50,547 nt of DNA from a virus (taxonomy: Duplodnaviria; Caudoviricetes): IMG/VR virus record IMGVR_UViG_3300020156_000007, positions 1-50,547 of that record. One strand, written 5' to 3'. The notes below the pieces were generated by a model. It saw nothing but the letters and a program-made list of their open reading frames with translations. It ran no database searches and was not told where the DNA came from. This document shows positions 1-50,547 of the stretch, piece by piece; positions within the stretch are counted from its first letter, which is position 1, and each line of letters starts with the position of its first letter. The translations under genes and the position numbers were made by a program.

Positions 1-127
1 ACTTCCCGGCCTGGTTGCCCGCGCTTCCCCTGGTGGGCCTGCTCCTGTTCGGGCTGGCGCGCCTTCTCATGGGCTACCCCGACCCCGGCTGCCCCTGATC
101 CTTCCTCCGTCCGTCGAGCGGCCCTCA
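1..127 (+). repeat. Terminal direct repeat, identical to 50421..50547 (circular contig overlap)
   Basis: Exact 127-bp identity of both ends; 127 is a common assembler k-mer and the repeat falls inside an ORF. Confidence 0.95.
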
Positions 128-142
128 ACGCCGGCGGCGAGG

Positions 143-183
143 GCGCCCGGCCGGTTCGCCTCCTTTTCCGGCCGGGCGCTTCC
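143..183 (+). terminator. GC hairpin after the lysis-operon end
   Basis: gcgcccggccgg / ccggccgggcgc inverted repeat; weak U tract. Confidence 0.5.
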
Positions 184-213
184 CATTTCACCCTTCGCTC
201 ATGGAGTCCGCCG

Positions 214-444
214 ATGCGGAAGCTGACGTCATGGATCCTCGTCTGGGCGGCGCTCGCGTGCTGCTGCTTTCTGGCTGCTGACCTTGCTGGGCGCCACGCG
301 CTCACGCGGCAGAGTCCGGCGCAGCGGGCGATGAACGCCGACGACGGAGGCGTGACGTACTTTTACCCGGCCCGAACCGCTGGGCCGCCTGGCCCGGCCC
401 TGGCCCGCGCTGCGCGCGACCGCTGGCGAAGCGCCCGCGCCTGA
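214..444 (+). CDS. Small membrane or secreted hypothetical protein
   Basis: GGAG RBS, hydrophobic N-terminus, followed by a terminator. Confidence 0.55.
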   Translation: MRKLTSWILVWAALACCCFLAADLAGRHALTRQSPAQRAMNADDGGVTYFYPARTAGPPGPALARAARDRWRSARA

Positions 445-472
445 TCAAACTCCGCCCCTCGATGGGCCAGCA

Positions 473-504
473 ACGCCCCCGGCTTCGGCCGGGGGCGTTT
501 TCGT
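473..504 (+). terminator. Rho-independent terminator (copy 1 of a 32-bp direct repeat)
   Basis: acgcccccggc-ttcg-gccgggggcgt-tttcgt. Confidence 0.85.
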
Positions 505-733
505 TTGCTGTCCATTAGACGTGCGGTGCATTTCGTCTGCGTGTTTGACGGCAGTCACAAAAAGTGCGCCTAGTTGTCACGGTAGTGCCGGGAAATGGAC
601 TCTGGGGCCGCGCCACTACCCTGATGCCAGTTGCCTAACTGTGCGCTTTTCACTTGATCCACGAACAGTCGGCGGGACGTCAAATCTCGCCGTCGACTTG
701 CGACGCCTTGAAGGTGTCGCAGAGGGAGGAGTC

Positions 734-1138
734 ATGACGAAAACATCTGACAGACGTGGCGCGCTTAAGAGTGTCTTCCAGGCCAGCCTGGGAGTCGCCA
801 CCCTCGGCCTGCTCGGCACCGCTGCTGCAGCCCAGGAGGCCAGGCGGCCTTTCAAACCGCCGACGGGGACGGGCCCCTACGATCCGTTCGGCCCCGGCGG
901 CGAGGGACCACCGTGGCTGCAGGGCTGGCTGCGCAAGGCCAAGGGCAACCCGCAGATGCAGGGCGATTTCCTGGTCAGGGTCGGCCAAGGCATGCAGCGC
1001 GGGAACACGGAGGCGGTGATTCAGAAGTTCGCTGCCGAGAACGGCGGCGCTGGCGGTGAAAACCGCGGGATGAAGTGGCCGTGGAAGAAGGTCGTCGCGA
1101 TCATCCTGCGCGCCGTGGCCGAATGGCTCGACCCCTGA
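734..1138 (+). CDS. Tat-signal exported hypothetical protein (moron)
   Basis: GGAGGA RBS before ATG734; SDRRGAL twin-Arg motif, hydrophobic h-region, AAA-AQ cleavage site. Confidence 0.75.
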   Translation: MTKTSDRRGALKSVFQASLGVATLGLLGTAAAAQEARRPFKPPTGTGPYDPFGPGGEGPPWLQGWLRKAKGNPQMQGDFLVRVGQGMQRGNTEAVIQKFAAENGGAGGENRGMKWPWKKVVAIILRAVAEWLDP

Positions 1139-1173
1139 TCGTTTCGGTCGGCCGGATAAGACGATGCCTTGGG

Positions 1174-1205
1174 ACGCCCCCGGCTTCGGCCGGGGGCGTT
1201 TTCGT
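1174..1205 (+). terminator. Rho-independent terminator (copy 2, identical to 473..504)
   Basis: Identical 32 bp. Confidence 0.85.
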
Positions 1206-1333
1206 GTGTCTGGGCTCCATATCTGCCGTGTGACATGGCCTGTCGCTCGCGGGGCGAGAGCCTTGCGGGGCAACGGCCAGAACTGTCCCCAGCGCGTGTG
1301 ACTTTGTTCACCGCTAGGCGGCCATCATGAATG

Positions 1334-1371
1334 GAAACGGCCCGCCGACGTTGCTAGCGTCGGCGGGCCGT
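1334..1371 (-). terminator. Terminator for the leftward accessory transcript
   Basis: 14-bp perfect stem acggcccgccgacg/cgtcggcgggccgt followed by TTT on the minus strand. Confidence 0.7.
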
Positions 1372-1438
1372 AAGGTGATGAGGGGAGGGGGACGGTTTCC
1401 TTAGGTGTCGAGCCCGGAGCCGACCTCTTCCCTCGGTC

Positions 1439-1570
1439 CTACTTCTTGCGGTTCGGCGCCTGGGTGAGGGCCGAGGCCGCTGCGGACTTCGCCGCTGCCG
1501 ATGACTTCGGGTCGCGAAGGACCTTCGACGCCGCGCTTGCGGCGGCCTTGCCAGTTTTTTCGTTAGCCAT
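1439..1570 (-). CDS. Small basic Ala/Lys/Ser-rich protein (MANEKTGKAAASAASKVLRDPKSS...)
   Basis: AAGGA RBS before ATG1570; 43 aa; resembles a small-protein family I recall from mobile elements. Confidence 0.7.
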   Translation of the reverse strand: MANEKTGKAAASAASKVLRDPKSSAAAKSAAASALTQAPNRKK

Positions 1571-1705
1571 GGTTAGTTTCCTTGACGGCCCGGGATTGGA
1601 CCGCGTCGGCAGCCTACGACTGATTCGATGCTCCACCAGTGAGAGAGGCCGGGGAAAAGTCGCGTCGTGCTGTGGATATGGTGGGTATGTCCGGGGCAAG
1701 GCCCG

Positions 1706-1900
1706 TCAGCCCGCCTTCCCCGCCGCGATCGCCAGGCACTCGCTCATCTGTCCGGCCGTCGCCGGATCCAGCGCGAAGCGATGCTCGGCCCCGTCCCGGT
1801 CGCGGATGATCAGCGCCACCATGCCGTCGGCCGAGAAGCCGGTGCGCCACTGGTCGACCAAGAGGAAGGGCAGGGCGTCGTCGTCGCCGGCGTCAGACAT
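1706..1900 (-). CDS. Hypothetical protein
   Basis: Overlaps the SRAP stop; typical codon usage. Confidence 0.55.
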   Translation of the reverse strand: MSDAGDDDALPFLLVDQWRTGFSADGMVALIIRDRDGAEHRFALDPATAGQMSECLAIAAGKAG

Positions 1901-2561
1901 CCGCCGCCGCCCGTTTCGTTTCCGGCGGCGCCAGCTCGACGCGGATGCTGCCCTCGGCCGAGCCCGTCAGCAGGGGCGCGACGTCGGCCTCAAGGTCCAG
2001 CCAGGTCGCCCAGTGTTCGCGCTCCAGCACGACGGGCTGGCGGTCGTGGTAGTTGGCCGCGTCCGGACCCGGCGCGCAGGTCAGCATGGTGAAGCTCTCC
2101 AGCGGCCCGTCCGGGCTGTTCCAGGTGTCCCACAGGCCGGGAAAGGCCATCCATTGGCCGTCGGCGCGGGTGAACAGCCATTTGGTCTTGGCGCCCTTCT
2201 CCCCGGTCCATTCGTAATAGCCGTCGGCCGGGACCAGGCAGCGCCGCCGCTTGAACGGCTCGCGGTAGGAGGCCGTCGTGGCGACCGTTTCCGACCGGGC
2301 GTTGGTGCACAGGAACTTGCGGCTGATCTCCTTCGAGAAGAACGGCACCAGGCCCCAGCGCATCTGGGCCAGCTCGACGCCGGCGGCGGGGTTGGCCGGA
2401 TCGACCGGCCGGAACACGACCGCCTTGTTGGTGGGGCGAATGTCGTCGCGCGGTTCCAGGTTGGGGATGCGCGCGGTGTCGAACTTCAGTGGAATCTTCA
2501 GCTGGCTGAAATCCTCGCTGTAGTCGGTCCAGCCCAGGCGGTTGCGGTAGCGGTTGCACAT
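1893..2561 (-). CDS. SOS response-associated peptidase (SRAP/YedK/HMCES family, abasic-site protection)
   Basis: N-terminal MCNRY (catalytic Cys2), RWGLVP, NARSET, RCLVPADGYYEW, HDRQPV. Confidence 0.95.
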   Translation of the reverse strand: MCNRYRNRLGWTDYSEDFSQLKIPLKFDTARIPNLEPRDDIRPTNKAVVFRPVDPANPAAGVELAQMRWGLVPFFSKEISRKFLCTNARSETVATTASYREPFKRRRCLVPADGYYEWTGEKGAKTKWLFTRADGQWMAFPGLWDTWNSPDGPLESFTMLTCAPGPDAANYHDRQPVVLEREHWATWLDLEADVAPLLTGSAEGSIRVELAPPETKRAAADV

Positions 2562-2562
2562 G

Positions 2563-3000
2563 TCAGCGGAGGCTCAGCGGGCAGAGCTGGACGCTGGGGA
2601 TCGTCACCTCGCGGGCCGAGCCGGCGCAGTCGTAGCTGCAGGTCTTGTTCATGCCGCTGGTCCGCTCGCCGGTCTTGAGGCACATCGGCCCGCGCGGTCG
2701 GGTCTCGGCCGGTTGCTGGCGTGATCGGTTGGCCGTGGTCGCCCCGCCGCTGGTGCGCATGCTGATGGGGCAAAGGTCGGCCGAGCCCACGGTCTGGGAG
2801 GCTTCCGAGCCGCCGCAGTCGTAGTAGCAGATCTTGTTCATGCCGCTGATCCGCTCGCCCCTGTGGCTGCAGACCATCTGCACCCGCACCAGGGCGGGGT
2901 CGCCGGCGCGAGCGCCGCTCGCCGGGGACCGGGCCGTCTGGTCCAGGGCTGGTCCCGCCAGCATCCCCGCGGCCAGGGCTGCCGCCATCAACGCCTTCAT
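2563..3000 (-). CDS. Secreted Cys-rich protein with two internal repeats
   Basis: Signal peptide MKALMAAALAAGMLAGPA; two C-x3-GERxSGMNKxCxYDCxGS...LCPxS units. Confidence 0.75.
   Translation of the reverse strand: MKALMAAALAAGMLAGPALDQTARSPASGARAGDPALVRVQMVCSHRGERISGMNKICYYDCGGSEASQTVGSADLCPISMRTSGGATTANRSRQQPAETRPRGPMCLKTGERTSGMNKTCSYDCAGSAREVTIPSVQLCPLSLR
2908..2922. repeat. 15-bp dispersed palindrome, copy 1
   Basis: GCGAGCGCCGCTCGC. Confidence 0.9.
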
Positions 3001-3120
3001 CACCCGTCCTCCATCCCGGCCGAACACTGGGCGAGGCGGGTGTGCGGGGTCAAGCGCGCGGCGACACCCCGGCCTTGCGCTTCACAACGCCAGGCTGCAC
3101 GGTGCGCCGAGGGGAGTCTC

Positions 3121-3516
3121 ATGGAACTACTGATCGCCTGCATGCTGATCGGCCTCATTCCGGGCGTCATCGCGGCGTCCAGGGGGCACAATTTCCTGCT
3201 CTGGTGGCTGTTCGGCGCGGCGCTCTTCATCGTCGCCCTGCCGTGCTCCCTTTTCCTGAAGAGCCCGGAGCGCAAGGCCGAGGAAGACGCCCGCCGTGTG
3301 GCCCGGGACGCCGCGCTGGCGCAGCTGGTGGCGAACACGACGGCGGCCCAGGGCGCCGCGACCGCGGCCGCCGCCGCGCCGTCGGGCGACACCCGCGACT
3401 GTCCCTGGTGCGCCGAGACGATCAAGGCGGCGGCGAGGATCTGCCGCTTCTGCAATCGCGACGTCGACCCCGTCGAGCGGCTGGACCCTGCAGCCGCCTC
3501 TCCGGGGCCGGCGTGA
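3121..3516 (+). CDS. Membrane protein with C-terminal zinc ribbon
   Basis: GGGGAG RBS; two TM segments; CPWCAETIKAAARICRFC. Confidence 0.85.
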   Translation: MELLIACMLIGLIPGVIAASRGHNFLLWWLFGAALFIVALPCSLFLKSPERKAEEDARRVARDAALAQLVANTTAAQGAATAAAAAPSGDTRDCPWCAETIKAAARICRFCNRDVDPVERLDPAAASPGPA

Positions 3517-3520
3517 GGCT

Positions 3521-3817
3521 CTAGACCGGCGGATCCCGCCCCTCGAGCCTGAAGTACTGAACCGCGCCCGGCGGCCGGGCCGAGAAGTGTTCGAAGCCGG
3601 GGCAGGGCGGGTAGGCGTAGCAGCGCGAGCGGCGGTTCCAGAGGCTCACCTCCGGCCCCATGAAGCGGACGATCATGCCCAGGCGGACGATGCGCTTGCG
3701 GCGGCAGTGGTCGCACTCGGCCAGCACCTCCCAGTTCGAGCGCAGCATGGCGCCGACGCTCTCGTGGCCCGGCCGCCAGTCGGCCAGGGTCCAGCGATCC
3801 TTGTTGCGATGGCCCAT
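3521..3817 (-). CDS. Small Zn-finger protein
   Basis: CDHC...C-x5-C; coupled to the upstream gene by TGATG. Confidence 0.7.
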   Translation of the reverse strand: MGHRNKDRWTLADWRPGHESVGAMLRSNWEVLAECDHCRRKRIVRLGMIVRFMGPEVSLWNRRSRCYAYPPCPGFEHFSARPPGAVQYFRLEGRDPPV

Positions 3818-4119
3818 CAGTCCGGCTGGCGATCGAGCGGGAAGACGTCGTCGATGTTCGGGTCGACCGGCCGGGCGTTGGCGAAGCCGGGCTCCGGCGC
3901 GACCAGGCGTTCGATCAGGGTGGCGATCGCCCGGCCGGCGCACCGCTCGCCGCCGATGTAGCGCAGGCAGCGGGCCCGCCGCTCGGCCTCGGCCAGGGTG
4001 GTGACGCCGTAGGTCCGCACCAGGTGGCCGGTCGGCCGGTCCGACACCGCGCCGCAGCGCAGACAACGGAACTGCACGGCCATGCCGGGAAGGCCGGTGA
4101 TGTCGCGCGGCTCAGCCAT
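3817..4119 (-). CDS. Small Zn-finger protein
   Basis: CLRC...C-x8-C; operon spacing. Confidence 0.7.
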   Translation of the reverse strand: MAEPRDITGLPGMAVQFRCLRCGAVSDRPTGHLVRTYGVTTLAEAERRARCLRYIGGERCAGRAIATLIERLVAPEPGFANARPVDPNIDDVFPLDRQPD

Positions 4120-4120
4120 G

Positions 4121-4288
4121 TCAGCGCCCGAAGTCGGGATCGCCGCACTCCGGGCAGCTGGGCGCATGCACCAGCCAGACCCGGCTGGCCGGGCCCGTCG
4201 GCGCCGGCGTCGGCACGGCCAGCTGCACGAAGTCGCAGACCCCGCAGCGCAGGGCGACCGGGGCAGGGGCAGGAAGCGGATTGTCCAT
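4121..4288 (-). CDS. Small Zn-ribbon protein
   Basis: CGVC...CPEC. Confidence 0.6.
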   Translation of the reverse strand: MDNPLPAPAPVALRCGVCDFVQLAVPTPAPTGPASRVWLVHAPSCPECGDPDFGR

Positions 4289-4335
4289 GTTCAGACCAGG
4301 CAGGCGCCGACCGACCGGGCTGGCCGCCATCTAGA

Positions 4336-4350
4336 GCGAGCGCCGCTCGC
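4336..4350. repeat. 15-bp dispersed palindrome, copy 2 (next to the LexA box)
   Basis: GCGAGCGCCGCTCGC. Confidence 0.9.
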
Positions 4351-4363
4351 GAGTCCAGAGGGT

Positions 4364-4378
4364 GTTCACGGGATGTTC
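4364..4378 (-). promoter_or_regulatory. Alphaproteobacterial LexA (SOS) box
   Basis: GTTC-acgggat-GTTC (GTTC-N7-GTTC), intergenic, upstream of the Zn-finger operon. Confidence 0.75.
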
Positions 4379-4398
4379 CGGCCGTTCCTAGGCTTTCC

Positions 4399-4776
4399 CT
4401 AGCCTCGCAGGGCCTGCAGCAGCTGGCGGTACTCGCCTTCTGAGAGGCAAGTGCTGGCCTCCCAGAAACGGTCCCGCCCCCCATCGTCGGGCCCCAGCCA
4501 ATCCTCAAACGTTGACCGGCGTCCATCGGGCGCCACGACCACGTCGACGTAATCCAGATCGTCGCAGTCGTTGAATATTTCGACGGTCCAGCCGTTGGCG
4601 AGCCGCGCTACGACGTTGCCGCAGAAGACGTCTGCCCACGACCGCTCCAGCGTGAAGGTGACATCTCCCGTCGCCATAGCCCGCACTTGGGCCACGGCCT
4701 CCTCACGCGAGACGGCGGGGGTGACGGGCGGCGGGCGATAGCCCCATGTGTCGGTCATAGGCGCTTGGTCGCTCAT
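4399..4776 (-). CDS. Hypothetical protein
   Basis: 125-aa ORF directly downstream of the integrase, with a G-rich RBS. Confidence 0.65.
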   Translation of the reverse strand: MSDQAPMTDTWGYRPPPVTPAVSREEAVAQVRAMATGDVTFTLERSWADVFCGNVVARLANGWTVEIFNDCDDLDYVDVVVAPDGRRSTFEDWLGPDDGGRDRFWEASTCLSEGEYRQLLQALRG

Positions 4777-4787
4777 CGCCTGCCCCC

Positions 4788-6452
4788 TTAAAAATCAAGC
4801 CGCAGCGCGACGGTCGGCGAAGTATGCCAGCGGCTGCAGTGGCCCCCAACCACCAACGCTCCTGTACAAAGCGAGCGGTCCAGGTGTTCGCCGGCGTCCA
4901 TGAGGCCGGCCAGTCTTCCATGCAGGATGAGGTCGACGGGGGCGCCGCGGGCGTCGGACGTGGGCTGGATCTCGATGCGGTCGATCAGGCCGCGGGCGAC
5001 GTCGACGAGGCGGCGGTCGGCGTCGGTAGACGACCGCGCGGCGTCGGACAGGTAGGCGTGCAGCTGCTCGACCTGGCGCCGCCATGCGGCGGCGGCTTCG
5101 GGGTGGAGCTGGATGGGGGCGTTGGCGGCGGCCTCGTCGGGGATGGCGGCGAGTTCGGCGCGGGCCTCGGCGGCCTCGGCGTTGGCCGCGGCGATGCGGG
5201 CGCGCACCTGGGCGGCCATGGGGTCGGCCTTGTCGAGGTCCAGCAGTTCGTCGAGCAGGCGCTCGGCCTTGCGCTCCAGCACTGCGATGCGCTTTTCCAG
5301 GGGCTGGCGACGGTTCACGGCGACGGCGCGCTGGGCGGCGGCGGCCCGGCGGTATTCCTCGACGTAGATCCGGACGGCCTCGGGATGCAGCAGGCGCTGC
5401 GACAGGCCCTCCAGCACGCGCCGCTCGACGTCTCGGCCGAGGACGATGCGGCGGTTCGTGCAGGCCGCCGGACCCTTCTCGCGCGCGGCGGCGCACTGCA
5501 GCCGGCCTCCGCTGGTCGCGGTGTAGGAGGCCCCGCAGCGGCATTTGAGCAGGCCCGACAGCAGCCCCGGACGGCGCACCAGGCGCTCGGGCCGGACGCC
5601 CGCCTCGCGGGCCTTGCGGGCGCGGACGCGGCGCCAGATCTCGTCGGGCACGATGCGCAGGTGCGGGGCCGGGGTGCGCTTCCACTGTTCCGGCGGCAGG
5701 GCGATGGAGCGTCGGGCGCCGGTGGCGCGGTCCTTGGTCTCGCGGATCCGGCCGTACACCTTCACCCCGGCATAGGCCTCGCTGTTCAGGATGCCGTTGC
5801 CGCGCTGGACCGAGCCGTTGATGCTGGAGCTGTTCCACATGCCGCCGCGCGGACCCGGAACGCCCTCGCGGTTCAGCTGGGCGGCGATGGCCCGGGGCGT
5901 CGCGCCGTCGGCGTAGGCCTCGCAGATCCGGCGCACGACGGCTGCCTCCTCCTCGACGATCACGACCTCGCCGCCCGGGCTGGAGCGGTATCCGTAGAGA
6001 CGCGAGCCGGTGGCCAGGCCTTTCTCGGCGTTGCTGGCCATGCCGCGTTTCGTCTTGGCCGACAGGGCGTCGAGGTAGAGTTCGTTCATCACCCCCTTGA
6101 GCCCGACCTCGAGGATGCCGATGGCGTCGGTCGAGAGGGTGGCGATGGCGATGCCGGCCGCGCGCAGCCGGTTGAAGACGTGGGCCTGGTGCTCGAGGTT
6201 GCGCGCGATGCGGTCCTCGTCCTCGGCCAGCAGGATGTCGAAGCCGCCGCGCTCGCCCAGGTCCAGGGCCGCGTTCAGGCCCGGTCGGTTGAACATGTGG
6301 GCGCCGGAGATCGCCGCATCGGAGAAGACGTCGACCACGGCCCAGCCCCGCGCGGCGGCGTGGCGTGTCAGGACCGCGACCTGGTCCTCGATCGAGCGGG
6401 CGTTCTGGCGGTCGGAGCTGTAGCGGGCGTAGAGGGCGACGCGGGCGGTCAT
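4788..6452 (-). CDS. Large serine recombinase (integrase)
   Basis: YARYSS catalytic Ser, DRIAR, recombinase domain, LLSGLLKC-x-CG Zn ribbon, coiled coil. Confidence 0.95.
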   Translation of the reverse strand: MTARVALYARYSSDRQNARSIEDQVAVLTRHAAARGWAVVDVFSDAAISGAHMFNRPGLNAALDLGERGGFDILLAEDEDRIARNLEHQAHVFNRLRAAGIAIATLSTDAIGILEVGLKGVMNELYLDALSAKTKRGMASNAEKGLATGSRLYGYRSSPGGEVVIVEEEAAVVRRICEAYADGATPRAIAAQLNREGVPGPRGGMWNSSSINGSVQRGNGILNSEAYAGVKVYGRIRETKDRATGARRSIALPPEQWKRTPAPHLRIVPDEIWRRVRARKAREAGVRPERLVRRPGLLSGLLKCRCGASYTATSGGRLQCAAAREKGPAACTNRRIVLGRDVERRVLEGLSQRLLHPEAVRIYVEEYRRAAAAQRAVAVNRRQPLEKRIAVLERKAERLLDELLDLDKADPMAAQVRARIAAANAEAAEARAELAAIPDEAAANAPIQLHPEAAAAWRRQVEQLHAYLSDAARSSTDADRRLVDVARGLIDRIEIQPTSDARGAPVDLILHGRLAGLMDAGEHLDRSLCTGALVVGGHCSRWHTSPTVALRLDF

Positions 6453-6455
6453 GGG

Positions 6456-7625
6456 CTAGTCCTTCGACTTGCCGTAGTTGTCGCGCAGCCAAGAAAGGCT
6501 GCCCCACTTCCGGCCAGGCTCACTCGCAACTGAGTGGCGGCCAGGGCGGCTCCGCCTGGCTTCGGTCACAGCCGCGGCCATCCGGTCGGTGAACAACTGA
6601 ACGTCGAGGAAGTAGTTCGGATATGCGGCCCGCAAGTCGCCGACCCGGTCCACTTCGATGAGAACAGCCTGGGGGTATTCTTGGCTGGTCTCGGCGACGA
6701 ACGATGCCTCGGCCGTTAGTCGAAACTGAGTGTTGCTGCGCACCCGCACCGACCTGTTGATGTTGTCGTATTCAACGACGAACGACTGACCGGGCATCCG
6801 GGCGTACTCGTTCGTAAGTCGGATCGCCTCGTTGTAGCTGTGCAGGTTGGCGATCGCCCCCAAGTGAGCCTCAACCTCCGCCAGTTCGTTGAGCAGCTCT
6901 GCACGATCGGCCGGAGTTCCGGGGACTGTGGGGCAGCCCTCCTCGGCGGCGATGACCGATGACATGAGAGTGAAAAGCCGAAGCCAGCGCGGGCAGCCAC
7001 GGCCGGCCTTCAAGTCTTGATCGTTGACCAAGCCGACGGCTTCCACGGCCGTCGCCCATGCGTGCTGCAGGCGCGTTCGGAGTTGGACTTCGATCCGCCG
7101 TCGGGTGGTAATGCTGACGCCATCCTCGTCGCGAACATGCAGCGTAATATGGTGGCTGCGGTAGCCGCTCGGCTTAGGCTCGTCGATGTAGCGCCAGTGG
7201 CGCGCGGCCTGATATCGAGACGATCCGCCGTCATAGAAGCCCACGAGGGCACGCACGCTGTCCATGTCCGGCATGATGGCCCTGCACCCGCCGATGTCCT
7301 GGATGTCGTAGAGGGTCAAAGGCGTCCGACGCAGCTTGTTCCGTATGGAGCTGATCCTCTTCAACCGCCCAGCGGTCAGTCCGCTCTCGCTCAGTTTGCG
7401 TGCAGCGGTAGAGAGCTCCCGGCGCGCCCGCCGCATTGGCTCGACGTGAGCCAGACGAAGCTCGTGAACGGTCCGGAAGATTTGGACGGTTTCGTCGCTG
7501 TAGGGATATGGCAGGAAACCGCGGAGCTTCTCGCCGACGGCGTTTATCTCTCGTTTCGAGTGCTTGGGCACGTGGAACCCGTCGAGATCGCTCCACTCTG
7601 AGTTGGCGGAAGCGGTCGGAGTCAT
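6456..7625 (-). CDS. RelA/SpoT-domain protein; fused CapRel-like toxSAS toxin-antitoxin
   Basis: RLKRxxSIxxKL, QDIGGCR, YIxxPKxSGYRSxH, IEVQLRTxLQHAWATAVE; C-terminal AYPNYF (YXXY) motif. Confidence 0.85.
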   Translation of the reverse strand: MTPTASANSEWSDLDGFHVPKHSKREINAVGEKLRGFLPYPYSDETVQIFRTVHELRLAHVEPMRRARRELSTAARKLSESGLTAGRLKRISSIRNKLRRTPLTLYDIQDIGGCRAIMPDMDSVRALVGFYDGGSSRYQAARHWRYIDEPKPSGYRSHHITLHVRDEDGVSITTRRRIEVQLRTRLQHAWATAVEAVGLVNDQDLKAGRGCPRWLRLFTLMSSVIAAEEGCPTVPGTPADRAELLNELAEVEAHLGAIANLHSYNEAIRLTNEYARMPGQSFVVEYDNINRSVRVRSNTQFRLTAEASFVAETSQEYPQAVLIEVDRVGDLRAAYPNYFLDVQLFTDRMAAAVTEARRSRPGRHSVASEPGRKWGSLSWLRDNYGKSKD

Positions 7626-7798
7626 ACGCTGGCTGTTGCGAGAGGCACAACCGCCTCGCTGCAGTGAGCCTCACGGGCGGCGTCGGCGCGGGCCATGGCG
7701 CGGATCAGGTCGACGAGTTCCGGCTCAAGCGGCCGCGAGGGCTCGGAGGCGGGAGCCTCCGGCCGGTCGGCGGCGAGCATGAGCCGGAGCGCGGGCAT
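7622..7798 (-). CDS. Small hypothetical protein (possible recombination directionality factor)
   Basis: 58 aa (MPALRLML...ELVDLIRAMARADAARE...), translated by hand; ATGA overlap with the CapRel-like gene. Confidence 0.5.
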   Translation of the reverse strand: MPALRLMLAADRPEAPASEPSRPLEPELVDLIRAMARADAAREAHCSEAVVPLATASV

Positions 7799-7802
7799 GG
7801 GG

Positions 7803-8126
7803 TCAGGCGGCCTCGCCGGCCTGGGCGAGCGCCGCTCGCCGGTTGCAGGCGTCGAGCTCGCGCCGGCCGGCGGGGAGGATGCGGACCTCGCCGCGGCTGG
7901 CGGCGATCCAGCCGGCGTCGAGCATGGGGCTGATGGCGACCCACATCCGCTTGTGCCGCGCGCGGTTGGACAGGTCTTCGCCCTGTCCGGTCATGTTGCG
8001 CAGGTCGCGGTAGGACATGCGGGCGCGGTCGTCGCCCACCAGGGCGGTCAGGATCTCGTGCCAGACCTTGCCGGGGACCAGCTCGGGCGCCTCCGGCGCG
8101 GCAGAGAAGCGGAGGGTCTCAGGCAT
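7803..8126 (-). CDS. Hypothetical protein (winged-helix-like)
   Basis: Operon coupling; LDAGWI..VRILPAGR pattern. Confidence 0.65.
   Translation of the reverse strand: MPETLRFSAAPEAPELVPGKVWHEILTALVGDDRARMSYRDLRNMTGQGEDLSNRARHKRMWVAISPMLDAGWIAASRGEVRILPAGRRELDACNRRAALAQAGEAA
7825..7839. repeat. 15-bp dispersed palindrome, copy 3
   Basis: GCGAGCGCCGCTCGC. Confidence 0.9.
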
Positions 8127-8373
8127 GGCCGGGCTCCTTCCGGCCCCAGCCGGTCCGGCGCCGGTCGAGTTCCTCGGTCGTCGCCGCCAGCAGGTCCTGG
8201 TGCACAGAGCCCACGGATGCGCCGGGCCAGTGGCCGCGCGCGTTGGCGACGAGGCGCGCCAGTTCGGTCAGGGGGATATCCTGGAGGCGGACGTAGCGGC
8301 CGATGTTGTCGCTCCACCAGGTGCGGCCCGCGTTGGCGTCGTCCTGGCTGAAGGTGCGGGTGAGGCGGGTCAT
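8119..8373 (-). CDS. Hypothetical protein
   Basis: MTRLTRTFSQDD..., coupled to its neighbours. Confidence 0.6.
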   Translation of the reverse strand: MTRLTRTFSQDDANAGRTWWSDNIGRYVRLQDIPLTELARLVANARGHWPGASVGSVHQDLLAATTEELDRRRTGWGRKEPGHA

Positions 8374-8375
8374 GC

Positions 8376-8567
8376 TCACGGCTCCAGTTGCAGGTAGGGG
8401 GTGAAGGTGCGCCGGCGGGCCAGGGCGCTGGCGGTTAGGAAGGGGATGGCCAGCGGCCAGAGCAGGGCCAGCCAGAGCCAGCGCAGGCCGACCCAGCGGA
8501 TCGCCCAGGCACCGACCAGCGTACCCGCGAGGTAGACCAGGCCGAGGATGGCGAGCGGGATCATCAC
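8376..8567 (-). CDS. Small two-TM membrane protein
   Basis: MIPLAILGLVYLAG...WLWLALLWPLAIPF; GTGA overlap with the ParB-domain gene. Confidence 0.6.
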   Translation of the reverse strand: MMIPLAILGLVYLAGTLVGAWAIRWVGLRWLWLALLWPLAIPFLTASALARRRTFTPYLQLEP

Positions 8568-10762
8568 GCACCCGCCATTTCGAAGTCGCGGGTGGACTCC
8601 ACCGGCTTGGGCTTGAAGGGGTTGGGGAGGCCGGCCAGGCCGTTGACGGCGTAGACGGTCAGCATGGCCAGCACGGCCTCGAGGCCGTAGGGCTGGTCGC
8701 CTTCGGGGTCGATGACGGCCAGCACTTCCTCGCGGGCGTTCAGCAGGTAGCCGTTGTCGCCGTACTGGACCGGGCCTTCGCCGATGCAGTCCAGCAGCAG
8801 CTCGCGGAACTCGGCGATGTCTTCGTCGCTGCCGACGCCCTGGGCGACCAGGCGGGCGGCGCGGGCGGCCAGTTCCTGGCCGCGGGAGACTTCGGCGTCC
8901 ATGGCGCCGGGCTCGCCGGGGCGGTCGGGCGGCAGGATGTCGGGGGCCGGGGTGAGCGGCGGCAGGTCGCCCGCCTGGCGCGGCGGCAGGGCGGCGCTGA
9001 GGTCGAGGAAGGCGCTGGCGTTGTCGTGCCAGGTGTCGTCGGTCAGGGCCGGTAGGCCCGCGGCCTGGCGGGCGGCGTCGAGGCCCTTGGGGTTGTAGTG
9101 GATGCCGGCGCCGTCGGCGGTCGGATAGGCCCAGCCGCGGCGGACCAGCTCGGCGCGGCCGGCGTCGGTCAGCATGGCGGCGCGGGGCTTGCCGGGCAGA
9201 ACGACGGTCTTCGCCAGCTTGTGGTGCAGCAGTTCGCAGAACTCGGCCGAGGTCCATTCCTGGTGGACCTGGGTCGCCGAGCCGTTGATGCCCGCGTGGA
9301 CGAGGTCGCGGGTCTGGCAGGCGCGGGCCAGTTCGATCAGGGCCAGCGCGGTGCGGGGCTTGAGGGTCGGGGCGTCGGCTGAGCCCCCTCCGTCCGCTTC
9401 GCGGCCACCTCCCCCAGGCGGGGGAGGAGAGGCGCTGTCGCGCACCGGGTTCTCGCGTTCGACGCGGGCCTGCAGGGCGTCGGCGGCGTCGGCCGGGTCG
9501 GCGCGCAGGGCGCCGGGGGTGGTGAAATCCTCCAGGGCGGTCTGCGCCGGATCCACGGTGCGGAGGAAGTCGGTGACGTAGAATCCTTCGTCGGCCGCGA
9601 GCTTCGCCGCCGTGTCGCCGACGACGGCGGTGCGGATCTCGGCAAGCAGTTCGGCGCGGCGGTCGTGAAAGCCGTGTTCCGCCAGCCAGCGCTCGACGCG
9701 CGGGTCTTCGGTGCGGACCCGGGCGAGGCCGTGCGGGCCGCGTTCGATCAGTTCGATCAGGCCGCGTTCGTAGAGGGTGGCGGCGCCGCCCCCGCGGGGG
9801 ACGAAGACCAGTTCCGCCCAGCGGTAGGCGTCCGCTTTCGGAGCCCAGGAGGCGGGGACGTGGACCCCGTCCGTCTCCACCTTGTCCGCCAGTTCCACCA
9901 GCACCAGGGCCAGCTTGTCGGTCAGGTCGAGGTCGCGGCAGCTTTCGCGCAGGGCCTCCCACGTCATCTCCCCGCGCTTGTGCGCCGCGATGGCCTCTGG
10001 CGTGGCCTTGCGGATGATCTGGACGGCTTCCTGCACCAGGCGGACGTGCTTGCCGGTGCGGCGAGCGGCCTCGGCGGCGGACCAGCCGGTGCGCTCGATC
10101 AGGGCGGCGTAGGCCTGGGCTTCATCCAGGGCCGGCAGGTTCGCCCGCTGGCCGTTCTCGACCAGGGCGTCGAGCAGGGTCTCGGCCTCTTCCTGGCCGG
10201 GCTCGGAGGGGGCCTCGACGAAGGGCATGGGGTGGCCGGCGGGCAGGCGGCCCTGTTCGATCAGCAGGCCGACGGCCCGCCAGCGGCGCTCGCCGGCGCG
10301 CAGGGTGCGGACGCCATGCTCGTCGGCGGGGAAGGTCACCACGGGCTGGATCTGGCGGCCGGACACGATGGTCTCGGCCAGCCCCTCCAGCTCGACGGGG
10401 TCGATGGCCTTGCGGGGATTGAGCGGGTTGGGGCGCAGGCGATCGTGGGGCCAGGCGGTCGGGGCGGCATTGCCCCCTCCGTCCGCTTCGCGTCCACCTC
10501 CCCCAGGAGGGGCAGGAGAGCGGCCTTCGAGGGCGTCGAGACCGGGCAGCAGGGCGCGACCGGCGGCGGTCAGGGTCAGGCTGTCGGCGGCGACGAAGCC
10601 GGCGGCGCGCAGGGCGGCGACGGAGCGGGCCACGTTGGACGTGTCGCGCCCGACCGCTCGGCCGAGCGCGGTCCAGCCGGGTTCGGCGCCGGGGTTCTCG
10701 GCGATCCAGCGGATCAGGGGCGCGTTGGAGACCGCCAGCACGGTCGGGGTGATGCTGCTCAT
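8564..10762 (-). CDS. ParB/Spo0J-domain multi-HTH protein (732 aa)
   Basis: N-terminal HTH; LRPNPLNPRK, AGERRWRA Arg patch, ENGQRANL, HTH; long C-terminal extension. Confidence 0.85.
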   Translation of the reverse strand: MSSITPTVLAVSNAPLIRWIAENPGAEPGWTALGRAVGRDTSNVARSVAALRAAGFVAADSLTLTAAGRALLPGLDALEGRSPAPPGGGGREADGGGNAAPTAWPHDRLRPNPLNPRKAIDPVELEGLAETIVSGRQIQPVVTFPADEHGVRTLRAGERRWRAVGLLIEQGRLPAGHPMPFVEAPSEPGQEEAETLLDALVENGQRANLPALDEAQAYAALIERTGWSAAEAARRTGKHVRLVQEAVQIIRKATPEAIAAHKRGEMTWEALRESCRDLDLTDKLALVLVELADKVETDGVHVPASWAPKADAYRWAELVFVPRGGGAATLYERGLIELIERGPHGLARVRTEDPRVERWLAEHGFHDRRAELLAEIRTAVVGDTAAKLAADEGFYVTDFLRTVDPAQTALEDFTTPGALRADPADAADALQARVERENPVRDSASPPPPGGGGREADGGGSADAPTLKPRTALALIELARACQTRDLVHAGINGSATQVHQEWTSAEFCELLHHKLAKTVVLPGKPRAAMLTDAGRAELVRRGWAYPTADGAGIHYNPKGLDAARQAAGLPALTDDTWHDNASAFLDLSAALPPRQAGDLPPLTPAPDILPPDRPGEPGAMDAEVSRGQELAARAARLVAQGVGSDEDIAEFRELLLDCIGEGPVQYGDNGYLLNAREEVLAVIDPEGDQPYGLEAVLAMLTVYAVNGLAGLPNPFKPKPVESTRDFEMAGA
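9384..9430. repeat. REP-like element inserted in frame in the ParB-domain gene (copy 1)
   Basis: ccccctccgtccgcttcgcggccacctcccccaggcgggggaggaga; near-identical to 10473..10519. Confidence 0.8.
10473..10519. repeat. REP-like element inserted in frame in the ParB-domain gene (copy 2)
   Basis: Both copies encode SPxPPGGGGREADGGG. Confidence 0.8.
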
Positions 10763-11064
10763 CAGTGGCACTCGGTGCTGGAGGGGCTGGGCGGGGTGGT
10801 GCCGATCAGGCCCGCCTCGGCGAGGCCGCGCAGGGTGCTGCACCCGCTGCATTCGCTGTCCGCCGGGATGTGTTCGCAGACGGATTCCAGCAGGCGGCGC
10901 GCGGCGAGGATCATCTCGGCCGGCTGTCCGTGGGCGTAGAGCTCGGCCCCCTCGCCGCGGAGGATGACGAAGGCGTAGCCGTCGCTTCCGGCGAGTTCGC
11001 GCAGCTTGCGATAGATGCGCCGGTCCCGGGCGCTCATCGTCGATGTGTCGTCGTGGGTGGGCAT
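10762..11064 (-). CDS. Hypothetical protein
   Basis: TGATG coupling to the ParB-domain gene; CxxC motif. Confidence 0.65.
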   Translation of the reverse strand: MPTHDDTSTMSARDRRIYRKLRELAGSDGYAFVILRGEGAELYAHGQPAEMILAARRLLESVCEHIPADSECSGCSTLRGLAEAGLIGTTPPSPSSTECH

Positions 11065-11075
11065 GATCGGGCCTT

Positions 11076-11534
11076 TCAGTGGGCGGGTTGGTCGTCGGCC
11101 GGGGTCCAGCCTTCGGCGGCCAGCTGCTCGAGGCAGGCGCGGGCCTCCGGGGCGGTGACGCCGGTGTGGAAGACGGCGAAGGGGACGAGGCCGTCCGGCT
11201 CGCCGCTGAGGTGTGGGTGCAGGTGCGTCGGGGGCGACGCCAGCAGGGCGGGCTCCCCGCCGTAGTCGCCCAGGCTGACCTGATCGGGGCGCTTGCCGAT
11301 CTTCACGAGCGCCGTCTGCACGGCCTTCAGGGGCCGGGCCTGGGGCGAGCTGATCCAGCGGCGTTTGTCGTCGATGGCGGCGTGGGCGAGCCGCGGCGCG
11401 AAGGGGGTGAGATGAATGCCGACCGCGCGCCGGGCCGCCAACAGGTTGGCGAAGTCGGCGGGCGACATGCGAGCGCCGCTCGCGGTCGCCTGGGCGGCGG
11501 CCTCGGCCCGGGTCTGGAAGGCGGGGGCGCTCAT
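11076..11534 (-). CDS. Hypothetical protein
   Basis: Early-left operon member. Confidence 0.65.
   Translation of the reverse strand: MSAPAFQTRAEAAAQATASGARMSPADFANLLAARRAVGIHLTPFAPRLAHAAIDDKRRWISSPQARPLKAVQTALVKIGKRPDQVSLGDYGGEPALLASPPTHLHPHLSGEPDGLVPFAVFHTGVTAPEARACLEQLAAEGWTPADDQPAH
11469..11483. repeat. 15-bp dispersed palindrome, copy 4
   Basis: GCGAGCGCCGCTCGC. Confidence 0.9.
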
Positions 11535-11613
11535 CGCGCCACGCTCCAGCGGCCCCAGCGGCGCACCAGCCGGATGCGGCGGGAGCGGCGGGCGAGGAAG
11601 GTCAGGAGGGCGC

Positions 11614-11775
11614 TCACAGCCCGGCCTTGCAGAGCAGGAAGGCGAGCGTGCCGCTGGCCAGCGCGACCAGGACGTGGATGGCCCAGGCGGGGAGGCGTCG
11701 CGCGCCGGGAAACTGGCGGACGATGACGTGCGGCCCGCTGGCCTCGTGGCCGGTGATGTTGTGCTGAAGGGCCAT
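11614..11775 (-). CDS. Small membrane protein
   Basis: 53 aa (MALQHNITGH...WAIHVLVALASGTLAFLL), translated by hand; TGATG coupling. Confidence 0.5.
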   Translation of the reverse strand: MALQHNITGHEASGPHVIVRQFPGARRLPAWAIHVLVALASGTLAFLLCKAGL

Positions 11776-12113
11776 CAGGCGGCCGCCTGTTCGTGCGCCA
11801 GCGCGTCGAGCACGCCGGACTTGCGGCTCTCGGCGACCTGACGGGTGAAGGCGATGCAGCCGGCCAGGGCGACCTGGCGGGCGAGGTTGAGGCGCGGGCC
11901 GCGCTCGCCGGCGCCGAGGCGGGCGGACAGTTCGATCGCGTCGACCGGCGCGAAGCGCCAGACCTGACGGTCGATGCGCAGGAAGACGCAGGGCGCGAGG
12001 TCATCGCGGTCGCCCGCGACGGCGAAGGCGTCGGCGTCGCCGGGCATGGCGTGGAGGGCGTGGCGGACATCTTCCACGGTTGGCGCGGTGTAGAGGGTGG
12101 GCAGGTCGGACAT
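11775..12113 (-). CDS. Hypothetical protein, first gene of the PL operon
   Basis: GGAG RBS before ATG12113, downstream of PL. Confidence 0.65.
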   Translation of the reverse strand: MSDLPTLYTAPTVEDVRHALHAMPGDADAFAVAGDRDDLAPCVFLRIDRQVWRFAPVDAIELSARLGAGERGPRLNLARQVALAGCIAFTRQVAESRKSGVLDALAHEQAAA

Positions 12114-12139
12114 GGCGAACGCTCCGATGAAGACGTCGC

Positions 12140-12192
12140 ACCATGATGCGGGCAACTGCCCGCGTCAATACAAAAGCGGGCAAGAACCCGCA
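12140..12192 (-). promoter_or_regulatory. PL promoter with OL operators
   Basis: -35 TTGACG (12163-12168, minus strand); operators tgcgggcaactgcccgc (12147-12163) and gcgggcaagaacccgca (12176-12192) match OR. Confidence 0.85.
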
Positions 12193-12240
12193 TGACGATC
12201 CCGCGGGCCGCGCCTAGGTTGAGTGGGGAGGCGGGGGAAC

Positions 12241-13011
12241 ATGCTGAACTTCGAACATTTCGTGCGCGTGCGATCGGCTCTGACGGGGCGCGCGGCGGAG
12301 GCCAGGGCGGAGCGTTTCGGGCGGCCGGTCGGCGGCGCAGCGTTCGACGACGACGCCATGATGGTGATGGTCGACGCGCCTCCGGCGGACCCCATCGCCT
12401 TCCACATGGTCTACACCGACGCGAAGAAGGACCTGACCGGGCGCTGCATCACCGTCCGATCCCTGCGCGAGGAGTTGGACGAGGTCCGGGTCGGGGCGAT
12501 CTGCCATTTTCGCAATGCTCTGCGCAGCTTCCTGGGATCGCGCATCGTCGAGCTGACGGACCTGGCGACGGGCGAGGTGCACGACGACGGCCTCGCCTAT
12601 TTCCGCAGCCATCCGTTCCTGCGCCCCGCGACGGCCGACGTGCTGTCCGGGCTGTCGAACGAGATCCTGGCCATGCAGGCCTGCCGCGACGAGATCATTC
12701 TGCTGACCTTCGTCGGCGCCGCCGACGGCATGCTCGATCCCGACGAGATGGATGAGATCGTGAAGCACGTCTTCGACAGCGCCGACGACGCGCTGGACGA
12801 GGGGGAAATCCGGCGCCGCGCCGCATCGTTCGTGCCGGACGAGCGCGCCTTCTATCGGGCCCTGGACCGGATCTGCGAACGGGACGGCGACGCCCGGCTG
12901 CTGATGCGGTCCCTGCGTCGGGTGGTGGACGCCGACGGGGAGGTCGACGTCGAGGAGATCGCGTTCGTCGACGAGATCGCGCGACGCCTCGAAGCCGCCG
13001 GCAAGCTCTAG
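12241..13011 (+). CDS. WYL-like plus TerB-like fusion protein
   Basis: YTDAKKDLTGRCI...AICHFRNALRSFLGSRI (WYL-like); AADGMLDPDE and DADGEVDVEE (TerB metal-binding motifs). Confidence 0.75.
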   Translation: MLNFEHFVRVRSALTGRAAEARAERFGRPVGGAAFDDDAMMVMVDAPPADPIAFHMVYTDAKKDLTGRCITVRSLREELDEVRVGAICHFRNALRSFLGSRIVELTDLATGEVHDDGLAYFRSHPFLRPATADVLSGLSNEILAMQACRDEIILLTFVGAADGMLDPDEMDEIVKHVFDSADDALDEGEIRRRAASFVPDERAFYRALDRICERDGDARLLMRSLRRVVDADGEVDVEEIAFVDEIARRLEAAGKL

Positions 13012-13373
13012 CGGCCGAGGCTGACCCCGCCGACGCGGCAGACGGCGATCACCCGGTCGTAGCTGGTCGTGCGGCCGTTGCGACCGCGGCGGACGGTGCA
13101 GACCGCGTGCCGGGCCTTGTTGCGCATCATCCGCCGCTTGGCCGCCTCGCCTTCGGGCGTGCCGAGTTCGGCCGCGTCGGCGTCCTCCAGTCGCACCTCG
13201 ACCAGGCCGTCGGCCGTGCGCACACAGATGCTGTCGCCGTCGATCACCCAGCCGATCGGGCCGGAGAAGGTCTGGCCCTCACGGGTGGGCAGGGGCGCTT
13301 CGCAGGGGTCCGCGAGCGCAGGGCTGGCGGCCAGCCCCAGGACGAAGACGCCAGCGACGAGCGGCGCTCGCAT
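13008..13373 (-). CDS. Secreted thermonuclease (SNase)-like protein, short
   Basis: Signal peptide; VIDGDSI, VRLxxxDAxE, SYDRVIAVC; coupled to cI by TGATG. Confidence 0.8.
   Translation of the reverse strand: MRAPLVAGVFVLGLAASPALADPCEAPLPTREGQTFSGPIGWVIDGDSICVRTADGLVEVRLEDADAAELGTPEGEAAKRRMMRNKARHAVCTVRRGRNGRTTSYDRVIAVCRVGGVSLGR
13357..13371. repeat. 15-bp dispersed palindrome, copy 5
   Basis: ACGAGCGGCGCTCGC. Confidence 0.85.
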
Positions 13374-14062
13374 CAGAAGGACACGTAGGCGCGGAGAACC
13401 TTGGCCACGATCTCGACCGTGTCGCCGTTCTCCAGGTTCATGTCCTCGCCGACGTCGAGCGGCTGGGACCACTTGTCGTTGTAGGATCGCGGCCAGAGCT
13501 GAATGCCCTCGGGCGCCAGAACGACCTGTTTCACCGTGCGCTCGCGGAAGGCTCCCTGGGCGCGGGTGCGGACGACGACAACGACGTCTTCGTGGGCGGG
13601 CTCGTAACCCATGGCTATGGCGTCGACGACGTGGATCAGGGCGCCGTCGGGGATGAAGCGATTGTAGGAGTCGCCGCGCACGCGCTCCAGCCACTGCGGC
13701 CAGCGCTCGTAGCCTTCGACCAGCTGGGCCCGGTGCACGCCGAGCGGCTCGTCCACGGCCTCGTCCGTCGCCAGCCAGGCGCCGGCGGCCACCTCATAGC
13801 GGATGGGCAACATGGTCTCGGGCTGTAGGGGCAGGGGAGGGCCTTCGCCCGGCTCGTCGGTGACGCCCAGCAGGTAGTCGACGCTGCAGGCCAGCACGCT
13901 CGCCAGCTTGGCCAGGTTCTCGGCGCGGGGCGAGGTCTCCGGGCGACGGCGCAGGGTCCGGATGAAGTCCCGGCCCAGGCCAGCCTCGCGCGACGCGCCC
14001 TCGGGCGACTTACCGAGGGCCTCGAGCCGCTCGTCTATCCGGTTCAGCAGGGTCGTGGACAT
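13373..14062 (-). CDS. cI: CI-like repressor (XRE HTH plus S24 peptidase)
   Basis: HTH ...LASVLACSVDYLLG; VAAG cleavage site, VRGDS Ser, TVK Lys. Confidence 0.9.
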   Translation of the reverse strand: MSTTLLNRIDERLEALGKSPEGASREAGLGRDFIRTLRRRPETSPRAENLAKLASVLACSVDYLLGVTDEPGEGPPLPLQPETMLPIRYEVAAGAWLATDEAVDEPLGVHRAQLVEGYERWPQWLERVRGDSYNRFIPDGALIHVVDAIAMGYEPAHEDVVVVVRTRAQGAFRERTVKQVVLAPEGIQLWPRSYNDKWSQPLDVGEDMNLENGDTVEIVAKVLRAYVSF

Positions 14063-14073
14063 GGCCGCGACAC

Positions 14074-14146
14074 TGCCGCGCAACTGCCCGCACATGAACG
14101 CGGGTTCTTGCCCTTGACCATGCGGGCAACTGCCCGCATACAATCC
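14074..14146. promoter_or_regulatory. OR operators with PR/PRM
   Basis: Three related sites (14074-14092, about 14099-14115, and near-palindromic atgcgggcaactgcccgcat at 14120-14139); TTGACC at 14114. Confidence 0.85.
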
Positions 14147-14150
14147 GACC

Positions 14151-14411
14151 ATGTCCATCTCGCAATTCCTCGCACGCTGCGACGCCTATCGGGCCCGCCG
14201 CAACGTCAGTGACGCGCGGCTGAGCACCCTCCTGTTCAACGACGGCAAGAAGATCGGCCTGCTGCGGGCAGGCGGAGACATCGGCGTCCTGACCCTCGCA
14301 CGGGTCGAGCAGGTGTTGGCCGGGCTCGAATCGGAACTGCCGGACGGACCATCGGAAACCCCCTGTGATGACGCCGTCGAACCTGCCCTCGCGCAGGCGC
14401 CGGCGCAGTAG
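14151..14411 (+). CDS. Cro-like regulator (probably leaderless mRNA)
   Basis: Divergent from cI; SDARLSTLLFNDGK HTH-like; no SD sequence. Confidence 0.8.
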   Translation: MSISQFLARCDAYRARRNVSDARLSTLLFNDGKKIGLLRAGGDIGVLTLARVEQVLAGLESELPDGPSETPCDDAVEPALAQAPAQ

Positions 14412-14432
14412 GAAAGCGAGGCGTTCGTTCCT

Positions 14433-14864
14433 ATGAACCGGCTCCAGCACAAGTTTCACGCCCGGCGCCTGATCGGAGAATGCGGCGGGCTGGCCGCGGC
14501 GGCGGCGGCCCTGGTCAACCGCAAGGGCTGCGCCCAGCGGCTCGGCGAATACCAGAACCCCAACCACGACGCGGTCATGCCGGCGGACGTGATCTGGGAC
14601 CTGGAGCAGTTCTGCGGCAAGCGGATCTACAGCCGGGCCCTGTTCCAGTCCGGCCCCGACGAAGGCACGGCCGAGGAGTGCGCCCTGAACGGGGCGCTGG
14701 AGGCGACCGAGGCGGTCGTCGACCTGCAGCAACGCCTGCGCCTGGCGACGAAGGACGGCCAGCTCTCGATGGCCGAGGGCGACGCGGCCCTGCACCAGAT
14801 CGAACAGGCGCGCGAGCAGCTGGACGAGGTCGCCCGCACGATCCGCCTGGGTCGCGGCCAATGA
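14433..14864 (+). CDS. CII-like regulatory protein
   Basis: Position after cro; YQNPN..MPADVIxxLE...DGQLSxxE pattern. Confidence 0.65.
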   Translation: MNRLQHKFHARRLIGECGGLAAAAAALVNRKGCAQRLGEYQNPNHDAVMPADVIWDLEQFCGKRIYSRALFQSGPDEGTAEECALNGALEATEAVVDLQQRLRLATKDGQLSMAEGDAALHQIEQAREQLDEVARTIRLGRGQ

Positions 14865-15037
14865 CCGCCCGCGACCTTCCTGACCTGCGCGACGCCTGGT
14901 CGATCCTCGGTCAGGTCACCGGCTGGCCCGAGCGGCCGGGGCGGCTGACGCCGGGCGCCTCGCGACAGCCGCAGCGGTTTCCGCAGGGCGCACCGGCCTG
15001 GCTGGCGCCGGGCGTCGTGCGCGGGAGGGCGGAGTGA
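14861..15037 (+). CDS. Hypothetical protein
   Basis: ATGA coupling. Confidence 0.5.
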   Translation: MTARDLPDLRDAWSILGQVTGWPERPGRLTPGASRQPQRFPQGAPAWLAPGVVRGRAE

Positions 15038-15306
15038 TGGCGGCTCCCCTGACCCTCGAGGCCATGCGCTACCTCGCCCAGGTCCGCGTCACGCCCAACA
15101 GCCTGGGCGTCTTCCCCGACCTTCACGCGCTGGCGGAACGGTTCGCCGTGACCGGCGGGGAGATGAACCTGGTGCTGGACGCCCTGCAGAGGCGCACGCC
15201 GGAAGAGGCATATGCCTCGCTGTGCGAGCGGTTGGGGCTGCCGGCCGAGCCCAGGCCCGCAGGCCTGGGCGGGTTCCTGCGCTCGAAGTTCGGGGGCGCC
15301 TCGTGA
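15034..15306 (+). CDS. Hypothetical protein
   Basis: Overlap coupling. Confidence 0.6.
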   Translation: MMAAPLTLEAMRYLAQVRVTPNSLGVFPDLHALAERFAVTGGEMNLVLDALQRRTPEEAYASLCERLGLPAEPRPAGLGGFLRSKFGGAS

Positions 15307-15698
15307 AGCGGGCCCCGAAGTTCCGCCGGTCGCTGCTGGTCGGCGAGGCCCTGGCCGACGACCTGGTCCGATTCGATCGGCTGGGCCGGGCGGCGGCCGC
15401 TGTGCTGGCCGATCCCGAGGCCGGGATGGCCGAGCTGGAGGCCGCGGCGACGTCCGCCGCGCGCTCGACCCTGCCCCGGGCACAGCGCTGGCGGGGCAGC
15501 CCGCTGTACCTGCTGGTGCGCACCGCCCAGGCCGTTCCGAACCTGCCCGACCAACTGCGGGCCGAAGGGCTGGCGCGGCTGAAGCGTCATCTCGATGCCG
15601 TCGAGGGCGTCTCCGTCACCGGGGCCGACGCCTCGGAGCGGGCGGCGCCGGCCGAGATCCTGCCGGAGCGCGAGCCGCGCCGGGACGTGTTCGGATGA
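15303..15698 (+). CDS. Hypothetical protein
   Basis: GTGA coupling. Confidence 0.6.
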   Translation: MKRAPKFRRSLLVGEALADDLVRFDRLGRAAAAVLADPEAGMAELEAAATSAARSTLPRAQRWRGSPLYLLVRTAQAVPNLPDQLRAEGLARLKRHLDAVEGVSVTGADASERAAPAEILPEREPRRDVFG

Positions 15699-15916
15699 GC
15701 CCGCGCTTCAACCGCAACGCCTCCTGCCTCGGCATGGGGTACGGGGTGGGCGTCCGCCGCGGGCCGATGAGCGCCTGGGAGATCGACTTCGCCCTGCAGA
15801 AGCGCCGTCTGCGCGCCGGCTGGGCCGACATCGCCGGCATGTTGGGCCGCTCCGAGCCGGACGTGCGGCTCGCCTGCGAAGAGGCGCTCGCCGCCGTGGA
15901 GGCCGCCCGTGGCTGA
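15695..15916 (+). CDS. Small HTH protein
   Basis: GWADIAGMLGRSEPDVR HTH. Confidence 0.6.
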   Translation: MSPRFNRNASCLGMGYGVGVRRGPMSAWEIDFALQKRRLRAGWADIAGMLGRSEPDVRLACEEALAAVEAARG

Positions 15917-17675
15917 TGGCTCCTTCGCACGAGCGCCGCTCGCATCTGATTCCATCGCCCTGCAGGGCCGCCGCAAGCGGCGCGTGGTCGGCTTCGCCGG
16001 CGGGGGCGGATCGTCCATCGCCATTCACCATGTGCTGGGGGCCGTGGATGCGGCGCTTAACCACTGGCCCACGGCGCTGGCGGTGCACGAGCGCAACTTT
16101 CCGGAGGCCGCGCACTACTGCGCCGACATCTTCGACACCGACTGCCGCGACGTGTGCCCGGGTGAGGAGATCGAGCTGCTGTGGCTGTCGCCGGACTGCC
16201 GCCACTTCTCCAAGGCCAAGGGCGGGGCACCGGTGAGCGAGCGGGTGCGCGGCCTGGCCTGGGTGGCCATCCCCTGGGCCAAGCTGCGCAAGCCCGACGT
16301 GATCATGCTGGAGAACGTCGAGGAGTTCCTGACCTGGGGGCCGGTGAAGCCGGACGGCAAGGGCGGGCTGGTCCCCGACCCGGCGCGCAAGGGGCAGACG
16401 TTCGCCAAGTGGGTGCGGCGGCTGGAGGCCTGCGGTTACGCCGTGGAATGGCGCATCCTGAACGCCGCCGACTACGGCGCGCCGACCAGCCGCAAGCGCC
16501 TGTTCCTGATCGCCCGGCGCGACGGCCGGCCCATCGTGTGGCCGGCGCCGACCCACGCGCCGCGCCAGACCGCCGCGGCCCGGGGCCTGAAGCCGTATCG
16601 GGCGGCGGCGGACATCATCGACTGGTCGCGGCCCTGCCCGTCGATCTTCCTGTCGCCGGAGGAGGCCCGGGTCCTGCGGGTGAAGCGCCCGCTGGAGGAA
16701 GCGACCCTGGCGCGCATCGCCAAGGGGCTGCTGCGCTACACCATCGGCAACGCCGACCCGTTCATCGTGCCGGTGACGCACAAGGGCGACAGCCGGACCT
16801 ACGACGTCCGCGACCCGCTGAAGACGGTGACCTGCGCCAAGCGTGGGGAGTTCGCCATGGTGGCGCCGGTGCTGACGTCGTTCTACGGCGAGCGCGACCC
16901 GGCCAACGTGCGGGCGTCGTCCCTCGAAGACCCGCTGCACACGGTGACGGCCTCGCCGCGGTTCCCCCCGGCCTCGGCCTTCCTGACCAAGTTTTCGGAG
17001 AACGGCCGGGGCTACCTGCCGACCGAACCGCTGCACACGGTCATGGCCGGCGCGCCACGCCACAGCCTGGTCGCCGCCTTCATGGAACAGGCGAACACCG
17101 GGATGGTCGGCCACGACGCCCGGTCGCCGGTGTCAACGATCGCCAGCAAGGCCGCCAACCAGCGGCTGGTGACGGCGGCCCTGACGCAGTTCCGGGGGTC
17201 CAACGAAGGCAATGGCGGCGACGTCGGCGAGCCCCTGGGCGCGGTGTGCGCCCAGGGCGGGCACCACGGCCTGCTGGAAACCATCCTCGAGGCCGACCAG
17301 GACATGGCCGTGCCCTTCGGCCGCGAGCGCGAGCTGCGCGCCTTCCTGGTGAAGTACTACGGCACGGCGACGGCGCAGGATCTGGCCGATCCGCTGCACA
17401 GCGTGACCAGCCGCGCCCGCTTTGGCCTGGTGGTGGTGGCGGGCGTGGCCTGGCGCATCGTCGACATCGGCATGCGGATGCTGGACCCGGAGACGGAGCT
17501 GGCGGCGGCCATGGGCGTGCCCAAGGGCTACGTCCTGGGCTTCGACGTCGCCGGCAACCGCGTGACCAAGACCGACATCAACAAGATGGTCGGCAACATG
17601 GTCTGCCCCGACCCCGCGGCCGCCCTGATCGCCGCGAACTTCGACGCGGCCCAGCCCGAGCGGGTGGCGGCATGA
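15909..17675 (+). CDS. DNA (cytosine-5) methyltransferase
   Basis: FAGGGG, SPDCRHFS, ENV, RKRLF, GNMVCP. Confidence 0.92.
   Translation: MADGSFARAPLASDSIALQGRRKRRVVGFAGGGGSSIAIHHVLGAVDAALNHWPTALAVHERNFPEAAHYCADIFDTDCRDVCPGEEIELLWLSPDCRHFSKAKGGAPVSERVRGLAWVAIPWAKLRKPDVIMLENVEEFLTWGPVKPDGKGGLVPDPARKGQTFAKWVRRLEACGYAVEWRILNAADYGAPTSRKRLFLIARRDGRPIVWPAPTHAPRQTAAARGLKPYRAAADIIDWSRPCPSIFLSPEEARVLRVKRPLEEATLARIAKGLLRYTIGNADPFIVPVTHKGDSRTYDVRDPLKTVTCAKRGEFAMVAPVLTSFYGERDPANVRASSLEDPLHTVTASPRFPPASAFLTKFSENGRGYLPTEPLHTVMAGAPRHSLVAAFMEQANTGMVGHDARSPVSTIASKAANQRLVTAALTQFRGSNEGNGGDVGEPLGAVCAQGGHHGLLETILEADQDMAVPFGRERELRAFLVKYYGTATAQDLADPLHSVTSRARFGLVVVAGVAWRIVDIGMRMLDPETELAAAMGVPKGYVLGFDVAGNRVTKTDINKMVGNMVCPDPAAALIAANFDAAQPERVAA
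15929..15943. repeat. 15-bp dispersed palindrome, copy 6
   Basis: ACGAGCGCCGCTCGC. Confidence 0.85.
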
Positions 17676-18127
17676 GCGCGCTCGCTGACCGGGTCGCGGC
17701 CAATCGCGCAAGGCTTGCCAGCCTGGAGGCGCGTCACGGGCTGACGTTCGAAAACGGCATGTCGAACGTGCGCTGGGACTGCCTGATGCGCGAGATGTAC
17801 GTCGAGGAGGACGCGGCCGACCGAGCCGCCATCCGGCGTGCCCTGGGCCATCTGTGGACCGCCCCCCTTTACGACGGCACCGGTCAGGACTGCGCGATCG
17901 ACGGCGACGTAGCAGAGATGCCGCTGTGGCGGCGCGGGCTGATGCGCCTCGGTTGCAGCCTTGCCATCCTCTTGGGCCGACGGCTCGGGGATAACGGCCT
18001 CGACGCCTTGGGGGTCCTCTACTTCGACCACGCCACGCTCTACGCCGGATGGTCTGCCCAGTTTCTCCGGTTTGATCCGCGCCGTCTCCGCTTCGAAGTC
18101 TATCGCGATGGGGACTGGCACCTGTGA
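17672..18127 (+). CDS. Hypothetical protein
   Basis: ATGA/GTGA coupling on both sides. Confidence 0.6.
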   Translation: MSALADRVAANRARLASLEARHGLTFENGMSNVRWDCLMREMYVEEDAADRAAIRRALGHLWTAPLYDGTGQDCAIDGDVAEMPLWRRGLMRLGCSLAILLGRRLGDNGLDALGVLYFDHATLYAGWSAQFLRFDPRRLRFEVYRDGDWHL

Positions 18128-19029
18128 CCGCCGCCGTCTTCAACCACATCCCCATGTCGCCGACGCGGCTGGCCGTGCTGGGAAAGCTGATCGAGGTCGG
18201 GCCTGGCGGGACCTGTTCGGTGCGCGGCGTCATGGACGGGGCCGTGCTGGCGGTGCTGGTGCAGATGGGCCTGGCCGAGCGGATGGGGTCGGACCGCCTA
18301 GGCGGCCAGCGCTACCGCGCGGCCCTGCCGGCGGCGGCGGATGCGTGGGAGCGGTGTTCGCCGCTGGTCGCGGCCCGGGCCAAGCGCTGGTCGACGCGGA
18401 CCGAACACACCCAGCCGATGCGCGCCCGCTCCGGCCCCCAGGGCAGCGTGGCGTCCACGCCGGAGAAGGACGGCGTCAGCTTCTATCCGACCGCGCCCTG
18501 GGGCGGGCGAGTGGTGGGCGAGATCTTGCGGCGCAAGTTCCCGCGCGCCCGGTCGCTGTGGGAGGCGGCCGCCGGGGCGCACCACATGGCGCACGGCCTG
18601 CGCGACTACTTCCCGACCGTGCACACCTCCGACGCCTTCGACTACGGCCTAGGCGACGTGCTGTACGACTACACGTCGGATGCGCCGCCGCCTTTCGGGC
18701 GGGTGGACCTGATCGCGACCAACCCGCCGTTCCACGACGACTGCATCGAGCAGTTCATCCGCCGGTCGTGGGACCGGTGCGGCATGGGCTTCGCCCTGCT
18801 GCACGGCGAGCGGCCGATGGCCTGGTTGGCGCCCTTCAGCGAGCGGCTGCCGATCCATCGCGGCCGGTACGAGGAAGACGGGTCCACGGCCACGGACTAC
18901 GCCGTGTTCATCTTTGCCCAGGTCCGCCCGTTCCGCGGCGAGGCCCGGATCATCGACATCCCGCCGGGGGCGGAAGCCCGCCTGACGCGGCCGAGCGACG
19001 CGGCGTTCGCCGTGCGGGAGGCGGCGTGA
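18124..19029 (+). CDS. N6-adenine/N4-cytosine methyltransferase-like protein with N-terminal extension
   Basis: FYPTAPW, WEAAAGAHHM (motif I), TNPPF (motif IV). Confidence 0.75.
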   Translation: MTAAVFNHIPMSPTRLAVLGKLIEVGPGGTCSVRGVMDGAVLAVLVQMGLAERMGSDRLGGQRYRAALPAAADAWERCSPLVAARAKRWSTRTEHTQPMRARSGPQGSVASTPEKDGVSFYPTAPWGGRVVGEILRRKFPRARSLWEAAAGAHHMAHGLRDYFPTVHTSDAFDYGLGDVLYDYTSDAPPPFGRVDLIATNPPFHDDCIEQFIRRSWDRCGMGFALLHGERPMAWLAPFSERLPIHRGRYEEDGSTATDYAVFIFAQVRPFRGEARIIDIPPGAEARLTRPSDAAFAVREAA

Positions 19030-19328
19030 TGGCCGCAGCCCCCCGCCCGCCGCGTGAGGTCGTGGCCTTCACCGGCGCGGTCGCCGCATCGCGCCCCGCG
19101 ACCCTGATGGGGCGCGCCGCCGGCGAGTGCTGCTGGCCGGTCGGCGGGGAGGGCGCCGCGACCCTGTTCTGCTGCGCCCCGGCCCGGCGCCGTCGCTACT
19201 GCCCCGAACATCAGCGGCGCGCGGTGAAGGCCGGCGCGCCGCTGAACATCGAGATCCTGGTGAAGTGGATCCGGTCGATCGAAAGCGCCTCTGCGAGCGC
19301 CGCTCGCACGGAGGCCGCCCATGGCTGA
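19029..19328 (+). CDS. GcrA-like C-terminal-domain protein
   Basis: CCWPVG...FCCAP....YCPEH. Confidence 0.7.
   Translation: MAAAPRPPREVVAFTGAVAASRPATLMGRAAGECCWPVGGEGAATLFCCAPARRRRYCPEHQRRAVKAGAPLNIEILVKWIRSIESASASAARTEAAHG
19293..19307. repeat. 15-bp dispersed palindrome, copy 7
   Basis: GCGAGCGCCGCTCGC. Confidence 0.9.
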
Positions 19329-20514
19329 GCGGTCCATGTTCGACGACGTGCACGAGCGGGTGTCGCTGGAGGATTTCGCCGGCCAGTACACGAAGCTGTC
19401 GGCGGGGAAGAACGAGCGGCGGGGCGTGTGCCCGATCTGCCAGTCGGGCAAGGGGTCGAAGTCGGCGCCGTTCGCGGTCTATCCGGCCGCGGGGCGCTGG
19501 CGGTGTTGGGCGGACTGCGACCGGGGCGGGGACGTCGTCGACCTGTACCGCGAGCTGCACAAGGCGGCCGGGGTGGTGGAGGCGGTCAGGGCCCTGATGG
19601 GCGGCGACTACCGCCCGCCGGCCGAGCCGGTCGTGGCGACGGGCAGGCCTGCGCCGACGGCCGACGACGACCGCAAGGCGAAGCGCGCGGCGGAGATGTG
19701 GGACGGGGCCCGGGCCTTCGAGGGCTCACTGGCCGAACGCTACCTCGTGAAGGCGCGGGGGATCGCGCCTGAGGTCGTGGCGATGGCCGCGCCGCAGCTG
19801 CACTTCCACCCCTCGGCGAAGGCGGAGTGGGTGGATGGGGCGTGGAAGCGGGCGCCGGCCATGCTGCTGCGGGTGCAGACGCCGGCGGGCTTCACCGGCG
19901 GGGTGCACGCGACGTTCCTGCTGAAGGACGGGTCGGGCCGCGACAAGGCGCTGGGGAAGAAGATGCTGGGCCCGCAGATGCTGGACGGCGTCTACGGCGG
20001 GGGCTGGCTGATCGGGCCGGACGGCGAGGGGGACCTGGCCGTGGCCGAGGGGATCGAGACGACGCTGTCGCTGGCGACGATCGAGCGGATGCGGACGGGG
20101 CGGCCCATGCGGGCCGTGGCGGCGCTGAGCCTCGGGCGGCTGCAGGGCGGGGTGCTGCGGGACGCCGACGGCTGCATCGACGTCGACGATCCGCAGCCGG
20201 ATCCGGCGCGGCCGCCCTTCACCTGGCCCGCGCCAGAGGCCTCGCCCTGGGCGCGGGTCGTCATCGGGGTCGATCGCGACATGAGCCCGTGGCGGGTGAA
20301 GGGCCGGGCCCATCGCGCCGGTCGCGCCGGGGTGCGCAGGCCCCTGAACTACCTGCTGGACAGCGAGGCGCGGGCGTCGATGTGCGCGCGCCTGGCCGTC
20401 GCGGCCTGGACGGCGACGGGGGCGCGGGCCAGCGCCGTAGCGCCTTCGCCGGGGGCGGATTTCAACACCGAACTGCAGCGGGTGCTGCGGGCAGAGAGTG
20501 AGCGTGCGGCGTGA
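19321..20514 (+). CDS. DNA primase (CHC2-type Zn finger plus Toprim)
   Basis: GVCPIC..WRCWADCDRGGDV; AEGIET; DRD; DFN. Confidence 0.85.
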   Translation: MAERSMFDDVHERVSLEDFAGQYTKLSAGKNERRGVCPICQSGKGSKSAPFAVYPAAGRWRCWADCDRGGDVVDLYRELHKAAGVVEAVRALMGGDYRPPAEPVVATGRPAPTADDDRKAKRAAEMWDGARAFEGSLAERYLVKARGIAPEVVAMAAPQLHFHPSAKAEWVDGAWKRAPAMLLRVQTPAGFTGGVHATFLLKDGSGRDKALGKKMLGPQMLDGVYGGGWLIGPDGEGDLAVAEGIETTLSLATIERMRTGRPMRAVAALSLGRLQGGVLRDADGCIDVDDPQPDPARPPFTWPAPEASPWARVVIGVDRDMSPWRVKGRAHRAGRAGVRRPLNYLLDSEARASMCARLAVAAWTATGARASAVAPSPGADFNTELQRVLRAESERAA

Positions 20515-22409
20515 GTGAGGACCCCACCATCGAAGTCCTGGCCGGGGCCGTCATGGATGAGGCCGCGGTGCGCGACGCGCCGGACGACGACGCGCCGGCT
20601 TCGGCCGGGGAGAAGGCCGAGGCACCCCCCAAGGCCCTGTTCCCCATGCCGGACCCGGACCTGGCGGTCTGTCCCGTCACGCCGCTGGGGTTCGAAGGCA
20701 AGAACGTGGTCTTCGCCATGCCCGAGGGCGAGATCCGCAGCGAGCCGGCGTCGAAGATCGGACCGATGCTGCGCACCGACATCTTCGTTTGCCGGGCGGG
20801 CGCGCACTTCCTGACCCTGTTCCGGAACAAGAGGGACGAATTCGAGCAGCTGGCCGCGGTGATGTGGTTCGTCCGCGCCTGCCGCGACAAGGGCAAGTTC
20901 GACCGCCGGCGCACGGTGCGGGGCCTGGGCGTCTGGCCGGGCACGGCGGGCGAGGTGGTGCTGCACAAGGGCGACGAGATCTGGACCTACGGGGACGGGC
21001 CGGCGCCGGTGAAACAGACCATCGGCGAGGCGCTGAAGGTGGCCAAGGGGCCGCTCTACCTGCTGCAGCCCGCGGCCGAAGCGCCGTCGGCGAAGCCGGC
21101 CGGTCGCGCGGACGGGACGTGGATCTCGGAGCGGCTGGATTGGTGGCGGTTCGAGCCGATCGGCGACGAGGGGCTGACGGGCCGCGACCTGGTGCTGGGA
21201 TGGGTGATGGCGGCGATGCTGGGCGCGGTCCCGGCGTTCCGCGTGCACCTGCTGCTCTACGCCCTGGCCGGGTCGGGCAAGACCACCTTCCTGGAGTTCG
21301 TCCACGCCCTGCTGTCGGCGGTGTCCGGCGATGTGGTGACCAGCTTCACCGAGGCGGGCTTGCGCAGCGACATCGCCGGCATGGCCAGGCCCGTGCTGCT
21401 GGACGAGCTGGAGGCCAGCGACGGGGCCAACGGGCCGGGCGCGGTCGAGCGGGTGCTCGACATGCTGCGCCTGATGGCGACCGGGTCGGGGGCGTCGCGG
21501 AAGCAGGGCGCGGTCGACGGCGGGTCGATGACCCAGACGGCGGTCGGCTCGGTGCTGATGGCGGCGATCAGTCCGCCGCGGCTGGACCCGGCCCTGGCCA
21601 CGCGGGTGGCGGAAGTGCGGCTGCTGCCGCTCACCACCCCCCGGACCCCCGGCGAGGAGAGGGCGCTTCCGTCGCGGGCGGTGCTCAAGGCGGCCATCTC
21701 GGAGGCGGCGGACAAGTCCCCCGCGCTGCTGACGCGGGCGCTGACCCAGGCGGACCGGTTCCGCGACGACGTGGCGGCGATGATGCAGGCCCTGACGGAG
21801 GCCGGGGAGGCGCCGCGGACGGCGGACCTGATCTCGACCCTGGCGGCGGGGCGGCGGCTGCTGCTGCACGACAGCCCGCTGACGCGGGAGGAGGCGTTGG
21901 AAGAGGCGCGGTTCTGGCAGCCGCTGCTGGACCAGCGGGCGGCGAGCGAGACCGTGTCCAATCCGGGCGCCGACGCCCTGCTGTTCCTGTTCGACGCCGA
22001 CAGCGGCAAGAGCAAACACGAGCGGCGGCTGAAGGTCGGCGAGTGGATCCAGCGCTGGATCGACCACGAGACCCGCTCCGACTCCGAGGATGTGCTGAAG
22101 CACCTGGGCCTGCGTGTGCTGGAGGAACAGGGCGATCCCTTCCTCCTGGTGGCCAACCGGCACCCGTTCCTGGAGAAGCTGTTCGCCCGCAGCCGGTGGC
22201 CCGACTGGAAGCGGACGTTCGCCTACCTCGACGCCCTGGGGGACGCCTATCGCATCGGGCACCGGGACAGCATCCGCTTCGGCCTGGCCGGGAAGCAGCG
22301 CGCAACCGTCATCCCCCTCACCCCCTGGTTGGAAAGAGCCGCCTCCACGACGGCGCGTTCCGGCGGCGTTCCGCTTCCCGTTCCGGAGGATGACATTGAT
22401 TTCCGGTGA
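20511..22409 (+). CDS. Replicative P-loop ATPase/helicase
   Basis: Walker A ALAGSGKTT, Walker B VLLDE; follows the primase. Confidence 0.8.
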   Translation: MSEDPTIEVLAGAVMDEAAVRDAPDDDAPASAGEKAEAPPKALFPMPDPDLAVCPVTPLGFEGKNVVFAMPEGEIRSEPASKIGPMLRTDIFVCRAGAHFLTLFRNKRDEFEQLAAVMWFVRACRDKGKFDRRRTVRGLGVWPGTAGEVVLHKGDEIWTYGDGPAPVKQTIGEALKVAKGPLYLLQPAAEAPSAKPAGRADGTWISERLDWWRFEPIGDEGLTGRDLVLGWVMAAMLGAVPAFRVHLLLYALAGSGKTTFLEFVHALLSAVSGDVVTSFTEAGLRSDIAGMARPVLLDELEASDGANGPGAVERVLDMLRLMATGSGASRKQGAVDGGSMTQTAVGSVLMAAISPPRLDPALATRVAEVRLLPLTTPRTPGEERALPSRAVLKAAISEAADKSPALLTRALTQADRFRDDVAAMMQALTEAGEAPRTADLISTLAAGRRLLLHDSPLTREEALEEARFWQPLLDQRAASETVSNPGADALLFLFDADSGKSKHERRLKVGEWIQRWIDHETRSDSEDVLKHLGLRVLEEQGDPFLLVANRHPFLEKLFARSRWPDWKRTFAYLDALGDAYRIGHRDSIRFGLAGKQRATVIPLTPWLERAASTTARSGGVPLPVPEDDIDFR

Positions 22410-22584
22410 CAAATGGCCGCCCGGAACGGGTGGAACGCGCGGAACGGTCGGCCCGCACCTGCGAGGGTGCGCCCGTGCGCGCGTGAGAACTGCCGTTCCA
22501 GGCGTTCCAACCGTTCCACCCTCTCTTTTCCTAAGACCTTTCAATAAAATAGACAGGAACACCGGCCGGAACGCCGCTGGAACG
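22356..22584. other. Putative replication origin: 12 GGAAC/GTTCC iterons in mirror symmetry
   Basis: CGTTCC at 22356, 22367, 22379; GGAACG at 22423, 22432, 22441; CGTTCC at 22494, 22503, 22512; GGAAC at 22556, 22568, 22579; AT-rich 22521-22553. Confidence 0.7.
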
Positions 22585-22610
22585 CCTGTCGCCAGTGCAG
22601 CGAGGGCGTC

Positions 22611-23648
22611 ATGAACGTGGCTTTCCGGGTGTCTCCGAAGTCGCCGGCCGTGATCATGGTGGGCAGGATCCCATTCGTGGCGCCGCTGGGGCGGGATGCC
22701 CTGTCGCCGGCCCAGTTGGTGGCGCTGACGCGGGCGGCCGACGCGGTCCATGCCGGGCGGGTTCGCCAGGCGCAGCGGATCGTGTGGGGGCTGCAGCGCG
22801 AGCTAGGCGTCAGCGGGTCGGAATACATCTCGGTGCTCGGCGCGGCTGCCGAGGCGGTGCAGGCCGAGAACGCGCGCTTGGCCGGTCGCGCTCGGCGGAC
22901 CGAGCGTCAGCGCGTCATGGCCCTGCCACGGGTTGAGGAAGACCTCCCGTTCACGGACGAGCAGCGGAAGGTGCTGCGACAGGCTGATGCCCTGGATGCC
23001 GATGCGGACCGGCTGTGCCCGGCGGACCGGAAAGCGCGGGCCAAGCGCACGGCGGCGGAGCGGCGGCAGGGGCGGATCAATCGCAAGATGGCGCAGGACA
23101 TGCGCGCCCAGGTGCAGGCCCAGCATGAGGCGAGGCTGGAGGTTCGGGCCGTCGAGGCCGGGCTCGCCGAGCGGCGCGCGCTGGAGACCGCGAGATCCGG
23201 TGAGGATGTGAAGCTCGCGCGGGTCGCTGGCGGCGAGGGGGTCAAGCGGCTGTCGAACGCCGACGGCCTGATGTCCGTGGCCATGTCCCTGGCGCAGCGT
23301 CAGGCGGGTTTTGCCTATCGCGACATTTTCCGCAGCGCGACCATCGGCTGGTCTTCTCCGCTTGATGCCATCGGGTGCGGGGGGCGAGGGTCGGCCACGG
23401 CCATGGACCTGTCTCGCCTGCGGACTGCGCAGCGCATGCGACAGTTGCAGCAGTTCGACGCCGAGGTCGCGGCGCAGCTCGGCGCGGACCATGTCGCAGT
23501 GCTGAAGGCCGTGGCCGGCGAAGGCAAGTCCATGCGTGAGTTCGCGCCCGCGAGCCGGGCGAGGGAGCGGGCGACCCGCGCCCTGCTGGCTTCCCTCGAT
23601 GTGCTGCACCCGCTGTTCGGCACGCGGCTTGACAGGCGGGGCCACTAA
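22611..23648 (+). CDS. Hypothetical late-gene regulator (Q position)
   Basis: Between replication and cos; C-terminal HTH-like VLKAVAGEGKSMREFA. Confidence 0.6.
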   Translation: MNVAFRVSPKSPAVIMVGRIPFVAPLGRDALSPAQLVALTRAADAVHAGRVRQAQRIVWGLQRELGVSGSEYISVLGAAAEAVQAENARLAGRARRTERQRVMALPRVEEDLPFTDEQRKVLRQADALDADADRLCPADRKARAKRTAAERRQGRINRKMAQDMRAQVQAQHEARLEVRAVEAGLAERRALETARSGEDVKLARVAGGEGVKRLSNADGLMSVAMSLAQRQAGFAYRDIFRSATIGWSSPLDAIGCGGRGSATAMDLSRLRTAQRMRQLQQFDAEVAAQLGADHVAVLKAVAGEGKSMREFAPASRARERATRALLASLDVLHPLFGTRLDRRGH

Positions 23649-23714
23649 GAGCATTCAGGGTCCATCGCTCTCAGAGCGTCCAGAGCCCGCCCGGTCCGCC
23701 GCGGCGGGCTTTCT
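23629..23714 (+). promoter_or_regulatory. Candidate late promoter plus leader terminator (pR'/tR'-like)
   Basis: TTGACA at 23629; hairpin agcccgcc/ggcgggct-ttct at 23684-23714. Confidence 0.5.
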
Positions 23715-23777
23715 CGTGGACCGAAAAGCGACAACTGCGAGCCGATCGCACTTGACCTCGAGGCCCGACGGCCCCGC

Positions 23778-23824
23778 GGGTCCTTCCCCGAACCCCTGAC
23801 GTATACGGCATTTCGGGGCCCCAG
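23778..23824 (+). other. Lambda-type cos (cosQ plus cosN)
   Basis: GGGTCCT followed by 23 nt ending in TACG, as at the lambda right end; just upstream of terS. Confidence 0.65.
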
Positions 23825-23881
23825 GGTCTTTTAGTGGACCGGTTTACGAAAACGGTTGTCGGTGGACGGGAGGGTTGACGC

Positions 23882-24466
23882 ATGAAGCGGTCCGCCTTCG
23901 CGTCGCTCTGCGGCGTTTCGAAACAGATGATCTCGAAGCACGCCGGGGCCGGTCGAATCGTCGAGGGCGAGGGCGGGGTGGACGCGGAGGCGTCTCTGGT
24001 CCTGCTCGAAGGCCACATGGACGAGGCTAAGCGGCTGCGGGCGCTGGAAATCGTCGGCGGGCAGGGCGCGAGCGCCGCTCGTGCGCCGCAGGCGCCGGCG
24101 CAGCGGTCGGCCAAGGCGGAGAAGGAGGGCGTCGAGCTCTCCATCAAGCGGCTCGAGCTGGGCAAGATGGCCGGCGAGCTGGTTGAGGTGTCCGCCGTCG
24201 AGGATGCGGCGGCCCAGGCGGTGGCGAAACTGCGGGAACGGGTCAGCCAGGGCCATCGCGACACCGCGGCGGGCATCTGCACCCAGTTCGGCGTGGCGCC
24301 CGACAAGGCCGTGGCCCTGGCGCGCTACCTGGCGAAGGAATTCGAGGCGGTCATGGGCCAGTTCGCGCGCGACATGCAGCAGCTGGCCGACCAGGACGCC
24401 TCGGCGGCGTCGAATCCGGCGGATATCGACCCCGACCTGCCCCTGCTCGCCGCCGGAGCGCACTGA
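23882..24466 (+). CDS. Terminase small subunit (Nu1-like)
   Basis: N-terminal HTH FASLCGVSKQMIS, GELVEV motif; precedes terL. Confidence 0.8.
   Translation: MKRSAFASLCGVSKQMISKHAGAGRIVEGEGGVDAEASLVLLEGHMDEAKRLRALEIVGGQGASAARAPQAPAQRSAKAEKEGVELSIKRLELGKMAGELVEVSAVEDAAAQAVAKLRERVSQGHRDTAAGICTQFGVAPDKAVALARYLAKEFEAVMGQFARDMQQLADQDASAASNPADIDPDLPLLAAGAH
24068..24082. repeat. 15-bp dispersed palindrome, copy 8
   Basis: GCGAGCGCCGCTCGT. Confidence 0.85.
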
Positions 24467-24472
24467 CCGGCC

Positions 24473-26563
24473 ATGGCCAGCGCCTTCGCCGGCATCGCCG
24501 GCCTGGCCAGGGCGGGCACGGTCGTGTTCGGCGCCCTGGCGGAGGCCGCCGAGCCCGCGCCGATGCGCTCCGTGGCGCAGTGGGCCGAGGAAGAGCGGTA
24601 CGTCGGGGCGGAATCGGGGTCATCGCGCCCGGGGAAGTGGCGCAACGCCACCACGCCCTACGGCGTCGAGCCGATGGAGTGCCTGGACGCGGACCATCCG
24701 GCCCGATCGGTGACGATCAAGGCCGGCGCCCAGCTGATCAAGTCCGAGATCGCGCTGAACTGGATCGGCCAGACCGTCGTCGACGACCCGACGGCCATGA
24801 TGATGGTGCTGCCCAGCCTCGACGAGCTGCGGAACTGGAACGTCACCAAGTGGCAGCCGACCGTGGACGCCACGCCGGAGCTGAGGAAGCGCATCTTCGA
24901 AGTGGTCGAGCGCGGCCGGACCGGCTCGACCTCGACCACCAAGCGATTCCGGCGCGGCTTCCTGATCGTGACGACGGCGATCTCGTCGAAGGGCCTGCAG
25001 GGCCGTTCGGTGAAGCGCCTGATCTGCGACGAGGTGTCCGAATTCCCGGCCGACGCCGGCGGGCGGGGCGACCCGATCAAGCAGGCGCAGACGCGCGGCG
25101 ACGGGCACGAGGACTTCAAGGGCCTGTACCTGTCGACGCCGAAGACCCTGCCGGACTGCCGCATCACGGTGATGTACGAGCGGGGCGACCAGCGGCTGTA
25201 CTACGTCGCCTGCCCGCACTGTGAGGCCAGGCAGCATCTGCTGCTGGACCGCCTCGTCCCGTCCATGGCCCATGCCGGCCGCGTCGCCTATCAGTGCGCC
25301 GGCTGCGAGCAGCAGATCGACGAGGTGCACAAGCCGGCGATGCTGGCGGGCGGCCGCTGGATCAAGACCTACGAGGACCGCGACCCGGACGACAAGTACG
25401 CGGCGGTGAACGCCCTGAACCCGGCCCCGCCGGACGCCTTCCCGGCCTCCTGGCTGGCGCACTGGCTTTCGCGCGGCTCGGCCGGGCGGGATCCGAGCTT
25501 CCACCTGTCGCAGCTCTATTCGCCGTTCAAGTCCTGGACTCTGCTCTGGAACGAGTACGACCAGGCCAAGCGCGACGTGGCCACGGGCAAGGATCCGGAG
25601 GCGCTGAAGGTCTTCACCCAGCAGAAGCTGGGCATGGCCTACGACCCCACGGTCGATGCGCCGCCGCACCAGAAGCTGTTCGAGTCGCGCGGCCGGTTCG
25701 TGAAGCGTGGCCTGGTCCCCGCCTGGGCCTGCGAGATCATCGGCGCCGCCGACGTCCAGGGCGACCGGGTGGAGTGGGACGCCTACGCCGTCGGCCCGGA
25801 CCTCTCGATGGCCCGGTTCGACTGGGGCGTGATCGAGATCGACCCGCTGGAGCCGGAGGCCTGGTCGGCCCTGGCCCAGGTCGTGGCCCGCCGCTTCGAC
25901 GGCGAGGCGACCATACCGCTGGGTTTCGACATCTTCGGCATCGACCTGGGCGGCAAGAAGGGCGTGACCGAGCGGGTCTATCGCTTCGTGCGCGGCCGTC
26001 ACAACGTGGTGGCGATCAAGGGCGCGTCGGATCCGGACTCCCTGCCCCTGGTGAAGGGGAAGCGGCGCACGATCCACCTGAAGTCGGGCGGCCTGACCGT
26101 CGAGCCGCACCTGGTCGGCGGCTACGGACTGAAGTCGGCCGTCTACGCCATGCTGGCCACGACCATCGCGGCGACGGAGGAGACGGGGCGGCTGCCGGGC
26201 GGGCTCTACAACCCGGCCGACGCGACCCACGAGGACTTCAAGCAGTACGTGGCCGAGGTCTTCCGCCAGCCGAAGACCATGCGGTCGAACGCGCGGGGCT
26301 GGTGGGAGCGCATCGCCGGCCAGGCCAACGAGCGGCTCGACCTCGCGGTCTATGCCCGCGGCCTGGCCTGGTTCCGAGGCGCGTTCCGGCGCACGCCGGA
26401 GGAGTGGCAGATGCTGTTCGAGGCGCGCGCCGCCCGGCCCGAGGCCGTGCTGCCGCTGTTCGAACACGCCGACGCCGCGCCGCCGCAGGTCCCGGAAGCG
26501 AAGACGGCCGAGAACCCGGGCAACGAGAGCCGGGGCTGGCACGACAGCCGGAGCAAGCTCTGA
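24473..26563 (+). CDS. Terminase large subunit (lambda GpA family)
   Basis: AQLIKSE, ICDEV, LSTP, GDQRLYYVACPHC, ADVQ, NERLDLAVYA. Confidence 0.95.
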   Translation: MASAFAGIAGLARAGTVVFGALAEAAEPAPMRSVAQWAEEERYVGAESGSSRPGKWRNATTPYGVEPMECLDADHPARSVTIKAGAQLIKSEIALNWIGQTVVDDPTAMMMVLPSLDELRNWNVTKWQPTVDATPELRKRIFEVVERGRTGSTSTTKRFRRGFLIVTTAISSKGLQGRSVKRLICDEVSEFPADAGGRGDPIKQAQTRGDGHEDFKGLYLSTPKTLPDCRITVMYERGDQRLYYVACPHCEARQHLLLDRLVPSMAHAGRVAYQCAGCEQQIDEVHKPAMLAGGRWIKTYEDRDPDDKYAAVNALNPAPPDAFPASWLAHWLSRGSAGRDPSFHLSQLYSPFKSWTLLWNEYDQAKRDVATGKDPEALKVFTQQKLGMAYDPTVDAPPHQKLFESRGRFVKRGLVPAWACEIIGAADVQGDRVEWDAYAVGPDLSMARFDWGVIEIDPLEPEAWSALAQVVARRFDGEATIPLGFDIFGIDLGGKKGVTERVYRFVRGRHNVVAIKGASDPDSLPLVKGKRRTIHLKSGGLTVEPHLVGGYGLKSAVYAMLATTIAATEETGRLPGGLYNPADATHEDFKQYVAEVFRQPKTMRSNARGWWERIAGQANERLDLAVYARGLAWFRGAFRRTPEEWQMLFEARAARPEAVLPLFEHADAAPPQVPEAKTAENPGNESRGWHDSRSKL

Positions 26564-26790
26564 TGGCCCTTTCGACCGAAGACGCCGCACGCCTGGCGTC
26601 GCTGAAGGCCGCCCGCGACCGCCTGATCAGCGGCAGCCAGGTGGAGAGCGTCACCGCCCACGGCCGCCGCGTCGACTACGGCGCCGCCGACCTGAACCGG
26701 CTCGACGCCGAGATCTGCGCCCTCGAGGCCGAGGGCGCCAGCCGCACCGGACGCCGACGCGGAGCCATCGGCTTCCGCTGGCGGACCTGA
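26563..26790 (+). CDS. Head-tail joining protein (gpW-like)
   Basis: LISGSQVESV..GRRVDY..DLNRL; position. Confidence 0.85.
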   Translation: MALSTEDAARLASLKAARDRLISGSQVESVTAHGRRVDYGAADLNRLDAEICALEAEGASRTGRRRGAIGFRWRT

Positions 26791-26809
26791 ACCCCCGAAG
26801 GAGGGACCG

Positions 26810-27094
26810 ATGACTGATCTGATAAAGCGCCTCGCCGTGGCCAGCGCAGAGCACGCTGCTGCCGTCACCGCCCTGGTGAAGTTTCCGTCCCGGCCCGTGC
26901 CGCAGACGCTGATCGCGCGGGTCGACGCTGCGAACAAGGAGCTGCAGGCGCTCGCCGGCGACGGCGAAGCCGCGCCGGAGGAGAAGAAGCCGGGCAGGAA
27001 GGGCCGCGAGAAGCCGGCGCCGGAGGTCGCCGCTCCGGCCTCCGCCTCCGAAAATGTTCAGCCGAGCGCCGAGGTAGCGAGCCCTCTCGTCTAA
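26810..27094 (+). CDS. Hypothetical protein
   Basis: Strong AAGGAGG RBS. Confidence 0.65.
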   Translation: MTDLIKRLAVASAEHAAAVTALVKFPSRPVPQTLIARVDAANKELQALAGDGEAAPEEKKPGRKGREKPAPEVAAPASASENVQPSAEVASPLV

Positions 27095-27109
27095 GCGAGC
27101 GCCGCTCGC
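27095..27109. repeat. 15-bp dispersed palindrome, copy 9
   Basis: GCGAGCGCCGCTCGC, immediately after a stop codon. Confidence 0.9.
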
Positions 27110-27205
27110 ATCGTTGCGCATGCCGCGCATCGGAGAGGGGCGTGCGTGGCCATGCGCGTCCGGGCCGCGCCGCCCCTCTCCACCCTCTGCCGGAGGCTCC
27201 CGCCC

Positions 27206-28846
27206 ATGTCCCAGCCCCGCCGCCTGCTCGACGCGTCCGGTCGCCCGCTGCCCCAGGGCGTGGGCATGGTCGTGCGCGCCATGGCCAGCGGCGTGGGGAC
27301 CATCGGCGACAGCCTGGTCCCGGCCGCCTATGACGCCGGCTCCCAGACTGACCCGATGATGGCCGACGTGGCGACCATGCGCTCGCCCGACCGGGCCTGG
27401 CTGCCGCACCGCAACACCTCGGTCGCCCGGGTCCGGGCCCTGCACCGCAACGACCCGGTCGCCAAGTCGGCGGTGAAGCGCAAGCGCACGGCCGCCGTGG
27501 GCAAGGGCTGGCGCCTCTCGTCGCGGCCCGACTATCGCGCGCTGGGGATCTCGATCGAGCAGGCCCGCGAGCTGGGCGCCGCCATCGAGACCGAGTTTCG
27601 GCCCTTCGCCTACGGCCACGACTTCCAGATCGACGCCGAACGCCAGAAGAACCTCGGCCAGCTGCTGGGCCTCATCGTCAGCCACGACATGATCGACGGC
27701 GAGGCGCTGGGTCTGGTCGAGTATGCCGACGACGAGCCGACCCGCTATCGGACCCGGCTGCGTATCGTCCACCCGGACCGCCTGTCCAACCCGACGGGCA
27801 AGCCGAACAGCCCGCAGCTGGCGGGCGGGGTCGAGCGGAACGCCGCCGGCGTGCCGGTGCGCTACTGGATCCGCGAGCGTCACCCCTCCGAGCTGGGCGT
27901 GGCCACGGCGCGGCCGAACTGGACCGGCTATGACCGCTTCACGCCCTGGGGCCGCCCCCAGGTGCTGCATACCTTCGACTGCGAGGAGGCGGGCCAGACG
28001 CGCGGCGTCTCGCGTTTCGCCGCCTCGCTGAAGAGTTTCCGCGCCCTGTCGCGTTTCACCGACGCGACCCTGCAGGCCGCCACGATCAACGCCCTGATGG
28101 TGGCCTTCATCAAGTCCAGCGCCGGTCCGGACGCCGTGTCCGAGAGCCTGTCGATGGAGGACATCCGCGGCTACGAGAGCAGCCGCGAGGGCTTCTACGA
28201 CAAGCATCCCGTCTCGCTGGACGGCGGCGCCCGCATGCCGGTGCTGCCCTTCGGCGACGAGATCCAGATGCAGACCGGCGCCAAGGACGTCAGCCAGTTC
28301 GACGCCTTCATCCGCGCCGTCATCCGCCTGATCGCGGCCTCGCTGGGCGTGACCTACGAAGAGCTGACCATGGACTACTCGCAGACGAACTATTCGTCGG
28401 CGCGGGCGGCCATGATCCCGGCCTGGAACGAGACCCAGGAGCTGGTGGCGCGGCTGGAGGCCCAGATCGTCAAGCCCCTGTTCGTGGCCTGGCTCGAAGA
28501 GGCCTTCGACAGCGGCTACGTCGAGATGCCCGCAGGCGCGCCGGACTTCTACGACGCGGTCGACGCCTACGCCCAGTCGCGCTGGATCGGTCCCGGTCGC
28601 GGCTTCATCGACCCGACCAAGGAGATCGACGCCGCCGCCGCGAGGATTGAGGCCAAGGTCTCCACCCTCGAGGACGAATGCGCCGAGCAGGGCAAGGACT
28701 GGGAAGAAGTGCTGGAGCAGCAGGCCCGCGAGAAGGCCCGCCGGGCCGAACTCGAGCTGGACACGCAGTCCGGCGCCCTGGCCCGCGCCGCCGAGACCAG
28801 CCGCGATCCCGCCCACAACGCCGCGCTGGCCGAGCGCGCGGCCTGA
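27206..28846 (+). CDS. Portal protein (lambda family)
   Basis: GQTRGVS, DYSQTNYSSARAA, IDPTKE. Confidence 0.95.
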   Translation: MSQPRRLLDASGRPLPQGVGMVVRAMASGVGTIGDSLVPAAYDAGSQTDPMMADVATMRSPDRAWLPHRNTSVARVRALHRNDPVAKSAVKRKRTAAVGKGWRLSSRPDYRALGISIEQARELGAAIETEFRPFAYGHDFQIDAERQKNLGQLLGLIVSHDMIDGEALGLVEYADDEPTRYRTRLRIVHPDRLSNPTGKPNSPQLAGGVERNAAGVPVRYWIRERHPSELGVATARPNWTGYDRFTPWGRPQVLHTFDCEEAGQTRGVSRFAASLKSFRALSRFTDATLQAATINALMVAFIKSSAGPDAVSESLSMEDIRGYESSREGFYDKHPVSLDGGARMPVLPFGDEIQMQTGAKDVSQFDAFIRAVIRLIAASLGVTYEELTMDYSQTNYSSARAAMIPAWNETQELVARLEAQIVKPLFVAWLEEAFDSGYVEMPAGAPDFYDAVDAYAQSRWIGPGRGFIDPTKEIDAAAARIEAKVSTLEDECAEQGKDWEEVLEQQAREKARRAELELDTQSGALARAAETSRDPAHNAALAERAA

Positions 28847-28857
28847 CCGAGGTTCCC

Positions 28858-30399
28858 ATGCGCGATCCCGCCAGCCTCGCGACCCGCTATGCGGGCCGCC
28901 CCGTCCTGATGACGTCCACAGCCGCCCGGTCGTACGCCGAGCGGCTGCGGGCGCTGGACCCTCGTGCCTTCGAGCGGCCCAGCCGCATGGACGCGATCCT
29001 GCGCAAGCTGAGCTTCGTGGGGCAGGGCCGGCGAGCGCCGCTCGCGATGGAGGACGCCGAGGCCGCGGGCGACCCTATCCCCGAAGTCCCGCTGGAGGAG
29101 CGCCTCGCCTATTCCCCGCGCTGGGCCGGCGAGCCTGACGACCTTGGCTTCTGCTGGAGCCTGAACCGCGGCGTCGCCCTGATCTGCTGCGACACGCCCT
29201 TGGTGGAGCGCGGCGACATCTGGTGCGGCGACGTCTTCCACGGCTACGACACCCTGACGATCGCGTTCCGGGAGGCTCTGGCCGACGAACGGGTCAAGGG
29301 CGTGTTCCTGCGCCTGGACAGCCCCGGCGGCGTGGTCGGCGGCGGGCTGCCCGCCTTGGCGGCCCTGATCCGCGACAACCGCGAGGCCGCCGGCGGCAAG
29401 CCGATCTGGGTCTATGCCGACATGGCCTGTTCGGCCGCCTACTGGATCGCCGCCCAGGCGGACCGGATCCTGGCGCCGGGCGTCGGCCTGGTCGGATCCA
29501 TCGGCGCGGTCATCGTGCACGAGAACTGGTCCGCAGCGCTCGCCAAGGAAGGCGTGGAGATCACGTCGATTGAGTTCCCGGCAGACGGCCTGAAGACCGA
29601 CGGGGCTTGGTGGAAGTCACTGAGCGAGACCGCCTTGACGGCGCTCACCTCCGATGTCGCCCAGGTAGGGCGCGACTTCATCGCCGACGTTTCCGCCGGC
29701 AGGCCTCACCTGACCGGGGAGGCGCTGCTCGCCACCCAGGCCGACGCCTACATGGCCCGCCACGACGACCCTGCCCGCTCCGGCGAGGCGCTGGGCTTCG
29801 TCGACGGCATCGCCACGGAAGAGCAGGCCTTCGAGCAGCTGCTGGCCCACATCGCCGCGCCCGCCGAAGGCACGGCCGAGGACTCCCAACCCCCTGCGGC
29901 TCCGGTCTCCGGCTCCGCGCCCGCTGCATCCAAGGAGACCCCCATGCGCAGCACCACGACCGCGCCCCGCCAGTCCAAGGCCGAGCGCATCGCCGCCATC
30001 GACGCCTCCGCCGAGGACAAGCTGGATCGCATTCAGCAAATCCTCGACGAGCCGGACGAGGAAGAGAAGCCCGAGGAAGAGCCTCCGGCCGATCCGCCGG
30101 CGGACGACACCACGGCCCAGTCCGGCGCCCAGGCCGACGCCCAGCGCATCGCCGGCAGCGCCGAGGCCAAGGCCCATCCGCACCTGGCCAACGCCGCCAT
30201 CGCGACCGGCCAGACCTTCGCCCAGTTCAAGGCGACGATCGCCGCCCATGCCTCCGCGCCCAAGGCCGTCCGCCAGCTGGGCGCCGCCATGGCCGGCTCG
30301 AAGCGCCTGGGCCCGGACGCGACGGCCGGCTCCAGCGGCGATGCTCAGCCCTCCGCCCTGGCCCGCCGGGCCGAGGCGCGGCGCACCGCGGCGGCCTGA
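28858..30399 (+). CDS. S49 head maturation protease (gpC-like)
   Basis: LDSPGG, MACSAAYWIA, GSIG. Confidence 0.92.
   Translation: MRDPASLATRYAGRPVLMTSTAARSYAERLRALDPRAFERPSRMDAILRKLSFVGQGRRAPLAMEDAEAAGDPIPEVPLEERLAYSPRWAGEPDDLGFCWSLNRGVALICCDTPLVERGDIWCGDVFHGYDTLTIAFREALADERVKGVFLRLDSPGGVVGGGLPALAALIRDNREAAGGKPIWVYADMACSAAYWIAAQADRILAPGVGLVGSIGAVIVHENWSAALAKEGVEITSIEFPADGLKTDGAWWKSLSETALTALTSDVAQVGRDFIADVSAGRPHLTGEALLATQADAYMARHDDPARSGEALGFVDGIATEEQAFEQLLAHIAAPAEGTAEDSQPPAAPVSGSAPAASKETPMRSTTTAPRQSKAERIAAIDASAEDKLDRIQQILDEPDEEEKPEEEPPADPPADDTTAQSGAQADAQRIAGSAEAKAHPHLANAAIATGQTFAQFKATIAAHASAPKAVRQLGAAMAGSKRLGPDATAGSSGDAQPSALARRAEARRTAAA
29031..29045. repeat. 15-bp dispersed palindrome, copy 10
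   Basis: GCGAGCGCCGCTCGC. Confidence 0.9.
29944..30399 (+). CDS. Nested in-frame scaffolding protein (Nu3-like)
   Basis: Internal AAGGAG RBS at 29932 plus in-frame ATG after a P/A-rich linker. Confidence 0.6.
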   Translation: MRSTTTAPRQSKAERIAAIDASAEDKLDRIQQILDEPDEEEKPEEEPPADPPADDTTAQSGAQADAQRIAGSAEAKAHPHLANAAIATGQTFAQFKATIAAHASAPKAVRQLGAAMAGSKRLGPDATAGSSGDAQPSALARRAEARRTAAA

Positions 30400-30485
30400 T
30401 CCGACACCAGCCCCGGCCCGCGCCCTGACGGGCCGGGGCTCCCGCCTTCAGGGCATTCCCAACCTGAACCGAAGAGGAGGCCGCC

Positions 30486-31181
30486 ATGACCATGCGCGCC
30501 TATGCAATCGCCGCTGCGGCCATGGGCCTCAGCGATCTCATCCACTCCGAGTCCGACTCGACCTACACGACCAGCCGCCTGACCCTGAAGGGCGGCGTCG
30601 GCACCGCCCGCGAGGTCTCGCTCGGCCAGCTCGCCGCCATCGTCGATCGCGGGACGGCCGCCGTCACGCCGACCGCTGATGCCGGCAACACTGGCAACGG
30701 CTCCATCGGCACGGTGACGGCCGACGCCGGCGCCCAGGAAGGCGTCTGGAACGTCGTCATCATCGAACCCGCCTCCAACGCCGGCGAGTTCGAAGTGACC
30801 CGCCCGGACGGCACGGTCGACGGCACCGGCACGGTCGCCGTGGCCTACAACGGCGGCATCAACTTCACCCTGGCCGACGGCGCGACCGACTTCGCCGCCG
30901 GGGACCGATGGACCATCGGGGTCAACTTCCCCGACGACGACGGCAAGGCCGTGGCCTGGGACCCGGCCGGGACGGACGGCAGCCAGTTCATCGCCGGCGT
31001 CTTCCTGGAGAACGCCGTGGCCGACGTCGGTGTCGACGGCAAGGTCAACGTCCTTGCTCGCGGCCGGGCCATCCTGCGCCGCGAGAACATCGTCTGGCCG
31101 GACGGCGCCACGGCCGACCAGAAGGCCGCCGCCTATCAGGCGCTCAAGGCGCTCGGCATCGAGCCGCGCGTCTCGGGCTAA
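30486..31181 (+). CDS. Head decoration protein (gpD-like with insertion)
   Basis: WDPAGTDGSQ..AGV; lies between protease and capsid. Confidence 0.8.
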   Translation: MTMRAYAIAAAAMGLSDLIHSESDSTYTTSRLTLKGGVGTAREVSLGQLAAIVDRGTAAVTPTADAGNTGNGSIGTVTADAGAQEGVWNVVIIEPASNAGEFEVTRPDGTVDGTGTVAVAYNGGINFTLADGATDFAAGDRWTIGVNFPDDDGKAVAWDPAGTDGSQFIAGVFLENAVADVGVDGKVNVLARGRAILRRENIVWPDGATADQKAAAYQALKALGIEPRVSG

Positions 31182-31279
31182 GCCCGAACCCAAACGGCCG
31201 CGGCGTGCGCCCTGACGCGCCGCGGCCCTGACGACCCGCAGGGCGCTCCCTCACATCATCCCGAGAAAAGGAGGTCCCG

Positions 31280-32353
31280 ATGGACCCCGAAGTCCTTGAG
31301 GGCGCATCCGCCCTGCCGTTCCTGGCCGCCGACCACGTCGCGTCCATCAACACCATCCCGTCGACCTTCGGCCAGCTGAACGCCGACGGCATGTTCCCGG
31401 CCGAAGGCCTGCCCACGGCCTTCGTCGAGATCATCATCGAAAACGGCGTCATCCGCGCCCTGCCGGCCACGCCGGACGGCCGCCCGTCGAGCATCGCCCG
31501 GCACGAGAAGTCGTCCAGCATCATCCTGAAGATCCCGAACGTCAGCCACGAAGACAGCGTCATGGCCGTGGATCTTCGCGACTGGCTGGCCATGGCCCGC
31601 CGCTCGCGCGACGGCGAGGATACGCTGGCCGGCTTCGTCGAGAAGCGGCATCGCCGCAACCGCCTGAAGTTCGACATGACCCTCGAGGTCATGAAGATGG
31701 GTGCGCTGAAGGGGCTGATCAAAGACGGCGCCGGCGACACCCTCTACGACCTCAACTCCATCTTCGGCGTCACTCGCAAGACGGTCTACTTCGACCTCGC
31801 CAACACCTCGACCAATGTGGCCGAGAAGATCGAGGAGGTGGTCGCCTGGATCGAGGATCACCTGATCAACGAGACGGCCAACGGCATCGAGGCGCGGGTC
31901 TCGCCGGAGTTCATGACGGCGCTGATCAACCACGCCAGCTTCCAGAAGTACTTCCTGCAGACGCCGGAAGCCCAGGCCCTTCTGGCGGTCGGCCGCAGCC
32001 AGTCGGCCAACGGCTTCAGCCGCACGTTCGACACCCGCGCCGGCCTCGTGCTGCGCGAGTACCGCGCCCGCTACACTCCTTGGGGCGCGGACTCGACCGT
32101 TCGTCTGATCGACGAGGGCGAGGGGCACGCCTACCCGACCGGCACGATCGACGTGGAGCGCACCTACGTCGCGCCGCCCATCGACATGGCCGAACTGGGC
32201 AGCGTCGGCGACACCGCGGACCTGATCCACATGACGGTCGAGCCGATGAAGCACGGCCGCGGCGAGGAGTGGGCGTACCAGATGAACGCCCTGCCGGTCT
32301 GGAGCCAGCCGGCCCTGGTGGTCGACCTGGACGACGGCGCCGACCCGGGCTGA
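31280..32353 (+). CDS. Major capsid protein (lambda gpE family)
   Basis: TLEVMKMGALKG..DGAG..LYDL..FGV; strong RBS. Confidence 0.92.
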   Translation: MDPEVLEGASALPFLAADHVASINTIPSTFGQLNADGMFPAEGLPTAFVEIIIENGVIRALPATPDGRPSSIARHEKSSSIILKIPNVSHEDSVMAVDLRDWLAMARRSRDGEDTLAGFVEKRHRRNRLKFDMTLEVMKMGALKGLIKDGAGDTLYDLNSIFGVTRKTVYFDLANTSTNVAEKIEEVVAWIEDHLINETANGIEARVSPEFMTALINHASFQKYFLQTPEAQALLAVGRSQSANGFSRTFDTRAGLVLREYRARYTPWGADSTVRLIDEGEGHAYPTGTIDVERTYVAPPIDMAELGSVGDTADLIHMTVEPMKHGRGEEWAYQMNALPVWSQPALVVDLDDGADPG

Positions 32354-32372
32354 TCGCCCGCCTGACGCGGGG

Positions 32373-32387
32373 GCGAGCGCCGCTCGC
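32373..32387. repeat. 15-bp dispersed palindrome, copy 11
   Basis: GCGAGCGCCGCTCGC, within an extended hairpin after the capsid gene. Confidence 0.9.
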
Positions 32388-32417
32388 TCCCGCGCTTTCC
32401 TCACGCGGAGGCCCAGC

Positions 32418-32759
32418 ATGTCATTCACCGACCTGGTCCTCGGGATCGACGACGCGGTCGAGACGCATCTCTGCGATCCGGCCGTCTATCGCTCGCTCGA
32501 CGCGCCGGCGACGGACGTCGAGATCCGCGCCGTGCTGGAGCGGCCGAGCGAGGCCGAGCAGATCCAGCAGACCGCCTGGGTGCGGTCCAAGCCGACCGTC
32601 CGCTTCCGCCGCGCTGGCGTGCCGTCGCCCCGTCGCGGCGACCTGATCCAGTTCGGCGCCGCGCCCTGGAGCGGCGCCCGCGAGACCTGGGCGCTCGCCG
32701 CCGTCCCCGAAGCGCCCGACGACGGCGGCTGGTGGGTCTGCGACGTCGAGCCCGCCTAG
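32418..32759 (+). CDS. Head-tail joining protein
   Basis: Position; PRRGD motif. Confidence 0.7.
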   Translation: MSFTDLVLGIDDAVETHLCDPAVYRSLDAPATDVEIRAVLERPSEAEQIQQTAWVRSKPTVRFRRAGVPSPRRGDLIQFGAAPWSGARETWALAAVPEAPDDGGWWVCDVEPA

Positions 32760-32771
32760 GGAGCGATCCTG

Positions 32772-33500
32772 ATGCAGATCGGCGCGGCCCTGCTGGGCAA
32801 CCTCGACGACGAGATGCGCAAGGGCCGCAGCCACGTCGCCCGGGCGGCCCGGACGGCCATCGTCGGCACGGCCCAGGGGTTGCAATCGAAACTGCGGCAG
32901 GACTTTGCCTCCTCGCGCCTGGCGCGGGGGGCGGAACTGCAGAAGACATGGCGGGTGCGGTTCTATCCCGCCGGGGCGAAGGAGACGCTGAACCCGGCGG
33001 CCCTGGTCTATTCGACCATGCCGCAGGTGACGATGGCCTTCGAGAAGGGCGCGACCGTCACCGTCAACGGCAAGAAGGGGGCCCTGGTCCCGAATGCCGC
33101 GGTTTGGGGCGAGGGGCGGGTGCGCCGGCCGAGCGGCCGGGCGTCCAAGTCGGTTTCGACCTTCGACGTGGCCCTGCGCCGCTACGGCGGATTGCAGTGG
33201 ATCCCGACGCCGGGCAACGACGACCTGGTCGGGGTGTTCGTGGCCAAGCTGGACAAGGGGCTGAGCCGGACCGGAAAGCGCCGCAAGGCCGGGGTCCGGG
33301 CCCTGCGAAAGGGCGAGTACGACCGCGAGGTCGTGTTCTGGGTCATCCATGAGCCGCGGCTGCCCCGCCTGTTGCGGGGCGACGTGATCCGCCGCCGCAC
33401 CGAACGCGATGCGCCCGACGAGATCGCCCGGCGCTTCATCGCCGCCTTCGAGCGCGACCAGGGCGGCGTCCAGGCGCGACTGACCGGACCGGAGATGTGA
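32772..33500 (+). CDS. Neck/minor tail protein (basic)
   Basis: Position; SLNPAA-like motif, AFEKGA. Confidence 0.7.
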   Translation: MQIGAALLGNLDDEMRKGRSHVARAARTAIVGTAQGLQSKLRQDFASSRLARGAELQKTWRVRFYPAGAKETLNPAALVYSTMPQVTMAFEKGATVTVNGKKGALVPNAAVWGEGRVRRPSGRASKSVSTFDVALRRYGGLQWIPTPGNDDLVGVFVAKLDKGLSRTGKRRKAGVRALRKGEYDREVVFWVIHEPRLPRLLRGDVIRRRTERDAPDEIARRFIAAFERDQGGVQARLTGPEM

Positions 33501-33501
33501 C

Positions 33502-33996
33502 ATGGCGGGCATCGGTCCGGTCGGTACGGCCTATCAGGCGCTGCACGGCCGCATCGAGGCGGCCCTTCGTGCTGGCGACATCCTGGGCCCGGACGACCGG
33601 CTGCAGCTGGATCCGGAATCCCCGTTCGAGCCGAACGGCGACGAGCGGGAACTGATCAGTTCCGCCGCCATGCTGAAGGTCCAGACCCGGCCGAACCGGG
33701 CCGAGATGGGCGGGCCCAACGGCGCCGTCTGGGCCGTCGAGTGCGACGTCCGCGTCGAGCTGGCCTGCGCCGGTCCGCAACGGCTGCGCCAGGCGCGGCT
33801 GCAGACCTTCGAACATGGCCTCGCCGCCATGGCCGCTGCCGTCACTGACGACGCCACCCTGGGCGGCGCGGCCGAGCGCTGCTGGCTGGTCGGCCGCGAG
33901 GACGGTGACCTGCCGCCCAACGGCTCCCTGGCCGTGTTGGGCGTCACCTTTCGCGTCCGGTCCGGCGACATGCTGGGCCTGACCTATCCCCGCTAG
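33502..33996 (+). CDS. Tail terminator-like protein
   Basis: DATLGG motif; position. Confidence 0.65.
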   Translation: MAGIGPVGTAYQALHGRIEAALRAGDILGPDDRLQLDPESPFEPNGDERELISSAAMLKVQTRPNRAEMGGPNGAVWAVECDVRVELACAGPQRLRQARLQTFEHGLAAMAAAVTDDATLGGAAERCWLVGREDGDLPPNGSLAVLGVTFRVRSGDMLGLTYPR

Positions 33997-34005
33997 GAGC
34001 GCGCC

Positions 34006-34218
34006 ATGTCCGCGAAGGCTGGAACCAAGAAGACCGACGCCCCGCTGGATCGGGATCTCGACGGCGAGGCCGGCGGATCGACCGGCAAGGTCCCGGTCGT
34101 CACCCTCGAGGGCGGGATCGACGAGATGCCGATCGGCGAGGCGCGCGCTGCGATCGACGCCGGGAGCGTCCTGCGCCTCGCGACCGAGATCGACCTGAAG
34201 ATCGCCGGCAGGCTCTGA
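34006..34218 (+). CDS. Small hypothetical protein
   Basis: AGGAG RBS. Confidence 0.6.
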   Translation: MSAKAGTKKTDAPLDRDLDGEAGGSTGKVPVVTLEGGIDEMPIGEARAAIDAGSVLRLATEIDLKIAGRL

Positions 34219-34243
34219 GCCTCCGCGCTCCCCTGACACCTGA

Positions 34244-34282
34244 CCCTCATCCCACCCCTTCTCCCTGAGGGAGAAGGGCGAC
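34244..34282. repeat. REP-like intergenic repeat
   Basis: 39 bp nearly identical to 43998..44036; cccttctccc/ggagaaggg stem. Confidence 0.8.
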
Positions 34283-34324
34283 GGCAGCGCCTTCGGCGCC
34301 GCGCTTCTTGCACCGGAGGCCCTC

Positions 34325-35293
34325 ATGCCCGACGACCTGTTCTACGGCGCCGATTGCGAGATGCGCATCGCGCCGATGGCCGATGCGACGACCGCGCCGG
34401 CGGCGGACGACTGGATCAACATCCCCTTCGTCAGCTTCAGCGGCAACGTCAGCCGCGAGCGCCGGCCGTCGCCGGAGCTGGGCCTGCCGCGCCACAACTC
34501 GCTGGACCCGGTGAAGCCGACGCCCGGCTTCGAGCGGTTCTCGGGCGACCTGACGGTGCGGCTGGACAGCCGCCGCACCCCGCTGCTGCTGCGTCACGCG
34601 CTGGGCGCGCCGACGACCGGGGCGGCCGTGTCGGGCATCTATCCGCACGTCTGGAACTCCGGCTCGAAGACGCCGCACTACTTCGCCCTGGCCATCCGCA
34701 CGGCGGCGGACCAGGTGCGCGAGTACCAGGGCCTGGCGGTGCCCAGCCTGTCGCTGTCGGTCAACGCCGAACAGACCCAGGACTTCGAACTGACCCTGCC
34801 GCTGCGGGGCCTGCGCCGCTCGCGCCTGGCCGATTTCGCCGGCGACGCGCCGCCGGCCATGGTCAGCGCCGGCGCCATCAGCCGCGCCCTGCTGAAGATC
34901 GACGACGTCGCCGCCACCCGCACCGGCGAGGCGACCTGGAACTGGGACCGCGGCCTGGCCGAGGAGGCCTTCCTGTCCACCACCCCGACCATTTCGGAGC
35001 TGCGTCCCGGCGCTGCGTCCATGGGCGGCACGGCGCGCTTCGGCTCGGTCGCCGAGGCCTTCGACGACATCGAGGAGGGAGACACCGAGTTCAGCGCCAA
35101 GGTCGAACTGCTGGGCGTCCTGACCAACCACAAGATCACCTTCGAGCATCCCCAGGCGATGCTGAACGCGCCGCCACTGGCGGTCAGCGGACCGGGCCTG
35201 ATCGAGCGCACCATCAGCTGGTTCGCCTTCCAGGACGCCGATGCGCCGGGCGCCCGCATCACCGTCAACAATAACGTGGCGACCTACGCATGA
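34325..35293 (+). CDS. Major tail tube protein
   Basis: Position, size and beta-rich tube-like pattern. Confidence 0.8.
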   Translation: MPDDLFYGADCEMRIAPMADATTAPAADDWINIPFVSFSGNVSRERRPSPELGLPRHNSLDPVKPTPGFERFSGDLTVRLDSRRTPLLLRHALGAPTTGAAVSGIYPHVWNSGSKTPHYFALAIRTAADQVREYQGLAVPSLSLSVNAEQTQDFELTLPLRGLRRSRLADFAGDAPPAMVSAGAISRALLKIDDVAATRTGEATWNWDRGLAEEAFLSTTPTISELRPGAASMGGTARFGSVAEAFDDIEEGDTEFSAKVELLGVLTNHKITFEHPQAMLNAPPLAVSGPGLIERTISWFAFQDADAPGARITVNNNVATYA

Positions 35294-35898
35294 TCCGGCT
35301 CCCCACGGCCGACCAGCTGGCGGAACTGGCGCGGCCGGTCTGGCGCGACTACGGCCACATCCTGCCCGGCGTCCGCTGCCAGGTGCGCGGGCTCACGTCG
35401 ATGGATCTCGACGCCGCCCGGCGCCGGGCCCAGGGCGTCATCCGCCGCATGGCCACGGCCGCCGACGACCTGGACACGACGCTCGCCGACTACGGCCTCG
35501 GCGGCGAGGATGCGAGCGGCGCTCGCTTCAATCCGGCCGACCCGGACCAGGCCGGGCGCATCGGCATGCTGATCGGCAGCGTCGAGGTGGTGCTGGAAGG
35601 ACTCGTCGCCTGGGAGGGGATCTCGCTGGACGGCGAGACCGTCGCCCCCATCAACCGCCAGACCCTGGCCGTGGCCCTGCTGCACGACGGGCTGGAGCGG
35701 AAGCTGATGGCCGACATATCGGCCCTGTCCGACCGGATCCTCGCCGAGGGAAAGCCCTCGGGGGCCTCGCAGCCTGGTTCTTCCGGGCGGACGGCGCAGG
35801 CCCCAACCCGAGATACTGCCGCGAAAGCTGCAAGGCGACGGACCAGCCGTGCAGCCAAGGCCGGCGCGGCCGCAACGGACAGTTCTGCCCCGAAGTAG
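35290..35898 (+). CDS. Tail assembly chaperone G
   Basis: Follows the tail tube; contains G GGA AAG slippery site at 35748-35754. Confidence 0.8.
   Translation: MIRLPTADQLAELARPVWRDYGHILPGVRCQVRGLTSMDLDAARRRAQGVIRRMATAADDLDTTLADYGLGGEDASGARFNPADPDQAGRIGMLIGSVEVVLEGLVAWEGISLDGETVAPINRQTLAVALLHDGLERKLMADISALSDRILAEGKPSGASQPGSSGRTAQAPTRDTAAKAARRRTSRAAKAGAAATDSSAPK
35512..35526. repeat. 15-bp dispersed palindrome, copy 12
   Basis: GCGAGCGGCGCTCGC. Confidence 0.9.
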
Positions 35899-36170
35899 AG
35901 CACCGCCCGACGACGGAGGAGGGCGGGCGGCTCTGGGCCCTGCTGCAGCGCCCTTCGGCCTGGCGCGGCGGCGGGATGAGCCCGATGCGCATCGACCGGG
36001 CCGAGATCCGGCGGCGTATGTCCGGCGCCCTGCCGGACGCCGTGCTGGATGAACTGATCGACCACTACGAGCCGCAGGCGCTCGCCGCCATGCGCGAGGC
36101 GGAGTCGAAGCGGCGTGAACTGAAGGCGCGGCAGGACGCCGGCGGCGACGGCAGACCGTCCGAACCCTGA
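35748..36170 (+). CDS. T portion of the G-T chaperone via -1 frameshift
   Basis: The -1 frame is open to 36170, ending just before the tape measure gene. Confidence 0.75.
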   Translation, partial: GKALGGLAAWFFRADGAGPNPRYCRESCKATDQPCSQGRRGRNGQFCPEVEHRPTTEEGGRLWALLQRPSAWRGGGMSPMRIDRAEIRRRMSGALPDAVLDELIDHYEPQALAAMREAESKRRELKARQDAGGDGRPSEP

Positions 36171-36182
36171 TCGGAGGCCGGC

Positions 36183-38150
36183 ATGGCGGAGATGGTGGGT
36201 TCGGGGAGCAAGGGCGTCGGCGTCCGCCTGTTCGTCGAGGGCGGCGAGCTGGTCCGCAAGACGTTCGACCAGATCGGCGACAGCGGCAAGAAGATGTGGG
36301 CCGAGCTGGGCGCCGGCACGAAACAGGCGAACCCCGCGCTGAAGGGCGTCAACGCCATCGCCGACGAGGGCAAGCAGGCCATCGCCGGCCTGGCCGACCA
36401 GGCCGGCGGCCTGGGCCGGGCGCTCAGCGCCGTCGGCCCGCTGGGCGTGGCGGCGGCGGCGGCCATGGGCGGCCTCGCCATCGCCATCAACCGCGCCCGC
36501 GAGGCCATGACCTGGGCGGCCGACCTGACCGACCAGGCCGAGCAGCTGGGGGTGACGACCGAGGCGCTGCAGGCCTATCGCTTCGCCGCCGAGGACGTTG
36601 GCGCCTCGGCCGGGGCGATGGAGTCGAGCCTCGGCAGCCTGAACAAGGCCATCGGCGCAATCCGCACCGGGGTCGGCGACGGCAAGGTGGTCGAGGCCCT
36701 GCAGGCCATCGGCTTCACGCCGGAGCAGATCGCCAGCCTGGAAAGCGCCGACCAGCTGCTCCTGGCTGTGGCCGACAAGATCGCGGAGACCGGCGACATC
36801 GCCGAGGCGACCAAGATCGCCGACGCGCTCGGGATCGACCGGGAACTGATCCCGGCCCTGATGCGCGGCAGCACCGCCCTGACCGATGCGACCGAAAAGG
36901 CGCGGAATCTCGGCCTGGTCATGGGCGACGACCTGGTCGCCGGCCTCGACGCCGCCAACCGCGAGGTCGAGATCGCCAACCAGCGGATCGGCATGGAGAT
37001 GCGCCGGGCCTTCGTGGAACTGGCGCCGGCCATCGCGGGCACGACCTCGGCCCTGGCCGACTTCCTCGGCTGGGCGCGCCAGACCGCGAACGATCCGGGG
37101 TTCCAGACCCTGATGAGCTACCTGGTCCCGGGCGGTGCGGACCTGCGCCGGGGCATGCGGCGGATCCGCGACCAGGCGGCCATGGCGGCGCGGGTCGGCA
37201 CGACGGACGAGAGTTCCGTCGCGTCGAACTACGACCTCTCGGGCCTGTCGGTAAACACGCCGCGGCTGACCACGGTCGCCCCGCCCGTCCGCTCCGGCGG
37301 CGGCGGAGTGCGGGCCGGTGGCGGATCCTCCGCCCGCCCGGCCGGCATCAAGGCCGAACGCTACGACCGGATCGAGATCGTCAGCGCCGAGGAAATCTCG
37401 CGCATGCAGCTGGCGCTCCAGCTGGAGACGGCGCGCATCGCCAAGAACGAGCAGCTGATTGCGGCCTTGGAGCGCGAGCTGGAGCTGCGCGAGCTGATCG
37501 ACCGCTACACGAAGATGGGCCTGTCGGAGGACGACGCCCGGACCAGCGCGGAACTGACCCAGTGGCAGCGCGACCAGGCCCGCTTCGCCGACATGAGCGG
37601 CTTCACGGCCAACCGGGCCGACGAGCTGCGCGCGTCTTTCGACGCTCTGGAGGAGACCCGCCAGGCCCGCATCGACGACATGCGCCAGGTCTGGCGCGAG
37701 GGGGCGCGGGCGGCCGTGGCCGGCGACTTCAAGGAATGGCTGGCCGACCAGATCGGCCAGGCCTGGTTGAAGGGCCTCGACGACGTGTCCGGCCAGCTGT
37801 TCGACCTGCTGTTCAACATCATCGGCGGCGGCTCCGGCGCCTTCGGCATGAGCGGGACCGGCTCGGGTTCCGGCGGCTTCGACTGGCTGGGCGCCATCGG
37901 CAGCGTGTTCGGCCTGGGCGGCGGCTCCAGCGGCTGGGGTTCGCCGGGGAGCCCGGGCTTCGGCGGGGGCGGCGGCACGGCGAAGATCGAACTGACGTCG
38001 AAGATGGCCGTGCCCGAGGGGTATGTCCCCGACGCCAAGCTGCAGCAGATGTTCGCCGCAACCCACGAGTCCGCCATCCAGAAGGCGGTCGAGATGGTGC
38101 GGGAGCGCAACCCGGACATGACGATCGAGCATCGGCTGCTCAGGGGCTGA
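36183..38150 (+). CDS. Tape measure protein (655 aa)
   Basis: Ala-rich helical; LTDQAEQLGVTTEALQAYRFAA. Confidence 0.9.
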   Translation: MAEMVGSGSKGVGVRLFVEGGELVRKTFDQIGDSGKKMWAELGAGTKQANPALKGVNAIADEGKQAIAGLADQAGGLGRALSAVGPLGVAAAAAMGGLAIAINRAREAMTWAADLTDQAEQLGVTTEALQAYRFAAEDVGASAGAMESSLGSLNKAIGAIRTGVGDGKVVEALQAIGFTPEQIASLESADQLLLAVADKIAETGDIAEATKIADALGIDRELIPALMRGSTALTDATEKARNLGLVMGDDLVAGLDAANREVEIANQRIGMEMRRAFVELAPAIAGTTSALADFLGWARQTANDPGFQTLMSYLVPGGADLRRGMRRIRDQAAMAARVGTTDESSVASNYDLSGLSVNTPRLTTVAPPVRSGGGGVRAGGGSSARPAGIKAERYDRIEIVSAEEISRMQLALQLETARIAKNEQLIAALERELELRELIDRYTKMGLSEDDARTSAELTQWQRDQARFADMSGFTANRADELRASFDALEETRQARIDDMRQVWREGARAAVAGDFKEWLADQIGQAWLKGLDDVSGQLFDLLFNIIGGGSGAFGMSGTGSGSGGFDWLGAIGSVFGLGGGSSGWGSPGSPGFGGGGGTAKIELTSKMAVPEGYVPDAKLQQMFAATHESAIQKAVEMVRERNPDMTIEHRLLRG

Positions 38151-38160
38151 GGGGTGAAGC

Positions 38161-38781
38161 ATGGCTGACGCTTGGCCCCTGTCGTCCTTTCCGATCGGCT
38201 TCTATCGCCCGCGGATCGTGGGGACCGTCTTCGACGGTGGCCCGACCATCTTCCGGCCGGGCCAACTAGCCCGGGTGGACGGCGGCGGCTGGTGGGAAAT
38301 GGAGCTGGACGGCTCGAAGATCACCACCCAGGCGCAGCGTCAGGAGTGGAACGCGCTGATGCTGGACGCGGAACAGGGCGTGGGCCTGTTCGAAGTGCCG
38401 TACCTGCAGGAGACGCCTGAAATCCATACCGCCCGGTCGCAAGGCGCCGTGGCGCTCGGCGCGACGACGGTGGCGATCCAGCGGCTGTCGGGCGGCGGCG
38501 GGTGGAGCATCGGCCGCGGCATGGTCTTCGAAGTCGATCATCCGACCGTCGGAAAGCGCGCCTACATGGTGAAGCGCCAGATCTCGAACGTCGGCAGCGT
38601 CGACACCTGCGAGGTCCGCCCCACGGTGCGCGAAGCCTTCGCCGACGACACGCCACTGAACTTCATCAACCCCCACATCCTGATGCGGATCGACGACCGC
38701 GAGGGCGACGCCTGGCCGCGGTTCGACGGGACCTGGGGCGCCGAGACCTCGGTGCGTTTCGTCGAGGCCTTCGGGGTCTGA
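38161..38781 (+). CDS. Distal tail protein-like
   Basis: Follows TMP; GGGWW and VRFVEAF motifs. Confidence 0.7.
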   Translation: MADAWPLSSFPIGFYRPRIVGTVFDGGPTIFRPGQLARVDGGGWWEMELDGSKITTQAQRQEWNALMLDAEQGVGLFEVPYLQETPEIHTARSQGAVALGATTVAIQRLSGGGGWSIGRGMVFEVDHPTVGKRAYMVKRQISNVGSVDTCEVRPTVREAFADDTPLNFINPHILMRIDDREGDAWPRFDGTWGAETSVRFVEAFGV

Positions 38782-38783
38782 CC

Positions 38784-39374
38784 ATGGCTTTCATCTCAAG
38801 CGAGGCCGCAGCCGCCGCCGCGAAGAACCAGGTGCGCGCGCTCTACTTCCTGCGCGTGGCCACTGACCCTGTGCTCCGCTGCTGTTCCTCCGCCGGCGAC
38901 CGCCAGCTGCCCGAAGACAACGTAGAAACCACGGATGGGGCGACCTATCTGGGGGTCGGCGAAGTGACCGATGTGCCGGTGTTCGAGGCCGTGGTGAACG
39001 GCGCGGCGCAACGGACCAGCTTCGTCCTGTCGGGGGTGTCGGACCGGGTGTTGGCCCTGGCCCAGCTCGACGCGCCGTCGATCCGGGGTGCGGAGGCGAA
39101 TTTCGGCGTCCTGTTCCTGGGCGAGGACCTGCAGCCGGTCGCCGACATGCTCTGGCTGCGCCGGGGCGTAGCAGACCAGTTGGTGACGGCGCGCCGCTTC
39201 GGAGCGCGGTCCGTGGCCCTATCTATCGGCTGGGGCCTGGTGAACCGCCGCCGGCCCTGGCTGTCATTCTTCACCCGGCAGTACCAGATCCGGCGTTCAC
39301 CGACCGACAAGGGCTGCGACCGCACGCCGAGGTATGAGCGCGCCAATCGGAAGTGGCCGCTGTGGGGCGACTGA
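38784..39374 (+). CDS. Tail tip/baseplate protein
   Basis: YLGVG, LSGV, Q.RSPTD motifs; position. Confidence 0.7.
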   Translation: MAFISSEAAAAAAKNQVRALYFLRVATDPVLRCCSSAGDRQLPEDNVETTDGATYLGVGEVTDVPVFEAVVNGAAQRTSFVLSGVSDRVLALAQLDAPSIRGAEANFGVLFLGEDLQPVADMLWLRRGVADQLVTARRFGARSVALSIGWGLVNRRRPWLSFFTRQYQIRRSPTDKGCDRTPRYERANRKWPLWGD

Positions 39375-39784
39375 AACTCGGCGGTTTCCTAGATCAGGCG
39401 GCGCGCACACCCTTTGTCTGGGGCGGCCTGGCGGGTCAGGACTGCATGATCTTCGTCGCCGACTGGGCCCTCTTGCGGACCGGGCGGGACCCGGCGGCGC
39501 GCTGGCGCGGGTCCTACGACAGCGAGGCGGGCGCGGGCCTTATTCTGGACGCCCTGGGCGGCCTGGTCCCGTTGCTCGACGAAGGGCTCGGCGCGGACGG
39601 CTGGGTTAGCACGGCCGATCCCGTCAGCGGCGACATCGGCGCGGTCGAGGTGCGGGCCGTTGATGGGCGAGCGGCGCTCGCCGGCGCGGTCCGCACCGGC
39701 GGCCTTTGGGCCGTCAAGGCTCAGTCCGGTCTGGGCCTGATCCGCGCCGCCCCTGCCGCCGCCTGGACCTGGCCCGAGAGGTAA
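39353..39784 (+). CDS. NlpC/P60-like tail-associated protein
   Basis: PFVWG...DCxxFVADW...TGxDPA..WRGSY. Confidence 0.75.
   Translation: MAAVGRLKLGGFLDQAARTPFVWGGLAGQDCMIFVADWALLRTGRDPAARWRGSYDSEAGAGLILDALGGLVPLLDEGLGADGWVSTADPVSGDIGAVEVRAVDGRAALAGAVRTGGLWAVKAQSGLGLIRAAPAAAWTWPER
39667..39681. repeat. 15-bp dispersed palindrome, copy 13
   Basis: GCGAGCGGCGCTCGC. Confidence 0.9.
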
Positions 39785-39788
39785 CGAC

Positions 39789-41702
39789 ATGCCACAGGCG
39801 ATGGTGGCCGCCGTCGCGGCGGTCGGAAACTGGGTCGCCCACGCGACGGCGACCGTCCTGATCAACGCCGGCGTCGGGATCAACACGGCCTTCGCCATCG
39901 CCCACGTCGCGGGGGCCGTCGTCGAAGGTCTGGTCTACACCGGGCTTCAGGCCGGCGCGGCGGCCCTGATGGCGCCGGAAGTGCCCAAGTCCGAGGCCGG
40001 CAAGACGGCCCTGCTGCAGCCCATGCCCGCCCGCCAGTACGTGCTGGGCCAGGCGCGGGTTTCCGGGCCCTACATGCTGTGGGAGTCGAAGAAACGCCTC
40101 TACGACGTGATCGCCTTCGCCGACCAGGAGCTCGACTCCATCGGCAAGCTTTGGCTGCACGACGACGAGGTCACCGTCGACGCCAACAACAAGGTCAACC
40201 GGTTGCCGACAGGGGCGTACGGCGGCCACGGGGTGTGGATCTTCACCCGCCTCGGCCTGCCGACGGAGACAAGCTACACGGTCGAGTCCACGCTCGGCGG
40301 GAGCGGCGAGGTGCCGGTGGGCCCCACGCCGTTTTCCGAACTGGGCGCCGACGTCTGGACCGAGGATCACCGGCTGGACGGCATCGCTTCGGGCTGCCTG
40401 ATCTGCGCGCCGGTCGAGCAGGACCGGTTTCACCGGGTGTTCCCGAACGGCTATCCGGTGCTGCAGGTCGAGGCGAAGGCCAAGCACTACGACTGGCGGC
40501 CCGAAGGCGTCGATGAGCAGGATCCGGACGACGATGCGACGCACCTTCCGTCGCTCAACCCGATCGTGCTGTTGGCGAACTATCTCACCACACCGACCGA
40601 GACGGAGACCCGTGGAGACCGCTTCGACCGGCTGATCCTGCCGCAGATCCAGTCCTGGACGACCGCGGCAGACGACTGCGACGACGAGATCCCGCTCAAG
40701 GCCGGCGGCTCCGAGCCGCGCTACCGGGCGGTCGGCGTGTTCTACTATGCGTCCACCCATCCGGTGGAAGTCATTGCCCGGCTGTTGGAGGCCTGCGACG
40801 GCTGGATGGCCGAGTCGGGGGACGGCTCGTGGACCGTCCAGGCGGGCGTGTTCCGCGAGCCCACCTTCACCCTGGTGGGCAAGGCCGAGGGCGGGCACAT
40901 CCGCGAGATCGTCCACAATACCGGGCGACCCAGCGAACAGGCCGTCAACGAACTGGCCTTCAGCTACAACTCGCTCGACCACGCGTATTCGATGGCGCCG
41001 GGCGACCCCTGGCGTGACGAGGCCGACATCGCCGAGCTGGGCGCGGTGATGACCCAGTCGCTGCCTCTGGGCGCCGTGCCCAGCCACGGCCAGGGCCGGC
41101 GGCTGTGCAAGCGCCGGATGCACCGGATGACCGCGCCCGGCTGGGGGCGGTGCCGAACCGACCTGGTCGGGTTCAACATCCTCGGCGAACGGCTGATCAA
41201 GATCGCCGTCGAAGACGGGGAGTGGGACGCGCTCCAGGACATCACCGTCGAGGTCGTCGGCTCGCCACGGATCGACTTCAAGAACCTGGCGGTCGAGTTC
41301 GATTACGTCGTCATCGACATCGCCGCCGCCAACGCCTGGGATCCGGAGACGGAAGAGGGCGAAGCGCCCCTGTCGGACGACGACCTCGGCGACACCGATC
41401 CCGACAGCATCGACACGCCCACCATCGGCGGCGTGGCCGAGGACGGCGTGCAGCTGGAGATCACGCTTACCGGCCTCGAAACCGGGGCCAACGTGGCCAC
41501 GCGCTGGCGGGAACTGGGCATGGAGAACTGGCTGACGGCATCGCCGAACGAGCCGGTGAATCTGGGCGGCGGGATCTGGACCATCAACACATCGACCGTG
41601 ACCCAGGGCGCCACGCTGGAGGTCGCGATCGCCGCGGTGATCGACGGCTTCTACTCCGACTGGACCGAGCCCTTCGAGTTCACCACCACGGGAGGGGCCT
41701 GA
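39789..41702 (+). CDS. Tail tip/host-specificity protein (gpJ-like)
   Basis: WTEDHRLDG, AADDCDDEI, LLEACDG. Confidence 0.8.
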   Translation: MPQAMVAAVAAVGNWVAHATATVLINAGVGINTAFAIAHVAGAVVEGLVYTGLQAGAAALMAPEVPKSEAGKTALLQPMPARQYVLGQARVSGPYMLWESKKRLYDVIAFADQELDSIGKLWLHDDEVTVDANNKVNRLPTGAYGGHGVWIFTRLGLPTETSYTVESTLGGSGEVPVGPTPFSELGADVWTEDHRLDGIASGCLICAPVEQDRFHRVFPNGYPVLQVEAKAKHYDWRPEGVDEQDPDDDATHLPSLNPIVLLANYLTTPTETETRGDRFDRLILPQIQSWTTAADDCDDEIPLKAGGSEPRYRAVGVFYYASTHPVEVIARLLEACDGWMAESGDGSWTVQAGVFREPTFTLVGKAEGGHIREIVHNTGRPSEQAVNELAFSYNSLDHAYSMAPGDPWRDEADIAELGAVMTQSLPLGAVPSHGQGRRLCKRRMHRMTAPGWGRCRTDLVGFNILGERLIKIAVEDGEWDALQDITVEVVGSPRIDFKNLAVEFDYVVIDIAAANAWDPETEEGEAPLSDDDLGDTDPDSIDTPTIGGVAEDGVQLEITLTGLETGANVATRWRELGMENWLTASPNEPVNLGGGIWTINTSTVTQGATLEVAIAAVIDGFYSDWTEPFEFTTTGGA

Positions 41703-41703
41703 G

Positions 41704-42090
41704 ATGTCCGATCTTCTGGACCCCGTCCCCCAGACCGTCTGGAAGGACATCGGCTGGCAGGAGCCAATGCAGATCGTCGAGGTGGACGAGTCCGGGGCGC
41801 TGACGCCCTACCTCGACCTCGCCAGCGTCACCGAGATCCGCGCCGCCATGCAGCGCCGCACCGAGCGGGGGGTGGAGCAGGGCGAGGTCATCGCGGCGAC
41901 CCTGTCGGGCGAGACCGTCGTCGTCACCGACGCGGACGAGGGGACATTCGAGATCCAGCTGCCGGCGTCCGACGCGGCCCTGACCGCGGCGACGCCCGGC
42001 ACCTGGGACCTGCGCGTCGTCTTCACCCGCGACGACGGGACCGAAGAGCCGGTCTATGTCGGCGTGCGCGAGATCCGCGAGGGCTTCTGA
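41704..42090 (+). CDS. Tail/baseplate accessory protein (BppU-like)
   Basis: Acidic beta-rich protein between tip and fibre. Confidence 0.6.
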   Translation: MSDLLDPVPQTVWKDIGWQEPMQIVEVDESGALTPYLDLASVTEIRAAMQRRTERGVEQGEVIAATLSGETVVVTDADEGTFEIQLPASDAALTAATPGTWDLRVVFTRDDGTEEPVYVGVREIREGF

Positions 42091-43991
42091 TGACCCTGCA
42101 AGCTCTTCCCGCCCGCACCCGCATGGGCATGCTCGGCCGCATGGGCCGGCGCGGCCGCGACCTGAAGGAGATCGCCATCGCCGCCGGGGCCCTGCCCCAG
42201 GGCGCCAGCGACGCGCAGTTCATCGCCTGGTTCGGCGCCACGGCCGAGGGCGCTGGCAGCCTGGTCTCGACCGAGTACTTCCACGCCGACCCCGCCCAGG
42301 CCATCCAGGACGCCTTCGTGGAAGGCCGCCCGGTGTTCTACAACGCCGGCGACGAGGAGGACATCGAGCTGCAGCTCGAGTTCCCGTCGTCCGGCGGGGA
42401 TCTGACCGCGCGCCAGGCCAACCACGCCTTCCTGCGCGCCGCCCTGCGCTGGCAGCAGAACTGCGTCGGCGGACCGATCCACCTCGCCCTGCCGCTTCGC
42501 GCGACCGAGACCTACGGCAACACCCTGCATCTGAAGAACGGGGTCTGGCGCCTGCGCGGGCCCCAGGCGCCGGTCTTCATCAACATCAACTCGGTGCAGC
42601 TAACGGCGCCGACGCCGGAAAGGCCCAACCGCTACGGCATCACCGTCAACCTGGCCTCGCCGCTCGCGGCCGACGTGCCGCTGGGCTACACCGTCGCCGC
42701 GCCGAACATGTGGGGCGAGCCCGGCACGGCCAACGATGACGTCCGCTGCCTGACCGGCGCCTACAAGATCGAGAGCATCGGCGAGAACCGCACCAGCTTC
42801 ACCTCCAGCTTCGAGTACCGCCGGGGGACCTACCTGAACGAGCCGCCGGTCGCCCTGTCGACGGCGCTGATGACCACCCCCAGCCACGCCATCGTCAACG
42901 GCATCGCCCGCAACCAGCTGATGGTGCCCTGCAGCGACCTGCAGGTCTTCGGCGGCTGGAACGGACTGACGACCGAGGGCTACTTCCGCCTCGACGCGAC
43001 GGACGGCGCCGCCGCCTTCCGCCGCCGCTACATGGCGATGAGCTATCACGGCACCGACACGGTCGGGACCATGTTCATGCTGGTCGGGCAGGGCGCCACG
43101 GTGCGCTGCGACGACCGCGACATCGACCGGCGCTGTCCGGAACGCTTCTACCGCGCGACCTACAAGGCCCAGGTGACGGTCAACCGGGGCGTCCTGGACG
43201 CCGACGGGGCGGAGGAAGCCATCGTCGCCCAGTCCGCCGGCGACTTCGGCTTCGTCCGCAGCGCCATCGCCGGCGCCCGCGACCACCTCGTATCCATGAC
43301 CGACCACGCGACGGGCGTGATCGACCAGAGCTTCATGGCCCGCGGCGCGCGGACGGCCCAGGTGGACGGGACGGCCGAGCTGACCTTCAAGGGCACGCGC
43401 AGCGTCGACGCCAACCGGGGCCTCTATTCGACCAACGGAGCCGTCATCAACGGCAACGCCGCGGCCAACATCGACCGGACAGAGACACCGATCGACCGGG
43501 CCAACGCCGACGTGCACGGCCCGATCGTGCTGGGCGCCTACAACGGCTCGACCCCGACCGCCGGCGTCTGGCTGGAGGGCGGGGTCTGGTTCCGGGATCT
43601 CGGGACCAACCCGCGCGACGAGGGGATCATGACCCGCCCGGTCGCCGCCGGCGGTTTCGACCGCGCCCCGATCAGCGGCAACGGCGTGATCGAGATCATC
43701 GGCATCGCCGACCCCGACAGCCGCTCCGGCAAGCTGTACGTGAACCTGTCCGACACCCTGGCGCCCGGCACGGCCGAGAACTTCCACGCCAACCTGGTGC
43801 TGGCCCAGGGGCCGATCACGACCGGGGTCAACCCGGGCAAGGTCACGGTGTCGATCGGCTTCGCCGACAGCCAGTGGTGGTTCTACCTGGTCAACGACAC
43901 CGCCTCCTCGGCGGTCGCCGCCCTCTATCCGCGCGGCACCCTGGCCATCGGCAAGTTCGAATCCGAGATCGAGGACGACGAAGAGGCCTGA
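42090..43991 (+). CDS. Tail fibre/spike (beta-helix-like)
   Basis: 633 aa, Gly/Ala/Thr beta-rich; position. Confidence 0.65.
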   Translation: MTLQALPARTRMGMLGRMGRRGRDLKEIAIAAGALPQGASDAQFIAWFGATAEGAGSLVSTEYFHADPAQAIQDAFVEGRPVFYNAGDEEDIELQLEFPSSGGDLTARQANHAFLRAALRWQQNCVGGPIHLALPLRATETYGNTLHLKNGVWRLRGPQAPVFININSVQLTAPTPERPNRYGITVNLASPLAADVPLGYTVAAPNMWGEPGTANDDVRCLTGAYKIESIGENRTSFTSSFEYRRGTYLNEPPVALSTALMTTPSHAIVNGIARNQLMVPCSDLQVFGGWNGLTTEGYFRLDATDGAAAFRRRYMAMSYHGTDTVGTMFMLVGQGATVRCDDRDIDRRCPERFYRATYKAQVTVNRGVLDADGAEEAIVAQSAGDFGFVRSAIAGARDHLVSMTDHATGVIDQSFMARGARTAQVDGTAELTFKGTRSVDANRGLYSTNGAVINGNAAANIDRTETPIDRANADVHGPIVLGAYNGSTPTAGVWLEGGVWFRDLGTNPRDEGIMTRPVAAGGFDRAPISGNGVIEIIGIADPDSRSGKLYVNLSDTLAPGTAENFHANLVLAQGPITTGVNPGKVTVSIGFADSQWWFYLVNDTASSAVAALYPRGTLAIGKFESEIEDDEEA

Positions 43992-43997
43992 CGGCCT

Positions 43998-44036
43998 CCC
44001 TCATCCCACCCCTTCTCCCGAGAGGAGAAGGGCGAC
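43998..44036. repeat. REP-like intergenic repeat
   Basis: Matches 34244..34282. Confidence 0.8.
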
Positions 44037-44066
44037 AGACGGCGCTGCGCGCCGAGGAGACTTCCA

Positions 44067-44270
44067 TTGACCATCCTGGCCCGCTTCCGTGTGCGCGAGA
44101 TCACCCCCGGCGACACCGTCGAGACGACCCTCTTCCGCCTGACGGCCGACCATGCCGAGGACGCGCCGGACGTGACGGTGACGGTCGAGTCGCCGGTCTC
44201 CGACCTCTTCGCCCTCGACGCCCAGGTCTACGTCCACATCACGCCCAGCACGTCGGACGTGCCCGATTAA
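44067..44270 (+). CDS. Small hypothetical protein
   Basis: GAGGAG RBS, TTG start. Confidence 0.55.
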   Translation: MTILARFRVREITPGDTVETTLFRLTADHAEDAPDVTVTVESPVSDLFALDAQVYVHITPSTSDVPD

Positions 44271-44296
44271 AACCGCGCCGCGAAGCGGCTCCTTCG

Positions 44297-44335
44297 CCCC
44301 CTCTTCGCTCGCGGAGAGGGGGGTGGGGGAGAGGC
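44297..44335. repeat. REP-like repeat, inverted relative to 43998
   Basis: cccctct...agagggg hairpin plus gggtggggga tail. Confidence 0.55.
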
Positions 44336-44346
44336 CTGCCGCCCGT

Positions 44347-44361
44347 GCGAGCGGCGCTCGC
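44347..44361. repeat. 15-bp dispersed palindrome, copy 14
   Basis: GCGAGCGGCGCTCGC. Confidence 0.9.
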
Positions 44362-44389
44362 ATCCCGCCCCGTTCCCTGAGAGGCCGTC

Positions 44390-44944
44390 ATGACCATGTT
44401 CACGCCCCGCGTCACCGCGGGTTTCACCCGTGCGGCCAGCGCCACGGCCTATGCCGCGCTCGACCTGGTCGCCAACTCGACCACGGCGGCCGACGTCGCG
44501 CCGCTGGTGTTCGCAAAGGCGGCCCGGCGGGCGCAGTCCAGCGGCACGATCTCCGGCGCGTCGGTCGTGCTCGAGGCGGCCAGCGGATCGGTGGCCATGC
44601 CGTCGGCGCTGGAGCTGCTGCTGTTCCGCGCCGCGCCCTTCGCCGACGGCGCCTACCCGGCCGACAACGCGCCCCTGGTCGGCGCGTCCGGCGCCCTGAC
44701 CGAGGCGGCGCTGAAGAACCTGGTCGGGCGGTTCCAGTTCACCAGCTTCCTGCAGGGCGGCGCCGCCGTCGCCCAGGCCGCCGGCCAGCCGATCGACCGC
44801 GCCATCACGCCGTTCAGCCTCTACGGCGCCGGCGAGACCGCCCGCGATCTCTACGGCCTGCTGTACCTGCCCACGGGCGCCAGCTGGACGCCGGGCAACG
44901 TGGCGTACGACTTTAGCCTGGCGCTTGACGTCTATCAGGACTGA
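44390..44944 (+). CDS. Hypothetical virion-associated protein
   Basis: GAGG RBS; ATAYAALDLV, ADNAP motifs. Confidence 0.7.
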   Translation: MTMFTPRVTAGFTRAASATAYAALDLVANSTTAADVAPLVFAKAARRAQSSGTISGASVVLEAASGSVAMPSALELLLFRAAPFADGAYPADNAPLVGASGALTEAALKNLVGRFQFTSFLQGGAAVAQAAGQPIDRAITPFSLYGAGETARDLYGLLYLPTGASWTPGNVAYDFSLALDVYQD

Positions 44945-44961
44945 GGCAGAGTTCACCTCCC

Positions 44962-45043
44962 GGCCAGGCTCGGTTGGGCTAGGCAGGGCTCGTCAGGGCC
45001 TGGCGCCGTGTGGCATGGCTCGGCTAGGCAAGGGTAGGGGCGG
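44962..45043 (+). repeat. GGNNN pentamer array (17 units)
   Basis: GG every 5 nt in 15 of 17 positions. Confidence 0.75.
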
Positions 45044-45061
45044 ATCTTCGGGTCCGCCCCT
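45036..45061 (+). terminator. UUCG hairpin
   Basis: aggggcggatc-ttcg-ggtccgcccct. Confidence 0.6.
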
Positions 45062-45082
45062 CGTCATTTCAGGGAAAATCAG

Positions 45083-45883
45083 ATGGCGATGCACCCCGTC
45101 CGCATGGCAGGCCTGCTGCGCCCCTCGCCCTCGCGCGAGGTGCAGGCCTGGGCCGACGCCTGCGACGTGACGCCGACCTGGGCGCAGCTGCTGCCGATCG
45201 AGCGGATGGTGCGGCGGCTGAAGCGGGCCGAGGTGTGGGCCGACAACGACGCCCTGCTGTTGATGGCCGTACACGATGCGCAGGCGGCCTGCATCGACCT
45301 GCGCTTCCCGGAGCGGGAAGGGACGCCGCACGGCGATCCCGCATTCACGCCGGGGCGGGGTTTCGATTTCGACGGGAGCAACGACTACCTGGCGACCGGC
45401 TTCGTCCCCTCGACCCACTGCGCCAGCGCCACGGGGACGCAGGGCTGCCATGGGGTTTACGAGCGGACGAATGTGCAGGACGCCGGCTTCGCCTACGCCG
45501 CCACGAAGACCGGCGCCAGCTTGTCCCTGCGCACCCGGAACGCCTCCGACCTCATGGCCGGCCAGTACAACAGCTCGGCCTCGGGCGTGAACGCCCCTTC
45601 GACGGACAGCCGGGGCCTCACGGTGTTCCAGCGGGACGGAGACGGGGGCGAATTCTTCAAGAACGGGGTGAGCCAGGGTCCGGAAACCCTCACGATCCTT
45701 ACGTCCGCGCTGATCGACCTGGAGATCTACGTCGGCGCGCGGAACAATAACGGGGTGACGGCCGACTACCGTGGCTCGGATGTCGCCCTGTGGTTCATGG
45801 CGGGAAAGCGTGCTGCCGCGAAGCATGCGGCCTTCACCTCCATCGTCCAGGCCTACATGGCCGAAGTCGGCGCAGCCGCCTGA
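45083..45883 (+). CDS. Tail-associated lectin/ConA-like protein
   Basis: FTPGRGFDFDGSNDYLATGF; IYVGARN. Confidence 0.65.
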   Translation: MAMHPVRMAGLLRPSPSREVQAWADACDVTPTWAQLLPIERMVRRLKRAEVWADNDALLLMAVHDAQAACIDLRFPEREGTPHGDPAFTPGRGFDFDGSNDYLATGFVPSTHCASATGTQGCHGVYERTNVQDAGFAYAATKTGASLSLRTRNASDLMAGQYNSSASGVNAPSTDSRGLTVFQRDGDGGEFFKNGVSQGPETLTILTSALIDLEIYVGARNNNGVTADYRGSDVALWFMAGKRAAAKHAAFTSIVQAYMAEVGAAA

Positions 45884-46896
45884 ACCGCCACCGCTGGCAG
45901 CGGAATGTTGAGGTTGCGGGCGACGGCTTCGGCAATGCGCAGCTCCCGCTCGGTTCGGCTGAGCGCCAGGTAGCGAGGAAGCAGTTCGCCCGCGAGGCGT
46001 GCGTGTGGATCGCGGGTCGCGAACGCCGCCTGCACGACACCGCGGATGGCCGGGATGAAGTCGGGGTCATCCTTCAAGGCTGCGGCCGCGTAGCGCCCGG
46101 CATCGGCCGGCGCGCCCTTCTGGGCGTGGGTGATGAGGGCGAGCCAAAGCCGCTCGCGCCAGGCCGCCGGAAGGGCGGAGACCTCTGCGAAGTCCGGCGG
46201 TGCATCCCCGACGAAGGCCTGGAGCAGGCGGGCAGCGTGGGCCGCCGTGGGGAGATCGTCGGGGGTCGCCAACATCTCGGGAGGGCACGGGAGCGGCTGG
46301 CCCTCGGCCAGGGCCAGGATGGTCGCCGTCAGGGCGCCCGCCTTCTCAAGCCGCGGCGCGACGTAGTGCGGCGTCCGCAGGAGTTCGACACGCATCTCCG
46401 GGCGCGCCTCTCGCAAAAGCAGCGCCTCCCCCGCGTCGAAGGGCTCGTACACGCCGTTGACCACGGCGGTGCGGCCTCCGAGTTCACGGCTGATGTCGGG
46501 CAGGAGGTCGCGCCGAACGCCTTTGATGTAGAGGCCGCTGTATGAAAGCGGCTCGCCGACACGGGTGTTGAGCGACAGGCAGATGAGACGGTCCGGGTCA
46601 AACCTCGGCGCCAGCATCATCGCGCCGGCCGCCCCCATCGAATTGCCGAAGAAAACCACCCGGTCGTATGCGCGGCGGGCGAGGGTCTGCCGGATCAGGT
46701 CGGCTGCATCAGTCTCGACGTCGAGATACCAGCTGTTGCCGGGGGCGTTCAGGTACAGCTTGTCGCCGGGCAGGGGTAGGGTGGCGGCATGCTGGGAGAA
46801 CGTGCCGGGCTTGGTGTTACGCGCCGAGAAGCACACCCAAAGGGTGGCTGGGTCGGCAGGGCTGCCGGGAGTGAACTGATAGAGTTCGGGGTTCAT
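45853..46896 (-). CDS. Alpha/beta-hydrolase-fold moron
   Basis: FFGNSMGAAG nucleophile elbow; NSWY; antisense to the late operon. Confidence 0.75.
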   Translation of the reverse strand: MNPELYQFTPGSPADPATLWVCFSARNTKPGTFSQHAATLPLPGDKLYLNAPGNSWYLDVETDAADLIRQTLARRAYDRVVFFGNSMGAAGAMMLAPRFDPDRLICLSLNTRVGEPLSYSGLYIKGVRRDLLPDISRELGGRTAVVNGVYEPFDAGEALLLREARPEMRVELLRTPHYVAPRLEKAGALTATILALAEGQPLPCPPEMLATPDDLPTAAHAARLLQAFVGDAPPDFAEVSALPAAWRERLWLALITHAQKGAPADAGRYAAAALKDDPDFIPAIRGVVQAAFATRDPHARLAGELLPRYLALSRTERELRIAEAVARNLNIPLPAVAVQAAAPTSAM

Positions 46897-46961
46897 CGGT
46901 TGCGCAGCTTGCCTGGTCCGCCGACTATTGCACGTCGTTGCCTTGCCGAGGGAGCCCCCGC

Positions 46962-47309
46962 TTGAGACTCGTCCCCGTCGCCCTCGCCGTCGTCCTCCTC
47001 GCCGCCTGCGGCCAGGCCGACCCGGACGTCCAGCTTCTCGCCGAGGCCCAGGCCGATCTGAAGCTCTCGGCGCGGGATCCGGAGTCGGTGCGCTTCGGTC
47101 AGGTCTGGGTGTCGCGGGTATCGGGCGTCCCCGCCGTCTGCGGGACCATGAACGCCCGCAACGGCTTTGGCGGCTACGCCGGCGAGCGCCGCTTCATCTG
47201 GGCCTCTCAGCGCGAGATCTGGGTCGACGAAGGCGCCACGGCCACCGAGCTGGAACGCCGCTGGCCGAGCATGTGCCGGTCGGAACCGACGCCGCTACCG
47301 GCATCCTAG
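46962..47309 (+). CDS. Lipoprotein moron
   Basis: GAGGGAG RBS, TTG start, LLAAC lipobox; DPESVRF..VCGTMNARNGFGGYAG. Confidence 0.75.
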   Translation: MRLVPVALAVVLLAACGQADPDVQLLAEAQADLKLSARDPESVRFGQVWVSRVSGVPAVCGTMNARNGFGGYAGERRFIWASQREIWVDEGATATELERRWPSMCRSEPTPLPAS

Positions 47310-47488
47310 GGTTTGGGCTTCACTTCCCGTCTCCCCTTCGCGGCCTCCAGGCACTCGGCGTAGAGATCAAGGAACTCGTCCTTACTGCGGACGGCGCTAA
47401 TGTACCGCTTGAGATAAGTCGCCAGCTTGTAAGCCACGTTCTCAGGGGTGCCGCTGCCGGCGAGCGAATCTTCGGAATCGTCAGACAT
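47306..47488 (-). CDS. Small hypothetical protein
   Basis: GAGG RBS; TPENVAYKL...LDLYAECL. Confidence 0.65.
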   Translation of the reverse strand: MSDDSEDSLAGSGTPENVAYKLATYLKRYISAVRSKDEFLDLYAECLEAAKGRREVKPKP

Positions 47489-47701
47489 CGATGGTTAGCC
47501 TCTTGCGCTTGGAGGTGTCGCGCCCGTGGGCTGATGCCATCCGCCGGCGGACCGGCAGCCATCTGCCCGCACTTGCGAGGTGGTGGGCGCGACGGCGCAT
47601 CTGACACCGGGCGAGCGCTGCGCGCAACGGCGCCCTGAACCTAAGCGTCTGTAACGGCCCGGCGGGATGGCTCAGCCTTGGGCGATCGCGTGGAGGTCGC
47701 C

Positions 47702-48073
47702 ATGGACGCCGTTGTCGCCGCCTGCTGGGGTTTCGCCGGGGCCGTGCCCTATGCCGGCACGCGGCTGGCGACGGCGCTGTGGGGCAGTTCGGACGTGGAC
47801 GCCCGCCAGCGCAAGCTGGCCGCCGCGCACTTCGCCATCGCCATGTTCACAGGTCCGGTCACCGCGGCCGCCCTGGCGCCCTGGGTGGCGGCCTGGCTGC
47901 ATATGGCTCGCCTCGAGGCCGTGGCCGTCGCGCTGGGCCTGTTCTCCAACGCCGCCTGGCCCGTCGTCACCGACCGCGCCGTCGTCGGCCGCCTGCTGAC
48001 CTGGTTCGGCGGCCAGCTGCTGAAGCTGGGCGCCGACGCCTCTGGCGACGCAAACCCCAAGGGGAACTCGTGA
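47702..48073 (+). CDS. Membrane protein (holin/antiholin candidate)
   Basis: GGAGG RBS; 2-3 TM segments. Confidence 0.65.
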   Translation: MDAVVAACWGFAGAVPYAGTRLATALWGSSDVDARQRKLAAAHFAIAMFTGPVTAAALAPWVAAWLHMARLEAVAVALGLFSNAAWPVVTDRAVVGRLLTWFGGQLLKLGADASGDANPKGNS

Positions 48074-48633
48074 TGCTGAACGCCTGGCTGACCCTGCTCT
48101 GCGGCGCGCTGTGCCTGTTCGCCTCGGCCTGCGTCGGGACGCACGAGATCCTGATGAGCCCCGACCGGCCGAACTATCCGACCGCCCAGCGGCGGCTGCG
48201 GATGCTGATGTTCCTTTGGTCGGGGACCCTGCTGTACCGGGGCGTCGAGCTGACGACCGCGGCCTGGGCCGGGCTGGCCTGGGGCGCGCCGGTGCTGCCC
48301 GTTACGCCCGGGCAGGTCAGCACGTGCATCATGCTGGCCGCCGTGCATGCCGCCCTGTTGGAGCAGCACCTGCGGATGTGGCTGCCGTCCCGGCTGCAGG
48401 AGAGGGTTCGCCATTGGCTGCACATCGCCAGCTGCGGCCGCACCCGCATGCTGGCCGAAGCCCGCGCCCAGTCCAATCGGGGACTCCGGCCGGGCGTCGA
48501 GCCGCTGACGGCGCCGCCTGCGGTCGTCAGCGGCGCCCTGGCCGAACTGGCCATGAGCGGCGCCGTCGTCGCCGGCCCGGGTGACGGCCCCGAAGTCCTG
48601 CTGCACGCCGCGCCGCCCGTCGCGCGCCCCTGA
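48073..48633 (+). CDS. Membrane protein
   Basis: TGATG coupling; about 3 TM segments. Confidence 0.65.
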   Translation: MLNAWLTLLCGALCLFASACVGTHEILMSPDRPNYPTAQRRLRMLMFLWSGTLLYRGVELTTAAWAGLAWGAPVLPVTPGQVSTCIMLAAVHAALLEQHLRMWLPSRLQERVRHWLHIASCGRTRMLAEARAQSNRGLRPGVEPLTAPPAVVSGALAELAMSGAVVAGPGDGPEVLLHAAPPVARP

Positions 48634-48635
48634 AA

Positions 48636-48650
48636 GCGAGCGGCGCTCGC
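48636..48650. repeat. 15-bp dispersed palindrome, copy 15
   Basis: GCGAGCGGCGCTCGC. Confidence 0.9.
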
Positions 48651-48669
48651 ACTCCCGAAAGGCCCACCC

Positions 48670-49008
48670 ATGCGCAAAGTCGACCTCAGCGTGATGCAGT
48701 TCGCGCTCGGCCTGGTCTGCATTCTGTCGATCCTGTCGATCGCGGTGCTGTCCTTCTTCGTCATCATCCCGGAGGGCAACCAGAGGATCCTGGACGTCAT
48801 CACCGGCGCCCTGCTGACCGTGGGCTTCGCCAACATCATCGGCTTCCTGTTCGGTCAGAAGGAAACCCAGGCCGCGATCGAGCGCGCCGCGGTCAACGCC
48901 ACGGCCGGGCAGACCGTCATCGAGCCGCCGGCGGAGGTGACGGTGCGGGAGGCGGCGCCGGTGGCCGGCGACGGCGAACTCCCGCCCGGCGAGCGGGTGC
49001 TGCCATGA
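48670..49008 (+). CDS. Holin candidate (2 TM)
   Basis: Two TMs, IPEGN..IIGFLFG; immediately upstream of the endolysin. Confidence 0.7.
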   Translation: MRKVDLSVMQFALGLVCILSILSIAVLSFFVIIPEGNQRILDVITGALLTVGFANIIGFLFGQKETQAAIERAAVNATAGQTVIEPPAEVTVREAAPVAGDGELPPGERVLP

Positions 49009-49775
49009 GCCCGCAAGAACGCGCCGCCATCGGCGCCGCCCGCGACCGGGCGCAGAAAATCGCCGACGAACTGACCAGCCTGCTGCATCGTGAGGAGGCC
49101 GGTCTTCCGCCGCTGCCAGCCTCGCCTCCGACTCGGCCGCCAGCCGGAGGATTGCAGAAGCCCGACGCCTTCTTCGACCACCTCAGCGCCACGAGCGTGC
49201 TGGGTCCGGACCTGACCGACGACGAGCGGACGGGGTGCAACGCCATCCTGCGCGCCTGCGCCGGCGTTATGCCGCTGAGCTGGGCCGCCTACACCCTGGC
49301 GACGGCCTATCACGAGACGGCGCACACCATGCAGCCGATCAAGGAGTACGGCGGCGAGGCCTACTTCCGGCGCATGTACGACATCCAGGGCCAGCGCCCT
49401 GCCAAGGCGCGGGAGCTGGGCAACGACCAGCCCGGCGACGGCGCCCGCTACGCCGGGCGCGGCTATCCGCAGCTCACCGGCAAGGCCAACTACCGGAAGG
49501 CGACGGTCGAGCTGCGCAAAATCGGGATCGACGTCGACCTGGTCGCCGAGCCGGATCTCGCCATGCGCCGCGATGTCGCCGCCGCCATCATGGTCCGCGG
49601 CATGGTCGACGGCTGGTTCACCGGCAAGAGGCTGAACGACTTCATCCCCGCGGCGGCCCAGCGGAAGCACTACGTCGCCGCCCGCCGCATCATCAACGGC
49701 ACGGACAAGGCCGACCTGATCGCCGGCTACGCCCTCGTGTTCGAGGCCGCCCTGAAGGCTGGAGACTGGCGATGA
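49005..49775 (+). CDS. Endolysin, glycoside hydrolase family 19-like
   Basis: AYTLATAYHET, LGN..GDG.RY.GRGYPQLTGKANY, ARRIING. Confidence 0.9.
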   Translation: MSPQERAAIGAARDRAQKIADELTSLLHREEAGLPPLPASPPTRPPAGGLQKPDAFFDHLSATSVLGPDLTDDERTGCNAILRACAGVMPLSWAAYTLATAYHETAHTMQPIKEYGGEAYFRRMYDIQGQRPAKARELGNDQPGDGARYAGRGYPQLTGKANYRKATVELRKIGIDVDLVAEPDLAMRRDVAAAIMVRGMVDGWFTGKRLNDFIPAAAQRKHYVAARRIINGTDKADLIAGYALVFEAALKAGDWR

Positions 49776-50161
49776 TCTTGATCAAGAACCCCCTCACGCC
49801 CCTGGCGTGGAAGCTGATCGCCGGCGCGCTCGTCGTCCTGGTCGTCTGGCTCCTCTGGAACAGCGGCCAGCGCGCCCGCCAGCGCGAGGCGGCCGCCCGC
49901 GCCGACTCCGCCTTCGCCTCGGCCCGCACCGGGGCCGCGACCGACGCCAACCGCATCCAGGACGAGGCCCTGAGCGGTCGGGCGTCCGACGAGGCCCTTT
50001 CGAGGAAACACGCCGATGAACTGCTGCAAGCCCCAGGCGCTGGCCAGCGCCTCGATCCTGGCCTCAATCGCGCTGCTCGCGAGCGGCTGTGCCAGCGTGC
50101 GGCCTACCGTGATCGCCCCGACTGCGTGCAGCTCGCTGGTGGGCGCCAGCCTCCGCGCTGA
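49772..50161 (+). CDS. Inner-membrane spanin (Rz-like)
   Basis: N-terminal TM, coiled coil, C-terminal Cys residues. Confidence 0.75.
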   Translation: MILIKNPLTPLAWKLIAGALVVLVVWLLWNSGQRARQREAAARADSAFASARTGAATDANRIQDEALSGRASDEALSRKHADELLQAPGAGQRLDPGLNRAARERLCQRAAYRDRPDCVQLAGGRQPPR

Positions 50162-50354
50162 CGTCGAGCCGGTGGATCTGCCGGCAGAGGATGCGACGGC
50201 CGGGGAGCTCTGGGTCTCCTTCGACGGCCAGACCGGGCGGCTGGACACCGCCAACCGGTTCAAGCGCGCGGCGATCGAGACGATCGAGGCCTGCGAGGCC
50301 CGCGACGCGGCGGCGGCCGAGCGGCTGGCGCGGCCCTGGTGGAGGGTGTGGTGA
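50016..50354 (+). CDS. Outer-membrane lipoprotein spanin (Rz1-like), overlapping Rz
   Basis: Lipobox LLASGC, Pro-rich, in a different frame overlapping Rz. Confidence 0.75.
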   Translation: MNCCKPQALASASILASIALLASGCASVRPTVIAPTACSSLVGASLRADVEPVDLPAEDATAGELWVSFDGQTGRLDTANRFKRAAIETIEACEARDAAAAERLARPWWRVW

Positions 50355-50518
50355 TGCGGAGGCCGCCTCCGGCCCCGCCTCCTCCCGCTCCAATGCGCCG
50401 GGTTGGTCCCGTGTTGCCGTACTTCCCGGCCTGGTTGCCCGCGCTTCCCCTGGTGGGCCTGCTCCTGTTCGGGCTGGCGCGCCTTCTCATGGGCTACCCC
50501 GACCCCGGCTGCCCCTGA
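50354..50518 (+). CDS. Small Pro-rich membrane protein
   Basis: 54 aa, translated by hand; TGATG coupling; one TM. Confidence 0.45.
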   Translation: MRRPPPAPPPPAPMRRVGPVLPYFPAWLPALPLVGLLLFGLARLLMGYPDPGCP

Positions 50519-50547
50519 TCCTTCCTCCGTCCGTCGAGCGGCCCTCA
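50421..50547 (+). repeat. Terminal direct repeat copy
   Basis: Identical to 1..127. Confidence 0.95.

Follow-up and report, generated by a model that had tools for sequence, protein, structure and literature searches.

An evenly spaced palindrome array in a temperate phage, likely recognition sites of its own orphan ParB-like protein

KorB, a ParB-family CTPase of the IncP plasmid RK2, recognizes the short palindrome OB, closes as a clamp with CTP, slides for at least 1.5 kb and acts at a distance (PMC11790492). The OB palindrome is found in a dozen copies around the RK2 replicon, and RK2 has a ParA-type partner, IncC. The integrating mobile element ICEclc of Pseudomonas encodes BisD, an orphan CTP clamp of the ParB-like type with an extra domain, which loads at parS-like sites and spreads over ca. 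50 kb of ICEclc (PMC12409273). Noc, a paralogue of ParB that lacks a ParA, has numerous palindromic sites in dispersed positions, and a parS sits inside the spo0J gene. The cluster O mycobacteriophages carry over 30 invariant 17-bp palindromes genome-wide (TGTTCGG-N3-CCGAACA), many of them between ORFs or near ORF ends and not tied to promoters, which were predicted to bind a dimeric protein. These phages also encode a protein with a ParB-like domain, but it was set aside as a stability function and no binder was assigned (PMC4351075). Finally, the stoperators of mycobacteriophages (L5, Bxb1) and the CIR sites of phiC31 are many copies of one short site distributed over a genome. Stoperators lack symmetry, are aligned with the direction of transcription and serve as binding sites of the immunity repressor (PMC4351075).

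We have analyzed a window of 50,547 nucleotides (the whole stretch of DNA of one viral record), a complete circular temperate phage of 50,420 bp, the size of the circle being deduced from the 127-bp terminal repeat of the record. It contains 15 exact copies of the palindrome CGAGCGSCGCTCG and an orphan gene for a ParB-like protein of 732 aa (8564..10762, minus strand), identified by Pfam and profile matches, that we propose as the reader of the palindromes. Like KorB at OB, this would be a ParB-family CTPase of a mobile element recognizing a short palindrome. However, no KorA-like partner was identified for the phage, which is an integrating element without ParA, and its sites are evenly spaced and mostly off promoters, whereas OB is positioned relative to them. 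A profile of eight ParB-like homologues matched Spo0J (1vz0, E 1.4e-34), Caulobacter ParB (6t1f, E 4.9e-29) and Noc (9e-29) far better than KorB (2e-5), i.e. E values of 1e-34 to 1e-28 for the chromosomal proteins. BisD is similar as an orphan clamp of an integrating element with an additional domain, but it relies on two bisS sites and long asymmetric sliding, while the phage has 15 sites (3-21 copies per genome in its relatives) at regular intervals. Chromosomal ParB/parS and Noc with its NBS sites provide the best sequence matches to the phage N-domain and HTH, and the palindromes inside 9 of 25 ParB-like genes recall the parS within spo0J. Here the palindrome sequence differs, the element is a phage and not a chromosome, and the protein, two to three times longer, carries an additional HTH domain at its N-terminus and a C-terminus of unknown nature. 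The cluster O phages differ in host phylum, repeat sequence and spacer, and are not obviously temperate; a link between their ParB-like protein and the repeats was tested neither in PMC4351075 nor in our analysis.

The palindrome array and its distribution along the genome

The array is real and far above every background model that we tried. Against the 15 copies observed, Markov models of orders 1-5 (trained on the phage genome with its 15 sites left in) gave an expectation of 0.04-0.17 copies, and 100 dinucleotide shuffles a mean of 0.09 with a maximum of 1. Synonymous-codon shuffles (n=300) kept a mean of 6.06 copies. This procedure cannot alter the six intergenic copies and retained only about that number, so the nine copies located in genes are not explained by protein sequence and codon usage. 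The pattern is all-or-none: scanning the window with up to two mismatches gave 32 matches (15 exact ones, 2 that differ at one position and 15 that differ at two) versus 19 expected, without an excess of degenerate copies. One of the one-mismatch copies (10280..10292) lies inside the ParB-like gene, where it codes for the GERRW box (GGC GAG CGC CGC TGG); it is probably a coding coincidence and was left out of the site count. The gaps on the circle were between 1,428 and 4,775 bp, with a CV of 0.31. Out of 200,000 random placements a fraction of 5e-6 had a CV this low, and in every placement at least one gap exceeded 4,775 bp. By our own gene calls, 6 of 15 copies were intergenic compared to 11.3% of intergenic DNA (P 0.004), and the median distance from a site to a gene boundary was 36 nt, versus 175 nt for random positions (P 0.0006).

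The 13-mer core starts at 2909, 4337, 7826, 11470, 13358, 15930, 19294, 24069, 27096, 29032, 32374, 35513, 39668, 44348 and 48637. It is preceded by G in 13 copies and by A in two (copies 5 and 6), and followed by C in 14 and by T in one (copy 8), which makes 12 perfect 7-1-7 palindromes and three with one terminal transition; beyond the site the flanks are mutually unrelated. The central base is C at ten sites and G at five (copies 5 and 12-15), and can be any nucleotide in the palindromes of relatives. Copy 1 (2908..2922) is near the 5' end of a weakly supported ORF (2563-3003, minus strand), copy 2 (4336..4350) is intergenic, between ORFs 3817-4119 and 4399-4776 (both minus), and copy 3 (7825..7839), 0.7 kb downstream of the ParB-like gene, is separated by 23 nt from the stop codon of ORF 7803-8126 (minus). 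Copy 4 (11469..11483) encodes ASGAR from codon 18 of ORF 11076-11534 (minus). Copy 5 (13357..13371) abuts the stop of a CI-like gene (13373-14062, minus); a relative ca. 97% identical (run X3) has lost this copy by a G>T change at 13363. Copy 6 (15929..15943), between ORF 15695-15916 and a C5 methyltransferase gene (15984-17675), counts as intergenic under the start codon that we chose. Copy 7 (19293..19307) is at the 3' end of ORF 19062-19328 (plus) and copy 8 (24068..24082) within a small-terminase-like ORF (23927-24466, matching phrog_57), while copy 9 (27095..27109) is intergenic, starting 2 nt past the stop of ORF 26876-27094. Copy 10 (29031..29045) encodes RAPLA in a variable linker, from codon 59 of ORF 28858-30399. 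Copy 11 (32373..32387) is intergenic, between ORFs 31280-32353 and 32418-32759. Copy 12 (35512..35526) encodes ASGAR from codon 75 of ORF 35290-35898, and at the aligned place two array-less relatives (G001 and G002) have DSAGQR without any indel, indicating that it arose by substitution and not by insertion. Copy 13 (39667..39681) is in a weakly supported ORF (39446-39784, plus). The last two are intergenic: copy 14 (44347..44361), whose core starts 42 nt before the start codon at 44390, and copy 15 (48636..48650), which starts 4 nt past the stop at 48633 and ends some 20 nt before the start codon at 48670.

A previous sequence-only reading had described 15 copies, 12 of them perfect and three with a terminal transition, separated by gaps of 1.4-4.8 kb on the circle, and all of this held. 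Its division into five intergenic copies and ten in ORFs held only in part (six and nine by our gene calls). The layout of the central base, C along most of the map and then G, was as it described, but the significance failed (4 circular runs, P 0.097).

It is the DNA, and not the protein, that is under selection. At the spot of copy 10 the homologues of four other phages (G011, G016, G019 and G020) also hold the palindrome, read in another frame (ASAAR or ASGAR), so that the same place of one gene keeps it in five phages and two reading frames. Besides, 9 of 25 ParB-like genes have a copy 9-13 codons upstream of the GERR box.

The motif is specific to the phage and is not a host repeat. The same phage was found as a 50,431-b contig within a Brevundimonas sp. 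MAG (3.1 Mb), in which 15 of the 17 motif copies are on the phage contig; the host is Brevundimonas-like. In 120 other genomes of the genus (ca. 3 Mb each) we counted 281 copies (mean 2.3, maximum 5), with 49 for the reversed-motif control. Those examined were in a conserved chromosomal locus, with flanks unlike the R...Y of the phage copies.

The ParB-like protein and the arrays of other phages

The ParB-like gene is part of the leftward operon near the integrase, in which it lies downstream from the CI-like gene. Its product has an N-terminal winged-helix-like domain, a ParB N-terminal CTPase domain, a ParB HTH and ca. 400 aa of uncharacterized C-terminus. Pfam gave 31.7 bits for ParB_N (cut-off 26.3) and 21.6 for HTH_ParB, slightly below its cut-off of 22.6. 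The motifs GERRWRA and ENGQR of the CTPase domain are kept, and judged by sequence alone the N-domain and HTH are truly of the ParB/Noc type, conserving GERRxRA and ENxQR. We recognized no C-terminal dimerization domain in the protein, and the phage encodes no ParA. Members of the family range from 500 to 1,100 aa.

The same palindrome, or a sister version of it (half-sites CGAACG, CGCACG, CGAACC, CAAACG or GCGAGC-N3), forms regularly spaced arrays in dozens of further phages and prophages. Among viral records picked by the motif alone, ten had 2-8 exact copies (reversed controls 0) and seven of these a ParB-like homologue, the other three being fragments (25%, 62% and 30% complete). The sister motif CGAACG-S-CGTTCG was tested in 36 records of at least 30 kb: with three or more copies, the ParB-like gene was present in 22 of 26 (the four misses were 49-77% complete), and with a single copy in one of ten, a weak match (Fisher P 6.6e-5). 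When only records at least 90% complete were considered, the gene appeared in 11/11 with an array and 0/2 with a single copy. Conversely, of five new records picked by the ParB-like protein alone, three had 4-6 exact copies and two had 8 and 9 copies of CGAACG-N-CGTTCG. In a sample of 351 genomes of the host family the gene was found in 20 (including the MAG of the window), and there the palindromes cluster beside it; in G862, 9 of 11 genome hits fall within a 37-kb interval ending inside the ParB-like gene. A de novo look at the flanks of the gene recovered an array at 9 of 10 loci and none at G681; G161 had only three copies. By contrast, 16 relatives picked by their portal-like protein had neither the ParB-like gene (0/16) nor an array (pooled Fisher P 2e-9).

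When the 2,177 proteins predicted from 29 records were clustered in an unbiased way (proteins under 60 aa not included), only one family, the ParB-like protein, was shared by 24 of the 27 records with an array and found in neither of the two array-less relatives. The runners-up, terminase and portal-like proteins, were each absent from six array-bearing records, yet present in the array-less relatives. The recurrence of the arrays and their exclusive co-occurrence with the ParB-like family are shown. Many records are related or mosaic kin and eight of the host-family loci are proviruses already among the viral records, so the counts overstate independence. Regular spacing is also a family-wide feature: the CV was below the random mean in 19 of 20 other records (Fisher P 6.5e-11).

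The palindrome class goes with the element and not with the host. A single bacterial genome with two prophages, G862, has one ParB-like gene with a CGAACG array and a second with a CGCACG array, and on a quick ML tree of 35 ParB-like proteins the classes can be explained with 4 changes, while shuffles require 9.9 (0/200 as low). Some genomes mix classes (7+2 copies in G010, 5+3+1 in G014), and G013 and G017 keep one CGAACG copy among CGAGCG copies. Covariation of the HTH with the class could not be resolved at residue level: the HTH can be near-identical across different classes (G011 vs G142), and two CGCACG-class proteins had no obvious special residues in common. Proximity of sites to the ParB-like gene was not beyond chance (Fisher P 0.32).

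Our analysis indicates that the 15 palindromes are most probably cis-acting, parS-like recognition and loading sites for the orphan ParB-like protein of the phage. The pairing is common to many related phages and apparently undescribed so far. No data on binding, CTPase activity or behavior in vivo exist, and its support is by co-occurrence only; that the protein binds the sites, depends on CTP and slides is inferred, as is the purpose. The sequence-only reading had proposed a dimeric protein coating or organizing the whole phage chromosome, with the ParB-like protein listed as a candidate binder. This is supported, the comparative data narrowing the binder to the ParB-like protein, although binding, coating and phenotype remain inferred. 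Its view that selection acts on DNA is supported by the two-frame reading of one spot. The refutation tests that it named were all run computationally and none refuted it: the count exceeds what higher-order and codon-preserving backgrounds can account for, the host genus lacks an equal density, and positions are kept in relatives even where the frame differs. Its analogy with stoperators was not supported. They share a short site repeated across a temperate phage genome, but the sites analyzed here are symmetric and the CI-like family does not track them: it is lacking in 10 of 27 array-bearing records and occurs in relatives without an array.

Alternative explanations

The best surviving alternative, though an unlikely one, is that another phage protein binds the palindromes (a small HTH protein of the same early operon, or the partner of the variable N-terminal domain) and the ParB-like gene merely co-travels. 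In its favor, ParB-like HTH sequences do not separate the palindrome classes, small conserved ORFs adjoin the gene (clusters 166, 178 and 179, in 5-9 records) and proteins below 60 aa were left out of the clustering. Against it, no other family reaches beyond 21 of the 27 records with an array, the closest ones occur also in array-less relatives, and the small neighboring ORF families reach only 9-10 genomes. Moreover, the N-terminal domain switches type (winged helix vs XRE-like) while the CGAACG motif stays constant.

That the palindromes are targets of a phage methyltransferase or other modification enzyme is very improbable. The phage does encode a 563-aa C5 methyltransferase, the motif contains one GCGC, and phage ParB-like proteins can activate DNA-modifying dioxygenases (PMC13229309). 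However, only one of 12 records compared (G014) has a homologue of this methyltransferase, and 10 of 27 array-bearing records lack the methyltransferase-like family to which ORF 18124-19029 belongs. GCGC is missing from the sister motif CGAACG-N-CGTTCG, and no dioxygenase was found among the proteins scanned (a subset of the ORFs).

There is little to sustain a host factor, such as a nucleoid protein, a topoisomerase, an AddAB Chi-like signal or a defence-system recognition sequence. The motif contains AGCGG, which resembles the AddAB Chi sequences of Firmicutes, and arrays are found in many phages whose closest hosts are Caulobacterales. Nevertheless, host chromosomes have only background copy numbers and two prophages of one genome carry two palindrome classes. 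Classes are pure within a phage (some genomes mix) and different between phages of one bacterial family, the CGAACG array spans records of 61-69% G+C, which indicates varied hosts, and the site is symmetric with a free central base.

Structure elements (terminators, attenuators, cruciforms) or footprints of small mobile or homing elements are also very improbable: 41-nt windows centered on the sites do fold at -20.1 kcal/mol versus -15.4 for random windows, and many copies are at gene ends, but a T-run follows 0 of 15 copies, a stem of 6 bp closed by a 1-nt loop is not feasible as such, the flanks are unrelated, the copies located in genes respect the frame and came about by substitution, with no indel, and even spacing with lineage-specific variants is unexpected for terminators.

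Proposed role of the array

Returning to the parS-like reading, a mechanism can be proposed on the model of ParB, Noc, KorB and BisD. The helix-turn-helix domain of the ParB-like protein would let a dimer recognize the 6-1-6 palindrome, the N-terminal gate would close upon binding in the presence of CTP, and the closed clamp would then slide along the DNA, leaving the site. KorB and BisD are examples of CTP-gated ParB-like clamps on mobile elements that are loaded at palindromes and travel for kilobases (PMC11790492, PMC12409273). With sites every 1.4-4.8 kb, placed wherever coding permits (gene ends, linkers and intergenic DNA), clamps would be loaded over the entire 50-kb phage chromosome and on almost no host DNA. 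Plasmid-type partition was rejected as the purpose because no ParA is encoded. The purpose that we prefer is a genome-wide mark of phage DNA, which may serve for long-range control of transcription or for the organization or protection of the replicating phage DNA.

The phage genome and its palindrome array

The record is a complete IMG/VR genome with a 127-bp terminal repeat, that is, a circle of 50,420 bp with 71% G+C. Composition-based gene calls and family scans showed a lambdoid temperate phage, and the same phage is also present as a 50,431-b contig within a Brevundimonas sp. MAG. The leftward block carries a SRAP peptidase (1893-2561), a serine integrase (4788-6452) and the ParB-like gene (8564-10762, 732 aa). 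Between the integrase and the early operon lies an ORF with a RelA/SpoT domain (6456-7625, minus strand, 389 aa, E 6e-16), whose codon usage is less biased than in the adjacent genes and which the coding filter did not pick up; it could be a moron of the small alarmone synthetase type. In the immunity region a repressor of CI-like S24/HTH type is encoded on the minus strand (13373-14062), along with a CII-like gene (14433-14864). The genes to the right include a C5 methyltransferase (15984-17675, plus strand, 563 aa), of which the Pfam model covers only the first 185 residues, the primase and helicase-primase (19336-22409) and the small and large terminase (23927-26563), with head and tail genes beyond. 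A TerB-domain ORF (12241-13011, plus strand) splits the leftward block between the CI-like and ParB-like operons, unlike in the relatives, where this block is unbroken. No relative was found among deposited phage genomes and plasmids, and a near-identity search of deposited phages with the first 25 kb gave a 376-bp methylase match and nothing else. Contigs of the phage came from two metatranscriptome libraries as well as from DNA runs, two or three in number. Coverage was patchy and flat (30 of 30 bins in run X4, 25 of 30 in run X5) and uninformative about ParB-like expression or about lysogenic versus lytic state.

All fifteen palindromes proposed by the sequence-only reading were found where it had placed them, as exact copies of CGAGCGSCGCTCG, and its description of 12 perfect 7-1-7 palindromes plus three with one terminal transition also held. 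The array is real and strongly non-random. Dinucleotide shuffles gave 0.09 expected copies and Markov models of order 1-5 between 0.04 and 0.17, while essentially all of the nine copies inside genes were lost on shuffling synonymous codons; the higher-order and codon-preserving backgrounds, both named as checks by that reading, thus leave the count unexplained. Matches with one or two mismatches numbered 17, against about 19 matches of any kind expected. There is no surplus of degenerate copies, and the sites are all-or-none. Evenness, a further check named there, was far beyond that of random placement: the circular gaps go from 1,428 to 4,775 bp, a fraction of only 5e-6 of 200,000 random placements was as even by CV, and none of the 200,000 had a largest gap as small as 4,775 bp. 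Intergenic copies were six of 15 in a genome with 11% intergenic DNA (P 0.004), and the median distance to the nearest gene boundary was 36 nt versus 175 nt at random (P 0.0006).

One feature was not supported as meaningful. The central base had been described as switching from C to G along the genome, and this layout is compatible with chance (P 0.097). The base, the sole asymmetric position of the site, was unrelated to gene strand and formed no significant pattern, and in relatives any nucleotide is found there. In G147, a 59.9-kb viral record with 17 CGAACG-N-CGTTCG copies, the centre is A or T in 11, so the S centre found in the window does not apply across the family. Individual copies can be lost, because a relative in sequencing run X3 (about 97% identical over 12368-14461) has a G>T change at 13363 inside copy 5, besides an A>G change at the flank.

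Selection at the palindromes acts on the DNA and not on the encoded protein, an inference made from sequence alone. Homologues of ORF 28858-30399 in five phages have the palindrome at the same spot of a variable linker; the window encodes RAPLA there, the other phages ASAAR or ASGAR. Positional conservation in relatives, another check named by the sequence-only reading, was thus found even across different frames. The site in ORF 35290-35898 aligns without indel to DSAGQR of array-less relatives, which indicates that sites arise by substitution. Nine of 25 ParB-like genes have a copy of their own, 9-13 codons upstream of the GERR box, encoding ASGAR (CGAGCG form) or ANGVR (CGAACG form). Two viral records with CGAGCG-class arrays, G013 and G017, contain at this place a single CGAACG copy inside the ParB-like gene (codons 139 and 180, respectively) that encodes ANGVR; conceivably it is a relic of the ancestral class held by coding constraint. 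Separately, the GERR-box codons of the window at 10280-10292 (GGC GAG CGC CGC TGG) are one mismatch off the palindrome, and in another record, G155, the GERRS codons (140-144 of its ParB-like gene) are an exact CGAACG-class copy.

The host chromosomes were also compared. The 3.1-Mb MAG has 17 copies, 15 on the phage contig and the remaining two in about 3.05 Mb. In 120 other genomes of the genus there were 281 copies (mean 2.3, maximum 5) versus 49 for the reversed control. From these counts, the density in the phage is several hundred times that of the host. The host copies examined were in a conserved chromosomal locus and without the R...Y flanks of the phage copies. This Brevundimonas-genus locus (stretches L221, at 7770 and 8688, L222, L223 and L195) contains one or two copies of the 13-mer, all inside one long ORF (966 aa on one strand or 854 aa on the other); paired copies are 0.6-0.9 kb apart. 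The flanks of several copies in host chromosomes would also fit an ERRS reading.

Co-occurrence of arrays with the ParB-like gene

The closest relatives by portal-like protein (about 60% identity) had zero palindrome copies. A 15-mer scan of viral contigs gave many matching stretches, and ten records were checked in full. These had 2-8 exact copies each and no match to the reversed control. When searched by tblastn with the window proteins, seven of the ten contained a ParB-like homologue, the other three being fragments, and the gene was absent in two array-less relatives, G001 and G002. The records G013 and G015 have only early and replication genes in common with the window, whereas the array-less G001 and G002 share its structural genes, and for this reason the array goes with the early module.

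We also searched prospectively by ParB-like protein only, seeding with a 5-sequence N-terminal alignment (A2), as an 8-sequence one (A1) was too divergent for that purpose. Five new viral records were recovered. Three had 4-6 exact copies; the other two had none, but de novo palindrome counting detected the sister palindrome CGAACG-N-CGTTCG, in 8 and 9 copies. In G014, the record with the most divergent ParB-like protein, there were five CGCACG-N-CGTGCG copies. A locus search with the ParB-like protein as single query found no relative.

The sister motif GCGAACGSCGTTCGC is widespread, occurring in at least 36 records of 30 kb or more. Of these 36, 26 had 3-21 copies and 10 had one, with no reversed-control matches. 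The ParB-like profile was found in 22 of the 26 multi-copy records versus one of the 10 single-copy ones (Fisher P 6.6e-5). The four multi-copy records without the gene are 49-77% complete, and at 90% completeness or more the figures were 11 of 11 versus none of two. As a negative control, 16 portal-chosen records contained no ParB-like gene and 0-2 matches to the degenerate pattern, none of them palindromic. Including these controls, the pooled association reached a Fisher P of 2e-9.

To see which gene follows the arrays, the predicted proteins of 29 full records (2,177 in all) were clustered and presence was confirmed by tblastn. The ParB-like family was the most widely shared: 24 of the 27 records with an array had it, the exceptions being the three fragments, and neither of the two array-less relatives did. 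The next ones, terminase and portal-like, were each missing from six array-bearing records, and the array-less relatives had both. Three further families (CI-like repressor, primase and methyltransferase-like) were each missing from 7-10 of the 27. Five of these 27 were chosen by ParB homology, and in the motif-chosen remainder the gene was present in 19 of 22. Relatedness among records inflates these co-occurrence counts. Regular spacing was also found elsewhere, with a CV below the random mean in 19 of 20 other records (combined P 6.5e-11, the records being partly related). The 95.7-kb provirus record G154, which is also bacterial genome G764, has 21 copies and two ParB-like genes; it may represent two adjacent prophages called as one.

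The ParB-like protein and the palindrome classes

The protein has a ParB N-terminal CTPase domain followed directly by a helix-turn-helix; CTP binding and hydrolysis, like closure and sliding of the clamp on stimulation by the sites, are inferred only from motif conservation, and ATP or GTP can also serve as ligands of the ParB fold (PMC12704722). Pfam ParB_N scores 31.7 bits on the window protein (cut-off 26.3), and GERRWRA and ENGQRANL boxes are present. The ENxQR residues N203, Q205 and R206 are invariant across eight homologues, and the GERR box varies slightly (GECR, GEQR, GHRR). A profile of the eight matched Spo0J (1.4e-34), Caulobacter ParB (4.9e-29), Noc (9e-29) and, weakly, KorB (2e-5), and its alignment to Spo0J and ParB spans GERRxRA, ENxQRxDL and the HTH. 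HTH_ParB gave 21.6 bits in the window protein, under the 22.6 cut-off, and passed it in the homologues P0006 (25.5) and P0008 (23.9). In the window's clade the N-terminal 90 residues resemble a winged helix; in the deep CGAACG clade they resemble an XRE-type HTH. Since the fold type differs between clades, this domain is not the shared reader of the sites. As for a C-terminal dimerisation domain, no Pfam family matched over residues 355-732, and the Atlas model of the C-terminal 413 aa had low confidence, with a TM of 0.33 or lower to anything. Two homologues, P0003 (residues 678-782, E 1e-25) and P0006 (734-828, E 5e-24), end in a Ros/MucR DNA-binding domain, for which the window protein gave no match. 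The Ros/MucR fold is that of the alphaproteobacterial H-NS-like silencer.

In 15 records the ParB-like gene lies within 3 kb downstream of the CI-like gene and co-directional with it, always a few kilobases from the provirus end and directed at that end. The lambda pL operon occupies this position. The matching location suggests early expression and does not show it.

The same pairing was sought in bacterial genomes. In the host family the gene was detected at E 1e-25 or better in 20 of 351 sampled genomes, the window's MAG included, and the reconstructed proteins measured 494-876 aa in every case. Eight of these loci add no independent support, being proviruses that had already entered the analysis as viral records. 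A host-class sample of 400 genomes, scored with four candidates per genome, gave no match at E 1e-30 beyond the MAG. Palindrome-pattern matches in the host-family genomes cluster beside the ParB-like gene. Palindromes were also counted de novo in the 40-kb stretches flanking ten loci, nine of which had an array, the exception being G681. The CGAACG class was found in G806 (nine copies), G888 (seven), G728 (five) and G608 (four), and CGAGCG in G668 (seven). Other loci had different sites: TGCGAACC-C-GGTTCGCA in G680 (three), GCAAACG-N-CGTTTGC in G599 (three) and GCGAGC-NNN-GCTCGC in G908 (five).

Genome G862 has two ParB-like genes, each with a palindrome class of its own. Its region C1:58279-95544 has nine CGAACG-type copies, the last inside the ParB-like gene, with two other matches in 3.4 Mb, and a second ParB-like locus (C1:1356000-1377000) has five to six CGCACG copies; the two regions correspond to stretches L429, L416, L439 and L440. 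From sequence alone, and without binding data, we infer a natural orthogonality pair.

On a quick ML tree of 35 ParB-like proteins the class changed four times versus 9.9 in shuffles, with CGAACG as the deep state and CGAGCG as a derived one. Mixed classes occur within some genomes. Neither the HTH nor the N-terminal alignments revealed a residue that cleanly separates the classes, and the HTH regions do not sort by class. Two weak leads were REG[S/A]E in CGAGCG-class proteins versus bulky residues in some CGAACG-class ones, and a change of VQ to VE or VA in the two rare classes. Sites were not significantly closer to the ParB-like gene than expected by chance.

Alternative explanations and the proposed role

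The best explanation of the array, a probable one, is a genome-wide loading lattice for the phage-encoded ParB-like clamp. Direct evidence of binding is lacking: the palindromes share a replicon with the gene, and copies occur inside some ParB-like genes, so recognition by the protein is inferred. The earlier proposal of sites for a dimeric protein organising the whole phage chromosome, with the ParB-like protein as candidate, is supported to the same extent, by co-occurrence. The palindromes would be parS-like sites at which the phage's own clamp loads, over the whole genome.

Several alternatives were considered. Reading of the sites by a host protein is strongly argued against by G862, since two classes adjoin two ParB-like genes in one cell. 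Methyltransferase targets were set aside, as a C5 methyltransferase homologue was found in only one (G014) of 12 records compared. Mobile inserts were also set aside, because the in-gene sites arise by substitution with no indel. Stoperator-type sites, an analogy drawn by the sequence-only reading, failed: the sites are symmetric and the CI-like family does not track the arrays. A ParABS partition system was rejected because the phage, which carries a serine integrase, encodes no ParA (no AAA_31 or CbiA match in six frames of the complete phage, both controls matching in 14 of 14 genomes). A host-wide repeat of REP, HIP or uptake-sequence type was rejected, since the equal host density that would have refuted the phage array was not found. 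Intrinsic terminators were discarded, as none of the 15 copies has a T-run after it on either strand.

By analogy, the clamp reading resembles KorB/OB on RK2 (PMC11790492) and BisD/bisS on ICEclc (PMC12409273), both of them CTP-gated mobile-element clamps with palindromic loading sites from which they slide, and also Noc/NBS. Unlike OB operators, which are promoter-linked (PMC11790492), the window sites are evenly spaced and some are in genes. The closest published phenomenon is that of the Cluster O mycobacteriophages, with 34 invariant 17-bp palindromes (TGTTCGG-N3-CCGAACA) of unknown binder and a protein with a ParB-like domain, Corndog gp90 (PMC4351075); by analogy these may have the same pairing of protein and array. 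In a recent survey, numerous orphan ParB-like genes were detected on prophages and given no role (PMC12704722). Our literature search, supplementary files excluded, found no description of this ParB-like family or its motif.

ParB-type CTP switches are already known in chromosome and plasmid segregation and in Noc, KorB and BisD. The lattice gives the orphan prophage proteins a concrete and testable partner in cis, and it is regular enough to suggest that clamps slide over a few kilobases. Site classes one or two base pairs apart offer natural variants of specificity, and one genome has two putatively orthogonal pairs. All this is a ready system for studying how ParB-site specificity is rewired, what a phage gains from coating its chromosome, and whether other unexplained arrays such as those of Cluster O work by the same mechanism.

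A bolder reading, no more than possible at present, is that a large family of temperate alphaproteobacterial phages wraps its own chromosome, and only its own, in orphan ParB-CTPase clamps through a regularly spaced parS-like lattice. If so, the coat would be a mark of self-DNA or a condensate. Such a coat might keep replicating phage DNA shielded, or in a compartment away, from host nucleases, SMC-type defences or MucR-type silencers or, alternatively, set a genome-wide transcriptional state. The five to six or more orthogonal site classes would then act like incompatibility groups, by which co-resident prophages would stay distinct.
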